Shown piece after piece: positions 1 to 64,000 of a stretch of DNA of 64,000 bases. Made by a program: the position numbers and the translations under genes. Source of the stretch: Schizochytrium sp. TIO01 (Eukaryota > Protista > Bigyra: Labyrinthulomycetes); the NCBI GenBank assembly GCA_004764695.1, contig SMSO01000032.1, positions 6,976,483 to 7,040,482 of the forward strand, given 5' to 3'. How positions within the stretch are numbered: the stretch's first letter is position 1; every line of letters begins with the position of its first letter. Below the pieces are notes generated by a model that ran no database searches, was not told the origin of the DNA, and worked only from the letters and a program-made list of their open reading frames with translations.

Positions 1-705
1 AGAAATTAAAAATGGGAAGAGAACGAAGATCGCGATGTTCTCTGATTGGCGGCAGAAGACCTCGAGCTAGCAAGGAGAACTGGACGAGAGCAAGAGTAGT
101 GCCGGCAGGCCTAGTAGTCTTTGGGGCGACTCGACAGATGCGATCATCGAAGGCTCTGTAAGCAGCGAGGAACCTGAAGGAAGCCGCCTACCTCGAGCAC
201 AGCTTTCGAGGTACCCTCAATGCAAAGTTGGTTTAGCTCTTTTCTGCCATCCCGTTCCTGAGAACAGGAGTTCTTCCTTGCCTTGTAATTCGAGGAGTGA
301 GAAGAAAAGAAGAGAAGAGGAACTGGCAGCAAGGCTAGTGCTGCCTAAGCTTTACTGTAGCACTGGGAGGAAGTTGCAGGAAGAAGGAAAGAGAAAGGAA
401 AAGGAAGAGAAAGAGACAGCAGTGTGAGGGACAGACTCACTCACTCACTCAAAGAAAGTTAAAGCGTAACAAGACAAGAACTTCAGGCTTCTGGGCAGAT
501 TGAAGGCGCTGAGAACAGGGTAAAGAGAAGAGAGTCCGGCAGAAAGACACACAGCTATACCTCAGTCTGGTGTACTCGAGCTTCGCCTCGACACTTAAAC
601 CTCCTCTCACCCACCACCCTCAAGTGCTAACTCCATGAAGCCATGAGGGTTGGCGTGACTTTTATCTAGCTAGGCCTTTCTTTCAGCTTGAAACTTTATC
701 GCTTT

Positions 706-706
706 A

Positions 707-761
<55 letters not shown>
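706..761. repeat. (AAAT)n microsatellite, ~14 units
   Basis: Perfect ataa/taaa run read directly from the sequence. Confidence 0.95.
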
Positions 762-1133
762 CAAAAGTTGGTAGGAAATAAAAGAGAAGCTCACAAGCAA
801 GGAGTCTTAGTGGGCGGTTAGAAAAGGGTAGTGGAGGAGCCTAGCTCGAACTTTTGAGACTTGGAGAATTCGAACTTAGAACTTAGGTTTAAAACATTTT
901 CTTTATCGTGCTTGACTTTTAATTTTAAAAGGGAGGAGACAGCTAGCTAGAAATTGAAAGAACCGTGACTTGGAGAGCTTTGGAGACCAAGCAAACCCGA
1001 AACTCGAGCAATCTCGAATTGAAGATAACACGAAAACCCCAACAAGCTAGGCTGAGCAAGGACAAGCGAAGCGAAACAAAGCGGAAGTTTAAGCAAGCAG
1101 TGAGTGCAGTAGATTACAAACACACCAGCAAAG

Positions 1134-2234
1134 ATGTTGGCGGAACAAAGCTCGACGCAAGCCCAACACCACCCTAATGCTAGCGATTATGAATACTGGC
1201 AAAAGGAGCAGGCGGCCAGCAACAACACCAGCAAGCAGGATATTCTCCACGGCGAGGTGGCTGAACAGCCGCACGAAACCAAAAATGCTGACCTCACTGA
1301 TATGAGCGACAATTCCAGCGTGATGAGCGGTGACCGCCGCACGTCTCAGGCTGAGAGTGTAATTGAGGAGGACAAACACACATCTCATGCGGATAGCGTC
1401 TCTTCCACACCGTTTACCGCGGAGACTGAGAGCGAACATAAGCCGTCGACAGCAACTGCAGAACTCCCCCACGAGGACCTCATTCAGGATGACGTACCCG
1501 CCAAAACTGAAGAACAGCGCGAACTCGATGTATCCTCCAAGCAACTCAAGCATGTGGGGGGCCTTGACAAGCTCAAGACTTGGCGCCAGAGACACTTCTG
1601 TGAGACGTTTACTGAGCCCACCGAGGAGGACAAGACAGAGTGGGAGAAGTTCTTGCGCATGCATCATCGTGTGCAGTTTGCCATCAAGGACAGAAACGAG
1701 GCCTTGAAGAAGTGCGCCAAGCTCCAGGAGGTTGCCAAGAACTTTGATAGGCGCTTTCGCCAAATCCCTAGCTCCGTCGTTGACGCCAACAAGCGCATCG
1801 ACACTGCCATCAAGGAGGCCAGCAGTTATACTTCGCTGAAGCACATCAACAACCGCGCCAAGGAAATTCGAGAGCTTCGTAAGGATACTCTCTACCACCG
1901 TGACGCCAAGGACCGTGCACGCCGCAAGAGCAACACTGCCGCTGCCGGTGGCCGTGGCGAGCCAGACAAGCGCGAGCTTGAGATGCGTAAGGAGGGCGAC
2001 CAGTACGAACTCGGTCGTGAGAAGGTCCACTTCGCGCTCAAACATTTCAATGAAGATGCCTACAACATCATCACCTCAGGCGAGCTCATTAACCTTTTCG
2101 ACAGTGAGTACATGCTCCTCCGCGCGCTTCGCGACGAGCTTAACCAGCATGATGTCATGAAGGGAGATGTTAAGCTTTACAAAAAGCACTGGAAGACCTT
2201 CTCCAAACGCATGGGCACCGTCATGAAGGAGTAA
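1134..2234 (+). CDS. Hypothetical 366-aa protein: acidic Ser/Thr-rich disordered N-half and helical C-half, possibly BAR-domain-like
   Basis: ATG at 1134 and TAA at 2232-2234. Strong C/G-ending codon bias. The C-half helices (IRELRKDTLYHRDAKDRARRK ... KRELEMRKEGDQYELGREKVHFALKHFNED ... LINLFDSEYMLLRALRDELNQ) resemble BAR helices 2-3. The CDS is confident; the BAR call is tentative. Confidence 0.85.
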   Translation: MLAEQSSTQAQHHPNASDYEYWQKEQAASNNTSKQDILHGEVAEQPHETKNADLTDMSDNSSVMSGDRRTSQAESVIEEDKHTSHADSVSSTPFTAETESEHKPSTATAELPHEDLIQDDVPAKTEEQRELDVSSKQLKHVGGLDKLKTWRQRHFCETFTEPTEEDKTEWEKFLRMHHRVQFAIKDRNEALKKCAKLQEVAKNFDRRFRQIPSSVVDANKRIDTAIKEASSYTSLKHINNRAKEIRELRKDTLYHRDAKDRARRKSNTAAAGGRGEPDKRELEMRKEGDQYELGREKVHFALKHFNEDAYNIITSGELINLFDSEYMLLRALRDELNQHDVMKGDVKLYKKHWKTFSKRMGTVMKE

Positions 2235-2707
2235 ATGTCATTATTTTCGCCACACATATGTCTCTTGCGCACGTTACAGGTGTAAGTAAAAAACGCGTAA
2301 TTCTTTTCCATTAGGATTTGCACAGAAACCTTATCGAAAGAGCTATATAACCGCAAACATAAATACTGAGAGTAGGTTGTGCTCCATAATTGCCTCCGCT
2401 AAGGGAGGAGCTCAACTCCTTTTACTTTGGTTGTTTGCAGATTTCTATCTTTCTTTTTGTCGTACTAATAGTATAAATCATCAGACTTTCAAAACCATTT
2501 TCCCCTAATTCTTTTCTTCATTTAAGTTGTAGAAATCGAAGATCTAATTTGGTGCAACAGACAATTAGATTTCGCTTTGATGAAATGTGACTTGAACTGC
2601 CAAGCTCAAATCTTGTGCAAGTATTTTTATCATGAAAACCTCAAAACTCATATAGTAAATTTTAAAATGTTTAGTAGCAAATGTGTAAACATTGGTCTAT
2701 AGAAACC

Positions 2708-5700
2708 TTATACGCTTCCCTGGTTCCGTGATATAACGTATTCAATGGCTTTCTTCACAGCATCCTGAAGCTCTTGTGGTTGGATCTGAATAACGTCAAC
2801 CGTCTTGGCTTCGGCAATAGTTTCAATCCCAACGCGAAGTTTTTCCAGCAGCTGGTCAATATTGCACTCCCCTCCAAGATCTTCCAAATTGACTTCTGTG
2901 TTGCTCTTCAGCAAATTTATCAGGCACGTCAATGGGATTTGACAAGCAGATGGACGGAAAAGTCCAGTTGCATATGGCAGCCTCATTCGACGGAAATCCT
3001 CCCCTGCTTCAGGGGGATAGAAAAGCAGTTTGCTATCCATGTTCAATAAAGCGTCTAGGTCCGAGGCATGTGCCATACCTTTCGCTAGCGCCCATAGTTT
3101 ATGCATTACGAAGCTCCAACCACGCTGCGGATCAGTCTCATATTGAGACACCACTGCAGCAACCTCAGCGAACATGTCCACAGAGGAAACCTCCTTGTCT
3201 AAGAGGGGCGCAAAAACCCCGCGCCACAAGGCAGGAACTCGTTCTGGGCGGTCTAATTTAATAAAACGTAGGGACAGACCATATAAGATCGTACGGATAG
3301 TGCCCTCACGCTTTGCCACGTCGTTTGCACAAGTGGCTCTTAGGCTTCCAGCGTGTTCAGCAGCCCATTCAAGAGCTCTAGCTAGATCATCTTGATGGAC
3401 AAGATTCTTCACCAAATGTGTAATATGAATTGGCTTTTTCTCGCATGTAAGCACTGCCCACACAGCTGAGTAATATGGATTTTCGTGTCTCTCGTTGCCA
3501 TTCTCGACTTCAGGTGCAAAGGCATTACTGCGAATAACATACTTTGCCAATTTCAAGACATCATCTGATAGAGCACTTTGAAGTAACGCAACCAAGTTCT
3601 CTTTACGAAGAGCTCGTAATACCACGGCAGGAGATCGGCAAGCTGACAACAGAAGCACAAACTCGTTCAATGCTACAACCTCGTTGCGTATCCACTCTTT
3701 CTCATAAACATCTTGAAAATTGATGGAATGTCCTCGACGAACAGCATCTGTCATGTCCTCTAGGGATTCGTAACTACCGCCCCAGCTAAATGTTCTACAG
3801 ATCCTCTCACTTGGGGTTATCTGATCGCTAAGCTGGTGCGGAAAGCCTACCTGGTCAATGAACATTGTCCTCAGCACAGTTTCGGGTGACAAAAGATTTG
3901 GGGGAAGCAACGCATCTTTGAATTCTTCATACTTGCTCGCTTCGGTGCACATCATACAACACCACGCGGCAATTTTGATATTAGGTGAGATGTTGTTGGC
4001 CCCCTGTAAATCGCGCTCAACGAAGTCGGGAAAATCACGCCCAAAATCTTGCTTAAACGATAATAACGCAAACTGCACCATAGCAGCCACTGGGGTGTTT
4101 TGGAGGTTCTTTTTTGATGTAAGAGATGAAGAAACCTCAACAATTGCTGTAGCTGGAATGTCCTCTGTGTATTGGCGAGAAGAATTTTTCAGTTCTCGCA
4201 TTATATGCAGATACGCCTCAACAAAATGGCGTGATGTGAGAATGGAAAGACGTGGCATTTTCTTGCACAAAAGCTCAACGAGGTCTTCTGCAGGTGATAT
4301 TGAAGAGTAAGCTTCATCTAGAGTGCTGATCATTCTCAGAGAAATTGACTCACCTCCAAATAAAGTTTGGCATAAATGAAACCATACCTGAATTGCCAAG
4401 CTCGATTTAACGTTCTGTCGCTTCTTGATGACCTCGTTCAACAACTCGCGAGGGAGTCGTGCATTTACTGAATTGCCATTAACACTTTCAAGTAAGGTTA
4501 GATCGGATGCGTCTATTCTGTTGGCAATTAAAAGTGCATATATTCGATCTCGGTTTGTTGCCAGCCAGCTAAAAAGCTCTTTCTTGTGTGCGTTAGAAAG
4601 CATATGATATTCATCAATAACCAAGAACATTTCGCCACCTTCATCAGGTACTTTGCGCATTAAAACAGTGGCAAGAGCAGTATCGACAAGCTCATCGTCA
4701 GACCCATCCACATAGGCAAAGCCGATGTGCTCTTTTGCAAACGTCTTGCCAAGATTTTCTGAGAAGTGAGACTTTCCTGCACCAGGAGGCGAAACTAGTA
4801 GCACAATTGCGGGCTTCTTGGAAGGAGAAAGTATATTATCAATCTGCTCACGATAATCATTCGCCTGAATAGCTTCTTTCGCTAGAAGCCAGCAGGTGTT
4901 GCCAACATCCTGAGCATTCGGTGTCCTTTGCGGAGAAGCGCTTGCGTTATTTTCCTCTTCAAGTGACGCTAGAAATTTTAGATCATGATCTTCATCAACA
5001 GTAACCTCGGCAACCCCCCCTACCTCGCTTTGACGTGCTGGCATAAGAATATTATGCAAATTTATGTCCAGAGAATTCCAAGACATGGAACTCTGTAACC
5101 TAAAAAATAGATTGCTGAAAGCTTCGTCCATCTCGAAAACATGTATGGGACGATTTGCTCGTAAGTCAGGCCGAACCAAATCATGTGAAGATACGAGCAT
5201 TCTTGAAAGGGCTGGAGGTGCTCGCTTTAGAACACACCGGTCTCTGTTCTCCCCAAAATTCCAGGAAGTATCACAATCTTCGATGTAAACAAAGCGCCAA
5301 GGATGATGTTTTGTATACTCAGCAATCCATTTGAGAAGTTGATCGTTGATTGTGGGTAGGCCACGTACCCAAACAAGCCATGTGAATTCGGAAAAACACC
5401 CAATTATCCGCAGGTACATCGATGCGTCATCGCGTGCATTTATCAGACTATCATGACCAAGATCACAGTCAACATAGGTGATGCCATATCGGTCTAGCTC
5501 TTGGCGCTCTTGGCGGCGAACAATATGGACACCATACAGATCATTTTTTCGTTCAATAAACTTGTGTGCGTAAATCGGTAGCGTATATACCTTAACTAGC
5601 TGCCGGCGTACTGGTTCCTCAGAAGGCATAGATGCTGCCACACAATTTGCAATGATCAAGAGGTTTATGTCTTCTGCTTCTAAATCTCCGTCGCCCGATC

Positions 5701-8700
5701 GATCGTGGTTAATCTCGCGTCGTGTTAGATGTGGCGCAATAAAAGAGGCGGAGGAATTTCGGAGGGTGTTCATCATAAACTGCTTGACAGTCGCAGGTAA
5801 TGGACTTCGAGCTACCTTAGCCAGCCACCCAAGAAGCCCATCACGATGCTCAACCTCAACCTCAATGCGCTTGCTTTCTCGATCTGTATTCCCTTGATCT
5901 TGGGTTTGCTTTGATGAGTTGGGTTTTTGAAGCTCACGATCTCTTAACTTGTCCATAGACTTCTCTAACAAGCGCGAGTGGAAAACATAGGCAATAGGCA
6001 GACCATGGGCATCAGAGTAGTGAATTTTTAGCTGTCTCGTGTCCAAAGGTACAAAGTAAAGATCGAATCCCGGGTCGTCCCCATGCAGAGACCAGACCAC
6101 CGTAGTAGAAGACCGAAGTTTTCCATTCCCAGTACTCGTGTAGTCAAGGAGTGAACCCTTTTGCGATTTGTTCTCAATAATTGAAGGAGAGCGTGAAGTT
6201 TTTTTCCGGCGCACAGTAGGCCCAAGAATAAAACTATCGTCAACAGGTTTCCTTATGTCTATAGACGTTTCCGTCGAGGCATTCATAAATTCTCGGTTCC
6301 GCCTACGTGGAACAGAGGGTTCCCCTTCATCATCACTATCTTCAAAGTCTTCCACGAAGATGCGTTTTCCACGACTTGCACTTTCTTCTTTTAATTCCTT
6401 GATGATTTTAAGTCCAGCTGAGCGAAACTTCTGCTGTGTAATGTGTGCATGTGGAGCGACAAGACGATTTGCAAAATCGCCCTTCCCGCTGTTATGGTAC
6501 TCCGCTTTCTGAGTATGATTTTCGATCACTAGCTCCAAAATGAAAAACAGCTGCGAACGCAACTCTGGAGACGTAGTAGATTTTATCACATCAAATGCAA
6601 ATTGGAACTCTCGTACTCGTTGTTCGTCATCAAGAACAATTTGCAAGGGTTTCTGGTTTCCTCCTGAGCACATGTCTCTTAGTGTTGCACGAGTTTGACG
6701 TACAATGAAGAGCTCCTCTACCAAATACTGATTATAAAAATTTCTATTGGACTCTGCGTCTTCGCTTAAAACAGAATTGTCAGGTGCCGTTTCTTCACAA
6801 CCCTCTTCAGCCTTTTCTGTTGAAACAGTGTCGCTATCAGCATCAATGTTATGCATCGCGTTATGCTTTTCTTGATCGATTACTTTTATAATTTCTAACA
6901 TGTCGTTCGTTTCAGAAACTTTGTTACGTACTTTGTTGTAGGCACTTTGCACTAAACACTCAAGCACAAGAATGACTTCTGAGCGTAAGTGCAGAGCAGC
7001 AAGTTTGTGAGTGTCAACGATGTTATACAAGTACAAATCCGGATTTTCTTCTTGGTCTATATCTGTCGTTGCCATTAACAGAGCGAATGTACCCTGCATA
7101 GTTTTACGAAGGTAAAACCCTTTACCAAGAATTGCTGTATCATTTGGTAGAGATTGAAAATAATCCCAAGTTTCTCCATTATTTGAAAACACATGAGCAA
7201 TTGATGTCTCTCCGTTGAGGTCATTATCCAAACTAAAGGGACGATGGCGCATAAATTGGTCAGGGTCACTGTCGCCATCATGGGAGCGCTGAAGGACAGG
7301 GTGCAAACCTGGAGCAACCTCTAACGTTCCGTAGGAAGGGCTGGACTTGATTCGTAGTAATGTTCGTGCAGAAACTAGACTGTGTTGAGACAAATTCATC
7401 TTCGAATGATCTTGAGTTTCAGACCAAGTCAATGCAGGTCTGATATCGACCTCTGCCCTAGAGTCTTGCTGCTCTGTGTTTGAAGCAATGAGTACTTTTG
7501 CTCCGCTCACCATAGACGTAATCGAAAGTTTTAAATCCACCTGCTCTTTGTCGCTTTTAAAAGCAGCAGTAGAAGGTGTTTCTCTAGTCGGCTCGCTAGG
7601 AAGACTTCGTACCGAGATAATCGAGCAAACTAAGCACTGTACGTAGAAACGAGCTGCATCAAACTCACTTCTGGACTCTTGCCTTCTAGATAAGGCTGAA
7701 GCTTCAGTCATTTCATTGAAGATCTCATTGGTAAAATCTTTAATACTCCTGCCAACCTCCTCCTCAATAGTTTTGCTTCGAGTCACACTTGGACAGTTCG
7801 CCTCCCCACAACATATTTCGTAAAGTTCTCTTGCATTGGTTGCAAGTTCATCATTTCCCTCAAAAACATTTTGTGACATGTAGCTAATCTCAGCTTGTGC
7901 CTCATTTGACATAAATTTCTGGAAATCCTTCCGGTGGGCTTTAAAGGCTTTAGCTAACTCGAGAATTGGGATTCCCTTAGTAAGTGGAGTTAGACCTATG
8001 ATGACAAAAAGACGATCGAATATTGTTGCTACAATGGGTGCGTTAGATGTTTCCATATTCTGAACAAAAGAAGAAAGTGCTGCTTTAAGCAATGATCTCT
8101 TCTCTGTAAGCCCAATAAGAAAGTTGCCGACCATCTGAAGTTTGTTCCAGTGCGTTGGGATAGTTAGAAACTCTGGTCTTGAAACATGCTGACCAATCAA
8201 TTTAAAAACTTCCGTCAAAACTTCTTCTTTTTGTAGTTCTTCTTTGGCATTGTAAGCCAACTCAGAAAGTTCTTTCGCCTTAGCTTCGTTTTCAGAAGGT
8301 GTCATGATAAACTCTTCAGTTAGCAAGAGAATCTGCTGTGCGGTTGCAGGCAGATTCTTCGCATCGAAAAGAGATTTCTCAGCCCCTGGTAATGAATTGT
8401 CCACAAATCGCGTATCAATTGAGACTGGAAGTGGGCAATACACACAATTTCCCGCAATACGTTCTATATGTTCTTTACAAGTGCCTATAACTTTGCGAAA
8501 TGACTTCTGAGCAGATGAGTTTGCTGAAATGACTCCAATGATATCTGCAGCAGTCAATCCAGCCTGCATGAACCACATTAACAGAGTAGCCCCAGTGTGG
8601 AGCACACAGTCGTCACTGTCCTGATATAGTTCTTTCATTGCCTTAGAAAGGTTGGTAAAAAGTCGAAGGTTGTGTTTTAGCGTATGCACAGAAAACCCTT

Positions 8701-11700
8701 CTTGAACTCGTGGAAATGAACTGGTCGAGTCCCAAGGTCTAGGAGCATCCAGCCATGGCGTTATATCACCCTCAAGCTTCTTCAAAACATATTCAATACA
8801 TTTGCGTGGAAGCTCACGGCCAGGTTCTATTCTCAGAGCATATTCACTATATGTGGAATTGTCTTTCTGAGCAAGAATTAAGAGTTTCTCTTTCACAATT
8901 GGTTCGAGGTTTCCGATAAACCGAGATTGCAAGGCATTTAGAGTAGCACCTGGTAGGGTGTGCGGCATCGTGGCCAGAACGGCCAACATTGATAATGGGA
9001 TTTCCGTCTTAATGTTATCGTTTTTGCATGCAGGAGGAAGATCAGAACACACCGTTCTACTGAACAGATCCCAGTTCATTTCTGTGCTATGATTCGGAAG
9101 CAGCAACAAAGGTAGATTATATGTGGGATTTACAGCCCACGCAAACCATGCTAATTCGCATAGGCTCTTTGAAGGAGCGAGTTGCTTAGTTTCAGCAACA
9201 TAGCTCAATATAGCATTCAAGAGAGTCTCTCTAGCGCCATGTGAACTAAAGAAAGCCTTGTTCTCATAGTTTAGGCTTAATTCTTCCTCAACAAACGTTT
9301 TAATGAATATACGCATCAGAATCTTTGAAGATGTGAGAGGAAATTTATTTTGGCTAGTTCCCAGGTCTTCAGTCTTTAGTCTCTGCCTTAACACTGAATA
9401 TACAGCAAACTGGAACGGACCCGACCCAGCTTCGTTCAGCGCATCTTCAAGCGCACCGCGAATATCCGAACTAGCACATGTAACACAAACCCTCAAAGCA
9501 GCGTCTAATCTTGTGACGTCAATACCATCTTCAGTTTCAGCTATTGAAGACAGAAGTTCTAGTAAGAATTTTCCAGGATCATCGTTGTGCTGTGCAGCTT
9601 TAAGAATATATTTGGTGATAAAGGCTGCAAAGCAACTCTCATTTTCCTCTACATATTTTGGAGAGCCAACTGCGATAAACTCTGCCAAGGCTGCAGGTGA
9701 AAAGCGAAGATACCACATATCTTGCTGTGTATCTTGCTTCGCAAACTCTTCAGAACTAGTAATGAGGTCTGAGCTGCCCATAGCCCAATCTCGAAGTGGT
9801 CGAACACAATTTCGAATTACTCCCGCTGTCTCAAGAACGCGATCACGCCAGGACGAGTGTAAGCACAACATGGCAAATGCTGCACCAAATTTAATTTGCT
9901 GAGAGCCCAGAGAATCATTCACAAGTTTCTGTTCGTTTGTGTTGCTTGTAAATATTAGTTCGGCAACATGCGGTTGAGCAATAAGAGCATGAGGTGGAAA
10001 ATCTAAAGACACTAAAGTCTTGATCAGCTTAGTCTTGATCAGCTTCGTCTTGAGGTTATCGCTCTCATTGCCAGATTTGAAGTAAAAATATAGATCAGAT
10101 TTAAGAAAGTCGTTCACAAGCCGAGCGAAATCTTGTTCTTGAGCGTCTATTCCGAATGCAACCTGATGTTTTAGAAGCGACCAAGCAAGCACAGCTCGGC
10201 GATGCAACAACTCCTCGTTGTTCTCCACTGCACTCCCTAGCGAATCTCGAACACAGTCAAGATCAAATGTTAGACGTTCAACCGTCTGAACGTTTAATGG
10301 TAAAGAAGACATTCGTGTCTTACTTAAAGATAAGGCTAACAGTAAGCGCAGTGGCGACTCTTCTAAAAGATGTTGCAGGACCGGAATTGAAACCTCAGGA
10401 GTTCGTGCCCAGGCGCTGTAAACATGATTCCAATCAAGATCCTCACCCCGCAACGCGTTTTGCTCAATGATGTCGCTCAAAGGTGTCATACTGTCTCCAC
10501 GCCCTGGGTCTACAACACGAACTTGACGCCCATCATCTTTGGTTCCAAATTTGCTGCATAATATCTCTCCAGGATTATCAGCGCGTCCAATGTTGAAGGC
10601 ATCTTCGACGCCGCCAAGACATTGCATCTCCGTTTCATGCTTTAGCAAAGTTAAAAATACCTCAAGGCGGGTTTCTTGGGAGGCAAGCATCATGACTGGA
10701 TCTTTGGTGACATCAGAAAAGTGAACAAAGGCTTTCTCTTCTACTGATACACTTACTGGTGACAAGCTATTCTCATCGGAATTCATCAAACTATCCGCCC
10801 CCACCTTAGGCTCTCCAATAAAGATCTCCAGGTATTCGCGAAGAGCCAGTGCTACAAGATCAGAGACAAGAACCGGTTGTTCCTTAGCAAGATCATCATC
10901 AGTGCTCAGCTTTTTTTTGTAAAGAAAGGTCATGAGGTTGTGCAGGATACGCGGGTTGGACGAGGTCCGAACAGCGATCTCAGATAGACATGCTGGTATT
11001 GTGACGGAGCTCTTGCAAAATTCACGGATATCAGCGATGTCCTTTTCTGAGACATAGAAGCCTGGCCCCAGAAGAATACGAAGCCCGAGAATTACGCGCT
11101 GAAGCTCTCTCTCGATAGCCACATCTTTTGGCCAAACTCTGTCCATTCGAACATGCAAAACTCTCAAACTCTCATAAGTTGTCCCCCCTGTAGGCATTGT
11201 AATCTTAATCGAAGTCAAGTCTCGGGAGGCACAGCTGGTGATCAAGAGGAGTGGAATCTTACGAGCAGCACAATGTGTAGCAATCACTTGTAATCTGTCC
11301 CGTGCCAAAAGTTGTGCATGAGAAAGCGCAACAATATCTTCATTTGCGAGTTCGTATTCGTCTTGAACGCTCAGGATCCCTCGAAGCTTTTCTATACAGT
11401 GCGGATCCCGCGCATTGACTAAGTTTATCTGTTTATCGAGGACATCACATAGATTTTCGGCAATGAATTCTGGGTCGTCGGATACTAGCACATGCGTATA
11501 TTGATGCACTGCAGGTTGATCAATTTCTCGCAATCCCCGAAACCACGACTTCAATTCGTCTTTCCACTTTAAAGCACTCTCGGTTCGAGTATGAATTCTT
11601 TTCAATGTTTCGCCCAAAAATCGATTGCTGTTGCGAAGCTGAGTTGAGACAGCTGGTAAAATGCAACCAAATGGGGTTAGCCTATCAATTATGATTACTG

Positions 11701-14551
11701 GACTAACATCTTTAGCACGCTCCTGAACATGATCGTGCAAGAAAAGACGAGATCTAAGATCTCCCGGAAGTCGATTATACAAAGCCATAAGCCCCTTAGA
11801 GAAAAAGAAAACAAGTTTGACGCAGTGGCTTTCATGGGCGATGCCAAGTAGTTTTTCTAGCATCCCTGCATTTATCTTTCCAGTAAGTCTCACAAAATAG
11901 AATGATGGCACGGACGTCTCTGTCCGTCGTGAGAGGCGCTCTAGAACACTCCAAAAGTTACTAGGCTCAATGTCAATGTCCTCTGCATTGAATGTTGTTT
12001 TTGATTTCACAATATCATGCATGAACCCCCAAAATTCTTCTGATGCGAACACCCCTGTTGCTGGCTCCGAAGCGGAATGACCAATAATTAGCGATTGAAC
12101 AGAGTCCACAGCAGCACGCTCGAAAAACGTCATTCCATCTCGTGTTCCAAGCATATCCTTCCAAACGCGTGTGATTGGTTCCTTGAAGAGGTCTTGCTTG
12201 ATGGATATTAGCGATTTGACCGACATGCAATTGAGGATTAGGTGGTTTGATTTGAGTAACTCGAAGAGCCTTTTGGATGGGTCATGAGTTCCTCGTAGCT
12301 GGATGAGAATCGAAAGAACTTGAGCAAGGGTCTCAGCTGTTTCTACAATCCCCTTGGGAGACGCAGGAGTGCCATGTAACAGATTTCTCAAATCATGCTC
12401 TTCGGCTGTTGTATCAAAACCGAACTGGGTTGCTGGAAGTAGAAGCAGGTACCTACGAAAACTCAAATTGTTTTGATCCGGAGCAACACTACTTCGTGGC
12501 ATGACAGCAATTGACGGGAGCCTCATACCTTCCATTTCTACCTTCCCAGGAATTTTAAGAGAAATTAAGAATCGTCGACCACTTGTTTCTTCCAGATTTC
12601 GATAGGCATGTCTCTCTTTCCAGCGTGGGTCATCATTTTGATCTGGGGTGCCATCCATCTCCAAGAGAATATGTGTAAAAGTCCTTGTATTTGTACGCTT
12701 ACTTTGTATTTGGTCTCGAGCTTGGAGGGACAAACTTTGTTGCATACTTTGGTTTAGGCTATTTGTGGAATTATCCTGGGGGACTGGCGAGGAAGGAAGT
12801 CCCTGCATTGGTGATGTCGCTCGGAGTGGATAATCTTCACTTATTCCTGTTAGAGCAGATGATGGTAACTGGTCAGTAGAACAATACAATCCATCCTGTG
12901 TTTTGGCTGAGATCGGTTGGGATTGGGCAAGGATACGCTCAAGGGGAGCCGAGTCAACGGCATGCAGACCTGTTGGTATAAATTCGTAAAAGACCAAGGT
13001 GTCTGTCTCTTCTCGAATGGAAAGAGAAGAATTGAAAATCCTTTCGCGAGCTAATTCGCAGAGTTCGTCTGGAATTTGAGCATATAATCCATCAAGACGG
13101 GCTCCAATCTCAGTAATACTTCTCTCATTCTCAGGAGGACTGAGAACATTAATTTCTCGAGCTACAAATGGCTCATTTCCACCCGTAGCATTGCTTACAC
13201 CTTCCTTGGCTGCGCTATACCCAATCACTAAGATGATACGTTCCCTTTCGCCGTCTGCTGTATCTTTTGAGACAAAGGAAGGCTCCGCAGCGGCTGTTAA
13301 ACATGAAACGAGCGATGCAGCTTCCCTCAGCTCTCGCAATCTTTGTTTTCTGGAGCAGTAATGCAGAATTTTGTGTGTAAATGTATCTCTCGAAGTACCC
13401 TCATCTTTTAAGATCTGAGCATCGTTTGTCTCCGCAAGCGCAAAGAAATCTGGTTCGCCAGAACAAATATCCGAACTAGAACTATCTTCTTGGAGATAAT
13501 CCACGGCAATTTTTTTTATTCTTTTGAACCATTCCTTCTCCTCCTTTACAATTTTGCGTCGTGTCTTTAGACTTAAAGGTTCACTGCCCTTCTTTTGGTT
13601 CTTGTCATACCATTTGTCGAGCTCCGTAAGCTTTGTACACTCGTTGCTGTCAACACGAGGATCAACAATAACCAAATCATCCCCACTTTTTTGTTTTAAA
13701 TGGTTCCTTAATGTTTCTTCGAAGACGCGATTGTTTCTTTGGTATCTATCAGCACCTACATCCAGTAATCTTATGATAAATTCATTACTGGGCGGATCTT
13801 CTGAGTTAATCTTTTCCTTTAGGTCTTCTAAGTGTGGAGAGGAGATATTGGTTGCTTCAGTACTCACATCTTTTTGCAAAGCACGCTCTATAATAATCCT
13901 CGCGATATCAAGTAGTTCATCCTTATAAAAGCGTAGTCGAAGGAATGGGATAATAAATCCAAAGCAGCGTTCTTCCTGAAGACGTCGAATAAGGTCTTCA
14001 GGCTTACATGAGCGGAGAGAGTTGAGAAGTTGCTTGAAGTCTTCAGAGCTTGCCTCCTTCATTTGGCGGAATCTGTCGGGTGCTTTAGAATTGCGGGGTG
14101 CGTTATTTTCAATGTACTGCACCAAATTTTCTTCGTTGACGACACATATTTTCCTTCCCGTTATTGTACAGTCTTCAACGGCAACAAGTAGCCCTCCAAG
14201 GCAGCGCACGCATTCGTATCCAATGTAACCATTCGTGTCTAAGCCAGAAATCCACAAGCATCTCCTAAGCTCATTTAAAGCTGAATTTGGTCCAAATGTT
14301 AAATCTTCAAATTCGACTTTTTCAAGCTTCTTGCGCCACAAATCTAGCGCGTGCCCCCAGGAAAAATCCTTGTCTCGTTTCCGTTCCTTGAGAATTTCAT
14401 CGTTCCACTTCTTGATATCCTCGGTTTTCCATGTGACCCCGACTTCATCTTTGCTACCATCACTTCCCTTACTTTCCAAGTCAGAGCTGCTAGCTCCAAA
14501 ATCAGCATACTGCTTCAACAGACGGACTCGATCAGACTTCTTTGAAACCAT
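2708..14551 (-). CDS. Giant 3,947-aa uncharacterised protein with a C-terminal P-loop AAA+-type NTPase module and internally duplicated degenerate modules
   Basis: Uninterrupted 11.8-kb ORF. Walker A IVLLVSPPGAGKSH (SPPGAGKS at nt 4769-4792, aa 3254). Walker B FLVIDEYHMLS (~nt 4595-4627). Following strand ALLIAN is sensor-1-like. No family recognised for the full-length protein. Confidence 0.93.
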   Translation of the reverse strand: MVSKKSDRVRLLKQYADFGASSSDLESKGSDGSKDEVGVTWKTEDIKKWNDEILKERKRDKDFSWGHALDLWRKKLEKVEFEDLTFGPNSALNELRRCLWISGLDTNGYIGYECVRCLGGLLVAVEDCTITGRKICVVNEENLVQYIENNAPRNSKAPDRFRQMKEASSEDFKQLLNSLRSCKPEDLIRRLQEERCFGFIIPFLRLRFYKDELLDIARIIIERALQKDVSTEATNISSPHLEDLKEKINSEDPPSNEFIIRLLDVGADRYQRNNRVFEETLRNHLKQKSGDDLVIVDPRVDSNECTKLTELDKWYDKNQKKGSEPLSLKTRRKIVKEEKEWFKRIKKIAVDYLQEDSSSSDICSGEPDFFALAETNDAQILKDEGTSRDTFTHKILHYCSRKQRLRELREAASLVSCLTAAAEPSFVSKDTADGERERIILVIGYSAAKEGVSNATGGNEPFVAREINVLSPPENERSITEIGARLDGLYAQIPDELCELARERIFNSSLSIREETDTLVFYEFIPTGLHAVDSAPLERILAQSQPISAKTQDGLYCSTDQLPSSALTGISEDYPLRATSPMQGLPSSPVPQDNSTNSLNQSMQQSLSLQARDQIQSKRTNTRTFTHILLEMDGTPDQNDDPRWKERHAYRNLEETSGRRFLISLKIPGKVEMEGMRLPSIAVMPRSSVAPDQNNLSFRRYLLLLPATQFGFDTTAEEHDLRNLLHGTPASPKGIVETAETLAQVLSILIQLRGTHDPSKRLFELLKSNHLILNCMSVKSLISIKQDLFKEPITRVWKDMLGTRDGMTFFERAAVDSVQSLIIGHSASEPATGVFASEEFWGFMHDIVKSKTTFNAEDIDIEPSNFWSVLERLSRRTETSVPSFYFVRLTGKINAGMLEKLLGIAHESHCVKLVFFFSKGLMALYNRLPGDLRSRLFLHDHVQERAKDVSPVIIIDRLTPFGCILPAVSTQLRNSNRFLGETLKRIHTRTESALKWKDELKSWFRGLREIDQPAVHQYTHVLVSDDPEFIAENLCDVLDKQINLVNARDPHCIEKLRGILSVQDEYELANEDIVALSHAQLLARDRLQVIATHCAARKIPLLLITSCASRDLTSIKITMPTGGTTYESLRVLHVRMDRVWPKDVAIERELQRVILGLRILLGPGFYVSEKDIADIREFCKSSVTIPACLSEIAVRTSSNPRILHNLMTFLYKKKLSTDDDLAKEQPVLVSDLVALALREYLEIFIGEPKVGADSLMNSDENSLSPVSVSVEEKAFVHFSDVTKDPVMMLASQETRLEVFLTLLKHETEMQCLGGVEDAFNIGRADNPGEILCSKFGTKDDGRQVRVVDPGRGDSMTPLSDIIEQNALRGEDLDWNHVYSAWARTPEVSIPVLQHLLEESPLRLLLALSLSKTRMSSLPLNVQTVERLTFDLDCVRDSLGSAVENNEELLHRRAVLAWSLLKHQVAFGIDAQEQDFARLVNDFLKSDLYFYFKSGNESDNLKTKLIKTKLIKTLVSLDFPPHALIAQPHVAELIFTSNTNEQKLVNDSLGSQQIKFGAAFAMLCLHSSWRDRVLETAGVIRNCVRPLRDWAMGSSDLITSSEEFAKQDTQQDMWYLRFSPAALAEFIAVGSPKYVEENESCFAAFITKYILKAAQHNDDPGKFLLELLSSIAETEDGIDVTRLDAALRVCVTCASSDIRGALEDALNEAGSGPFQFAVYSVLRQRLKTEDLGTSQNKFPLTSSKILMRIFIKTFVEEELSLNYENKAFFSSHGARETLLNAILSYVAETKQLAPSKSLCELAWFAWAVNPTYNLPLLLLPNHSTEMNWDLFSRTVCSDLPPACKNDNIKTEIPLSMLAVLATMPHTLPGATLNALQSRFIGNLEPIVKEKLLILAQKDNSTYSEYALRIEPGRELPRKCIEYVLKKLEGDITPWLDAPRPWDSTSSFPRVQEGFSVHTLKHNLRLFTNLSKAMKELYQDSDDCVLHTGATLLMWFMQAGLTAADIIGVISANSSAQKSFRKVIGTCKEHIERIAGNCVYCPLPVSIDTRFVDNSLPGAEKSLFDAKNLPATAQQILLLTEEFIMTPSENEAKAKELSELAYNAKEELQKEEVLTEVFKLIGQHVSRPEFLTIPTHWNKLQMVGNFLIGLTEKRSLLKAALSSFVQNMETSNAPIVATIFDRLFVIIGLTPLTKGIPILELAKAFKAHRKDFQKFMSNEAQAEISYMSQNVFEGNDELATNARELYEICCGEANCPSVTRSKTIEEEVGRSIKDFTNEIFNEMTEASALSRRQESRSEFDAARFYVQCLVCSIISVRSLPSEPTRETPSTAAFKSDKEQVDLKLSITSMVSGAKVLIASNTEQQDSRAEVDIRPALTWSETQDHSKMNLSQHSLVSARTLLRIKSSPSYGTLEVAPGLHPVLQRSHDGDSDPDQFMRHRPFSLDNDLNGETSIAHVFSNNGETWDYFQSLPNDTAILGKGFYLRKTMQGTFALLMATTDIDQEENPDLYLYNIVDTHKLAALHLRSEVILVLECLVQSAYNKVRNKVSETNDMLEIIKVIDQEKHNAMHNIDADSDTVSTEKAEEGCEETAPDNSVLSEDAESNRNFYNQYLVEELFIVRQTRATLRDMCSGGNQKPLQIVLDDEQRVREFQFAFDVIKSTTSPELRSQLFFILELVIENHTQKAEYHNSGKGDFANRLVAPHAHITQQKFRSAGLKIIKELKEESASRGKRIFVEDFEDSDDEGEPSVPRRRNREFMNASTETSIDIRKPVDDSFILGPTVRRKKTSRSPSIIENKSQKGSLLDYTSTGNGKLRSSTTVVWSLHGDDPGFDLYFVPLDTRQLKIHYSDAHGLPIAYVFHSRLLEKSMDKLRDRELQKPNSSKQTQDQGNTDRESKRIEVEVEHRDGLLGWLAKVARSPLPATVKQFMMNTLRNSSASFIAPHLTRREINHDRSGDGDLEAEDINLLIIANCVAASMPSEEPVRRQLVKVYTLPIYAHKFIERKNDLYGVHIVRRQERQELDRYGITYVDCDLGHDSLINARDDASMYLRIIGCFSEFTWLVWVRGLPTINDQLLKWIAEYTKHHPWRFVYIEDCDTSWNFGENRDRCVLKRAPPALSRMLVSSHDLVRPDLRANRPIHVFEMDEAFSNLFFRLQSSMSWNSLDINLHNILMPARQSEVGGVAEVTVDEDHDLKFLASLEEENNASASPQRTPNAQDVGNTCWLLAKEAIQANDYREQIDNILSPSKKPAIVLLVSPPGAGKSHFSENLGKTFAKEHIGFAYVDGSDDELVDTALATVLMRKVPDEGGEMFLVIDEYHMLSNAHKKELFSWLATNRDRIYALLIANRIDASDLTLLESVNGNSVNARLPRELLNEVIKKRQNVKSSLAIQVWFHLCQTLFGGESISLRMISTLDEAYSSISPAEDLVELLCKKMPRLSILTSRHFVEAYLHIMRELKNSSRQYTEDIPATAIVEVSSSLTSKKNLQNTPVAAMVQFALLSFKQDFGRDFPDFVERDLQGANNISPNIKIAAWCCMMCTEASKYEEFKDALLPPNLLSPETVLRTMFIDQVGFPHQLSDQITPSERICRTFSWGGSYESLEDMTDAVRRGHSINFQDVYEKEWIRNEVVALNEFVLLLSACRSPAVVLRALRKENLVALLQSALSDDVLKLAKYVIRSNAFAPEVENGNERHENPYYSAVWAVLTCEKKPIHITHLVKNLVHQDDLARALEWAAEHAGSLRATCANDVAKREGTIRTILYGLSLRFIKLDRPERVPALWRGVFAPLLDKEVSSVDMFAEVAAVVSQYETDPQRGWSFVMHKLWALAKGMAHASDLDALLNMDSKLLFYPPEAGEDFRRMRLPYATGLFRPSACQIPLTCLINLLKSNTEVNLEDLGGECNIDQLLEKLRVGIETIAEAKTVDVIQIQPQELQDAVKKAIEYVISRNQGSV

Positions 14552-15533
14552 CGTCTAAATAATGAGGGAGAGAACAGGAAGATTTCAAACTTGTTACAGG
14601 CCACCTTAACTAACTAGATAGAAAGGAGGTTTGCTTGCACTTTGAGTTGCAACTTCACAACTGACTAGGTGGTTTTTGTAAAGTGCAGTTGCTCTATAGT
14701 AGATATTCTCAAAATCTGGACGCGTTCGATACAAATGAAGATTTGGATTTGCTAGAGCAGACATTTTAGACTCCTTCACTACATGCCAACATTGGCACCA
14801 AATTTTAGAGAAATTATTCTGTAGCGGCAGTTTCGTTGACCATAGCCTTTTTTAAGTGTAGAGGATGTTTTACCATTGTGCTCGCAAGTCAATATATAAC
14901 TCTTAAATGGTCTTTCTGATTCTAAGCACGGAATGGAGAAGGGGGCAGTGTGGGTTTGCGATTGTACTCATTCCGTTTGCTAAATTTTGAGATCAACGAG
15001 AGAGACTGCAGGTTTACTTTGGTTCACCGTAAAGAAAGCAATCCGTTGGCTGTTTTGGTACTGCGTTGGTGATTATTATCCCGACGGAAGGTAGACCAAC
15101 TCCAAACAACAATGTCGACATCATTAACTAAAGGCACGCTATAAGGTATTATGGAATAGAACTTGTTTTTACGCAGGGGACACCACGATATAACAAACGA
15201 AAGATTACCACTAGCAACAGGTTATTTATACTACAGGTAGGACTCTCTCTGGCTTAACTGCTTTGCATTTGATCTTAGCAGGAAAAATCACTATGGTAGG
15301 AACTCCAATACCAACGTATGATTAAAAAAAGCAGTATAGCAGCTCTGAAACAATGCTATTTCAATAATACATCCAGCAGCTTGCTAATTCGAAATGCTCA
15401 GCGGCGCGACTATATGTTTTTCTGATACCAATAACCAACCTACAATGGCCTACCCGTTTTCCCAAAGATTGCCTTGGTGACCGAATACTTTCAATCAATC
15501 ATGACCATAAAGAATGATCAATCATGACTGACG

Positions 15534-16018
15534 AATAAGGTCAATCAATTAACCCACTAATTGACCATGAATGACTAGTCAGAGCCTGGTGCTACGTTTT
15601 TTCTGACAACCCCTCTCACGGATCAATTGATCTACAAAGAACTAACAAACGTTTATTTGCTTATACTGCAGTTTATTACTCTCAACTGTCTGGATAGGTG
15701 TTTGAATGAATGTTACCAAGCAATCATGACTAAAGAAGGGCATGATTAGTCAGCTAACCTATCAATTAGTCACCATTGACCATCGAAAGCCGGGGTTGGT
15801 TGAAGGTTGGTTAGTTGGTGCCAAGTCAACCTACCTTTTAATCATCCTTGACCATCAGAAGCCATATGCTCATGATCAACAAATAAGGTCAATCAATTAA
15901 CCCACTAATTGACCATAAAAAACTAGTCAGAGCCTGGCGCTACGTTTTTTCGGACCACCCCTCTCGTGGATCAATGGATCTACAAGACGTAACTGGCGTT
16001 TATTTGTTTATACTGCAG
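15534..16018 (+). repeat. Two ~137-bp imperfect direct repeats (15534-15671 and 15882-16018) in the divergent intergenic region, plus shorter related sub-repeats
   Basis: Both copies begin aataaggtcaatcaattaacccactaattgaccat, continue actagtcagagcctgg(t/c)gctacgtttttt and end ttatactgcag. Partial related motifs occur at ~15758-15791, ~15830-15863 and ~16153-16193. Confidence 0.9.
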
Positions 16019-17106
16019 GCTTTTACTTTCAAAAATTATTTAGAGTAAGAAGCTATAGTGAATCAAAGAGAACGCGAACGATGCGTTTCTGAAGACTGTC
16101 TGAATGAATACAATCAATCAATCACGACTAGTAAATACGGTAAACTAACCGACCTACCAATTAATCATGCATGACCATCATGAGCCTGGCGCTGGGCTCT
16201 TTTTAGATGATTCCTCAGTATGAAGTATTATATACAATTAAGGTACATCATTCGAGTTGGGTTATGAGAGCAGCGTGGATATTTCCCTCTCAATAATGCA
16301 TACTTTAATCATTTCGCATGTTGAGTTTGTACTGATGTTTTAGTCCCAACCTTATTTTGCAAAAATCAGACGAATAGTTTTAACGCTTATAAAGTTTTAA
16401 TCTATGATGATATCAAACCCTCGTTTCGTGCAGAGATCTCAGGGGTTAATATAAAGAATTAAAAGAAACTTGTAGAGAATAATGTAGCTGGAAAATATTC
16501 TTAATCAATGAAAAACCGAGACCGGGGACCCATGGATCCTGAACGACCCAACTCGGGTTACGATTACGATTACCCAAAATACTTTCAAAGTTCCCATTTT
16601 GGTTAGTTGGCTTTAAATGCATTGAATACCCTATCCGAGAGGTGATTTTAGAAGAGGCAGTGAGACTGGAATTGCAGGGAGTAAACAATTTGAACAGACA
16701 CTTTTCGACGTTCAATTATTTTCAAAATAAACATATACAATTTTCAAATCAGGTGTGCTTGTTCGTTCTCGGTGCCAAATAGACTGTTGTTTGTTTGTTT
16801 GTTTGTTTTTTCAGGAAGGAATTTAACAAGGATAAAGAAGAAAGAGTTAGATTCCTTTTTCCAGCAGGGATAACCGAAAACAGGTCAAAATTCAAATTCG
16901 AAACAGAAGTGGCTGGCTAGCTATGGGCATGACTTAGTTGATCAGCCAAATACTTTTTTCTCGTCGTGCATAATTTCTGTCGCTGGTATCTTTGGTGGCA
17001 TAACCAAGGAAGTCTTAGTCGAAGAGGAATACTTATATATCAGAGCATTTGCTTGGAGATTTCGCAGAATTTTCGAATTTGAGATTTGATACACAAGTTT
17101 TCTTCG

Positions 17107-20100
17107 ATGGTCTGGGTGATTTTGCCTGGGGCAAGCCTGCCTTCACACGATGATGATGAACTTACTGTGGATTTTGAGAGCGATGATGGTCTTGTGTTGA
17201 CCTCTGAAAAGCCCCGCTATGTAAGCCCTAACTTCGTTGCTGTGGAGTTAGTATTCCCTGCTCAAAATTTTGCCAAGAAATTTGCCAAGAAAGCAAAGAA
17301 TACAATATTGGGATTCTTCAATGGAGGTCCGAGTCATTATGACTGCACGTTTGAGTGTAGTTGGCAGAAGGATCGAGAGGTACGCATATCCATTAACAAA
17401 GATTACATAAAGGGTGACAATTTCCTGTACCTCTTTTGTACTGCTGAGGAACTTGGAGCAGACACCTTTTGTAATGGGTTATCCCAGCTTGGTTTTCAAT
17501 GCTTTCCCAAGCTATTAGCTTTGCAGATTTGCACAAGGGAGAATAACTATGAACCCATCGAACTTATAGAATTGCTTCAGAGTTTAGAACCAGTTCAAAA
17601 CACTTTTCAACTTCCTCCAGATTGGACACTTAACTGTAAACCCCGTGACCTTGCTAATATTTCCACTCGATTGGAAAAACTTGAATGGAGGGCACAAGCT
17701 GAACAAGTGATGAACCTAATCCCGCAAGCTTTACTATCGGAATACCCTTCTACTATGTCCCAGGTCACTGAGAAAGGAATGGAGAGAGATGTCCCTTTTT
17801 ATTACATTAAGAATTGCTTTGTCCGCGCTATCGTGGTCGATCTGGTGTGCTCCTCAGAAGAGCAGGATAGGTTTGCAGATGGCTGTTTGTGCGAAAATTA
17901 TTCCGCCTTTTTTAAAGAGGCATTGGATTTTGCCGGAAATGTAGTGAAAATAGGTCGCACGTTAACATACAAGTCTTGCGAAAAAGCCTCGGTTTTAAGT
18001 ATGCACGGACTTGCAGTACTATGCGTTCTCGATTCAAGTCTTTGCATACCTCTTGAAAATGAGGCGAGCTATAATTGGAAAATACAATCCCAAGGTGATA
18101 TCGATCTTGCTTGCCAAATTCTATCAGAGCTCGCTTCCAGAAAACTTCATAAAGAGAGCTTCGTTAGGATTCTACACCAGCGCCTTGTAGTTTCGAATAG
18201 GTTAGAAGCAATCTTCAAACTTGACTTGAAGCAAGTATCATCAGACAATGAAAGTATCGAAGAAAAAGTTATTGATTTAAAGTTAAATTGTATATCTCCC
18301 GAGGAATTAATGTCAGAGCTATTTCAAGCAGTATCAGAGAGCCAGTTAAAAGAAAATGAATACCTCTTACGATACCAAAAGCTAGTAGACATTGTCATTC
18401 GAGATCAAAGGATGCCTCGAGACCTCCTCTTCAATGCTTTATTCAGGCAATATATCAAGCCAAACAGTGATGTTGATATTAGTGAAGCAGAATCATTAAT
18501 ACAGTTGATTAATATAGGCAGCGTTCACGACCAAATCATAACCTGTGTAAAAGTAACCCAATGGAACATCTTGTGGCCACTACCAACCAAAGCTCAGCAA
18601 AATGAGGGGTTTCTCCTTTTACTCTCACTGGGAAGTCAAGCTGAAATACAAGAAAGCCCTGGGTACATACAATACGCATGCCGACTATGCAGCTTGTATG
18701 ATAAAGACAGGAAAATATTTCGCAGAGACCTTGCGACGGAGACTTTCGATCTCTTAAGGGGTAAAGTCGATGAGATTTTCAAACTTCTTGATCTTTGCAA
18801 AGTACTTATGAAAAGTGCTGAAAGTCGCTCTATCATCACATCAGATAGTGTCGCAAAGATGTTTAAGAAAGCTCAGTATCGTTGCACTTTTGATGAGATC
18901 TCAAAGTGGTGTAATGATTGGGCAAACCCCGCGTCTTTAATGTCTGGCCCGTCATCGAGCGCAGTTCACTTTTGTTTGTACCAAACCTTTGCTCACGGCC
19001 CCGCAAAGGATTTAACAAAAGGCGCACGCAATTTTGGACACACCCTCTCGAAACTCAAGGAGCGCTCCAAACTGATCGGCTTACTGACCACATGGGTTGA
19101 GAAAAACCTTAAGCTTTACCTGCCTGAAACTGCGATCAAAATATTCTTGAAGGAAGCACAATGTAAGAGTAGCTCGAGTGAATACTTTCCCGATTGTCTA
19201 GGCAAATTGATTTTTGACGAAGCTAGTTTGAAGGCGTTTCATCAAATCGATGGAGCTACTCCATCATCGTCTAGCTGGTTTTTAAAAGCAGCCATCGAAG
19301 AAGCAAAGCTTCTGAAGGAAAATCTTAAGAAAGTATTAGAGGATGAACCTAGACATGAGGAATGCGCGACTTTGATTTCTGCAATCCCTGGTAAAGCTAT
19401 CCAGAGAGCATGCAGGCGAGCTCTTGATGTCATAAATGGGGAGGTGAGCTGTTCAATGAGTGACCTGCCTTTTGCAAGAGTTGTCAATGTACAAGAAGAA
19501 AAACGAGCATTAGCGGCGCTATTTTCTGACAGTCAGGATTTTGAAAATCTGCAGAATGCCCCTCAGCAACTCGCAAAACTATCAGCTCTACTGTCAACTA
19601 GCCCTTTAAAACTACTTAACATGCCCGCCGAGATGCACTCAATCCTGGAAGATCTTTCCAAAGACAAAGTGCCCGATGGTGAGATCTCCCGAAAAATGCA
19701 AAGTTGGGTTCGCAAGTACCCATCATCAAATACAGAGCTTTTGTACTTTGGGGAGTCTAGTATTCAAGACTTAATTACAAGCGGAGAGGAGATTCTGGTT
19801 TGTGAAAGCGACACGTTTGACGCTTCAGAATGGTACAAACTGGATTATGTAATTAAACAGCGTGAAGGGATACGGGCTTTATTGGAATTGCGAAAAAAAG
19901 AGGATATCGACGAGTGGAGAAGTAGTCTAGAGAGCTTGAGATCAGCTGCTATTTTTCAGGACAACGTATCAAGCAAAGAAGCAAACTTCCTTTCCGAGGT
20001 TGCTCAGCATCTTGACGGTTTTTTATCTCAGAAACTAGAACATGCCATACAGGATGTCATTTGTTTAGCACGTCTTTTTGCTCGTCCAGATGCACCTAGA

Positions 20101-23100
20101 GTTTCTTTGGTTAGTTTGGAGCCATTACTCAGTAAGATGGACTCAACGCCTTCATCTCTTTTAAGGAAAAATATCGATAATTTGAGTAAAGCATCATTGG
20201 AGCTACGCGTTTCTGTGAGACCAGAGAATCTTCGTCAAAGCGGCTTGTGCAAAGCATACTCTCACCCTTCTGGTGTCTGTATAAAACTTTTTGCAGCAGA
20301 GAAGCACTACTTTAACATTGCAGGTCATAATTTCAAACTCCATACCCTAGATTGCGTTTCCCTGAGAGATTTCATTGTACAATGTTTCAACCAGATTCAA
20401 CTCATGACTGATACAGATGAAGTTAAACGAGATACTCGAACACTCAGGGCCTTTGTTGAGCGATGTGAGCGCATACGCGTTCTTGGCAAAAAGGTTGGGC
20501 GAGCAATGCAGCTTGATGCAACTTTCACTGAAAGTAATTTGAAGTCTTGGGGGGCTGTTTCTATTAGAGATAACGATGTTATCGTGGGTTTTAAAAGGGC
20601 AACTGACCAACAATCTCCAGATATTGACGATGCCCGTGATGTTCTTAACCTCGATCAAATACTGTCCGCCAAAGAAGAAGAACATCGCAATATAATCGAG
20701 AATGCATGCTGGATTCTTCGTGCTGGTCCCCTTTCTTCGCGTTACAACTCAATCAATGATTCTTGGAGAAAGGAACTCGCTAAAGAAGCCCTTGCTTCTG
20801 TGGCAGAGGATTCTAGAAGCAATGCTAAGAAGCGCCTCGAAACACTCTCCCCAAGTGCATCTAGGTTAAACCATACGCCATCAGGCCTTCAAAACATTAT
20901 TCATTATTTCTGCAGTGAAGAAGCCAATAGTCCTCTTTCAAAACGGTCTGGCAGTAACAAGGTGTATGTTGGCGTAATTGATGCATCTCACGTTGGCAAA
21001 ACTCTTAGTTCATTGGTAGCTTGTGCGTTATCCTTGCTCAAGCCTATTAGTATTACTACTACATTTGTCATCGATCACACGTATTCTAACCGTGCTATTT
21101 GCTCCTTAATCACGTGTATCTCTGAGGCTGCGAAAGATGTGCGCTCCGCCTCTTATTGCCTAGGCTCCAGGGCTGGACTTATAATCGTAGGTGCAGACAA
21201 CCTGTCACCAGAACTACTGGAAAATCTTTTTAAAGCCTGTGCAAAGTATTATAAAGCTATTCTCAATGAGTGCGTATCGGCTCCAGTTCCAGCGCTACTC
21301 CTTCTTCTTTCAGCATCTGTAACCACTGACGTTACAGACTTTCCAAAAATTGAAAAAAATCATTATTTGATTCAGGATTTGGATTCTATGGAACCGTATG
21401 CGCCTGAAAATTTAGTGCAGCTGGGTATTGTCTCTGATCTTCATTATAGAGCTTGCCCGTCGAAATTAGGGTCTGCACGCATTGTTGTACGAAAGTCTAT
21501 GACGGTTTCGGAATTTTGTGAAGAAGTGCGATATGCATTGAGCAGGGAGCTTCGGAATTATAACGTAGAGCGTCCACAGCTTATTCTTGATTGCATCGAG
21601 GATCTGGAAGAGATTCTGTGCGTCAGCCTCGGAGGGGCTCTAGTTTCACTTCTACTGACTCGCTGTATCGGGCAAAGTGGTCGTGATGGAGTAACATACA
21701 TCATTCCGAAAGAAATTCTGATTCTTGTTGTACTTGAAGAATCTCAGATCAGCAAATTTCCTCTCCGATGTTGCAGGGTGGAAGACACAGTTGACCGGGG
21801 CTACCTTCATGTAGATCAGAAGGCAGAAGAGATTGCAAAAAGGATTGAAATTCTCTCTGAAAAAGCGCGAGACCAAAAAATAGATGATTCTGATGTTCTG
21901 AGGGCCATGGATTTCGCCGGTCCCATTCGTGAAAAATTATTCCCGTTCGTATATTCTGAAGGAACGTTGAAGGCGATTGCGGCAGCACTGCGTTGCATTC
22001 CTCCAATGCCGCAAAGTCAATCTTGGCGAAAACCTGTCATTTTCTCGGGTGATACAGGAACAGGGAAAACCTTTCTTTGCCTCAAACTTGTCCAGCTCTT
22101 ACGACTCTCGCCGTACTGGAAAATCGATGATGAAACATACGCAGTGGCATCATTTTCAGCCGCGTATGGTCATGCTCAGATTCAGTATTTACAAGATAAA
22201 ATTTACAAGCTTACACGCACTGAAAACAGGGGTGCATGGAGTTCCTTCTGTATTCTTGACGAGGTTACAGCAAGCCCTGCTCAATCTTCTCTTGAAGCTC
22301 TTTTGTCCAAACCTTTTAAGCAGCATGGAGAACGATCTATTGAAGAATATGATCGCCCAGCAACTCTTTTTCTAGCAACGTGCAACCCAGATCCAGAGCG
22401 GGATGACGTGTTCAAATTAGCCAAATCGTTGCAAGCCGTGAGTATTCCACTTGACAAACCTGATCCAAAATCCGGAGTTTCATTTTTGCTTACAAAATTT
22501 CAGAATGTGATGCCCAATGAAGACCCTGAACTGGCCAAACATTTCTTTGAAGCAGCGAAGCAGGCATTTGAGACTCAGGAACACGTCTATGGAGTTCTTT
22601 CGTTCCGTGATATGTCCAAAAGCGCAGAGATCGCTAAACTTCTCTATAATTCCGAATTTATTGATGACCTGTTCACCAAATCTAGTTCAGGTGAGAATGG
22701 CCTTTTTTGGGAAGCCGCAACAAAATGGAAGCTAACACTGTTACTGACGCTCTATGTAGTCATAGGTATGAGAACAGTCCCGCGATCTTCATTCTTTGAT
22801 GCTGTTAAAGCGCACTTTCCCAAGGCGGAAGACTGGTTTCATCTAGCTCAGGAGACTATATGCATTGCGTACGAGCTCGCCGACACAATTTTTCCGACGA
22901 GGGCTTTGAAAGACAATTTGTTAGCTCTAACCGTTGCAATAAGAGCGCGCCAACCAGTACTTTTGCTTGGCAATGACGGAATGTCAAAAAGCCTTTCTAT
23001 AAAATTGATTCAACGTCACATGCGAGGTAAATTTGCTAGCTCTGAGTTTCTGAGGAAGCACCTGCCACGCATTCAAACCTTCGCACTACAGTTCTCACCT

Positions 23101-26100
23101 CGAACTTCCGCGAGTTTAGTTAGGAACTTTGGTCGCGCACTCACAGAGCTGAGCAGTGAAAATAAGACTGTCGAAACAAAAGAAAAAATTGTTGACAACA
23201 TGAGGACTGTTCCATGTGCTGTGATAGAAGAGCTTTCGATGGCCCAGCCTGGCCCATCCGGCCCACTTCGAGCGCTTCATGGATTGCTAGACAACCATCA
23301 GATGCGGGAACGAGAGCCTTTGGACGAGAACTCAGGATCTGGCTCGAATAAATTCGTGTTTCTGTCTACCTCTAATTTTATCCCTGAACGAGGCCAAGAC
23401 ATTCCAATTGGCCGGGCTCTTGCTAATCGAATGCTTGTACTTGTTCACGAAGCGCAGGCCGTTGAGGAACTTACTGCAATGACCATGAAAGCTGCAACCC
23501 AAGACCAGCCTGAAATCGAACGGTTGATAGAAGAACTCAGTAATCAGATTCCTGTGCGAAGCCTTTTGGCATTTGCGCGTGGGTGCAGCTTCCTTCTGAA
23601 AAATCCAACATTGACCTTTGACAAGCCTGTCATGCTAGCACGCGCAGCATATCTGCAGTGTACCACCGAAAAAGGATCAATAGACCTCTGGTCGAAATTT
23701 GGATGTAGTAGTCAGGATACTCTAGATCCTGTGCCACTTATTGATTTGCTTGTGTGTGCTGATTCTCCTTCACGACCACTTCTGTTTTTTTATGACAAGC
23801 TGGGAGACGTGGAAAGTTGGCTCGATTTACTTAGCAATCAGTTTTATCCGCGGCTTAGATACTGTAGGGCTTGGATCTATGACCTTGTCTGGGTCCAACC
23901 CTCACCCTCTCTAATTAGTATCTTGAAAAAATACTCATTCATATTCATAGGAGACCTGGCATGCCTATCAAAAGTTGTGTCAAGGTCAGATCCGATCTTT
24001 CAGGAGATTGAGCAGGCCCTTATCAAATACGAGAAAATGCTCTTGGATCATGATACACCTATTTTACAATCATGGGAGAGACTACAGCCCGAGACTTTGT
24101 CCATGTTGATCGAACCGTTTGTCAACTCGTTGAAGATGCTAAATGCAGATTTGAGGGATAAATTGATTGCTGCTTTTGATCGCAAAAAATTGAAAAGGAT
24201 CAAGGATCTGGCTTCTCTCTCTCTGGCCGAGTTTTTGCAACCGAGGTGGAGAGAGGACATGTACATGCTAACCCCGGAATTCGCTCAAAAACTCTTGCAA
24301 CCTCTCAAAGAAAATAATGAAGATGATCACGGCAGATATGTCTTGGATTGGCTACGTACAACACATAGTTTTTCAGAGATTGCTGAGAATTTGGAAACAT
24401 TCGATATTTCTGCATCGCCCGAAGTTATTTACTCAGGCGTTAAAGACGAGGCCTCTGTGTCATTTGATCAAGAGCCCCTTATGCAGGTGAAGACAGCAAT
24501 GCAAGAGGGGCGCACCGCAGTTCTAATCAACCCAGACTCATACATTGATTGTCTTCATGCTCTGATGAATGATATTCCAGATGCGTCTTTTTCAACATTG
24601 CAAATGAGAAATTCTTTTGAGACAGTTTCCATCGAGCGTGGTGCACGTTTAGTACTTTTCATGGACAGGGAAAAGGCCAAGCATCTTCACTCGTCTGTGG
24701 TGTCTCGAGTTTCAATAGTCAATTCTGGCTACCCTGTTAAATGTTGTGTCTCCTATGATTATACAACAGTGCCTGGAACAGCATATGAGCAGCTTGCTTC
24801 AAGTCTCGTCGCAGCTGAGAAAGACCATGCTGACGATTCTTACGAATGGCCCGATGCTACCAGTCAAGAGCTTTTGCAAGCTGTAGACTTTACATCTGGG
24901 TTTAATCGATTTCATGAACTGAAGCGAATTACGCTTGTGGCTTCTTCGAGAGCTTTGGAATGCTCTGAGTTAGTGCCCGAATCAGTAACTTTTACTGCAT
25001 CCAATTTCGATTCATCTATATCGCTCCTGTGTGCGCTTCGAAGTCACATGGAGAACAGAAATCCAGGAAACATAGTGTTAGACTTGATCAATCTACAGAA
25101 GGACGCAGTTCTAGATATTTTAATTCGCCTGGGGTTTTCAGGGATGCACTTAGGTCTTGACTCTTCTTTTGCACGCTTGAGGGAAGATAGAGATCTTTCG
25201 GAGCTAATCAGAGATTTTCTCTGGGGACATCGGCGACATATTTTTATAATGGTAAATCCCTTCGTATATACCTATTGCACTCCAGGACCTACTCTTATCA
25301 ACGATATACAACTGTTGGAGGTACGAGACTGCAATACAGACTTGACAGAGAGGAATGATTCGTGGCCGAGCCTTTTAGTCATAGCAAATGATTTGAGTCT
25401 TCAGTGCTTGAAAGCACCTGCAAAAGAGCTCATTTGTGAGTTCCTCAGGAACAGCGACATCGAAAACAACCTTGCTGCTGAGACTATTTTTGATTTACTT
25501 TGGGACGAAATCTTTCTCTCAGTTTTCCCCCTTCGTTCAGAAACCTTGCGCGTTGGGACGTGGAAGCATATCTGTCAGAATGCTTTGAAGTCTAAACTTA
25601 GTCTACGTACACTCGTTCTAAGCTATGTTCGTGCATGGCTTTTCCGTAGCTTACATTTTCTTTTGCAGGAAATTGGAAGTAAAAATTCTATTATAAACAG
25701 TAAGGAACTCGAAGGCGAGACGGACTGGAACTCTGACAAAAAAATAGCTTCATCTATACTACAATCACGCTTCTATTCCTTCCTGGGGCATGTCCATCCC
25801 ATCGACGAAAAGCAAATTAATGAGTTCTCCGCGTCATGGCAGTCATCCCAAGTGTCACAGCTACTTTTTGCACAAACCTCTACCCGTTTTCCTTTCACGC
25901 ATAGTTTTTACAACGCTGCGTTAGCTGAAGGCAATTATTTCGAAAGCGACTTTCCAAGCTTACAAGGCACCCTGCATCCTGATTTAGCACTTCGGCTCCT
26001 GGAAAGCTTATTGTTATTTCATGGTCAAACACTAGGTGTTTTCTTGGGTAATATACATATCGATAAGACGGTAGTTGTCAATCTGAAGACCATCAAGGCA

Positions 26101-29100
26101 GTTGTAAAGTTCTTTGGCATTTACTTGAATGATCTGTTATTGTTTGCTTTGGTCAAACAGAAACATGAAAACCAAAACCAAAGCGAAACAATCTTGAACT
26201 TCTGCAAGGACTCATCACTGAATGTTTCGTACCAGGTTCTTTGCGAATTTAAGGTATCTTATGAGGTGTCATTATTTCGGAGAGTTCTGCAAAATATCGA
26301 AGCTCGCAAGGTACCCAATTTAGAAAGCTCAACTGAGGGGTACTGCAAAAGAGTGGAAGCAATTAAAAGTCTGAAGACTCTGTTTGACATGTGGCTTATG
26401 GTTGAGTCGTCAACAAAAAATCAGAAAGTTGATAACCGGGGGGTTAGGCAAAGTTTGAAACTAGCTCACCAGATTATCTCAGGTGAAAGATGCAGATATG
26501 ATGGTGAATTAAATATCGACACAATGGTGATATTCCTTGAAGCGAATCAAGTAAATCTCCAAATAAAAAGTATTGCGGAAGCATTAGCTATGATTCACAG
26601 AAAAAAGGCCACCCCTTATCATTTCGCCCGCTTGATGATGCTCCAGTCTCCCTTGATCAATCTAGGAGCAAGGGAAAGAGCAACATATATTCTTGAGTTA
26701 GTTTCATGTTTAGAGAGCGAATTGTTGAAGTCTTCAGATTTTAGGGAAGCTCTCAGGCTTGTTGCGCACGACGTAGTTAATCACGATAATGCATTATCAC
26801 TCCGGTTGCCCCTGCGTGCTTCAAACTCTGAAATGTTCTGTTTACCTGGATTGAACCAAAAGAACCAAAAGAGCCAAAGCAAACAAAATACCAAAGAAGC
26901 TTCGACATTATTTCGCGTTTCTTTTGGTGTGCCTGCTATCAGAATGATTGTTAAAATCTTCAAAGCTGAGCGAAGGTTGCCAAAAGGTACAACACTTGCG
27001 TTGCTTTTAGATGAAGAGGAGGTAGCTACCGCTCCCTTACGCAATTTCCTAATTAGATCTTTGGTAAAGGAGTTTGGAGAAGAGCATCTTGCATCTAAAG
27101 CTATGCCGCTGCTACAGAACACGTTGAAACCAACGCAACATGGCCACACAGGTTCTGTGCAAGTGGTACCACATAATATGGAGCCATGTTTCAAACCATA
27201 CCTCGCTCCTCCGCCGGATGATATCGATAAGGTTTTTTCCTTGGTTCCTGGTTTTGAAGGTAATGGAAAAAAGGGCCTATGGAGTGCATTGGGGCTTACG
27301 GGTGAGGTTGTCGAGCTCATTCCAAATATGTCAATGTGCGAAGCACCAGCGTTGCTATGGAACGCTTTAATTTGTCCAGGCGGCTGCCTTTGTCAGAATT
27401 TAAAAGAAACATCAGGAGGATTTTCGTTACCTGCGTATTCAGAAACTCTCCAATCGTCTATTTTACCAGGGATCATGCTTAGCAACATTGAACTTATAGA
27501 ACAAATCGCTGGCGTATCTTCTGTAAACAAGTGCAAATGCGGTGAGTATTACGGTATTGGAGATTGTGGAGGGCCTATGGAGATATCCAGATGTCCAAAT
27601 TGCCATCGGAAAATTGGAGGGGAGATGCACGAGTTAGTTGAAGACAGTCATCTCATTATTTTTGATGGTCAGCCGATCCTGGGCATTCCACATGACCTCG
27701 AAATACCACTTGTGCCTCACCATACTGAACGAGATTTACAGCCCGTCGAGTATCGCATCTTGTGGCTGTTGATGCTTTTCCCTTTGATAAACTCACAATA
27801 CTGTGACAATCGTGAAGCTCGCGCAAAGCAAATGGCAACCGCTTGGGGGGCATTCAAAAATACCGTAGGGTTATCAACTGATATAGAAGCAAGCGCCGCA
27901 CTTGTTACATTAATGGTAGGCGCAGCGAAATTTCAAGACAACCCATTGTCACTTGCAGACAAGATTTTTATAAAGCCTGGCAATGAGACCTCTGCTGGGC
28001 GATTTCGTGGAGGTCTAGAACGCGAATTCTCCAAAAGGCTTCGTCAGATTTGCGACAAAGAGAACATTAAAGAAACTCTAGTTACATTTGCCGAGAGCTT
28101 TATGAAGCGTGTCAGTGAAAGCGAGCGACAACACCCTCTTGTGCGTCTTCGAGAAACGATAATTCGGGAGCGCGAAAGGATGGAACCTGAGCAAACGAGA
28201 AGGGAAATATTACCAGATGTTTGTATACTTACTGAACCACATGTAACGTCTGATCTTCGTCAATTTATATGGAAGACTCGTGCGGTATCAGTTACGTATC
28301 CCATGATTGTACTTGCTGGGTTTGCAAATGAATGGGACGGAGAAACTTGTCAGTCCTTATTCCAAATGATGAACCAGAATCTCTGGGCTCAGGAAATCCC
28401 TCGTGTTACTAATTGCCTGGATGTGCTTCTGAAAGGAGCTCGTCTTCTGCAAAAATGCCCTGTGTCAACAAAGTATTCTGCCATGCAAATGGTGGAGAGT
28501 GTCTTGGACGAAAAGTTACGAAAATCATTTGTGCAGGCATGGGAACAGTGCCGTCTTGATCGTCAGTTTGAATGCCAGCAGGTTTCGGATCTTGGCGAGC
28601 TTCAACTCCTACCAGCTGAAGATGTTTTACTAGTGACGGGAAGGGCATCTCGTCTGCACATCATGCTTGGAGGATTGATTGATGCTCATAACAAGATGGT
28701 GCGATGGGTGCGGCACCAATTCCCCCTTGAGAAGACAGAACGCGTTGACGTCTTTGATTTGGAGACTCTAACACCATACTTGATACCGTGGATGCTTTTG
28801 AGATCGAAACTAGAAATAGCGAATCAATTTTCTCCAAACAACCACACTACATTGAACAAGGCCGTTTTAAACCTGCTGAAGGATTTGAAGCTTTGTGAAT
28901 TTGATCTGGAATCATCTTGGCCAATGGCCCCATCATATGTTCAAACTGCTATTGTGCGTGTCCAGGGCATTCCACAAGGAAATCGGAAACTCCCGGATGA
29001 CCTCAAGGAGATAATTGTAAATCTAAAGACCATTGAGCAGAGACGCGAATTACTTGAAGCTGCCCAGCGAGAGGCAGCTAGGGTTGATGCAGGAATTCGC

Positions 29101-29502
29101 CAGGGAAAACATGTAACAGATGAACGGACGTTATCCTATAGCTCTGACGACAAACCAAATAGTCATACCTTTCTCAAAGTGAAGGTGTGGCAGCTGGAGA
29201 ATATTCAAAAATATTTGCTAGAGGAAATTCAAGAGAAACCGCATGATATTCTTGGTCCACAATTCCGAGAAAAGGACAGCAACACATATCCTAAACTGAA
29301 CTCTACGGTGCTTCATGCGATGAGTGTAATGTGCTTAGAAATAGCATCCTTTGCTGGTAGCATGGATACCCCAGTGAAAGATCTCTTTGAACATGCGGAA
29401 TCATTTGGGGAGCAAAGTATAGAAGTCCAGGATGGGATTCGATCTTGCAATCTTGCAAGCAAATATTTGTACTATTTCCTTGAGTCGTACCATTCTTTTT
29501 AA
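17107..29502 (+). CDS. RNF213 (mysterin)-like giant AAA+ ATPase / RZ-finger E3 ubiquitin ligase, ~4,131 aa
   Basis: First ATG is at 17107 (the ORF track starts at an upstream TTG). RNF213-type motifs occur in the expected order. AAA3: PVIFSGDTGTGKT (Walker A 22048-22071), ILDEV, FLATCNP, LSFRDM. AAA4: ALKDNL...PVLLLGNDGMSKSLS (22969-22992), LQFSP, VIEELSMA, PLRALHGLLD, FVFLSTSN, ANR. AAA5: VKTAMQEGRTAVLINPDSYIDCLHALMN. RZ finger CKCGEYYGIGDCGGPMEISRCPNCHRKIGGEMH (27532-27630), followed by ERDLQPVEYRILWLL and the CTD-like motifs FVQAWE and LIDAHN. Confidence 0.92.
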   Translation: MVWVILPGASLPSHDDDELTVDFESDDGLVLTSEKPRYVSPNFVAVELVFPAQNFAKKFAKKAKNTILGFFNGGPSHYDCTFECSWQKDREVRISINKDYIKGDNFLYLFCTAEELGADTFCNGLSQLGFQCFPKLLALQICTRENNYEPIELIELLQSLEPVQNTFQLPPDWTLNCKPRDLANISTRLEKLEWRAQAEQVMNLIPQALLSEYPSTMSQVTEKGMERDVPFYYIKNCFVRAIVVDLVCSSEEQDRFADGCLCENYSAFFKEALDFAGNVVKIGRTLTYKSCEKASVLSMHGLAVLCVLDSSLCIPLENEASYNWKIQSQGDIDLACQILSELASRKLHKESFVRILHQRLVVSNRLEAIFKLDLKQVSSDNESIEEKVIDLKLNCISPEELMSELFQAVSESQLKENEYLLRYQKLVDIVIRDQRMPRDLLFNALFRQYIKPNSDVDISEAESLIQLINIGSVHDQIITCVKVTQWNILWPLPTKAQQNEGFLLLLSLGSQAEIQESPGYIQYACRLCSLYDKDRKIFRRDLATETFDLLRGKVDEIFKLLDLCKVLMKSAESRSIITSDSVAKMFKKAQYRCTFDEISKWCNDWANPASLMSGPSSSAVHFCLYQTFAHGPAKDLTKGARNFGHTLSKLKERSKLIGLLTTWVEKNLKLYLPETAIKIFLKEAQCKSSSSEYFPDCLGKLIFDEASLKAFHQIDGATPSSSSWFLKAAIEEAKLLKENLKKVLEDEPRHEECATLISAIPGKAIQRACRRALDVINGEVSCSMSDLPFARVVNVQEEKRALAALFSDSQDFENLQNAPQQLAKLSALLSTSPLKLLNMPAEMHSILEDLSKDKVPDGEISRKMQSWVRKYPSSNTELLYFGESSIQDLITSGEEILVCESDTFDASEWYKLDYVIKQREGIRALLELRKKEDIDEWRSSLESLRSAAIFQDNVSSKEANFLSEVAQHLDGFLSQKLEHAIQDVICLARLFARPDAPRVSLVSLEPLLSKMDSTPSSLLRKNIDNLSKASLELRVSVRPENLRQSGLCKAYSHPSGVCIKLFAAEKHYFNIAGHNFKLHTLDCVSLRDFIVQCFNQIQLMTDTDEVKRDTRTLRAFVERCERIRVLGKKVGRAMQLDATFTESNLKSWGAVSIRDNDVIVGFKRATDQQSPDIDDARDVLNLDQILSAKEEEHRNIIENACWILRAGPLSSRYNSINDSWRKELAKEALASVAEDSRSNAKKRLETLSPSASRLNHTPSGLQNIIHYFCSEEANSPLSKRSGSNKVYVGVIDASHVGKTLSSLVACALSLLKPISITTTFVIDHTYSNRAICSLITCISEAAKDVRSASYCLGSRAGLIIVGADNLSPELLENLFKACAKYYKAILNECVSAPVPALLLLLSASVTTDVTDFPKIEKNHYLIQDLDSMEPYAPENLVQLGIVSDLHYRACPSKLGSARIVVRKSMTVSEFCEEVRYALSRELRNYNVERPQLILDCIEDLEEILCVSLGGALVSLLLTRCIGQSGRDGVTYIIPKEILILVVLEESQISKFPLRCCRVEDTVDRGYLHVDQKAEEIAKRIEILSEKARDQKIDDSDVLRAMDFAGPIREKLFPFVYSEGTLKAIAAALRCIPPMPQSQSWRKPVIFSGDTGTGKTFLCLKLVQLLRLSPYWKIDDETYAVASFSAAYGHAQIQYLQDKIYKLTRTENRGAWSSFCILDEVTASPAQSSLEALLSKPFKQHGERSIEEYDRPATLFLATCNPDPERDDVFKLAKSLQAVSIPLDKPDPKSGVSFLLTKFQNVMPNEDPELAKHFFEAAKQAFETQEHVYGVLSFRDMSKSAEIAKLLYNSEFIDDLFTKSSSGENGLFWEAATKWKLTLLLTLYVVIGMRTVPRSSFFDAVKAHFPKAEDWFHLAQETICIAYELADTIFPTRALKDNLLALTVAIRARQPVLLLGNDGMSKSLSIKLIQRHMRGKFASSEFLRKHLPRIQTFALQFSPRTSASLVRNFGRALTELSSENKTVETKEKIVDNMRTVPCAVIEELSMAQPGPSGPLRALHGLLDNHQMREREPLDENSGSGSNKFVFLSTSNFIPERGQDIPIGRALANRMLVLVHEAQAVEELTAMTMKAATQDQPEIERLIEELSNQIPVRSLLAFARGCSFLLKNPTLTFDKPVMLARAAYLQCTTEKGSIDLWSKFGCSSQDTLDPVPLIDLLVCADSPSRPLLFFYDKLGDVESWLDLLSNQFYPRLRYCRAWIYDLVWVQPSPSLISILKKYSFIFIGDLACLSKVVSRSDPIFQEIEQALIKYEKMLLDHDTPILQSWERLQPETLSMLIEPFVNSLKMLNADLRDKLIAAFDRKKLKRIKDLASLSLAEFLQPRWREDMYMLTPEFAQKLLQPLKENNEDDHGRYVLDWLRTTHSFSEIAENLETFDISASPEVIYSGVKDEASVSFDQEPLMQVKTAMQEGRTAVLINPDSYIDCLHALMNDIPDASFSTLQMRNSFETVSIERGARLVLFMDREKAKHLHSSVVSRVSIVNSGYPVKCCVSYDYTTVPGTAYEQLASSLVAAEKDHADDSYEWPDATSQELLQAVDFTSGFNRFHELKRITLVASSRALECSELVPESVTFTASNFDSSISLLCALRSHMENRNPGNIVLDLINLQKDAVLDILIRLGFSGMHLGLDSSFARLREDRDLSELIRDFLWGHRRHIFIMVNPFVYTYCTPGPTLINDIQLLEVRDCNTDLTERNDSWPSLLVIANDLSLQCLKAPAKELICEFLRNSDIENNLAAETIFDLLWDEIFLSVFPLRSETLRVGTWKHICQNALKSKLSLRTLVLSYVRAWLFRSLHFLLQEIGSKNSIINSKELEGETDWNSDKKIASSILQSRFYSFLGHVHPIDEKQINEFSASWQSSQVSQLLFAQTSTRFPFTHSFYNAALAEGNYFESDFPSLQGTLHPDLALRLLESLLLFHGQTLGVFLGNIHIDKTVVVNLKTIKAVVKFFGIYLNDLLLFALVKQKHENQNQSETILNFCKDSSLNVSYQVLCEFKVSYEVSLFRRVLQNIEARKVPNLESSTEGYCKRVEAIKSLKTLFDMWLMVESSTKNQKVDNRGVRQSLKLAHQIISGERCRYDGELNIDTMVIFLEANQVNLQIKSIAEALAMIHRKKATPYHFARLMMLQSPLINLGARERATYILELVSCLESELLKSSDFREALRLVAHDVVNHDNALSLRLPLRASNSEMFCLPGLNQKNQKSQSKQNTKEASTLFRVSFGVPAIRMIVKIFKAERRLPKGTTLALLLDEEEVATAPLRNFLIRSLVKEFGEEHLASKAMPLLQNTLKPTQHGHTGSVQVVPHNMEPCFKPYLAPPPDDIDKVFSLVPGFEGNGKKGLWSALGLTGEVVELIPNMSMCEAPALLWNALICPGGCLCQNLKETSGGFSLPAYSETLQSSILPGIMLSNIELIEQIAGVSSVNKCKCGEYYGIGDCGGPMEISRCPNCHRKIGGEMHELVEDSHLIIFDGQPILGIPHDLEIPLVPHHTERDLQPVEYRILWLLMLFPLINSQYCDNREARAKQMATAWGAFKNTVGLSTDIEASAALVTLMVGAAKFQDNPLSLADKIFIKPGNETSAGRFRGGLEREFSKRLRQICDKENIKETLVTFAESFMKRVSESERQHPLVRLRETIIRERERMEPEQTRREILPDVCILTEPHVTSDLRQFIWKTRAVSVTYPMIVLAGFANEWDGETCQSLFQMMNQNLWAQEIPRVTNCLDVLLKGARLLQKCPVSTKYSAMQMVESVLDEKLRKSFVQAWEQCRLDRQFECQQVSDLGELQLLPAEDVLLVTGRASRLHIMLGGLIDAHNKMVRWVRHQFPLEKTERVDVFDLETLTPYLIPWMLLRSKLEIANQFSPNNHTTLNKAVLNLLKDLKLCEFDLESSWPMAPSYVQTAIVRVQGIPQGNRKLPDDLKEIIVNLKTIEQRRELLEAAQREAARVDAGIRQGKHVTDERTLSYSSDDKPNSHTFLKVKVWQLENIQKYLLEEIQEKPHDILGPQFREKDSNTYPKLNSTVLHAMSVMCLEIASFAGSMDTPVKDLFEHAESFGEQSIEVQDGIRSCNLASKYLYYFLESYHSF

Positions 29503-29875
29503 CTAAACAAGTTGCTAAAAGGCAGTCTTACATCATGTAGCGTGTAATCTTCCTGTAGCATGACTTACATTCTCTCTATCTTCAGAAGTATTAGAACAAC
29601 TCTATAGAAGAAATGATAAGAAAGTGTTATTCTATGACAGTAGATTTTTTTGAAAGTATCAAGTGGGAGCTCGCCTGACACCCAAATTAGACATAATCAA
29701 GAAACAAAGCAATCTTAAACTTCAAGCAATGAGGTGTTTGACAGCTCGAATGAAAGATAGCAATTATTCCTTGAATAAGGAAATACACATTCGTATGTTC
29801 TTTGCAATAGAAGATGAGAACTTCTATGCCTAATATGCTTGAGAGGGAAGCTGTACATCTTGTAGTGTGCGTCTA

Positions 29876-31228
29876 TTATTGTATTGTTTTTTCCAGCCAC
29901 ATTTTTGATGGAGTAGAAAGTGAAGAGGTTGAAAAAAATGGCTCCATGTTGTAGTAATCTCCACTGGATGAACTACTGTCGCAACAGCTGTCTCGGGGTG
30001 GTTGGCAGTTGCAGTCTCCATTTTTACCACTACAACATCGCATTCCAATTTGCACACACATATTCTCACATGCAAGGGTACAGTCGCATTTAAGCCCAGG
30101 CGGGGGACTCGGAGTTGGCTTTGGAATTGGCAGTGGCCTTCTATCATCAACAAGCGGGAAACTGGGCATCGAAAGTAGGCCACAGAGTCCTGCAGGATGG
30201 TCCTTTGAAGGCCGTATGCGCTTAAGATACATGTAGCCATTGTCTCCCCACGATTCCCCCCAGCTGTTTCGTATAATCCACGCATCGGGTGTGTATCCAA
30301 CTATCGTAACTCCGTGGTCAATCTTATTGCCGCAGGTTCCGTCAAATACTCCACTCTGGTAAAATTGGAAATCTCTCTGGTCTGCCTCTACTGCAGCTGC
30401 AACTGGCCCTTTCATGACTGCTGCAAGAAGTTGGTCTTCGTTGCGGGGCACAACATCACGAAAGTCACCAATGCGTGCCACAATACGTTTATTCCTTGCT
30501 GTGTCACAAGTTCCTTGAGCACCCATATAGGGATAATCTGTATCAGAGTCGACACCCCCATTTTGCTCAATGTATTCAAGTGCAAGGTCAATATTACCTC
30601 CAATACAACCATGATTGGAGGTGGAGCAGTCTAGAAGCTGTTGTTCAGAAAGACTACGTAATGATCCGGTGGCAATTGCGTAAGCTCCTTCTACACTTGC
30701 AATTGTAGCAAACGACCAGCAAGATCCACATTGGCCTTGATTTTTGATCGGGTTTACAGCCCCTTTGGCTCGCCAATCAACATAAGATGGCAAGCTAGAG
30801 ATGGTGTTTGTATCAAAGATGAAAGTCTTACGTTTAGAACGGAGAAAACCCCTCGATGACACGTTACTATTGCTAAATCTCTGGCGAAACATGTCGGGAT
30901 CAAGATCCGCAAAGTGGTTAATACCAAGCTTGAAGCTATTCTGTTCTCGATTTCTTCGTTCAATGTAGGCTAAATTGTCCCGAAAGATAGAATGGTGCTG
31001 TTCTTCATGTGAAGCGTTGAGGAAGGTCTTCCCAAATATTGCTTTGAATGCTGCCCAGTGCCCTAAAGGCTCTTGAATATTTGGGAGAGAACTCGTGGAG
31101 GCTTGGGCCTCAAGCGAGAGGACTTGTCTCGCTACTAACAACATCATAACTAAAAATAGGATTCCAATCCATCGCACTGCATCTTGCAAGTTGGTTATCC
31201 TGCCGGCCTTTGTGACGAGCCTTGTCAT
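29876..31228 (-). CDS. Papain-family (C1A) cathepsin L-like cysteine protease with signal/anchor, I29 prodomain and Pro-rich + Cys-rich C-terminal extension (~450 aa)
   Basis: First ATG is at 31228 (the track starts at GTG 31336). Hydrophobic WIGILFLVMMLLVA. ERFNIN-like EEQHHSIFRDNLAYIERRN and GNFD-like GINHFADL. Mature start LPSYVDWR. Catalytic motifs QGQCGSCWSF, DHGVTIVGY and WIIRNSWG. Confidence 0.96.
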   Translation of the reverse strand: MTRLVTKAGRITNLQDAVRWIGILFLVMMLLVARQVLSLEAQASTSSLPNIQEPLGHWAAFKAIFGKTFLNASHEEQHHSIFRDNLAYIERRNREQNSFKLGINHFADLDPDMFRQRFSNSNVSSRGFLRSKRKTFIFDTNTISSLPSYVDWRAKGAVNPIKNQGQCGSCWSFATIASVEGAYAIATGSLRSLSEQQLLDCSTSNHGCIGGNIDLALEYIEQNGGVDSDTDYPYMGAQGTCDTARNKRIVARIGDFRDVVPRNEDQLLAAVMKGPVAAAVEADQRDFQFYQSGVFDGTCGNKIDHGVTIVGYTPDAWIIRNSWGESWGDNGYMYLKRIRPSKDHPAGLCGLLSMPSFPLVDDRRPLPIPKPTPSPPPGLKCDCTLACENMCVQIGMRCCSGKNGDCNCQPPRDSCCDSSSSSGDYYNMEPFFSTSSLSTPSKMWLEKTIQ

Positions 31229-33034
31229 GGGTCTCGCTATTGTGCTAATGTGGAAGCTGCCTTTTGTGGCTGACGTGCCCGCTACAGGGCTTGCCTTTGA
31301 CAGTGCTTTGTTGCAATTTGAGTCTTCCTTCCGCACTGGCTTGGCAAAGAACTTAACTAAAAGTTGACCTTTTGGTGATACTAGTTGGGACGGGCTTCAA
31401 CTACCCTACGAAACGTTTCGATTTCTTTTCATGCCGTGAAGATCATCGGCGTCATGTATCTAAAGTATTGGTTCTAGTAATACTATTCATTGACTAAGGA
31501 GATAGCTACGACCCTACTAGCTACTCCATATAATATTAACTCTAGAATGTACCCTACCTAGCAATAAATTCGTATTGCTATCGTTATTAACGAGCATGGA
31601 GATAAAGTAATATAATTTGTATATACGCTCTCAACTACTATGTGGAGAGGCGGAGATATCTGACTGGTCTGTTTGTTCTTTCGTGAAAGAGAAAAATGTT
31701 GATGATTTTATTACTTTACTTTATAGTCTTTGAAATACGACTAACCTTCAATGTCATACTAAAAGTGCATGAGTTCACCAGTTATAGACCTAACTGACAA
31801 TTCTTTTGCGTTGGCAACACTAAAGATCGTAAGACCTACGAATAAGTAGGTACTGCCCTGCGAAGGGCGTGCTATAAGGAAGATCTGTTATATCGATGAA
31901 AGAGTGGGAATGACAGGCTAGAAAAATTGAGGCAAGTCTTCGTCCCATAAACGACGACTTGAACCCACCTTTCTCCAGAGATCATCTAGAATAAACTCAA
32001 CAAAAACTCAAAACTATGCTTAAAAGTAGTAGTAATCAAAACTTCGATATTTGGAGAACCACAGAAAAGAAATAATATTACCATTTTGCTGAGGAACAGA
32101 TTACAAATTTATGAAGCTTCAGTACGCCAAAGCTATAATAATAGTACCGAGAAAACTCGGACACATCAACGTGAGGCATTTAGTTGTGTTCCGCATTCTG
32201 AAATGAATCTTTTGTTAAAGCGAGCAAGACTGCAATGTTCTGTTATCCCAACTTCCAATTTGAATCGCGTGTTTATCGCTGCCTGCAGTTTGGCTTTCGA
32301 AAAGGAAATAATTGTCCTACAATGTTGCTGCCAGACCATGACTTCGACGATTCTGTACAAACAAGCCTTTCACTACCCTGGAACTCTGATCTCAGAAGCC
32401 AGTCCGAATATAAGCTTTGGTAGGTATTCTATTACAGTGAGATGTCCAAACCAGCTAGCTATAAAGTTGCTCCTTTTCAACAGATAGCGGCCTTTGCTCG
32501 GTTCTAAGGAAAAGCCTTCTCAGGACGAGTCATCTTCTATTGACACTTTCTTTAAGGACCAAATGCCCAATTCTTGTCGCCAAACTCAAAGCACATTTCT
32601 CAATCGTGAAAGTTGCGCATTGCTGGACATCTTTCTTAACGTCAAAGTATGCGATCGGTTGAGAGCATCGCTTGCCTGTGATCCCTCACCAGTTCCTACT
32701 TCTGCTTAGGTAATTCTTGTCCACATCGATTGGTTACAATTCTTCAGGCTAACAATGCTTCTAGCACTATCATTAAACTTTTGTCTAACCCTCCTCATAA
32801 AGCGTGTATTAATATGCTATTCCTGTCTCCATTCCGCAGCCAATAAATACCCCAGGTAAACAAAGTAAAGCTAATAACTCGTTGAGCGAACGAGTTGCAA
32901 CTCGGAGGCCATCTCAAGCTTGGTTTCGGCCAGATAAACGCGTGTCGTGGAGACCAACTCCAAGCTCGACTCGATTTCCTCTCTTGTGCCAGAATTCTCG
33001 GCGCCTCAGCCTCTCCGTAGCTCGCAAACAAGCC

Positions 33035-33874
33035 ATGGCGGATTCTAAGGCGACCAAGCCTCGCGGTGCCAAGCGTTCTCGCGCCAAGAAGGAGGATGCC
33101 GAGGTGGACAGACAGCACATGGTCTTTGGGGACTCCGACGATGAGGATGGTGTTGAGACCAAGGTGATTCAGGGCGCCAAAGTGGGATCGAAGATCAAGA
33201 TCAGCAAGGGCGGCGAAGGTAGCAAGCGCGAGCCTCGATTCAAGGTCAAGGAGGATGGCACCAAGGAAAGCAGACGGGAGCGTCGCAAGCGTCGTCGCAT
33301 GGAGAAGGGTATTCCTGAACGTGAGTCCGAAGCTGACGGAAAGTCTAAGCTTGAGAAGAAACTGAAGTGCTTTGGAGGCAAGGTCTTTGGCATTACGGTG
33401 CGCAGCAAGGCAGAGGATGGCGAAGACGACGACGCTGATGAGGAAGAGACCAAGGCAGACGCGGAGCTTCCGAGTTTCGATGAGATCAAGGCAAACATTG
33501 AAAAAGCTGGTGGCAAGGTGAGCGGCATTCTGCATAAAAAGGTATTCGCGCTTATCGCGTCTGACCGTGCTGTGCGGCGCCGATCTCAGAAGGTGCGCAA
33601 GGCCGTCAAGTACAATGTACCTGTTGTCAAGGTAGCATTTTTGGATGCATGCATTGCTGCAAAATCACTTGTAGCTAAGGAGCCCTTTTTGCACGAGGTC
33701 CCTGAAGAAGACTCTGTTGTCCGTAAGGCACCGGCGTTTGCGATTGTGGAAAACGCAGAGGAGGATAGTGAATCTCTCACACCGAAGCCCGTCATTGAGA
33801 TCGATCTGGGCTGCTGCTGCTCATGCCACGATGCGGGCAAGGCCTCTTGTGAATGGTGCGAGGCTCATCACTGA
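33035..33874 (+). CDS. BRCT-domain protein with charged N-terminus and C-terminal Cys/His cluster (~279 aa)
   Basis: ATG at 33035 (gccATGG). BRCT pattern FGGKVFGIT ... EIKANIEKAGGKVSGILHKKVFALIAS ... SQKVRKAVKYNVPVVKVAFLDACI. Terminal DLGCCCSCHDAGKASCEWCEAHH. Confidence 0.85.
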   Translation: MADSKATKPRGAKRSRAKKEDAEVDRQHMVFGDSDDEDGVETKVIQGAKVGSKIKISKGGEGSKREPRFKVKEDGTKESRRERRKRRRMEKGIPERESEADGKSKLEKKLKCFGGKVFGITVRSKAEDGEDDDADEEETKADAELPSFDEIKANIEKAGGKVSGILHKKVFALIASDRAVRRRSQKVRKAVKYNVPVVKVAFLDACIAAKSLVAKEPFLHEVPEEDSVVRKAPAFAIVENAEEDSESLTPKPVIEIDLGCCCSCHDAGKASCEWCEAHH

Positions 33875-34710
33875 GCTGATGATCTTATCCCCTAGGTCCT
33901 GCCCCTGTCTGGACTTGCAAACTCTAAATCCGCAGCCGAATGTGTTCCCCTACGACTTTCTCACAGCTGTGTTTGTTTACACCCTCGGCGAGATTGTCTC
34001 TTACTTCGAGATACGGTTTTCATCACGAATTCGTGTGAGGCAGTGCGTGCGATTTAAAACAAACTGCCAGCAAATCGAGACTTGACAAAATTTGACACAA
34101 ACAAACCTCACAGACGCTTATGACGTATGAGTTCTTCTCTATTACTTTTATATCTTTGTCGTACTACGTATTACCAATATATTCCATTTCTTTTGTCCCT
34201 TTTATCATTCCCCCGCCTTTTGATATCCTACTCTCTCCACAAATTAGTTCCGTGTTCCTAAAGGCCCTTGAGCTATTTATTCAATTGCCATATCATTATT
34301 CAAATAGAAATAAATCAAGATAAACGACTTTGCTTACGTAACTATAATGATCCACTGCAAACCCTCATCTGTTTCTCTCTGCTTTGATATTCACTTATAT
34401 GACAACTCTTGCTGGGCCTTTGACCTCTATCTCCGATTAAAATACGCGGTCCTAAACTTACGTTTTCTAACTTTAAAAAAACTTATAACTTTTTAATTTT
34501 AAATATGAAAAATACGAATTCCATTTTTTGTCGAAAGGCAGAGAGAGACTGAGGACAGCTGTGAACTCCCTCTCCGTTGCAGTCCTTGAAGCAGGAGGCC
34601 CACGGCGTCCTGATATCACGTGGCTGGCGCCACGACTTGCATCTTCTTTGCCAGTTTTCGCCTGAAGTTGAACACGATAACGTAGCTTTGTCATCGTGGC
34701 TTGTGGGACG

Positions 34711-36789
34711 ATGCAGGCTGGAGATGACGGTTTATCGTCTTCTCGGGCTTCAATATCTTCAGAAGGTCTGCGAAAAAGGCGTGGTGGAAAATCTCATGAA
34801 GCAAATTATGACGCAGCTCCAGGGCTAGACTCAGTAAACACTTCTCCTCAGACTCAGTTTTCAAGTCCAAGTACCGCCAAGGAGACCTCAGCTACATCTC
34901 AAATATCTAAAATGAGACAGATTGCAATACTCTTGCAGAAACATCATGGTATATTCGGGTTTGTTCTCTTTTTCTTAGGAGTTTCGTGGTTTTTTCTCTT
35001 TCCACTCGTTTGTGTAACAACTGGAGAGCTCAAATGCCGAGGAACATATTTCTCAGAAAATGCTCTCAGTCCTGGAACGGCCAACGTGGCTTTCTCCCCA
35101 GTCAGTGTTCGCTCTGCAAGGGATATTGAGATCAACTTAAGAGAGCGTGCTTCTCGAGCGGATGGGTTATTTGACACGATGACCTCTGTAGGTCTCACTG
35201 ATGTGCACATTGACGAGCTTGGTCAGGTGTCTGGAATTCTACGTCCAAAGGGTGCGGCTGATCGGCGCGATGCTTTGATCCTCGTTACACCCTTTGGAGA
35301 GGCAAACGATCATGCGACGGGTGGCTGTTCGGGTCCAGGACTTATGTTAGCACTCGCGCAGACCCTCGTGGATGTCGATTGGCTGAGTAAGAATGTAATA
35401 TTTCTCGTAGCTCGAGATAATTATAGCATGCGAAGGTGGCTCCAGAAGTACCACGAGAATATCGTACACTCTACAGGTAAATCGATGGGCCATGCTGGTT
35501 TACTACTTGGGGGGCTGGTCATCGATGTGGAGCCAAGCTACCCGGGTGAGTTTGCTGAAGCCATTGACGTGCATGTGGCAGGAAGTAACGGACTCCTACC
35601 AAATTTGGACTTGGTCAACGTAATTGTGTACCTTCTTCGTCAGCATGCTGGAATCGGGGCTGACAAAACTAGGTTTACTCCTCTGCAACGACAGGGAAGT
35701 CATTTGATTCATTCCTTTCGAGATAGTATTCAAGCAGCCGCAATGAAGGCTAACGAGATAAACCCTGGGATGTTTGGACGCCACGAAACTGCACAATACG
35801 TACATCGTATGGAAAATCTGGCGTACTTTATGCAAAGTGTTGCCTTTGGTCCCTCGGGTTGGCATGCAGAGCTTCTGCCATTCGATGTGCATGGTGTATC
35901 GTTACATATAAGCTACACCAATAATACTTTGAAGAAATGGACCACCTCAGAGCAAGCATGTTTGGCGCTTGGCAAAACCATCGAACATACCGTTCGCAGT
36001 TTAAGCAACCTGGAGGAAAAGTTCCATCAGTCTTATTTCCTCTATATTCTCCCAGACCTGCACTTATTTGTGAGCATTGGCGAGTATGCTGGGTCGCTTG
36101 TTTTAGTGCTTTCTCCCCTGTTGCTTGGGTTTCTTAGCGAAATGATTGACTTTCGTGGGGGAGTTCTTGGAGAAGGGAGATCAGACGCACACGACTCAGT
36201 ACTAGAGATGCTTGTTGCAATCGCTGTATTGGCACTAGGTATTTGCTACGGAGCTTACCTCTTGAGTGATGGTGCACAAGGTTTGCGAAGTTTATCTAGT
36301 GTAATCCTTTCAGGGCTTGCAGTTTTAATGCTCCTTGTCTTCTTCATGCAGCGCTTGGGGCGTGGCAGTAAAGCTAGTTTCTGGAGACCAACGCTGGCTG
36401 TGCTTCAACTCTATATTGTAGTGACGCATGCTATGGTAGGTATGGTAAACTACCCTCTGGCTTTTATTTCTGCAATATGGTGCTCATTATTCTACGCACA
36501 AGTGAAACCAGCGCAAGGATACATACATCTTTTGTGGGGCTTCTGCTTTTGGGTGCTGGTTGCACCGTGGGTTGCAGCTCTCGCCCTACCCTATGTAGTT
36601 GTTGGTTCAGATGCGTGGGCACTGACTCCTGAATGGAATAGTTATGATTTGGCTAGTGTCCAGCTTACTATGTCTCAAATCGCAGATGCCTATGTAAGAC
36701 ACCACTTCATGCAGGTTCCTTTTTTGTTGGTAGTCCACGCCCCTGCCCATTTGTTGGCTTTTGCCATCATTTTTGGTATTATACAATAG
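34711..36789 (+). CDS. GPAA1: GPI transamidase component GAA1/GPAA1 (~692 aa)
   Basis: ATG at 34711. N-terminal TM helix followed by RGTYFSENALSPG, then GSNGLLPNLDLVN, RSLSNLEEKFHQSYFLYIL and FVSIGEY. Multiple C-terminal TM segments. These are hallmark Gaa1 motifs. Confidence 0.95.
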   Translation: MQAGDDGLSSSRASISSEGLRKRRGGKSHEANYDAAPGLDSVNTSPQTQFSSPSTAKETSATSQISKMRQIAILLQKHHGIFGFVLFFLGVSWFFLFPLVCVTTGELKCRGTYFSENALSPGTANVAFSPVSVRSARDIEINLRERASRADGLFDTMTSVGLTDVHIDELGQVSGILRPKGAADRRDALILVTPFGEANDHATGGCSGPGLMLALAQTLVDVDWLSKNVIFLVARDNYSMRRWLQKYHENIVHSTGKSMGHAGLLLGGLVIDVEPSYPGEFAEAIDVHVAGSNGLLPNLDLVNVIVYLLRQHAGIGADKTRFTPLQRQGSHLIHSFRDSIQAAAMKANEINPGMFGRHETAQYVHRMENLAYFMQSVAFGPSGWHAELLPFDVHGVSLHISYTNNTLKKWTTSEQACLALGKTIEHTVRSLSNLEEKFHQSYFLYILPDLHLFVSIGEYAGSLVLVLSPLLLGFLSEMIDFRGGVLGEGRSDAHDSVLEMLVAIAVLALGICYGAYLLSDGAQGLRSLSSVILSGLAVLMLLVFFMQRLGRGSKASFWRPTLAVLQLYIVVTHAMVGMVNYPLAFISAIWCSLFYAQVKPAQGYIHLLWGFCFWVLVAPWVAALALPYVVVGSDAWALTPEWNSYDLASVQLTMSQIADAYVRHHFMQVPFLLVVHAPAHLLAFAIIFGIIQ

Positions 36790-37638
36790 GGCTATAGGAA
36801 TCATTCATGAACTTGTGTTATACTTTTTGTACAATGTCCACATATGGTCATTTTTTCAAAATTGATTAGTATCGTTTTACAAGTAGTGCTACCGTTCTTA
36901 GTAGGCGCTAGTGTAATAACAAACCTAAAAGTCTATTAAGATACGAAAGTAAATAACCATTTTGCTAAAAGGTCTTGGTTTCTTGAAATGTTTAGATGAT
37001 ATTGAGGCTGATTACACATCCCCTGCTTTCCTATTGTTGTAAAACCCTCCTTGCGTTCACTCTGGGGAAATTATGAAGAGCAGTTGTTACCAGTAGGTGT
37101 TACAACCCTCCCCGCAGCAATTAGGTGGGACAATGAGGAGTACAAGTAAGAGTATTTGTTAAAGGAGAAAAGATAATGGTACGAAATCAAAATTCAAATT
37201 ACTCAGAACATATATCAACATGGGTAGAGAGTATAGTAAAGAAGAACATCATCACAGTGAGAGAAAAAGAGGGACAAACGTATCACAGGTCAGGAGACGA
37301 ATCTATTGATTGGTTCACAGTTGAGCCCTTAACAGAAAGATGCAGAGAAGTGTGGATTAGAGAAAAGCACAATGCCCCTGAAAGAAGGATTTGCGCATAT
37401 GCCGCTTCTACAATGTTAACGCACGGAAGTGCACGCTTGCGTACATGGTCATAATATACTACCTCGACACATCATTCATTTGAGAGTGTATTGGAACTTC
37501 CTGCCCAAAACTCTTCGTTTCAGAATTTATCGTGCGTTGAGGATGAGAACAGATTTTAAAGTTTGTCAGTTCATGTGTGCGGAGGCGGAGTGTGTAGAAA
37601 GCCAGAGGAGAATGATTGTGATCAGTAAATTTCACAAT

Positions 37639-39546
37639 TTACCATCGGTTGAGGAGCGGGTTATCGAGCGGGAGCTTGATGGCCTGTGCGGTAGCTGATG
37701 ATACAGACTTTGCACGGCGGGTCTCAGCGTCGCGGAGAATCTTGCAGTGCTCGCGCATAGCCTGAGAGGAGATGCCGCGAAGAGCACGAGGCAAGTGCTT
37801 TGCAACTTCGTCGATTTTGCAGTCAAAGCGAACGCAGATGTCATGAAGCTGCTTCTCGAGTTCGGCAGTCCACGTGACTTCTTGGTCCTTTGCCTTTGCG
37901 CGCTCAATACTCTTAAAGCGTGTTTTGACACCGTTCTCTGTGCGGCCCTTGAGGTGGCGCTTGATCTCGGCCCAACGATTGCCCAGTTTATAGTGGAGCT
38001 TAAGAAGGAGTTCGTCCTCAGCTTGAGTCCAAGCACCACGATTAATTGAGGGGTCGAGGTTAAGGCTCCAGCGCTCACGGCACTGCTTTGCGGTGCGTCC
38101 GGGAATCTTTTGTGCAACATCAGCCCAGTTTTTGGGCTTAGTGGTGCTCATGAGTTCAAGAAGAAGGTCGTCCTCGGACTTGCGCCACATTCCCTTCACG
38201 AGACCGGGCTGAAGAACCTTCTTCCAACGCTGGAGGCACTGAACGTGGTCGCGACCTTGGACAAGATTAGCGATAGCTTTCCAGTTTTGGCCGTTGTGCT
38301 TCTCGACAGCGTTGCGAAGCATTTCGTCCTGTTCCGGAGTCCATCTGCGTGCAGTCTTCTTTTTCCCGGAAGCATCAAGTCCACTGCTACTGCTGTTGTC
38401 ATCATCTTCGGTGCTCTCGGAAGAGGCGACCGAGGATGCGGCAGAGCTTGAAGAACGTTTCATGGGGGAGATCTCTTCATCCTCTTCCTCGTCTAAATTT
38501 GCAATCATAGCCGAGGAAGTCGAAGAGGAAGCTGATGCAGTGCTGTTTTTGCGAGCTTTCTTGCGCGCAGGGCCAGAGACAGCTTCGATTTTGACAGCGG
38601 CCTCCGATGAAGAAGCATGAAGGCCAATATCCTCAGTTTGGTGTGCGGCGTTATTTGATGATGATGATGATGATGATGTGGCAGCTTCTGCGGCGGCGGC
38701 AGCGAGTTTTGATGATTGACGTGTGGTCATCTCAGTAGTCTTGAGCGCAGTAAGGGTGACAGGGGGCGGTGTGATGGCTTTGGAGGTCATGATGGGGATG
38801 GGCGAAGCGGTGACTGGAAGCTTGCGCTTTTTCCTGCGGTTCTGCTGCTGCATTTGGGGGGAAGACACCGGGGTATCCACAGGAGAAGTCGTCTCTGGGG
38901 CAGCGGATACTGGTGATGTAATGGCAGCATGGCTGATAATGTCTGAGGTGAGTGCTGAGGTTTCGTCAATATCTTGTACGCCGAGGTGGAGATCAATGCT
39001 GTGTGAAAATGTGCGGGTCTTAATATCATGAGATTCACGCCACTCCTCGTCTGAGGTGTCCTCAACAGCGGCGACGGCCTCTTCAACAATTCTCTCAAAG
39101 TCGTCATTAAGATTTTTGCGGAGAGGAGGCACACCTGATGGTGCGGAACGCTTGAGCTCTTCGATTTCGTCTTGCTTGGCACGAAGTTGTCCCTGAAGGA
39201 ATTCAATCATTCTGAGTGCTGAGTCTTTAGATGTAATTGCGTTGGATGGATCGTTATCATCGACATTAGTGCCATGTGCTTCGGCGGCAATAGCAACTCG
39301 GGAGTGTGATGGTTTGCTTGGTTCGAGGGAGTCCTCATTGAACACAGCCATTGTGGTGAGCGGGGTTTCCACACCTTCGAGGAATTCGTCCGTCATCTCT
39401 ACCATATCATCAAGCATCATGACGTCATCCTTCATTACCGAGATGCCATCGGCGTCGCCGAGAAGGCCATTTGCAGGGTCAAAGAGCGCCTCAAGGTCTG
39501 GAAGGTCGCGGTCGTCGTCCACATGGTGTAGCGCAGGAGAAGTCAT
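37639..39546 (-). CDS. R1R2R3 (3R)-MYB transcription factor with C-terminally placed DNA-binding domain (~635 aa)
   Basis: First ATG is at 39546 (the track starts at GTG 39555). Three Myb repeats: RRWTPEQDEML...QCLQRWKKVL, KGMWRKSEDDLL...KQCRERW, RGAWTQAEDELL...WAEIKRHLKGRTENGVKTRF. Upstream coiled coil, NLS-like RRKKRK and poly-Ser tracts. Confidence 0.96.
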   Translation of the reverse strand: MTSPALHHVDDDRDLPDLEALFDPANGLLGDADGISVMKDDVMMLDDMVEMTDEFLEGVETPLTTMAVFNEDSLEPSKPSHSRVAIAAEAHGTNVDDNDPSNAITSKDSALRMIEFLQGQLRAKQDEIEELKRSAPSGVPPLRKNLNDDFERIVEEAVAAVEDTSDEEWRESHDIKTRTFSHSIDLHLGVQDIDETSALTSDIISHAAITSPVSAAPETTSPVDTPVSSPQMQQQNRRKKRKLPVTASPIPIMTSKAITPPPVTLTALKTTEMTTRQSSKLAAAAAEAATSSSSSSSNNAAHQTEDIGLHASSSEAAVKIEAVSGPARKKARKNSTASASSSTSSAMIANLDEEEDEEISPMKRSSSSAASSVASSESTEDDDNSSSSGLDASGKKKTARRWTPEQDEMLRNAVEKHNGQNWKAIANLVQGRDHVQCLQRWKKVLQPGLVKGMWRKSEDDLLLELMSTTKPKNWADVAQKIPGRTAKQCRERWSLNLDPSINRGAWTQAEDELLLKLHYKLGNRWAEIKRHLKGRTENGVKTRFKSIERAKAKDQEVTWTAELEKQLHDICVRFDCKIDEVAKHLPRALRGISSQAMREHCKILRDAETRRAKSVSSATAQAIKLPLDNPLLNRW

Positions 39547-42500
39547 TCTCGACACGATTATTATGAACTGTTTTGGCTACTCTATAGGTTCTCTATATTT
39601 CGTTTGAGCGAGGGTATAGACGATAGGGCTCGTATGCAATCCTACGTCTTGTCAGACCAACGAGCAACCGTGTGTCTTGTGTGTTAAGTTGCTTTCGCTG
39701 CCGTACTTTTGCAGAGAGGTCTTGGCACAGCTGGTCCGAGAGAAAGGGTCTCTGGCGTTGATTGCCTTTATCCTGTTCGACTCGTAGTCTCTCTAGTTAG
39801 AAGCAATAAGAGGCTAGCTACAATAGCCTACCTTTGTCAATATTGCTCTTAGGGCTTCCTCTTAAGCTGTCTGCAGAGGCCCAGTCCAGGTTGGCTGTTA
39901 TGCTCTCTTCTTGCGTGTTGCTTTCCTCAATGACCTGCGTGCGGTTGTTTGCTGCTTAGGCGGTACTGCTCGATCAAATGCTAGTTTGCTAGCTTTGGCC
40001 AAACTCCGACCTACTTCTGGACAAAGGTCACGATATAAAGAGGAAGTAGAGAAGGCAGTTGGAGGACCTCGGTTCGCCAATCTCTCGCTTGCGTTGTTTT
40101 CGCTGTTGAGAAGGCCGGCAAGCACCCAAGTTCTGCTGCTGCGTGCTGTAGTTTCCGTCAGCGGTTGACGTGGACAGACAATGCTCTACGAGTCAGCGCA
40201 AGCAAAGGAGCACAAGCCGCGATGGACCTCGATTGATTGACGATTTCTTTCTGTTTGTTGTTTCTTCAATTCTCAAACAACAACAACAACAACAACAGCA
40301 GAATTTATTTCCTCTTCTTCTTATTTTAAAGAGACAACAATCAATCTCCAAACAAGAATTACAAAGAGAAATACTAAACAAACTCAGGTAGACCACGCAA
40401 GAAACTCAGGCTCTCGCGCGTCGCGGTCTTCTGCTGCTGCTTGCTCTGCTGGCCTCTCCGCTGTCCGGCTGGCTGCTGTCTGGCGTGTCTTGTTCTTGCC
40501 TAGGCTCTCAGCTGCTTCTGCTGCTGCTGCTGCTTGTCTGCTGTTTGTTATATTGATGCGATATATGATCAGCGGCGACTCCTGTCGCGGCGCTTGGCGT
40601 TTTGGAGAAAGGGGTTTGCCGGGAGCTTGCGGAGACGGATTTTTTTTATCGCTTCCTTTTCCCTTTTATCACATAGAGAAGAGTGCAATTGAATGACTCA
40701 CTCACTCTTTCGGGTCTCTTTCAATCAATCAACTCTAATAAGTCAGTCAGTCAGTCAATCAATCAATCACTCAAATGAGCGTAATTATGAATAAATGAAT
40801 AAACAAGTAAACAAGTATACAAACAAACAAACAAATAGACAAATGACTAAGGTCACTCCCTCCTTTTGAAATGTCTTACTAAAAGAGAGAGAAAATAAAA
40901 TAAAATATTTTTAGTTAGGAATGTATGACGAATGTTTTGAGGTTGGTTTTTTGCTTTTACAGTTCCTCCCTCGTGTTTTGATGAGCAACAGCAGTCTTCC
41001 TTTAAACCTTTGAAAAACAAAATTTATTTTTATCAATCAAAGTTAGAATCTCTGTGCAGGGGAAAATAAACATTTTTGTTAGAAAGGGGCGAAAGAACTT
41101 AGCTAGTTACTTCTTCTTCTTTTCTACTCCTCTTCTTCAACACGAAGTTACAACAGATTGATATGAGAGGCAAAAAAAGTCTTCTCTTTCATTCATCCTG
41201 TCCATTAAAAAAAAGAAAGAAAGAGAAGAAGCGCTGGCATACTATAAAAGGACAATAATAAGCAACAAGGAAAATAAATTTTGTAACCAACAAAAAAAAG
41301 AGACCTTCCAGCTCTTGCCCCACTTGATTTGATGGCGAAATAGAAAATGTCTGGATCGATCATTTTCTCCCTCGGTCTTCACTGTGCAAAGAATTATCAT
41401 TAGTATTTGAAAGATTTTGTTTTTTAAACTATCGCCACCATCGCTTCGCTTCTTCTTCGCAGGAAAGCACCATTTTATTCTTTCCTGCTGCCCTTCCTAC
41501 TTTAGGGTAAGAAATCGCTTTCATCCATTTTCTTTCCTAAAATGTTTTCTTTTTTGTATTTTAATTTATTTGAGAATATAACATAGACAGTGAAAAGGTA
41601 AAAAAAACATCAAAGCTCTTTAGCGGCCTTAGAATTAAAGGTGGGGTAGAAAGACAGACAGATACACAGTCAATTCGTCGGTGAGTAGGTCGGTCACATT
41701 GTCGATGGAGGGGACTCACTATATATGTCCAATGACAAACGGGAGACAGCACAAATCAAAGTTTGCCAAGTTATATTTGTTTAAAAGAAGTTTTTTTTTT
41801 TTCCTTCTTAACGAGACAGGAAAGAAGAAAGAAAGAAAGAAAGAAAGGAAGAGACAGACTTCTTTGCTGGTTTGCTTTGTTGGGCATGCTACGGAAAAAA
41901 CCCGTCGCTGCCCAGTTTAAAGATTCACAAGAAAGGGCGAGGAAAAAAGATAGATACATTAGCATGAGCCATGTGATTTTCTATTCTGTACGTACTTTTG
42001 AATGAGACGTCAAGCAGACGTGTTTATTGAAAGCGTAGCTTCTTCCAGGAGGAGTGTGCTTCTTATAGAGATCTCTTCGAAGTTTTACTTTTGCTTCACT
42101 CACTTCCTCATTCTTTTTCGTTGGTTCGTTCATCAGTTCATTACATCCATCATCGAAGGCACTTGTTGGAAAACGCGGAAGGGAGGAGCAACACCTGGAG
42201 AAGGGAGAGTAAAACTTCTCGTTTGGACAGTATATATATTTCTTCTAACTAATAATATATTATTCTTCTTGAAAATAAAAGGATATTTATTTTGTAGAGG
42301 TTGTTTCACGTTTGTCAACCTTTTAAAGTTAAGAAGAAAGTTTTACTTGCGTTTTTTTTAATCCTCTCGTTTAAAAAAAAAGCAACCTTCAGCATTTAAA
42401 AATTATATAAACTTTTAAAGTTATCAATAGAAATGATGAAAGTGTTTCCTACTTTCTTTGTATTTTTTCTTTGTATGTTTGTTTACGTAGTGCGTCAAGT

Positions 42501-43271
42501 AAAGCCCGCAAGTTATCAATCCACTTATCATACCAATGATCTTACCTAGTGGTGCATTCTTTCCCCTTCCTCTAAGATTAAACCCACGCTTGATTTCTTC
42601 TATCATCGGGCTCTCATCAACTGAGCACAAACAGTGCTTTTTGGCATCGTCACGATTCGCGGCGCGTTTTCCCCTTTTTTCAAGGATATTGTAATCGCGC
42701 GTTTATTCTTTCCATGCGATTTTCCCAGCACAGCAAAAAAAAGAAAAAAGAAAAGAAAAGAAAAGAAAAGAACAGAAAAGAAAAGCGTGCTGTAAAAATA
42801 TTCATCTCGATACCTACGAACCGAGAGGAAGCAGGAGGGAGAAGAGAATTGTTTTATTTTGTATGTATTATCCTGTAATTCTTCGAAAGAAAGAAAGAAA
42901 GAAAGAAAGAGAAAAAGAAAGAAAGACCGACAGGCAAAACCCACGATTAACGAGGTGGGATGGAAAGGAGAGGAGATCGACGAAAGAATGAGAGGATGAC
43001 AATAAATAACCGGTAAAAGAAAGATCCACGTCTTTGCTCGCTCGCTTTCTTGCTCGCTTGCTTGCTCGTGCCTTTTCTGCCTTCCGCTTTGTTCAGCCTG
43101 CAGCATCTTTCTTGCTCTGCCCTGCCTCGCTTCGTCTCGCCCTCCCCACGAGGCGTATGCTTTGCTCAGTCTGTCTGTCTGTCTGTTAGTAGGTGGGCCT
43201 TTCCTTCTTCCGTGGACTTTCTCGCGTCATTTGCCCTCATTTAGTCAGTGCTCGGGTGGCCAAAACAGAGG

Positions 43272-43302
<31 letters not shown>

Positions 43303-43507
43303 CCTCATCTCTTTCGTTCTCCGCGTTAAAAGATAGCCAACGAACGCACTCCCAATCAATCAACAAACAGTTCGAGTCTGCAGGTCCGCAAGTCCGCGAG
43401 CTTGCTTTCCAATCGAGAGAGAGACTGACTGATGGACTGATTGATTGATGATGTTCATCGATTGATTCTTCAGTCAATTGTGAATTGAAATGTAACGCAG
43501 AAAATCT

Positions 43508-43541
<34 letters not shown>

Positions 43542-45653
43542 TCGCCCATGTTCCTCTCAGCGACGCTCACCCGCGCAGTAAGTACATCAGCCAGGCCTGC
43601 CTCTGCACAAAGCAAGCAAGCACGCTCTGCCGCCGATCGCAGCCCCAGTTCTGCGGATCCCTCGCCGCGTAGAAGACGCTCTCGCCGAGCACTCAGTTCT
43701 GTTATCAGGCAGAACCAAACAAACAAACAGACAAACAAACAAACAGACAAACAAACAAATAAGCAAATAAAGAGTAAACAGAGAATAAACAGCCTATTTA
43801 TTATCAATGTATCACTCACTCACTCAATGAACGAACCTAACTAACTATAATTAGTTACTGCTTCGAGCACACAGACTATCAAGATCGCACTCATTAGAGT
43901 GCCTGACTGATAACACCATTCCAGCTCCACGGGGGGCCTGGAGGTAATAGACGGGTAAACGCCACGGTCAAACTGTCAAGATCAAGATCAAATCGTCAAG
44001 ATCAAGGTCAAGGTCAGCTCAAGATCAGCGCGAGATCGATCACTCATCACAAGCTCTGACGATGGGATCGTCGAAGCTGAAGACGCCCTCGAGAGCAGAG
44101 TTTCTCTTTTGGCCTGCTAGGAAGACCCTAGCAGGTCCTAGCAGCAGTGCATGCGCTAACTTTTAGTTTTTCATCAAAGAAAGCACATTTGCGGCGCATT
44201 TGCAGCGCATTTGCAGCAGTTGTCGGAACAGATAACAAGAAGGGAGCACTCTCTGCTGCCAACGCTGCTCAGAGAAGGCTGCGGAGGTGGACGCGACCAC
44301 AGCCCAAACCTTGTACCCAAATAATAATCGAGGCCACGCATGAATCGCCAAATCAGGTCGATCAGTATCCGCACCGCGGCGCCCAAATAAATAACAAAGA
44401 CCACAGAGTGATATAGAATAAATAAATAATATGCGGTCGGTCGGTTAATTTGGAAATAGACAGCGCTGTTATTATTGGGCCTCGATTTCGAGGAGCTGCT
44501 TGGAGGGACTGATGATGGATAACTAACTACTCTTGCTTCTCATCATTGATTGATCGACGGTCTCCTTCTCCGCGGACGTTCTGCATTGTGTGCCGCGCCT
44601 GTCAACGGTCGCGCGGCTCAGACCAACTATGGCCGCGTGGGCTTTCTTCGAAGCAGGCAAAGCGCAACCTTTCTTTCATTCTTTCATTCTTTCATTCTTT
44701 TAGGCTCTTTCTTTGTGAAACAGAAAGAAAGAAAGAAAGAAAGAAGGACACACACCCCGAGACATATCCACGCTCTAAACTTGTATCTACCGAAAAAGAG
44801 CACCTCGGCCGTTGGCCAGCGAGCGCTCTTGAGAATCTAATTAACCGTTCATTCATTCATTCATTCATCAATTAATTCTTCAATTCATAGATTCATTCAT
44901 CAATTCATTCACCAATTAGTTCACCAATTCATTGACAACTCAATCTAATCCTCTGTGACTCAATCAATCCATCCGCATAATGAATGTTGAAAAGCGATTG
45001 ATTTCGCAAGCGACGTGGAAACTCCGGATAACACAAGGACGATGAACCATTCGAGCAAACTTCGCACCATACCCCCAGCGCAAGCTAGTCTGCAGCTGCC
45101 GTGGCAGAGGATCTCGTCACCAAAGGGGTCAGAATGAAACTTGATGGAGCCTCCGCGTCAACCAAGCTCGATGCCGGAGGGGCGCCAATTGTCCACTCCT
45201 TTCGGCCTCTGTTCTGCTGACGTGCTTCGCCACCGCAGGCTCACTCAGTCAGTCAGTCAGTCAGTCAGTCAGTCAGCCAGTCTCTGGGCTTTGGCTTCGA
45301 AGCGCCGCTTAAGCGTGCGAAGAAGGTCGATGGAGGCAGTTCTCGCGCAGCGGGTTCACCAGAACTGGGCTCCCAAATGATGGATGATGAATGCTAAATG
45401 AAAATGAATGAATGAATGAATGAATGAATTCATGCCTGAAAAGCAGAGAGATCCAAGCCAATGAGGCACTCTGACGCTCTGCGCAGTTCATCGCAGGCGG
45501 AGGCCAAGGAGCTGCTGCTCGTGTCTGCGTGGCTGTGCAGAGGAAGAGGAGGTCTCTGAGTCCATGCTGCGAGCGCTAAGCGTCTGCGGCCTCGAGTTCT
45601 CCCGCGCTCATTGTTGTAATCGGCTGAGGTCCCAGAAACGAGCAGAAGATAGA

Positions 45654-45690
<37 letters not shown>

Positions 45691-48600
45691 TTTCTTTTTA
45701 TGTCTTTGTCAACTAGCAGGAGGTGCGTACTGCTACGTAGGCTCTGTCTAGGAACCGGAGTTTCATCGATGCACTGGTAAGCTTTGGGGTAGCTAGGTGC
45801 TACATCCAAATGTAATTCCATAGACTTGGGGCAAAGGGACTGGAGAAAGACACTCTTTGGGACTGGTCGCGGTGATGCACAGTTAAATGCATAAACACAT
45901 ACACATACGTACATACATACATACATACATACATCAGGAAAGACGTTCTTTCGTTCCTTCACTCCCTGGTGAATTAATCTATTAATTAACTATTTATTTA
46001 GTTATTTAGTTTTTGAGAGATTGCTTTATTGTTCTATTCGTTCATTTCGTGCATTCACGCCTTCACATCAGGTCAAGTCCACGTTTCCTGACTTCTTGGC
46101 TTGGCTTGGCTTGACATCAATGAATGAATGAATGAATGAATGAATGAATGAATGAATGAATGAATAAATGAATCAATGAACCAATCAAGAGCTGTCATGA
46201 TGGATTGGTTTCGTTTCTTCAAGAAACCCGCTGGCCGAGGCGGTTTTATCCGCTCCTGCTGGTCTTTGCTGCCTCAATCGCTCGCTTCTCTGTAACGACC
46301 GACCCTGGCTGGCTGGCTGGCTGGAAGGACGAATCTCAAAGAGGCCGCTCGCATCGAAGACGAGACGACAACGGGGCTCGATGGACATGAAAAGCCATGA
46401 CGGGTGGGAGTGTTCAATCTAAGATTGGCCAACATTCGGTCAAGGAAACCAGCATTTCCATGTAATATCACAGCCTGCTCCGCCAGGCTGCCACGCAAGG
46501 AGGGCGACTGCGAAGAGTTTGCTCTGATTTGATCTGATTTAATGTGATCTGACTTGACTTGACTTGATTTGATTTGATTTGATCTGACTTGATTTGATTT
46601 GGAGGAGTAATTGCAGCTCCTGCGAAGGTCATGAAAGATTTGATCTAAAAATAGATGAGTTGAGCCAACTAAACATTCGGCAGTACGAGGGGGACTAGTG
46701 ACTAATAGTAGGGCTTAGTAAGTAGGTAAGTAAGTTTGTAAGAACGTACATAATAAGGGGAGAAGGTTGAAAAGCCCCTTCCTGTGGTTTGCAAGCTTGC
46801 GGGATGCCACAACCGTTTGATCAGCCGTGCTTGTAAGTTTAGGAGGTTGTAGATTGGATGTTGGGCAGCAAGGAGGGTTGTTCTATGCATTTGCCTGGCA
46901 CCCGCAATGGAGTTTTATTTGCGAAGAAGAAGAAGAAGAAGAAGCGCCCTTTGCTTTTTTTTGTGTGTGTGTCTATCTAAAGCAAGGAAGCATTTGAAAT
47001 CGAAAGGAAGGAGGTTTTATTTCTTCTATACAGAACAAAAACAATAAGTTAAAACTTAATTAAAGAAAAGTATGAAATACATTTTTTAATGCGCAATATA
47101 TTCAAGCTAGTTTATTAAAAGAGTAAAAAAGTAAAAAAAAGAAAAAAAAAAAGGAAGAGGTTATAAAAAGTAAATATAAAAATAAAATGATAAATCAAAC
47201 CAATGACTGGGGAATCCTACTTTCTGAGTGTAAAACTAGAATATATATTGGGGTCGGGGAATAACAAGGTTGGGTTTAGATTTTCTACGCAAGAAGCGGG
47301 GCAGACTATCTGGCTGCTGGGTATCCGGCAATCTTGTTGAATCTCGTCATCAAGTCTCGTGACGGAGTGAACACAGTTCTGTAGTAGTTTTTCTTTGAAT
47401 ATACAATTTTAAAAATGAAAATTATTTGAAACAACCACTTAATTGTTGATTATTTATAAAAATAGACAAGATTGAAAAAAAGAGCAAATAAAAGGTTTTA
47501 TAAAACTAAAGTGTCGATGTATTTGCTGATCAAGTAAATAAATCTAATCCATCCATGTAAAATAAATATAACTGCAGCAGCGAAACGAGAAAAGCGCTGA
47601 CGAGGAGGCAATAAATAACAGCAAATGAAGAGGGAGGGAAGGAATGGCAAGCGCGAAACTGCGAGGTGCTATTAGCGCTAAGAGGTTACCGAAAAGCGCC
47701 ATCGAAGTTCCCATGATGAAACGAAAATGTAAAGACGAATAACTATCGAAGAGCTAAAGCTTAGACAAAGCAAAAAAAAGGTTTGGTCGGAGCTGCTGCT
47801 TTCACTGCCGAATCGTTCATTCCTTCACTCAGGTTCTTTCAATAATTTATTCTTTCTCCAATCATGCATGGGTTCATTTGTTCTCGTGGCCTTACCATTA
47901 AAAAAAAATAAACAAAATGTAACTTTTATATGGAAATAGGATTCTTAATTTAAAATATTAAAAAATAAAAAATTCCTAGTGCATCATGTAGAGTACCTGG
48001 ATTATGCATGCATGAACAAACGCGCTGTCCTCAGGGCGGGCTATATTATAGTCACAGGGATCACGATTGGCCAATCAATCTCCAGTGGATTTCACACAAT
48101 TTATCACAATTCATCTTCGAGAAGCTGCTCTCTTCTATATCTAGCCAGCCGACGATTCTTCTCCTGCAATGACGAAGTATACTAGAGCAGCCCAGATCAG
48201 ATGAGATCAAGCTCAAGATGAGATCAAGATGAGATCAAGTTCAGACTGCGGAGAAGCGAGCACAGGGCTCTTCTGCAGGAGGCCCTCGTCGATGTTAATA
48301 CAATACAGCGTGTTAATACAGAATACACAGAACAGGCAACAACGCAATCAACCAATAGGAAAGTCAAGTGGCTTCAGCTAGTCATTAAACTGACCCAGAG
48401 AAAGAAGACAGACAAGCTATGAGTTGAGGCAACAAACAAAGAGCGACGAAATGAGCGACTATCACAGTTCTTTACGCTCATGTCCGCGTTATCGTTGTTT
48501 TCGGAGACTCCCTATCTATCACCTTATCAGTAGTTAGTACAAACTTTCTCAGTCAGTCTCTTCAAATTGGCCGTCTGTCTGGTCTGTCTGTCAGTCTGTC

Positions 48601-51200
48601 TGTCTGTCTGTCTGTCTGTTCGTTTGTTCGCTTGGTTGTGTAGCTGTCTTCTTTATTATTTTTAATATATATTTTTAATTATCGCTTTGAATATCATAAA
48701 AAACAATAATAAATTTCGATCTTTCCAGTGGTTATGAACTTGAAGTATCAAGCGCAACGAATCGCCTCATCGCCGCGCCTTCTTCGCTGCTGTTTTGTGT
48801 GCGTCTGTCTTTTCTTTCGTATCAAAAATAGCGGCGGCCTTCCTCGCTCAGCGGCCTAGAAGCATAGGAACCTTCGTGTGGTTTTATTGTAGATACGTAG
48901 TCTCTGCCGCACGCGTCTTCTTCGGTTCTCGCTCTTTACCGCCGCTACGCAATCGATACGGGTAAAAAGAAAGTCTAGGTAGTAACTCTGAGTTGTGAAA
49001 TCTTTTATTCTAAAGGCAATCTGAGCTTTTGAGGGGACAGCCTACGCCGTTCTTACGGCTGGCATACGAGATAAAACAGAAGAGGAGAAAACTCTTTTCA
49101 TTTTAGCATCTACTTTTTAAATAATAATAATAAATAATAAAACAGGTGAAAAGTTTACTTTTTGAAAACACCATCTTCAAGAATAACAACAAATACATTA
49201 CATACAGCAATAAAAGGAAGAAAAGAAAGAGAGGGGAAAAGAAATCAAACTATTCTTGTTTGATTGAAGATTTTTGTGATAGGATGGATTCCCTTCAGGT
49301 ATGTTGGGAACTTATTTTTTCTTTTACTGCGGCCACGTCAGCATCATCAGCGCAGCAACCAAAGTTTTCTTCCTCCTCGGCATTATGATGTCCAGAAAAT
49401 AGACACAAAGGGAAAGTCCCAATGCGAATTAATGAATAAAGAGGACGTGTAGTACCTAGCTAGAGGGGCGAATGAATGAATGAAGGAATGAGTGATCTCC
49501 TGTACCTGTGTAGCATTCATTGTGCACTGTCGGCGTGACGACCACGTGGTACAAGTGCTGCTGTCTGTGGCTGGCTGCCCATGCAGCTCTTTCAAGAGGC
49601 AGGCAGGTACTGAGCTGGAGAGCATGCCTTCGCGCAGCTTTCGTTGCGCAAGTGCACTGCCGAAAAGAGCGAGCGGGGAAAATAAAGACCAATCGAAGGC
49701 AGCAGGGAAAGAAAGAAAGGAGGTGAGAAAGTCTTACTTACTCTAGCCAGAGAACTAAATAATTTCTAACCAAGAGGGGAATCACAGGCTTTTTTGTTTT
49801 TGTTGCCAGGTCCCGCATGATTGACTGATTGGCTGATCGATTGCTGTGATTTTACTTTTGCTTATTAATTGAACCCAAAGAAATTAACAAAGAATAAAAA
49901 GAAAAGAAAAAAGAGAATCAATGAAAATGGAAATAAAAATAAACATAAAAACTTATGTTTGGAAATGTGCGGCGATGGTTTTGCCATATTCTGTAGCTAG
50001 ATAATGAAAGCCACCAAGCAACCCATAATATATAAATGAGTTTCAAGGAGGAGGAGGAGCGCCTTTTCCTTCGCTGCGCAGAGAGGTACTAGCGTAGGCC
50101 TGAAGAAGACAGCTCTTGCCGTTCCTATTCACGGGCATTTATGAGAATCAGGCAGGTGCGCTGAGAGGCAGACAGAAAGACGGGACACGGGACCTCGTGG
50201 GAGTACTTTTAACGGGGCGTGATTCGCTTAGAGTGAGTTTCTCGTTCCTTCTATTCCCTGCCTCTTCGAACAAATGTTGTTGCTACCACCGCTCAGGTTT
50301 TTTCTTTCCTTTCCTCGTCATGACAATACTAAGCGAACTATCTATCTATTTAGTTATTTTGGAAATAAAAAACGTGATTCTGCCAACTTTGAACAACAAC
50401 AACGGTAGAATGGTTGAATTTGAAGAAGGTGCCAGAGAAAAGCAAAATAATAGGTGAAGAAGAAGCGGCACGAAACAGCAGCAAAAGATTTATCATACAT
50501 TTATTTACATATATATATGTATTGATTTACTTATTTATTCTCAAGTAAACAAGAAAGCTAATAAAGAATCCATCCAGAAAGCCCTGACGAGTTCTCTTCA
50601 CAAATTCCCCGCCCAAAGTTACCCCCAATGACCTGCATAACGGCAGTCTCACGCCAAAGTTGCCACCACGACGGGGAGTCCAGGTAAAGAGAAGATCGAG
50701 TCCTGACGGGCATAAATAAACCCTGAAGCTTCAAGCTTCATCGCGCAGCTTGCTTGCTGACCAAGGCATCCATCCATCCATTCCTTCATTTCACTCCATC
50801 GATCATTCCCCTTTCACCATTTATTTATTGATTGATTGATTCTTTGATTCATTTACTAATTCATTAATTTTATCCATTTATTTACATAGTTGAGTTGAGT
50901 TAGTTCCCCTGAAAGCTCCAAACGTAGTAGTGCTCTTCTTCTCAGATGCGGGTCTCTTCATCACAACTCGAAAGGCATCCATCCATCCATCCATCCATCC
51001 ATCCATTGAGTGCCGCTGCCAGAGAAAGCTCAGAGCCCCAGCGCACAGCGCGAAGAGGTCGCTGATCAGCCCTCGCTCGCCGCGGCACTTGCAGCTGTAG
51101 ATAGATAATGTCGTCGCCAAACGCATCTCAAACTTTGCTGCTGCTGCTACTGCTGCTGCTGCTGCTGCTGATCTGAAAAGCGATTGCTGTAGCTTCTACC

Positions 51201-51422
51201 ATTTATTTCATTCATTCATTCATTCATTCATTCATTCATTCATTCATTTGTCGATTTCATTCATTCATTCGTTCATTCGTTCATTCATTCATTCATTCAT
51301 TCATTCATTCATTCATTCATTCATTCATTCATTCATTCATTCATTCATTCATTCATTCATTTGTCGATTTCATTCATTTGTCGATTTCATTCATTGGTCG
51401 ATTTCATTCATTCATTCGTTCA
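51201..51422. repeat. Long (ATTC)n microsatellite interrupted by a recurring gtcgattt cassette
   Basis: ~220 bp of attc units, with gtcgatttcattca recurring four times (~51250, ~51363, ~51380, ~51397). Confidence 0.9.
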
Positions 51423-54400
51423 TGTCGCGCGCTGTTGTTCCAGATTGAGGGAACGGGCGATGGCCTGATTTCGCTGGCGTGCTGCCAGTGGCAAATGAAA
51501 TCCCGACTGCCGTCACGCGAGGTGTGAGCTCGCTCGAGCGGAGGTGGCGTGTGAGACAAAAGAAACCAGCGAGAACCTCTGCTGCGTGCAGCCATGGAAT
51601 CCAAATATCATCTCTCCTCCCTCTGCGTGCAGGCAGGCGGGCAGGCAGAAGCCGTCGCCGTCATCGCCGCACAGTTGAACGAACTCCTGCTGGCTATAGC
51701 TGCATTCACTTTCTTACTTGTGACTCTTTCTTTAATTAACTGATCGATTAATTTAATTGATACTGCCTTCAGCAGATCTGTTCGAGTCTCTACGCAGATA
51801 GACAAAGAAGGAAACAGCAACAGCAAAGGTTCTCCACACTGACTGATTGACTGAGTGACCGAGTGACGACTGAGTGACTACTGAGTGGGTGAGAGCATCA
51901 GTGCCATCTTATGCTGTTATTTAGCGATAGTGCTTTCTTTCTATCCTCCTCTCGGCAAATGTTCGTTCCATTGCATTCATTCGCTCGCTGCTGCTTCGCT
52001 GGCAGCCAATTAGTTAGAGGTTGCTTGCTTGATTCGTTGGTTGGTAAAGTTGGTTGACTGGTTGGTTGGTTGGTCAGTTTCCATCCGTCTTGCCACTCTT
52101 GGGAGCTCGCACCACCACGCACAATCGATGCTCGCGTCGTGCCAGCTTTGAGCGCGTTCTTTCTCGAGGCCTGCTTTTGCTTTTCTTTTGTTTGCAAGTT
52201 CAGTTGGCGTAACGGAGAGGACAGGGGGGTTCTATTCTATTTTATTCTATTCTATTCGATTCTATACTATCTCTTCCAGAGGGAACCCCGCGCCAGAGGA
52301 CAAACCCTAGAGGAACCTGCACTCCAGCACACAGAACATCGCGAAACATCGTGCTGTGTGGTGCAGAGTACATATGTGTGGGAATATTTTGCTTTGTTGA
52401 GTCGGTCGGGAATTCAAGTGCTGCATTCACTTTTACAAGAGCAGTTACTTACGAGTAGAACTTGCTCAGCAACTCTTCAAATTGGCAGGCAGGCAGACAG
52501 GCAGTCAGTCAGTACAACGCTTTTCTAAATCAATTAACCAGAAAGGCAACAACATTTATGTGCAGCATAATGTTGTCGCAGATTTCCAAGACCAGGTCAG
52601 TGTCCGGTTCGTTATTCACTTCATTGCTTTTCATCCTGAGCTTCGTGCTGACCCGACTTCTTCGCCCCTTGGAATTCTAATTCAGGGCAGAGGAAAATCC
52701 AGGTCAGGTATTGATCACAGGATAGGTCGTTCGGCACCTTGTGATTCCAGCACAATGTGCTAAAATGCTAGAGATCTATTTACTTCTAGTCGTTGATGCT
52801 GATTGAATATAACTCACAGCATACAGTGCAGCAAATTACTTGTAAACTTGTAGGATGTATCGTGGAAGCAATGGATAAACTCATCTCATTCGGTTCGCGA
52901 GGCTGTATTTTCAGGCACCATGGTAGGTTAGCAAAAGCTAATCAATCGGATGAGTTTAGCTTTCAGTATTCCGGCCCGGACCTTCAGCAACTTGATCATC
53001 ATCAATCACTTTATCTGCACAGGAATGAAGAATACTATGCGGCCATTCACTTTGAATTCTTATACCTACTACTCTGAGTCAATAGGTACAACCGCTTCTC
53101 AAGGCAGTGCCACACAATGTTGCAAGTACACAGACCTATCCAATAAGTTCTTGACCATTCACCGATGATTTCGGTGGCTTTCTAGCTATCATAAATAGTG
53201 TTATGTCAGTGCCTTATTGAGAAATTTTGGAAATTGTGCGAGGAGGAGGCTCAATGTACCGAGAAGGCATTTATGACTCCTTTTTTTCCAAGTAGTTCCT
53301 TTTCAAGTGGGTATTGAATTTCCCAAATCGCTATGCATGTCCTTAAAACGCTGCCGGGCTCTTCGAGATAGACGCAGCAGTTCTTATGCAACTAAGCTCG
53401 CGTCGTCGCCAACCCTCAAAACGAAACCAAAGATCTGTTTTCGGAATTTAGGTTTGTCGCTCTCCGCCATTATCGTGGGTCATTTAACCTGTGAAACAGC
53501 TCCGATATTAGTCTCGAGCTCACAGCTAAACAGACAGACTCTCTCTCAATCTCCTCCCCTCTCATTAAATGATTATGAAAAAAATTAACGATAAGCAACG
53601 AACCTTGTGAGGCTTCTGTGGCGGCATCGTTTTGGCCTTCTGCTCGCAATAAATACAGAATCCAGAGGAGTAATTGTTTGATGTATTTGCGAAAGTCCTC
53701 TTCGAGTCATGTAAGCGTGTCTCGTGTTTCGGCCACGCCCATCTGGTAATCTTTGCGTGTCTTTACCATCATCGCATCATGGATTGTCTTGCCGACGGGA
53801 CGAAGACCGATCTACTCGATGCGTCAACACTCGAATCTTGCAAGACTGGACTCTGCAAACTTTTTTGTAAACATGAAATAACTATTTAAAAAAAAGCTGT
53901 GTTGAATACTTGACCGAGCACTTAAAAGAAAACGCTCTCTTTCCTCCCAATGATTTTTGCAAAAATTCTACAACGTTTCGCTCTATTCTATGTTATTATA
54001 TATAACCTTTTCTTCTCTTAAAATGAACAAAGTTCAGCTAATGTGCGATCGCCTTGTCGTGACGGCCCTCAACTCTTTTTTCTTTTCTTTTTTCCCCTTT
54101 CGTTTTTCCTGGCCAACTTATTCGTTAGTGCTCCGACTGGTTTCGTTACTTCTCGATGTTCATCCTCTTTAATATGAGCATTATTACAATCATGTTTTCT
54201 TTCAATCATTTGTTGTTGTTAGCAGCAATGCTAAAACAATACGAGCGAGACTCTCAGTCAGAATCTATCTTAGTATTTTCTATTTTAAATATTTCCTCAA
54301 GTATGTAAAGTTTTTATATTAATCTTTTATGCCTTCTGTTTATTTTTAATTTAATTTTAAATAATGTTGAGGTTCTTTGTTTCTCTGCTGGATATATAGA

Positions 54401-57400
54401 AGAAATGTGCGTTCTCAATCGTCAGGGTCCGTTTAATTCTCGGAGGAGCAGAGCACCGACAGTTTGATAGACAATTAGAAGCGCCGTTTCTAAAATAGTA
54501 CAATGGACACACATGCATGCATGCGTGCATGTATAGGTAGGTCATGGCGTTCTGGTTACGCTGTTTTAGGTGCGTCGACCATGAAATAAATGGATGTGGC
54601 AGAAATGCCCGAGGGATACTGCTTGTGCGCTGCAAGTAGCGAATGTAAATCACTCAGTAGGGATGACAAATCTTGCCATTTCTCATCTTCACAATCCATT
54701 CCTGAGTGTTTTGTTCTGCTATTACGATCTCACGTAACTCTGTCTGCGGCCATATAACTAAGAACTGTCAAGATCGCTCATGCATAAGTCTGAAGCCAAA
54801 CTTTGATTCAGAGAACTGCGATAACAGGATGAAAGAAATGCTCGTTTATAGTAAATCACTCGAGTCGAACACAGCTAGTTAGCTAGCTGTTTCAAGATAC
54901 CGCGCTTCCTGAGCAACTATTGAAATGGATGTGAATTCATTCTTTCTAGTGTGGCCTATTCTTAAAATTCAATTAGCAATCTCGAGAAAAATAATTGAAT
55001 GACTAAAACTGGAAACGATTTGCTTTTTTTTTTTTTTTTTTTTTTAGTCTTTTTTTTTTTTTCTATATTTTCAATTTTGCTCATGCGTGATTCAAAAAGA
55101 AAACCTTTCTTCAATAAACATTCTTATTCTGTCTCTTCTTTTTCTAAAGTGCATTTTGTTTTTCAATTCAACCTTTTCAATAGAGTCAGGAGTAAAAGAA
55201 AAAATGTACTTTCGATGGAAGCTTTAAATTAAAAAAAAAGTTAATCTCATGAAAATATGTAAATTAAATTAAATAAGAATGAGAGAATATCTATCTCTCT
55301 TTCCTGGCTTCTTTTCCCTTACACTCGAGAAAACGGCGCACGCCCAGCGCGCTAATTGAAGAAATGCAGGGCCGCCGCTGCTTACGATAGAGCCTTGCTT
55401 ACAGGGACGCATGCGCCGACTGAGGCGTTCACGGACCTGACCATGGAAACCACTGGTCTTGAGGTAAACACCTGAGGTCGCCGTGCAGGCAGAGGCAGGC
55501 AGGGAAGCAAGCGAGGAAGCAAGAAGCAAGTATGTCTGTACGTCTATATGTATTTATGGATGTATGTATGTCTGCATGCATATACTCATCGACAATTAAC
55601 AAAATTACTTTGTCTGTATTAGATGATCGCTATCTCCTCAGAGAAGGACTGAAGGAGAGGGGAGATCATTCATTACGAATGAAGCACCTTTCTACCTACT
55701 GTGGTGAGAATTGAGAACTAACTAACTAACTAACTAACTGCAGATTGAGGGATTAATAAGCGAAGGGAGGCAAAGGATCCTTGGCGAAGAAGTAACAGAT
55801 CGATCATGAACAGAGTTACTATCCAAAGCTTTATGCTCGGATCTTCGATATTCCAGGCGGGCGGTTTCTGCCCCAAAGCGAACGCTTGAGGCAAGAATGA
55901 ATGAATGAATGAATGAATGAATGAATGAATGAATGAATAAATAAATAAATAAATAAATAAATAACAAGCTGGCGAACACACCTCATAGAAACATCGCACC
56001 TGCTACAAAAAGAGAATCATAGCATTCAAGCTCAGCTTTGATGGCAGTAGATCAGGTGGCCGGGCCAATGGAAAATGTTCCTGGGTGTTGCAGCGAACCT
56101 CGAAGGAGTGATTCCCAGTCTTGAGCACAAACACTTTGTTTTAGTGAGTGGTTATCACCTCGTCGACCTCTACTACTGCTACTGCTGCTGCTGCTGCTGA
56201 TGATGTGACCTGAAAGACGCTATTAGCTACTAGTACTCCATTGTTCTCTCTGCTATACCACAATTGTAGAATTCTACTAGTTTACCATTGGTAATTATGT
56301 TGGAAGCGAGCACGCCAAGAATAAGAAGTAATGTATCTTTCTGAAGCAGCCCAAAGCTCAACCTTTGCACCAACAATTCTAGCTCATCAAAGCAGGCATC
56401 AATCATGAAGTACGATAATAACACCTGAGCAAGCTGCTGCTGCTGCATCGATAGATAGTAGCCACAAACCTCTTGGGCCAACCTGATTGGGATACAAAGG
56501 GAAAGAAATCATTGGTGGCCATGAGAGACAAAGGAAAACGCTGTAGTTTGCGTAAGTCTGCATTGCTTCCAGTGCACCTGTACCACCGCTTGCAAGCTGC
56601 TCTATCGTACTCGTTACATATCGTCCCCAAGTTCGCATGGTATGAAGTGCGTGCCAGTTTTGCTTCCGATGTATAAGCGGCCCGCCGCGTTTCTGTTTAA
56701 TGAATCGGAAGCAATGCGATGCTGCCATTTCGACTTACGAGCCAAGCACAACCATAGCTTAACTTCGATCCTAGAAATTTAGTCGAAACCTCTAAAGTTG
56801 AAGTTGTTCGACAGACTTTTCGATGACTCTAGATTGCCTGCTCCCATCAAAGTGTTCAACAACAACATCTATCTGGAGCTTCGTTTCTTACCTAAACTTA
56901 TAAAAGTAACGCACGCTCATCCTGCAAGTCAAACTCCAGCCCAGCTGGGGTTTATATCATCATGTGCGTTCATTCATCTGGGGAGGTTAGAGTGTATAAC
57001 GAAGCGGCCTGTAGAAGGTGAAGGCCGCATTCTTCAATGCTTGTGCTTGTGCACTAGGCTCTGCTCTATGCATTCCTAGAGGATAGATCATGCGGCTGTA
57101 GACCGATAACTCTACTTCACCTAATCTCTTCATTCAAGCTGTTACCCTCGTTAATTTCACGACAAGCCCGGACGCTTAGCAAGTGCACCAAGCTCTGGTT
57201 TATGTGTGCATCTTCGCGGAAAAAATCTTTTGCAAGAATGTAGGACACACCACTCGGTGACCTTTATCAACTTCGGTCCATCAGAGGGTTTACATACAAC
57301 ACGCCTTTTACTTTGACAGAGTTTATAAGCAAGGCTCTGCGGGTCCTCCAGCCCATGCTTCTGTATCCAGGTTCTGGCAGATCTCTCCTTCTTACACACT

Positions 57401-58171
57401 GCCCTTGCACACTATTTTCGAGCATTTAATGCGTGGCATTCGGAAAGAGGAGACCTCGATATGCTCAATTCAGCGTCTACGAACCAGTACGAGGAGGCAA
57501 TGCATTTTGCTTCCTGCTCGAGTGTCTAGCTTTCCACTTTTCACATCCTCGCCATCCATCTATCTATCCATCCATCCATCCATCCATCTATCCATCTATT
57601 CATTCATTCCTATTGCACAACACTCTGCACATGTGAGACGCCACACGTATGAAATGTGAAATTGGCCCTGCCTGTGTCATATAATTCTGTGCCTTCTGCT
57701 GCGGCTGATCAAATAAATTGCTTCGTCAAAGCATCTTATAACTACTATCGTACTAGGTTAGGTTATAGCTAGGTAAAACAAATGATTTAGAATAAAACTA
57801 AAATATCTTTCTCTGTTGATTTTTTCTTTAAACAAATCCATTATTAAAAGAATTAAAATAATATATTAGGGGTGCCACTTTTCTCTCTTCCTTCTGCGCT
57901 TTTCCACGTGCCTCTTTTCCCCTTGCTGCTGCTTTCTTCTGCTTACTTTTGGTAAAAACTAAGCTCAGGTTGGACTTCAGGCTCCACTCGCTGCGGCCGC
58001 AAAGAGTGGACATGGCTCACTTTTGGACAGTGTTCCAAGTTTCTGCGCCAACCATCATGATCGACGTACCAATTGGTATCAATCAATTAGTCATCAACGT
58101 GAAGACCGGGGAAGACAAGATGCAGAGAGCGAGCACAAATTGGCGTCGAAGCCGCACTTGCAAAGATGAGA

Positions 58172-58258
58172 TCTTCTTCTTTCCATTTAGTGTCATGATG
58201 AATTCATCTTTCCATTCAGTGTTATGATGAATTCATCTTTCCATTTAGTGTCATGATG
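58172..58258 (+). repeat. 29-bp minisatellite, 3 copies
   Basis: Unit (aattca)tctttccatt(t/c)agtgt(c/t)atgatg at 58172, 58201 and 58230. The first copy is degenerate at its 5' end. Confidence 0.9.
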
Positions 58259-61200
58259 CATTTCTTCATAAATGAGTGGCCTTACGAGCTTTCAATTCGC
58301 ACGAACGCAAGGTGCCATGGCTTGAAAGGTTGCCGAGATGTCCAAGACTAAGATAGTTAAGATGGAAGTCAATGAAGAAACCAAATGTAAGCAATTGCCA
58401 CTTGGCAAAGTTGGCAGTGGGAAGCAGAGCAGAGGCTGGGGCCATCCGTAGATCTAACTATAATCTCTTCGACCGGCACTTTCCAATTTTATGTTACAAT
58501 TGGGGTCGCAAAGAAAGATAGCTACCACTTCGCTCGACAATGGAATCGGATGTGTTGTCGATTCGAGGTTTAAGTGCTCCAGTCTCCCCTATGTATAAGG
58601 CTTATTCAGACGGGAGTTCCTTGAAAGCTAATTTACTATATTTTGAAGCATTTGTTGAAGCATTGAACGAGTGGCGCTTTTTACATATAACCTATCTTCA
58701 GGAATCACTCTGCAAGGAGAGGGAAATCTAACCTGGGAACCTGTCATCGCTATGATGCGTTTTGCCTCTGAAAATGAGTACCTAATGTGGCGATCTAAAG
58801 AGTGAATTATGTACGTAATGCCAATAGTTAGGCATTTTCCAGTAGTACGCACCTAGCATTCAAGCCGAGTTAAAACGAGTGCCTGACCTTAGCGGCAAGA
58901 TGGTTAGTCTTAGCATGTCGAAATTTTCGCGTGTCTTCGCCGTTCGGTCATACATTTGTAGCTGTATCCAGCCATCCTTTCAGAGGAATAGGGCTTGCTC
59001 TGCTCAAGAATGGAAACAAAAAAATGAGCGCGGTTTTGTTGGATGGCACTTGAGACCACGCTAAGACGAACTACAAACAGACTAAGAAGTAAGCAGATGG
59101 GGCTAAATTGAGGTCGAGCAATCGGGTCAGCTTGGGTTGCGAATTGGTGTAGTTTAAGACATCATCATTGTAAGCTTGACGATGAATTTAATTTCCTGTC
59201 GGGAGTATCCAAGTACCGCCTAGGCTAGGTACCATGCACATCCTCTGAAAGTCCTCCAGTGAGTTTGGCCAAGCTAGATTGATAAAACTGCACAGAGGTA
59301 GTCAATTTAATAGGTAGATCTTAGGCCCAGATTACTGATTGGAATCACACCCGAGATCATCAGTCTCGCCATCCATTCACCAACCAAAAAACCATAGGTA
59401 GAGATGGAAATCCAGGCTCATTCATTTGTGCGAATGTAGTTACAAGTTCCAGTTTCTTCGATAGGATCATTGATCTAGCAGCTTCAATGCGCCTTGGACG
59501 GCAATCAATTGAACAGTGCAAGTCGATTATGAAGGGCATCACCATCCCCTTTCAGAGCACCAAAAGTAAGCAAGCAAGCGAAGCAAACCTCGTCGCTCTT
59601 TTCTTCGGCCGCTCTTTCTGGTGAATCTGTGGCCATAGAAAGTGCGATGGCACACTGGGCAGCGAAAGTACTAACTAGCACCTACCTACCAGAAATTGAA
59701 AGTGACGAATTGCTTCTCTTCAAGTTGGGAGTACATGTTGGCTGCAGTGACTCTTCCTTGGGGAAGGCAAGTAGGTGAGAGGAGGGCAGGCCGTCGACGC
59801 TATTGTCGAGCTAAATTCAAAAATCTGCAGAAGCCTGGAGGTCTTCATTTGACACCTCGCATTCAATCTCGCTTTTGCGAAACTGATATGATAGCAATCG
59901 AGGACCCCACACTTCTTACCTATTACCAATCATAGCATAACTACTAGACATAGTACTAGGGGAGATTGCCCAGGCTTGGAGTAGTACTACGAAAATTTCA
60001 AGAAATCATCGTACTCTGCAGAAAGCAAACTTCTGTTCATACCTTGGAACTGGTCTGGCCAACCGTTTCAAGTACTGGTGTTGTCACTAAACTATTGCTG
60101 AATAGATTCGTCCGGGTTGAACGGGCTCCCTTTAGTGTGAGCAATTGCAATTGCCGCCGACCCGGTTGGTCGCACATTTCTTGTTTGCCACACTTCGAGT
60201 AATACTAGTGTGGTGGCTGCGAAGTCCTGGAGCCAAACATACGCCGTGCACGCGCTACAAGTCTCTCATCATAGATAGGCGTGTCTGCTACAAATCAATG
60301 ACTTTGTTTGTGCGTGCGCAATATATGTCACGATTGCAATCACTTCCTACCTGTCAGCCTACTCAAAGTTGCCGCGAGCTTGCAAGAATCGAGTCGTAGA
60401 AGTTAAAGATCTTATGACATGACCGAAAAGTGCCTAGTAGATTTTATCGCTATGTACCCAGGCTGTGGGAACGATTGAAACTCAATGTCATCATCATGCG
60501 ACTATTTGCATTCTTTTGCTACAATCTGTTATTCTCTGGGCAGAGAACCATATCATCAGCTCATACTCACTTAATTTCCCCAGCCTTGTAAATATCGGAT
60601 GCGAGAGAGACTGAGTACCTACCTTCTATGTCCTCGATCGAAAATCTTGAAAAGAAGTGGAACTCGAATGCTAGTAATGAGACGCAACATAGTGTGTATG
60701 TTCTTCCTGCAATAGTAGTTCGGCAGCCGCTTTCAAGCTATTTTATTTTACATTTATGTATTTGTTTCGAAACGACCCCAGGAACCAAGCCCCTTTGCTG
60801 CTATAATCAATCTACACCAACCAAGAAAAGAAAAAAATCATTCTTGATTCGAATAGACGCTTCTCGCCCAAGATGAATATGCATGCGCATGTACATAGAT
60901 AGTGTTAAAAAGTTTTACTTTTCTCTTCTGCTACCCTCTTTCTTCTTTTCTATTCTTTCGTAATGCTTTACCAGTCAACTACAAGGTTCCTCTTTTTCTT
61001 TTTCTTTTAAATTCTATTTAAAACTAAATGAACATACATTTTCAAACAAAGCTCTTGAAGTTTTAAAACTAAGTTATCTCCCTCCTCTCTGTAAATAGTT
61101 AGTTCTGTTCTTTCCTTTCCTTTTTTTTTTAATGAAATGCATCAAACATCATCTGCTCATCGAGAGATAATGCAATACCCCCAAAGCAGATTACCTGCCA

Positions 61201-61474
61201 AGGACGGTGCTGGCTTGCAAAGGTAAACGCGCTCCGAAAGGCCGAAGCGGTAGCACTTCATGGCTGTGCACACGTGCAGTGTATCTGATGAACCTCCCTC
61301 TCGAAGACTCGACAAAGGAGGAGGTCCTTGAACGAACAAACAAACAAATGTAGTCAATTCTCAGTTTGGACTTGAATGCACGAAATCGAGCGAGCCTTCA
61401 GAGCCATGGGTGGGTGAATAAATAAATGAATGAATGAATGAATGAATGAATCACTCAATCACTCAATAAATCAC

Positions 61475-61513
<39 letters not shown>

Positions 61514-61632
61514 TTCTTTGGCACATTCACCTAACGAATCAAAGGTGGTTTTGAAGAAGAAGAAGACAAGGAAGAAGAATCGAAGATGGAAAGATACAAA
61601 GGGTATCGGTGTCTCGACTCCCTCGAGCTCAC

Positions 61633-61698
61633 TGCTTCGAGAGGAGCTCAGTGCGTGCTTCGAGAGGAGCTCAGTGCGTGCTTCGAGAGAGCGCTCAG
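61633..61698 (+). repeat. 23-bp minisatellite, ~2.8 copies
   Basis: Unit tgcttcgagaggagctcagtgcg at 61633 and 61656, with a partial copy at 61679. Confidence 0.9.
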
Positions 61699-61913
61699 CT
61701 CAGGAGCTCCAGTCGTGGCCTTGCGACGAGAAGCTCCGCCTGTGCTTTTCCATCTTGTCTGCCTTTCGTCCATTCTGTCGAGGTCTACGCTTCGTCTGCG
61801 GGTTTCCAAATATAATGTCGTGAATGAATGAAGACTCAAGTCTAACCGTCTGGCAAAGCAAAACCAGCAAAAACAACGCGAACCCTTCAACGACAGCGCG
61901 AGCAACGGCGATA

Positions 61914-61961
<48 letters not shown>

Positions 61962-64000
61962 GAGCAAGCAAGCGCAAGCGATCGACCGATCGAGCAGGAG
62001 CTAAAGGTCCAACAGCGAGTGAGTGAGTTGTCGTTGCTGCGATCGTTGCGAAGGCCAAGAGCCTTGTATGTAATACAGCCAAGACTTTGGAAGCTGTCTT
62101 TTGGCCCGTCTACTCTTCGAGCGCTGCGAGATAAGCACACACTCCTTCTCACTCACTCGCTTCTCTTTCCTGGCTGAGCCCCGCCTCGGCAGAACGAACG
62201 ATCGAGCGAACGATTGAGGTCTTCCCAGTATTCACGCACTCACGCTAGCGGCCCTCCCTTCATTTTGATGGCTTATGGAGATAGGTACCTAAGATAGATA
62301 GGGATGCCCTGCCTTCTTCCTGCTCATTTCCTAACTATCTTCTCTTCTCTTCTTTTCTCTTCTGCTCTGTTTCGTTGATTCATTGATTCATTTGATTTTA
62401 ATTACATAAATTCATTCATTCATTTATTCATTCATTCCCGCATCCATCCACAGCAGTGAGAGTGGTCTTAAAGTCAATTCAGGAATCTTGCAGGTCTGTG
62501 GTGTTTGCTCAACTCGAATGCGTACGAGGGCTCAGAGCACCAGCCGAAGCAGCTTCAAAGTCAAGAGGTGCTTGCTTTGCTCTTCTCTGCTTCCGCCACT
62601 ACTTTGGTAGGTGCCGTTAACGCTGCACTTCCTCAGCAGATATTCCAAGAGCAGCTTCGAAGGTTACTTACTTACTACTCTTATCTCAGCGCCAACTAAA
62701 CCGCGGTGTTCTAGCCCAGTAAGTAGAGTACTAATGCCCTCAGAATCTAGAAATAAGGCTCTCAAACTTCATGAGGTAGTTTTGTTTTCTTGAGCGCAAT
62801 TCGGGTAATTGCTGCTGCTGCTGCTGCTGCTGTTGTTGTTGTTCATGTTGACGACAATCAATACTCGGAGAATCTTTTTCCTTTCGATTTTTAATCATTC
62901 TGAAAATGAGCACTTTAGGGCAGGCATAAACAACAAAGAAACAAACAAACTGACTTAAATAAATAATAAACAAATAATAAACAAATAAACAAACAGCCAA
63001 GTGGACGCGCTGGCTTCTGCTCTTGGTAATTAAATTAATATTGGTGCCACGCATCGCTCTTTAAGGGTTGGTCACCTGAAATCGTCACTGGTGGCTCGTT
63101 TATCGCGGCGCCAAAGAAGTATGGCGCAGCGCCGCCAAAACAACCCAACTCCGCTGCTGCCTCATACTGCTTGTCTCTGTGTCTGTCTGTCTGTCTGACT
63201 GACTGACTGCATTGGAACGCGACAGCAAACTCGTCTGGACTTATGTTGGTTGTTTCGATGATTTAAGCCGTCTCCATTGGTGTCCTATTGGGATCGATCA
63301 CCGCTGCAATAACTCCAAAAAGCTGCCGAAGGTCTTTGCTGTCAAGATGAAGTTGAGTCATGGAGTGAGTGAGTGGGCGTGTTGAACAACAAGTGAAGAT
63401 CCTTGATCAAGGCGGGTATGCTACCAACACGGGGGGCGTTCAGACATGCGGGCTTTGGTGACTCCGGCATCACGAGCTCGAAAGCGTCTGCCCGTAACTT
63501 TTAGGAAGCAGTGCCAGGCTGCTTCTATATCTTTATTTATCTATTGATCAACCTATTAAGTAGATATTTATCTCCCATTCGCAAGGCCTCTTCCACTTTG
63601 CATCATTTTGCTTCATTGGGGCCGCCTGTTTTTTCTTTTTCTCTTCTCTCTTCTGTTGTCGAGGAGCGATCTTTCAGCTTTACAAACATCTTGGAGAAGA
63701 AATTTTCAAAGATGTTTAATTGCTCTGACTGTTATTTCCTGTTGTTTTTTTGTTGTTTTTCAGTTCAAACAATTTGTTTGCAGAAAAACAATTATTCTCC
63801 GTCAGGTTCTCTCTCCTGCTTCAGACTATTGTTCTTCAAAAATTTTATTTTTTTAAAGCATTCACGACGTCAAACTTATTTTATAGATTGAAAAACAACA
63901 ATCTTGAAATTTGAACCAGACGTTTTATTGGTGCTCTTTAAAACATAACCATTTCGTGTTAAAATAAATAAACAAGAAAGAAAAGAAAGTTAGACCAAAA

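Follow-up and report, generated by a model that had tools for sequence, protein, structure and literature searches.

Two ancient divergent pairs of giant genes, each encoding a predicted AAA+ protein and an RNF213-like protein, in the genome of Schizochytrium sp. TIO01

The 64,000-bp stretch of the Schizochytrium sp. TIO01 genome that was analyzed (the window) carries a unit of two genes that is present in the genome as two ancient paralogues; in it the genes for two giant proteins, P1 and P2, lie head to head. What is new is the presence of two divergent P1/P2-family pairs in one genome, copied and kept together: in the 64-Mb genome, the P1 family has exactly two loci, RNF213-like genes with an RZ finger also have two, and no copy of either family is unpaired. 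This twice-kept pairing suggests that P1 and P2 work together, and the reading we prefer (probability of about 0.5) is that both proteins act in one pathway, with P1 as the ATP-driven partner of the P2 ligase. In humans, RNF213 is the gene of moyamoya disease as well as a broad antimicrobial ligase, and to our knowledge its origin, partners, and choice of targets are poorly understood. If P1 is a true partner, it would be a genetically linked and twice-retained candidate co-factor in a culturable protist. As originally predicted, the pair consists of two uninterrupted giant open reading frames that diverge from a shared spacer, as follows.

2708-14551, minus strand: P1, 3,947 aa from its ATG, uninterrupted and intronless (open reading frame listing)
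14552-17106, no strand: spacer of 2,555 bp, 38.6% GC, containing the 5' leaders of the two genes and the promoter region
17107-29502, plus strand: P2, 4,131 aa from its first ATG, intronless, RNF213 family without a RING

The P2 reading frame was listed as 17086-29502 (plus strand, 4,138 aa) from a TTG; the start at the first ATG, 17107, is backed by a 98%-identical protein of 4,129 aa in another assembly. Judged from its sequence, P2 is an RNF213-type giant and a putative E3 ligase with two nucleotide-binding AAA modules and an RZ finger but without a RING. The features on which this assignment is based are listed below.

22033-22404, plus strand: AAA module, AAA_5 at 24.1 bits (cut-off 22, Pfam), by position the counterpart of AAA3 of RNF213
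22048-22071, plus strand: Walker A motif of this module, GDTGTGKT
22246-22263, plus strand: Walker B motif of this module, FCILDE
22594-23304, plus strand: AAA4-homologous stretch, with the P-loop GNDGMSKS at 22969-22992 and the Walker B motif AVIEE
27508-27648, plus strand: RZ-type zinc finger, PF20173 at 2.2e-13 and 50.1 bits (cut-off 27)

The call of P2 as RNF213-like, which had been made before any database search, is borne out by the homology of residues 1830-2066 to human RNF213 residues 2673-2907 (E 5e-13 for the profile against the PDB, 3e-12 for the single sequence) and by the RZ finger, which scores 57.8 bits in a six-frame genome search and is collinear with that of RNF213 chain 9jw1_A (chain residues 4139-4183). 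P2 has the two nucleotide-binding AAA P-loops and the RZ finger expected of the RNF213 family, and a C3HC4 RING is absent by Pfam. A regular expression for the RING was also negative in P2, P0004, and P0005, and it was positive in the animal RNF213 controls P0006 and P0007; the paralogue of P2 on contig C24 has no RING either. As RZ-dependent activity in mammals reportedly does not require the RING, P2 is still filed as a RING-less member of the family. We found nothing in the published literature on RNF213 in protists; a RING-less, RZ-only relative in a stramenopile shows the design of an AAA core plus an RZ finger to be much older than animals.

P1 is predicted from its sequence to be a giant AAA+ protein of an ancient, unnamed, pan-eukaryotic family. 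The 243 representatives of its relatives, many of them 3,100-4,900 aa long, come from at least six eukaryotic lineages. Full-length relatives were found at 98% and 44% identity. Among the family's genes are Hondaea fermentalgiana GBG31366.1, Monosiga brevicollis XP_001749957.1, Bodo saltans CUG90392.1, Kipferlia bialata GIQ80339.1, Amoebophrya CAD7931075.1, Symbiodinium CAE7214831.1, and one on contig Ga0105055_10000656. The spread of the family is patchy and takes in stramenopiles, alveolates, choanoflagellates, kinetoplastids, and metamonads; animals are absent among the 20 clusters with a source looked up. All relatives are annotated as hypothetical, and nothing on the family was found in the published literature. 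An end-to-end alignment of 12 members was obtained, in which AAA or AAA_22 has a Pfam match in 6-7 members, AAA_16 stays below the cut-off in P1, and a VWA domain ends the chain at its C terminus in four members but not in P1 itself (Pfam). Neither the P1 sequence nor the family profile matched any PDB entry, and the Atlas returned generic AAA leads only (at most 0.86). P1 defines a large unnamed family of AAA+ proteins without a solved structure, Pfam model, or assigned function. It had been asked at the outset whether P1 might be a conserved single-copy housekeeping protein; half of that description fits, the family being ancient and widespread, and half does not, as its distribution is patchy and this genome has two copies.

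Within the chain, P1 is built of two tandem duplicated units, each running from a P-loop-less AAA-like module through an AAA module to a helical region, and the site of the last AAA module alone is intact. The internal duplication is old (offset of ~2,140 aa) and gives about four AAA-like modules altogether.

9437-12592, minus strand: N-unit, aa 654-1705, a degenerate and older counterpart of the C-unit within the duplication
aa ~995-1106 of P1: degenerate AAA-like stretch in the N-unit, matching the AAA block at a probability of 28% and E 6e-4 (hhalign)
2744-6169, minus strand: C-unit, aa 2795-3936, best-conserved part of the family (conservation profile)
5198-5578, minus strand: block I core, aa 2992-3118, modeled as an AAA-like alpha/beta fold without a P-loop
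4211-4867, minus strand: intact AAA+ module, aa 3229-3447
4769-4792, minus strand: Walker A motif SPPGAGKS, aa 3254-3261, with S3254, P3256, G3257, G3259, and K3260 invariant in 12 members
4610-4627, minus strand: Walker B motif FLVIDE, aa 3309-3314, with D3313 and E3314 nearly invariant in 12 members

The repeat is invisible when P1 is compared with itself by BLASTP and is seen with family profiles only, when hhalign on family sub-alignments relates aa 654-1705 to aa 2795-3936 over 904 columns (probability 95.7%, E 9.6e-9). The C-unit proceeds from a degenerate AAA-like module to the intact AAA+ module and then to the helical C-terminal region, and the AlphaFold2 model of aa 2748-3947 has a pLDDT of 84.1 and a pTM of 0.80. 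When block I was modeled as a single domain (pLDDT 85.1), its best 50 VIA-wide matches were all AAA+ modules (Z 8.1-5.9; the top match, dynein 9dzy_B, had an rmsd of 3.5 over 108 aligned residues), and Foldseek gave weak P-loop-fold matches only (E 0.012 or worse). Residues F3053, D3070, K3074, W3075, E3078, E3091, N3098, E3101, R3103, D3104, and R3105 of block I are invariant in the 12 members. The intact module aligned with the RFC small subunit 9peo_C at Z 15.4 (rmsd 4.3, 184 aligned) and with p97 D1 at Z 14, at most 1.5 Z behind RFC (VIA-align).

The Walker A and B motifs and an ASCE fold at this Z score to RFC place P1 in the AAA+ superfamily; with respect to the clamp-loader clade, RFC subunits come top by fold, with no Pfam or PDB sequence match. 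These results agree with the original description of P1 as an AAA+-type giant without a named family, and also with the mixture of intact and degenerate P-loop modules seen in both proteins: the two P-loops of P2 were recovered, and P1 has the one intact site beside degenerate modules that were detected by fold and profile comparison only. Assignment of P1 to the midasin/AAA-VWA group was rejected, as Pfam gives no VWA and no AAA_5 match in P1, and so was assignment to the STAND/NLR group, as NACHT and NB-ARC matches are absent by Pfam. The STAND structures NLRP9, Avs3, and SAMD9 rank under classic AAA+ proteins for P1, with low TM-scores.

The second divergent pair lies on contig C24.

166543-178579 of C24, minus strand: P1'
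180210-192496 of C24, plus strand: P2'

P1 and P1' are 42-52% identical, and P2 and P2' are 28-32% identical; the C24 copies contain frame breaks in the present assembly. The genes flanking the C24 pair are unrelated to those flanking the window pair (contig C31), and all other traces of paralogy around the pairs are gone. As paralogues are paired at both loci and the flanks are unrelated, we conclude that the two genes were duplicated and retained together. The family tree places P1 as sister, with 100% support, to a group of P1' and Hondaea, and the tree path between P1 and P1' is 0.85 versus 0.18 between P1' and Hondaea, which shows that the duplication is far older than the split of the genus from Hondaea. 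No Hondaea orthologue was detected for the window's own pair, which may reflect presence/absence variation, and a Hondaea orthologue of the RNF213-like partner was not found in a search restricted by length limits and by broken gene models. The P1 and P2 families are unrelated by hhalign, so the two proteins are not detectable paralogues of each other. The proposal that relatives of P1 sit divergently next to RNF213-like genes holds to the extent that the only other copy of each family forms the C24 pair; this linkage was seen within one genome, as two ancient pairs with no unpaired copy.

A metagenome scan yielded 26 loci with a P1 homologue, and in only one of them (L023, 23% identity) is DNA present upstream of the homologue. 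The L023 homologue has a large divergent neighbor of at least 1,106 aa, the first 1,106 aa of which gave no Pfam domain, no hhalign relation to the P2 family, and no PDB match, with helical-repeat leads only in the Atlas (at most 0.82). RNF213-like sequence was absent from the 26 loci by tblastn with P2, P0005, and animal RNF213, a null result that says little because only L023 has upstream DNA.

The window spacer has no open reading frame of at least 100 aa and no Rfam match. In its middle lies a repeat.

15474-16190, no strand: local repeat, ~348 bp, 2-3 copies

Its repeats, D1 (116 nt, 89% identity, spacing 348) and also D2-D4, are unique to the spacer genome-wide. The window and C24 spacers have no common motif beyond chance. 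Both genes are covered by contigs of three probable transcriptome assemblies from ordinary cultures in three studies (their "RNA" run type was guessed by the software), and the middle of the spacer is uncovered. Contigs on the P1 side reach 15137-15563 and those on the P2 side begin at 16315 or 16906 (X2) or at 17297 (X4), leaving a gap of roughly 0.75-2.2 kb between long leaders; in the DNA assembly X11, there was depth in all 200-bp bins of the spacer. There is accordingly no sign of the compact bidirectional promoter that had been envisaged. Contig depths differ between P1 and P2, suggesting unequal RNA levels, although depth is a poor measure of these.

The bias toward A/T-ending codons that had been noted by eye is real but not unique to the pair: GC3 is 0.396 for P1 and 0.402 for P2, and among the neighbors it is 0.676 for the open reading frame at 1134-2234, 0.583 for the BRCT gene, 0.543 for the MYB gene, 0.419 for the papain gene, and 0.421 for Gaa1. 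As low GC3 is common to the papain and Gaa1 neighbors, it gives no reason to regard the pair as foreign. The N terminus of P1 is under purifying selection, as seen from 2 non-synonymous versus 5 synonymous strain differences, and the C-unit is strongly conserved, as strains differ at no more than 2 places beyond aa 3000. In P2, the N terminus has 10 non-synonymous versus 5 synonymous changes at low depth, and strain differences cluster at aa 500-750 and, on the E3/RZ side, at aa 3250-4000, low-depth clusters that may be contig errors.

Based on the duplication of the unit as a whole and the retention of both genes in both copies, P1 and P2 most likely act in one pathway, with each P1 working with its own P2. 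As in mammalian RNF213, for which this has been demonstrated, ATP binding in the AAA core of P2 would switch on RZ-finger-dependent ubiquitin transfer. P1 would serve as a remodeling or scaffolding partner powered by ATP, and the invariant Arg/Asp cluster in the degenerate module next to its one active site may complete or regulate that site; LAP1 and LULL1 complete or regulate the site of torsin, and neighboring modules do likewise in dynein. The relatives with a terminal VWA domain suggest that the ancestor gripped its target in the manner of midasin or MoxR; AAA+ modules combined with such a domain would fit a machine that uses ATP to pull on what it has bound. P1 would have lost the VWA domain, so its contact with the target may have moved elsewhere in P1 or over to P2. 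Candidate targets are a microbe or virus inside the cell, or the surfaces of lipid droplets and other organelles. None of the 20 P1-family clusters with a source looked up was from an animal although animals have RNF213, and the partnership is therefore not universal. A stronger version, in which P1-family giants are joined with RING-less RNF213-like ligases in an obligate, co-evolving, paralogue-matched machine whose AAA+ scaffold presents targets for RZ ubiquitylation, as an ancient surveillance module that predates animal RNF213 immunity, seems doubtful to us.

Several observations weigh against the one-pathway reading. A single segmental duplication of ~27 kb would yield a second pair without selection, after which only a spacer of 1.6-2.5 kb must stay unbroken; the frame breaks in the C24 copies point the same way, and neither profile similarity nor a common promoter motif ties P1 to P2. 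It is a serious possibility, if a less probable one, that the genes are neighbors by descent only: P1 would perform an old, RNF213-independent task, such as midasin-like ATP-driven assembly or removal, and P2 would be an unrelated ubiquitin ligase, the two having been duplicated in one block and never separated. The antiquity of the P1 family, its collinearity across distant eukaryotes, and its uniformly hypothetical annotation are consistent with this, as are the lack of animals among the 20 clusters, the unlike spacers, the hhalign result, and the differing contig depths described above. It accounts less well for the retention of both genes in both copies down to 28-52% identity, for a 64-Mb genome with no unpaired copy of either family, for the disappearance of all further signs of paralogy from the surroundings of the pairs, and for the big divergent neighbor of the L023 homologue.

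Two further explanations assign the pair a specific target. We consider it unlikely that P1 and P2 are a sensor/executor immune pair, in which P1 would sense or scaffold on an intracellular bacterium or virus and the RZ-only P2 would ubiquitylate the invader. Mammalian RNF213 restricts diverse pathogens and its RZ finger is required for ubiquitylation of LPS (PMC11549300, PMC12440826), and viruses of thraustochytrids are known (PMC4512727). The clustered P2 strain differences and the possible presence/absence variation of the window pair would also fit an immune function, but the P2 clusters have the low depth already mentioned, the P1 C-unit hardly varies between strains, the P1 ATPase belongs with clamp loaders or classic AAA+ proteins rather than with STAND/NLR proteins, and PADLOC detected no defense system, only a match at the P-loop level. 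Binding and stabilization of lipid droplets is a reported function of mammalian RNF213/mysterin. By analogy, P1 and the P2 ligase might act on droplets or damaged organelles in these oil-storing protists, a suggestion we rate as still less probable. Thraustochytrids store much lipid (PMC10686087), RNF213 has been reported to ubiquitylate damaged mitochondria (bioRxiv 10.64898/2026.09.21.752888), and the probable transcripts of both genes come from ordinary cultures; however, neither the P1 nor the P2 sequence points to lipid binding.

Known systems resemble the pair in part. The intact P1 module has in common with RFC small subunits and p97 D1 a fold that aligns over ~185-195 residues (Z 15.4 and 14), a P-loop of the GPPGxGKT type, and an hhhhDE Walker B motif, but it is only 13-16% identical to them, has no recognized clamp-loader collar or partner subunits, and is embedded in a 3,947-aa chain. 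Block I, like the LAP1/LULL1 partners of torsin and the inactive modules of dynein, is predicted to be a P-loop-less AAA-like domain that adjoins an active site, in this case with the invariant R3103 and R3105; its fold matches to LAP1, LULL1, the Sir3 AAA-like domain, and dynein modules are weak (Z of about 8 at most and a Foldseek E of 0.012 at best). Midasin/Rea1 and MoxR-VWA systems are similar to the P1 family in their very large size, partly degenerate AAA+ modules, and C-terminal domain of the VWA/MIDAS type (4 of 12 members), whereas Pfam finds neither VWA nor AAA_5 nor midasin in P1 itself, which has about four AAA-like modules by internal duplication, with one intact site and no recognized six-module ring. 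The plant NLR pairs RGA4/RGA5 and RRS1/RPS4, to which the original prediction likened P1 and P2, are also divergent genes for large nucleotide-binding proteins inherited as a unit; the likeness holds for position only, as P1 and P2 have no STAND/NB-ARC domain and no integrated decoy, one partner is a putative E3 ligase, and the P1 fold is nearest to clamp-loader and classic AAA+ proteins, with STAND lower. Compared with animal RNF213, P2 is RING-less, ~1,000 aa shorter, paired with a P1-family gene, and found in a stramenopile host, and only the AAA core and the RZ finger are recognizable by sequence. Both are giant single chains of ~4,100-5,200 aa in which a GxTGxGKT motif is followed ~310-350 aa on by GxxGxSKS (GETGCGKT at the AAA3-equivalent place and GKPG[ST]SKS at AAA4 in animals, GDTGTGKT and GNDGMSKS in P2), together with Walker B motifs, AAA4 homology at E 5e-13, and a collinear RZ finger ~1,500 aa downstream.

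Two uninterrupted giant ORFs diverge from a region of ∼2.5 kb, as the original prediction had described.

2708-14551, minus strand: P1, giant ATPase gene, 3,947 aa from an ATG start, no introns
17086-29502, plus strand: P2, RNF213-like gene, 4,138 aa from a TTG, or 4,131 aa from the first ATG at 17107, no introns

The ATG start of P2 at 17107 is backed by a 4,129-aa protein from another assembly (98% identical). Measured start to start, the spacer is 2,555 bp (GC 38.6%); all ORFs within it fall short of 100 aa, and it has no Rfam match. When GC3 was counted per gene, P1 (0.396) and P2 (0.402) fell below ORF 1134-2234 (0.676), the BRCT gene (0.583), and the MYB gene (0.543), in line with an earlier impression that the pair is rich in A/T-ending codons; the pair is not singled out by this property, as the nearby papain-type protease (0.419) and Gaa1 (0.421) genes are nearly as low. 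We infer that the low GC3 of P1 and P2 reflects weak codon bias rather than foreign origin. The protease, a papain-family cysteine protease with an I29 propeptide (3.4e-69), lies at 29876-31336 on the minus strand and converges on the 3' end of P2. At 1089-2234, two ORFs overlap on opposite strands, 1134-2234 (plus, 366 aa, GC3 0.68) and 1089-2045 (minus, 318 aa, GC3 0.58); Pfam recognizes no domain in either, and the real gene is one or the other.

The organism's own genome (64 Mb, 37 contigs) was searched in six frames with three queries of 1,000 aa, taken from the two ends of P1 and the middle of P2, and each identified exactly one further locus, all on contig C24.

C24 166543-178579, minus strand: P1', paralogue of P1 (six-frame search)
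C24 180210-192496, plus strand: P2', RNF213-like paralogue of P2 (six-frame search)

These genes are head to head like the window pair, with a spacer of 1,630 bp, and the genome contains only two RZ fingers, one per pair. P1 and P1' are 42-52% identical, and P2 and P2' 28-32%. The family tree places P1' together with a protein from Hondaea fermentalgiana and P1 as the sister of the two (100% support); the path measures 0.85 changes per column between P1 and P1' and 0.18 between P1' and the Hondaea protein. Judged from the sequences, both sets of paralogues are old. The window pair is flanked by an unknown ORF and by papain protease, BRCT, Gaa1, and MYB genes, and the C24 pair by an Arc1p/tRNA-binding gene, a TRAF-type zinc-finger gene, and unknown ORFs; tblastx between the two sets of flanks found nothing. 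Because the flanks are unrelated and every copy is paired, with no lone copy of either gene in this genome, the unit of inheritance as read from sequence is exactly the divergent pair.

A single duplication of a ∼27-kb block would yield the second pair without selection, after which the short spacer need only have stayed unbroken, but both genes survived in both copies through divergence that erased everything else. Because both genes were retained in both old copies, the twice-kept pair is moderate evidence for a joint function in which each P1 would be matched to its own P2. The proposed linkage of P1 with RNF213-like genes was seen for two of two copies in the one genome covered. A metagenome scan for P1 homologues returned 26 loci, only one of which, L023 (contig Ga0105055_10000656), includes DNA upstream of the homologue. 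This locus encodes an intronless 3,700-aa P1 homologue at 3215-14317 (23% identity; called as 3,645 aa, P0182). Facing it head to head, with the starts within ∼100 bp of each other, is an open frame (1-3318, minus strand) of ≥1,106 aa that continues past the end of the fetched DNA. Searches of this neighbor against Pfam, the P2-family profile, and PDB gave no match, and the first 1,600 aa of P2 are just as featureless.

The window pair comprises 24 kb of coding sequence without a break. On C24, P1' is broken into four frames (739, 939, 2,083, and 250 aa) and P2' into two (1,581 and 2,492 aa; loci L010-L012 and L016), at junctions that are not homopolymers. Uninterrupted versions that are 98-100% identical occur in other assemblies (P0002, 4,011 aa; P0005, 4,095 aa; P0009; and P0010), and the breaks reflect either true pseudogenization in this strain or local misassembly. 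The Hondaea protein (GBG31366.1, P0003), publicly named "Rab-like protein 2A," is an orthologue of P1' (76-79% identity); its gene model apparently runs on into a small-GTPase gene downstream and is missing several internal segments, Walker B among them. A further gene lies ∼3.4 kb downstream of P1', at C24 161390-163165 (minus strand; L009:6390-8165); its 591-aa product contains four TRAF-type zinc fingers (3e-29). TRAF domains are signaling adaptors in animal immunity. RNF213 is reported to target TRAF3 (PMC12251097), and the position of the TRAF-type gene near P1' may be coincidence.

P2 was confirmed as RNF213-like. Its RZ-type zinc finger scores 50.1 bits in Pfam (2.2e-13; cut-off 27) and an AAA_5 match lies slightly above its cut-off, RNF213 is the only match when P2 is compared with solved structures by phmmer (3e-12), and residues 1830-2066 of the P2-family profile align with human RNF213 2673-2907 (AAA4; E 5e-13), the RZ fingers being collinear in the same alignment. 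Two P-loops ∼310 aa apart, GDTGTGKT and GNDGMSKS, mirror GETGCGKT and GKPG[ST]SKS of fish and mussel RNF213. A RING regex that was positive in both animal controls found none in P2, its strain variant, or its paralogue, and P2 has no RING match in Pfam. Because of these Pfam, profile, P-loop, and regex results, P2 is classified from sequence as a RING-less, RZ-only relative of RNF213.

The assignment of P1 to the AAA+ type without a named family also held. Pfam gave only a sub-threshold AAA_16 match, and PDB sequence searches with P1 or its family profile gave none. AlphaFold2 modeled aa 2748-3947 with confidence (pLDDT 84.1, pTM 0.80), and the model includes a predicted AAA+ module at aa 3229-3447, whose fold comes closest to those of RFC small subunits (Z 15.4, rmsd 4.3, 184 aligned) and of p97 D1 (Z 14). 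A HMMER search with aa 2748-3947 against 1.84 billion representative proteins (E ≤0.001) found 243 relatives, many of 3,100-4,900 aa. Cluster look-ups placed these in thraustochytrids, Symbiodinium, Amoebophrya, the choanoflagellates Monosiga, Salpingoeca, and Barroeca, Bodo saltans, and Kipferlia bialata; all those looked up are annotated as hypothetical or mis-named (the Symbiodinium one as PAT23), and the closest named relative is the Hondaea protein. Twelve full-length members align end to end, four of them with a C-terminal VWA domain that P1 lacks.

The expected mix of intact and degenerate P-loop modules was found in P1, whose sole intact nucleotide site consists of SPPGAGKS (aa 3254-3261) and FLVIDE (aa 3309-3314). 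The most conserved block of the family, aa 2992-3118, has invariant F3053, D3070, K3074, W3075, E3078, E3091, N3098, E3101, R3103, D3104, and R3105. Modeled alone (pLDDT 85.1), it retrieved only AAA+ modules among the top 50 rows of a wide structural search (Z 8.1-5.9), and Foldseek gave weak rows that included LAP1, LULL1, and the Sir3 AAA-like domain; with such middling scores, the block is probably, though not certainly, a P-loop-less AAA-like module. In a profile-profile comparison of family sub-alignments, aa 654-1705 aligned with aa 2795-3936 (probability 95.7%, E 9.6e-9, 904 columns), and the intact AAA block aligned weakly with aa 995-1106. From these alignments, P1 is read as carrying an internal duplication of old date (offset ∼2,140 aa), giving about four AAA-like modules of which the last alone is intact. 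The duplication is not visible by BLASTP alone, and hhalign did not connect the P1 family with the P2 family.

P1 and P2 each differ by ∼2% from counterparts in another assembly. In P1, the differences lie chiefly in aa 1250-2750, with only two beyond aa 3000. Between P2 and its counterpart P0004 (98% identical), 55 of 79 differences fall in aa 500-750 and 3250-4000 (the E3/RZ side; window ∼18600-19350 and ∼26850-29100), and the AAA core is nearly unchanged. Mapped contigs over the N termini have 2 non-synonymous and 5 synonymous changes in P1, and 10 and 5 in P2; the P2 changes are clustered, come from a depth of 6-8, and may be errors. These differences hint, without proving, that P2 is changing faster. 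On one contig, 1.55 kb of coding sequence has 7 strain differences and the 1-kb P1 leader 0.

The whole or part of this stretch was present in 16 of 17 listed public runs. Three assemblies presumed from their size, and from a run type of RNA that is itself a guess, to be transcriptomes (X1, X2, and X4; 21-40 Mb versus the 64-Mb genome) were compared with a DNA assembly (X11) over 13000-18999. P1-side contigs reach 15137 (X4), 15241 (X2), and 15563 (X1), so that the 5' leader of P1 would measure ≥586 nt and perhaps ∼1 kb (14552-15563), and one X1 contig of 13,155 nt covers all of P1. P2-side contigs, short and shallow, begin at 16315 or 16906 (X2) and 17297 (X4). Because probable transcript contigs cover both genes, both are probably transcribed. 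The mid-spacer has no coverage in X2 and X4; X11 has depth in every 200-bp spacer bin. This uncovered segment contains a local ∼348-bp repeat (15474-16190, 2-3 copies, 80-89% identity), found nowhere else in the genome, which accounts for contig breaks at 15539-15563 and 15887-15911 and may be a regulatory array. The window and C24 spacers have no common motif beyond chance (18 common 10-mers versus 11.3 ± 4.5 in shuffles).

P1 and P2 may act in one pathway, with a possible role in defense against intracellular microbes or viruses or in lipid-droplet or organelle surveillance. PADLOC yielded nothing, and a literature search turned up no paper on protist relatives of RNF213 or on the family of P1. 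In P2, the RNF213 family takes a new form that lacks a RING and occurs in a lineage where it was not expected; the family of P1, part of the AAA+ superfamily, is undescribed; and the twice-kept pairing, based on one genome, is without a described counterpart. The analogy to NLR pairs is positional only: by structural comparison, with RFC and p97 D1 as the best folds, P1 is not a STAND/NLR-type ATPase. By analogy with mammalian RNF213, nucleotide binding in the AAA core of P2 would gate RZ-dependent ubiquitin transfer. P1 could be an ATP-driven remodeler or scaffold whose single active site may be assisted by the Arg/Asp cluster that is invariant in the adjacent dead module. The VWA-bearing relatives of P1 suggest an ancestral grip-and-pull action like that of midasin and MoxR-VWA systems.
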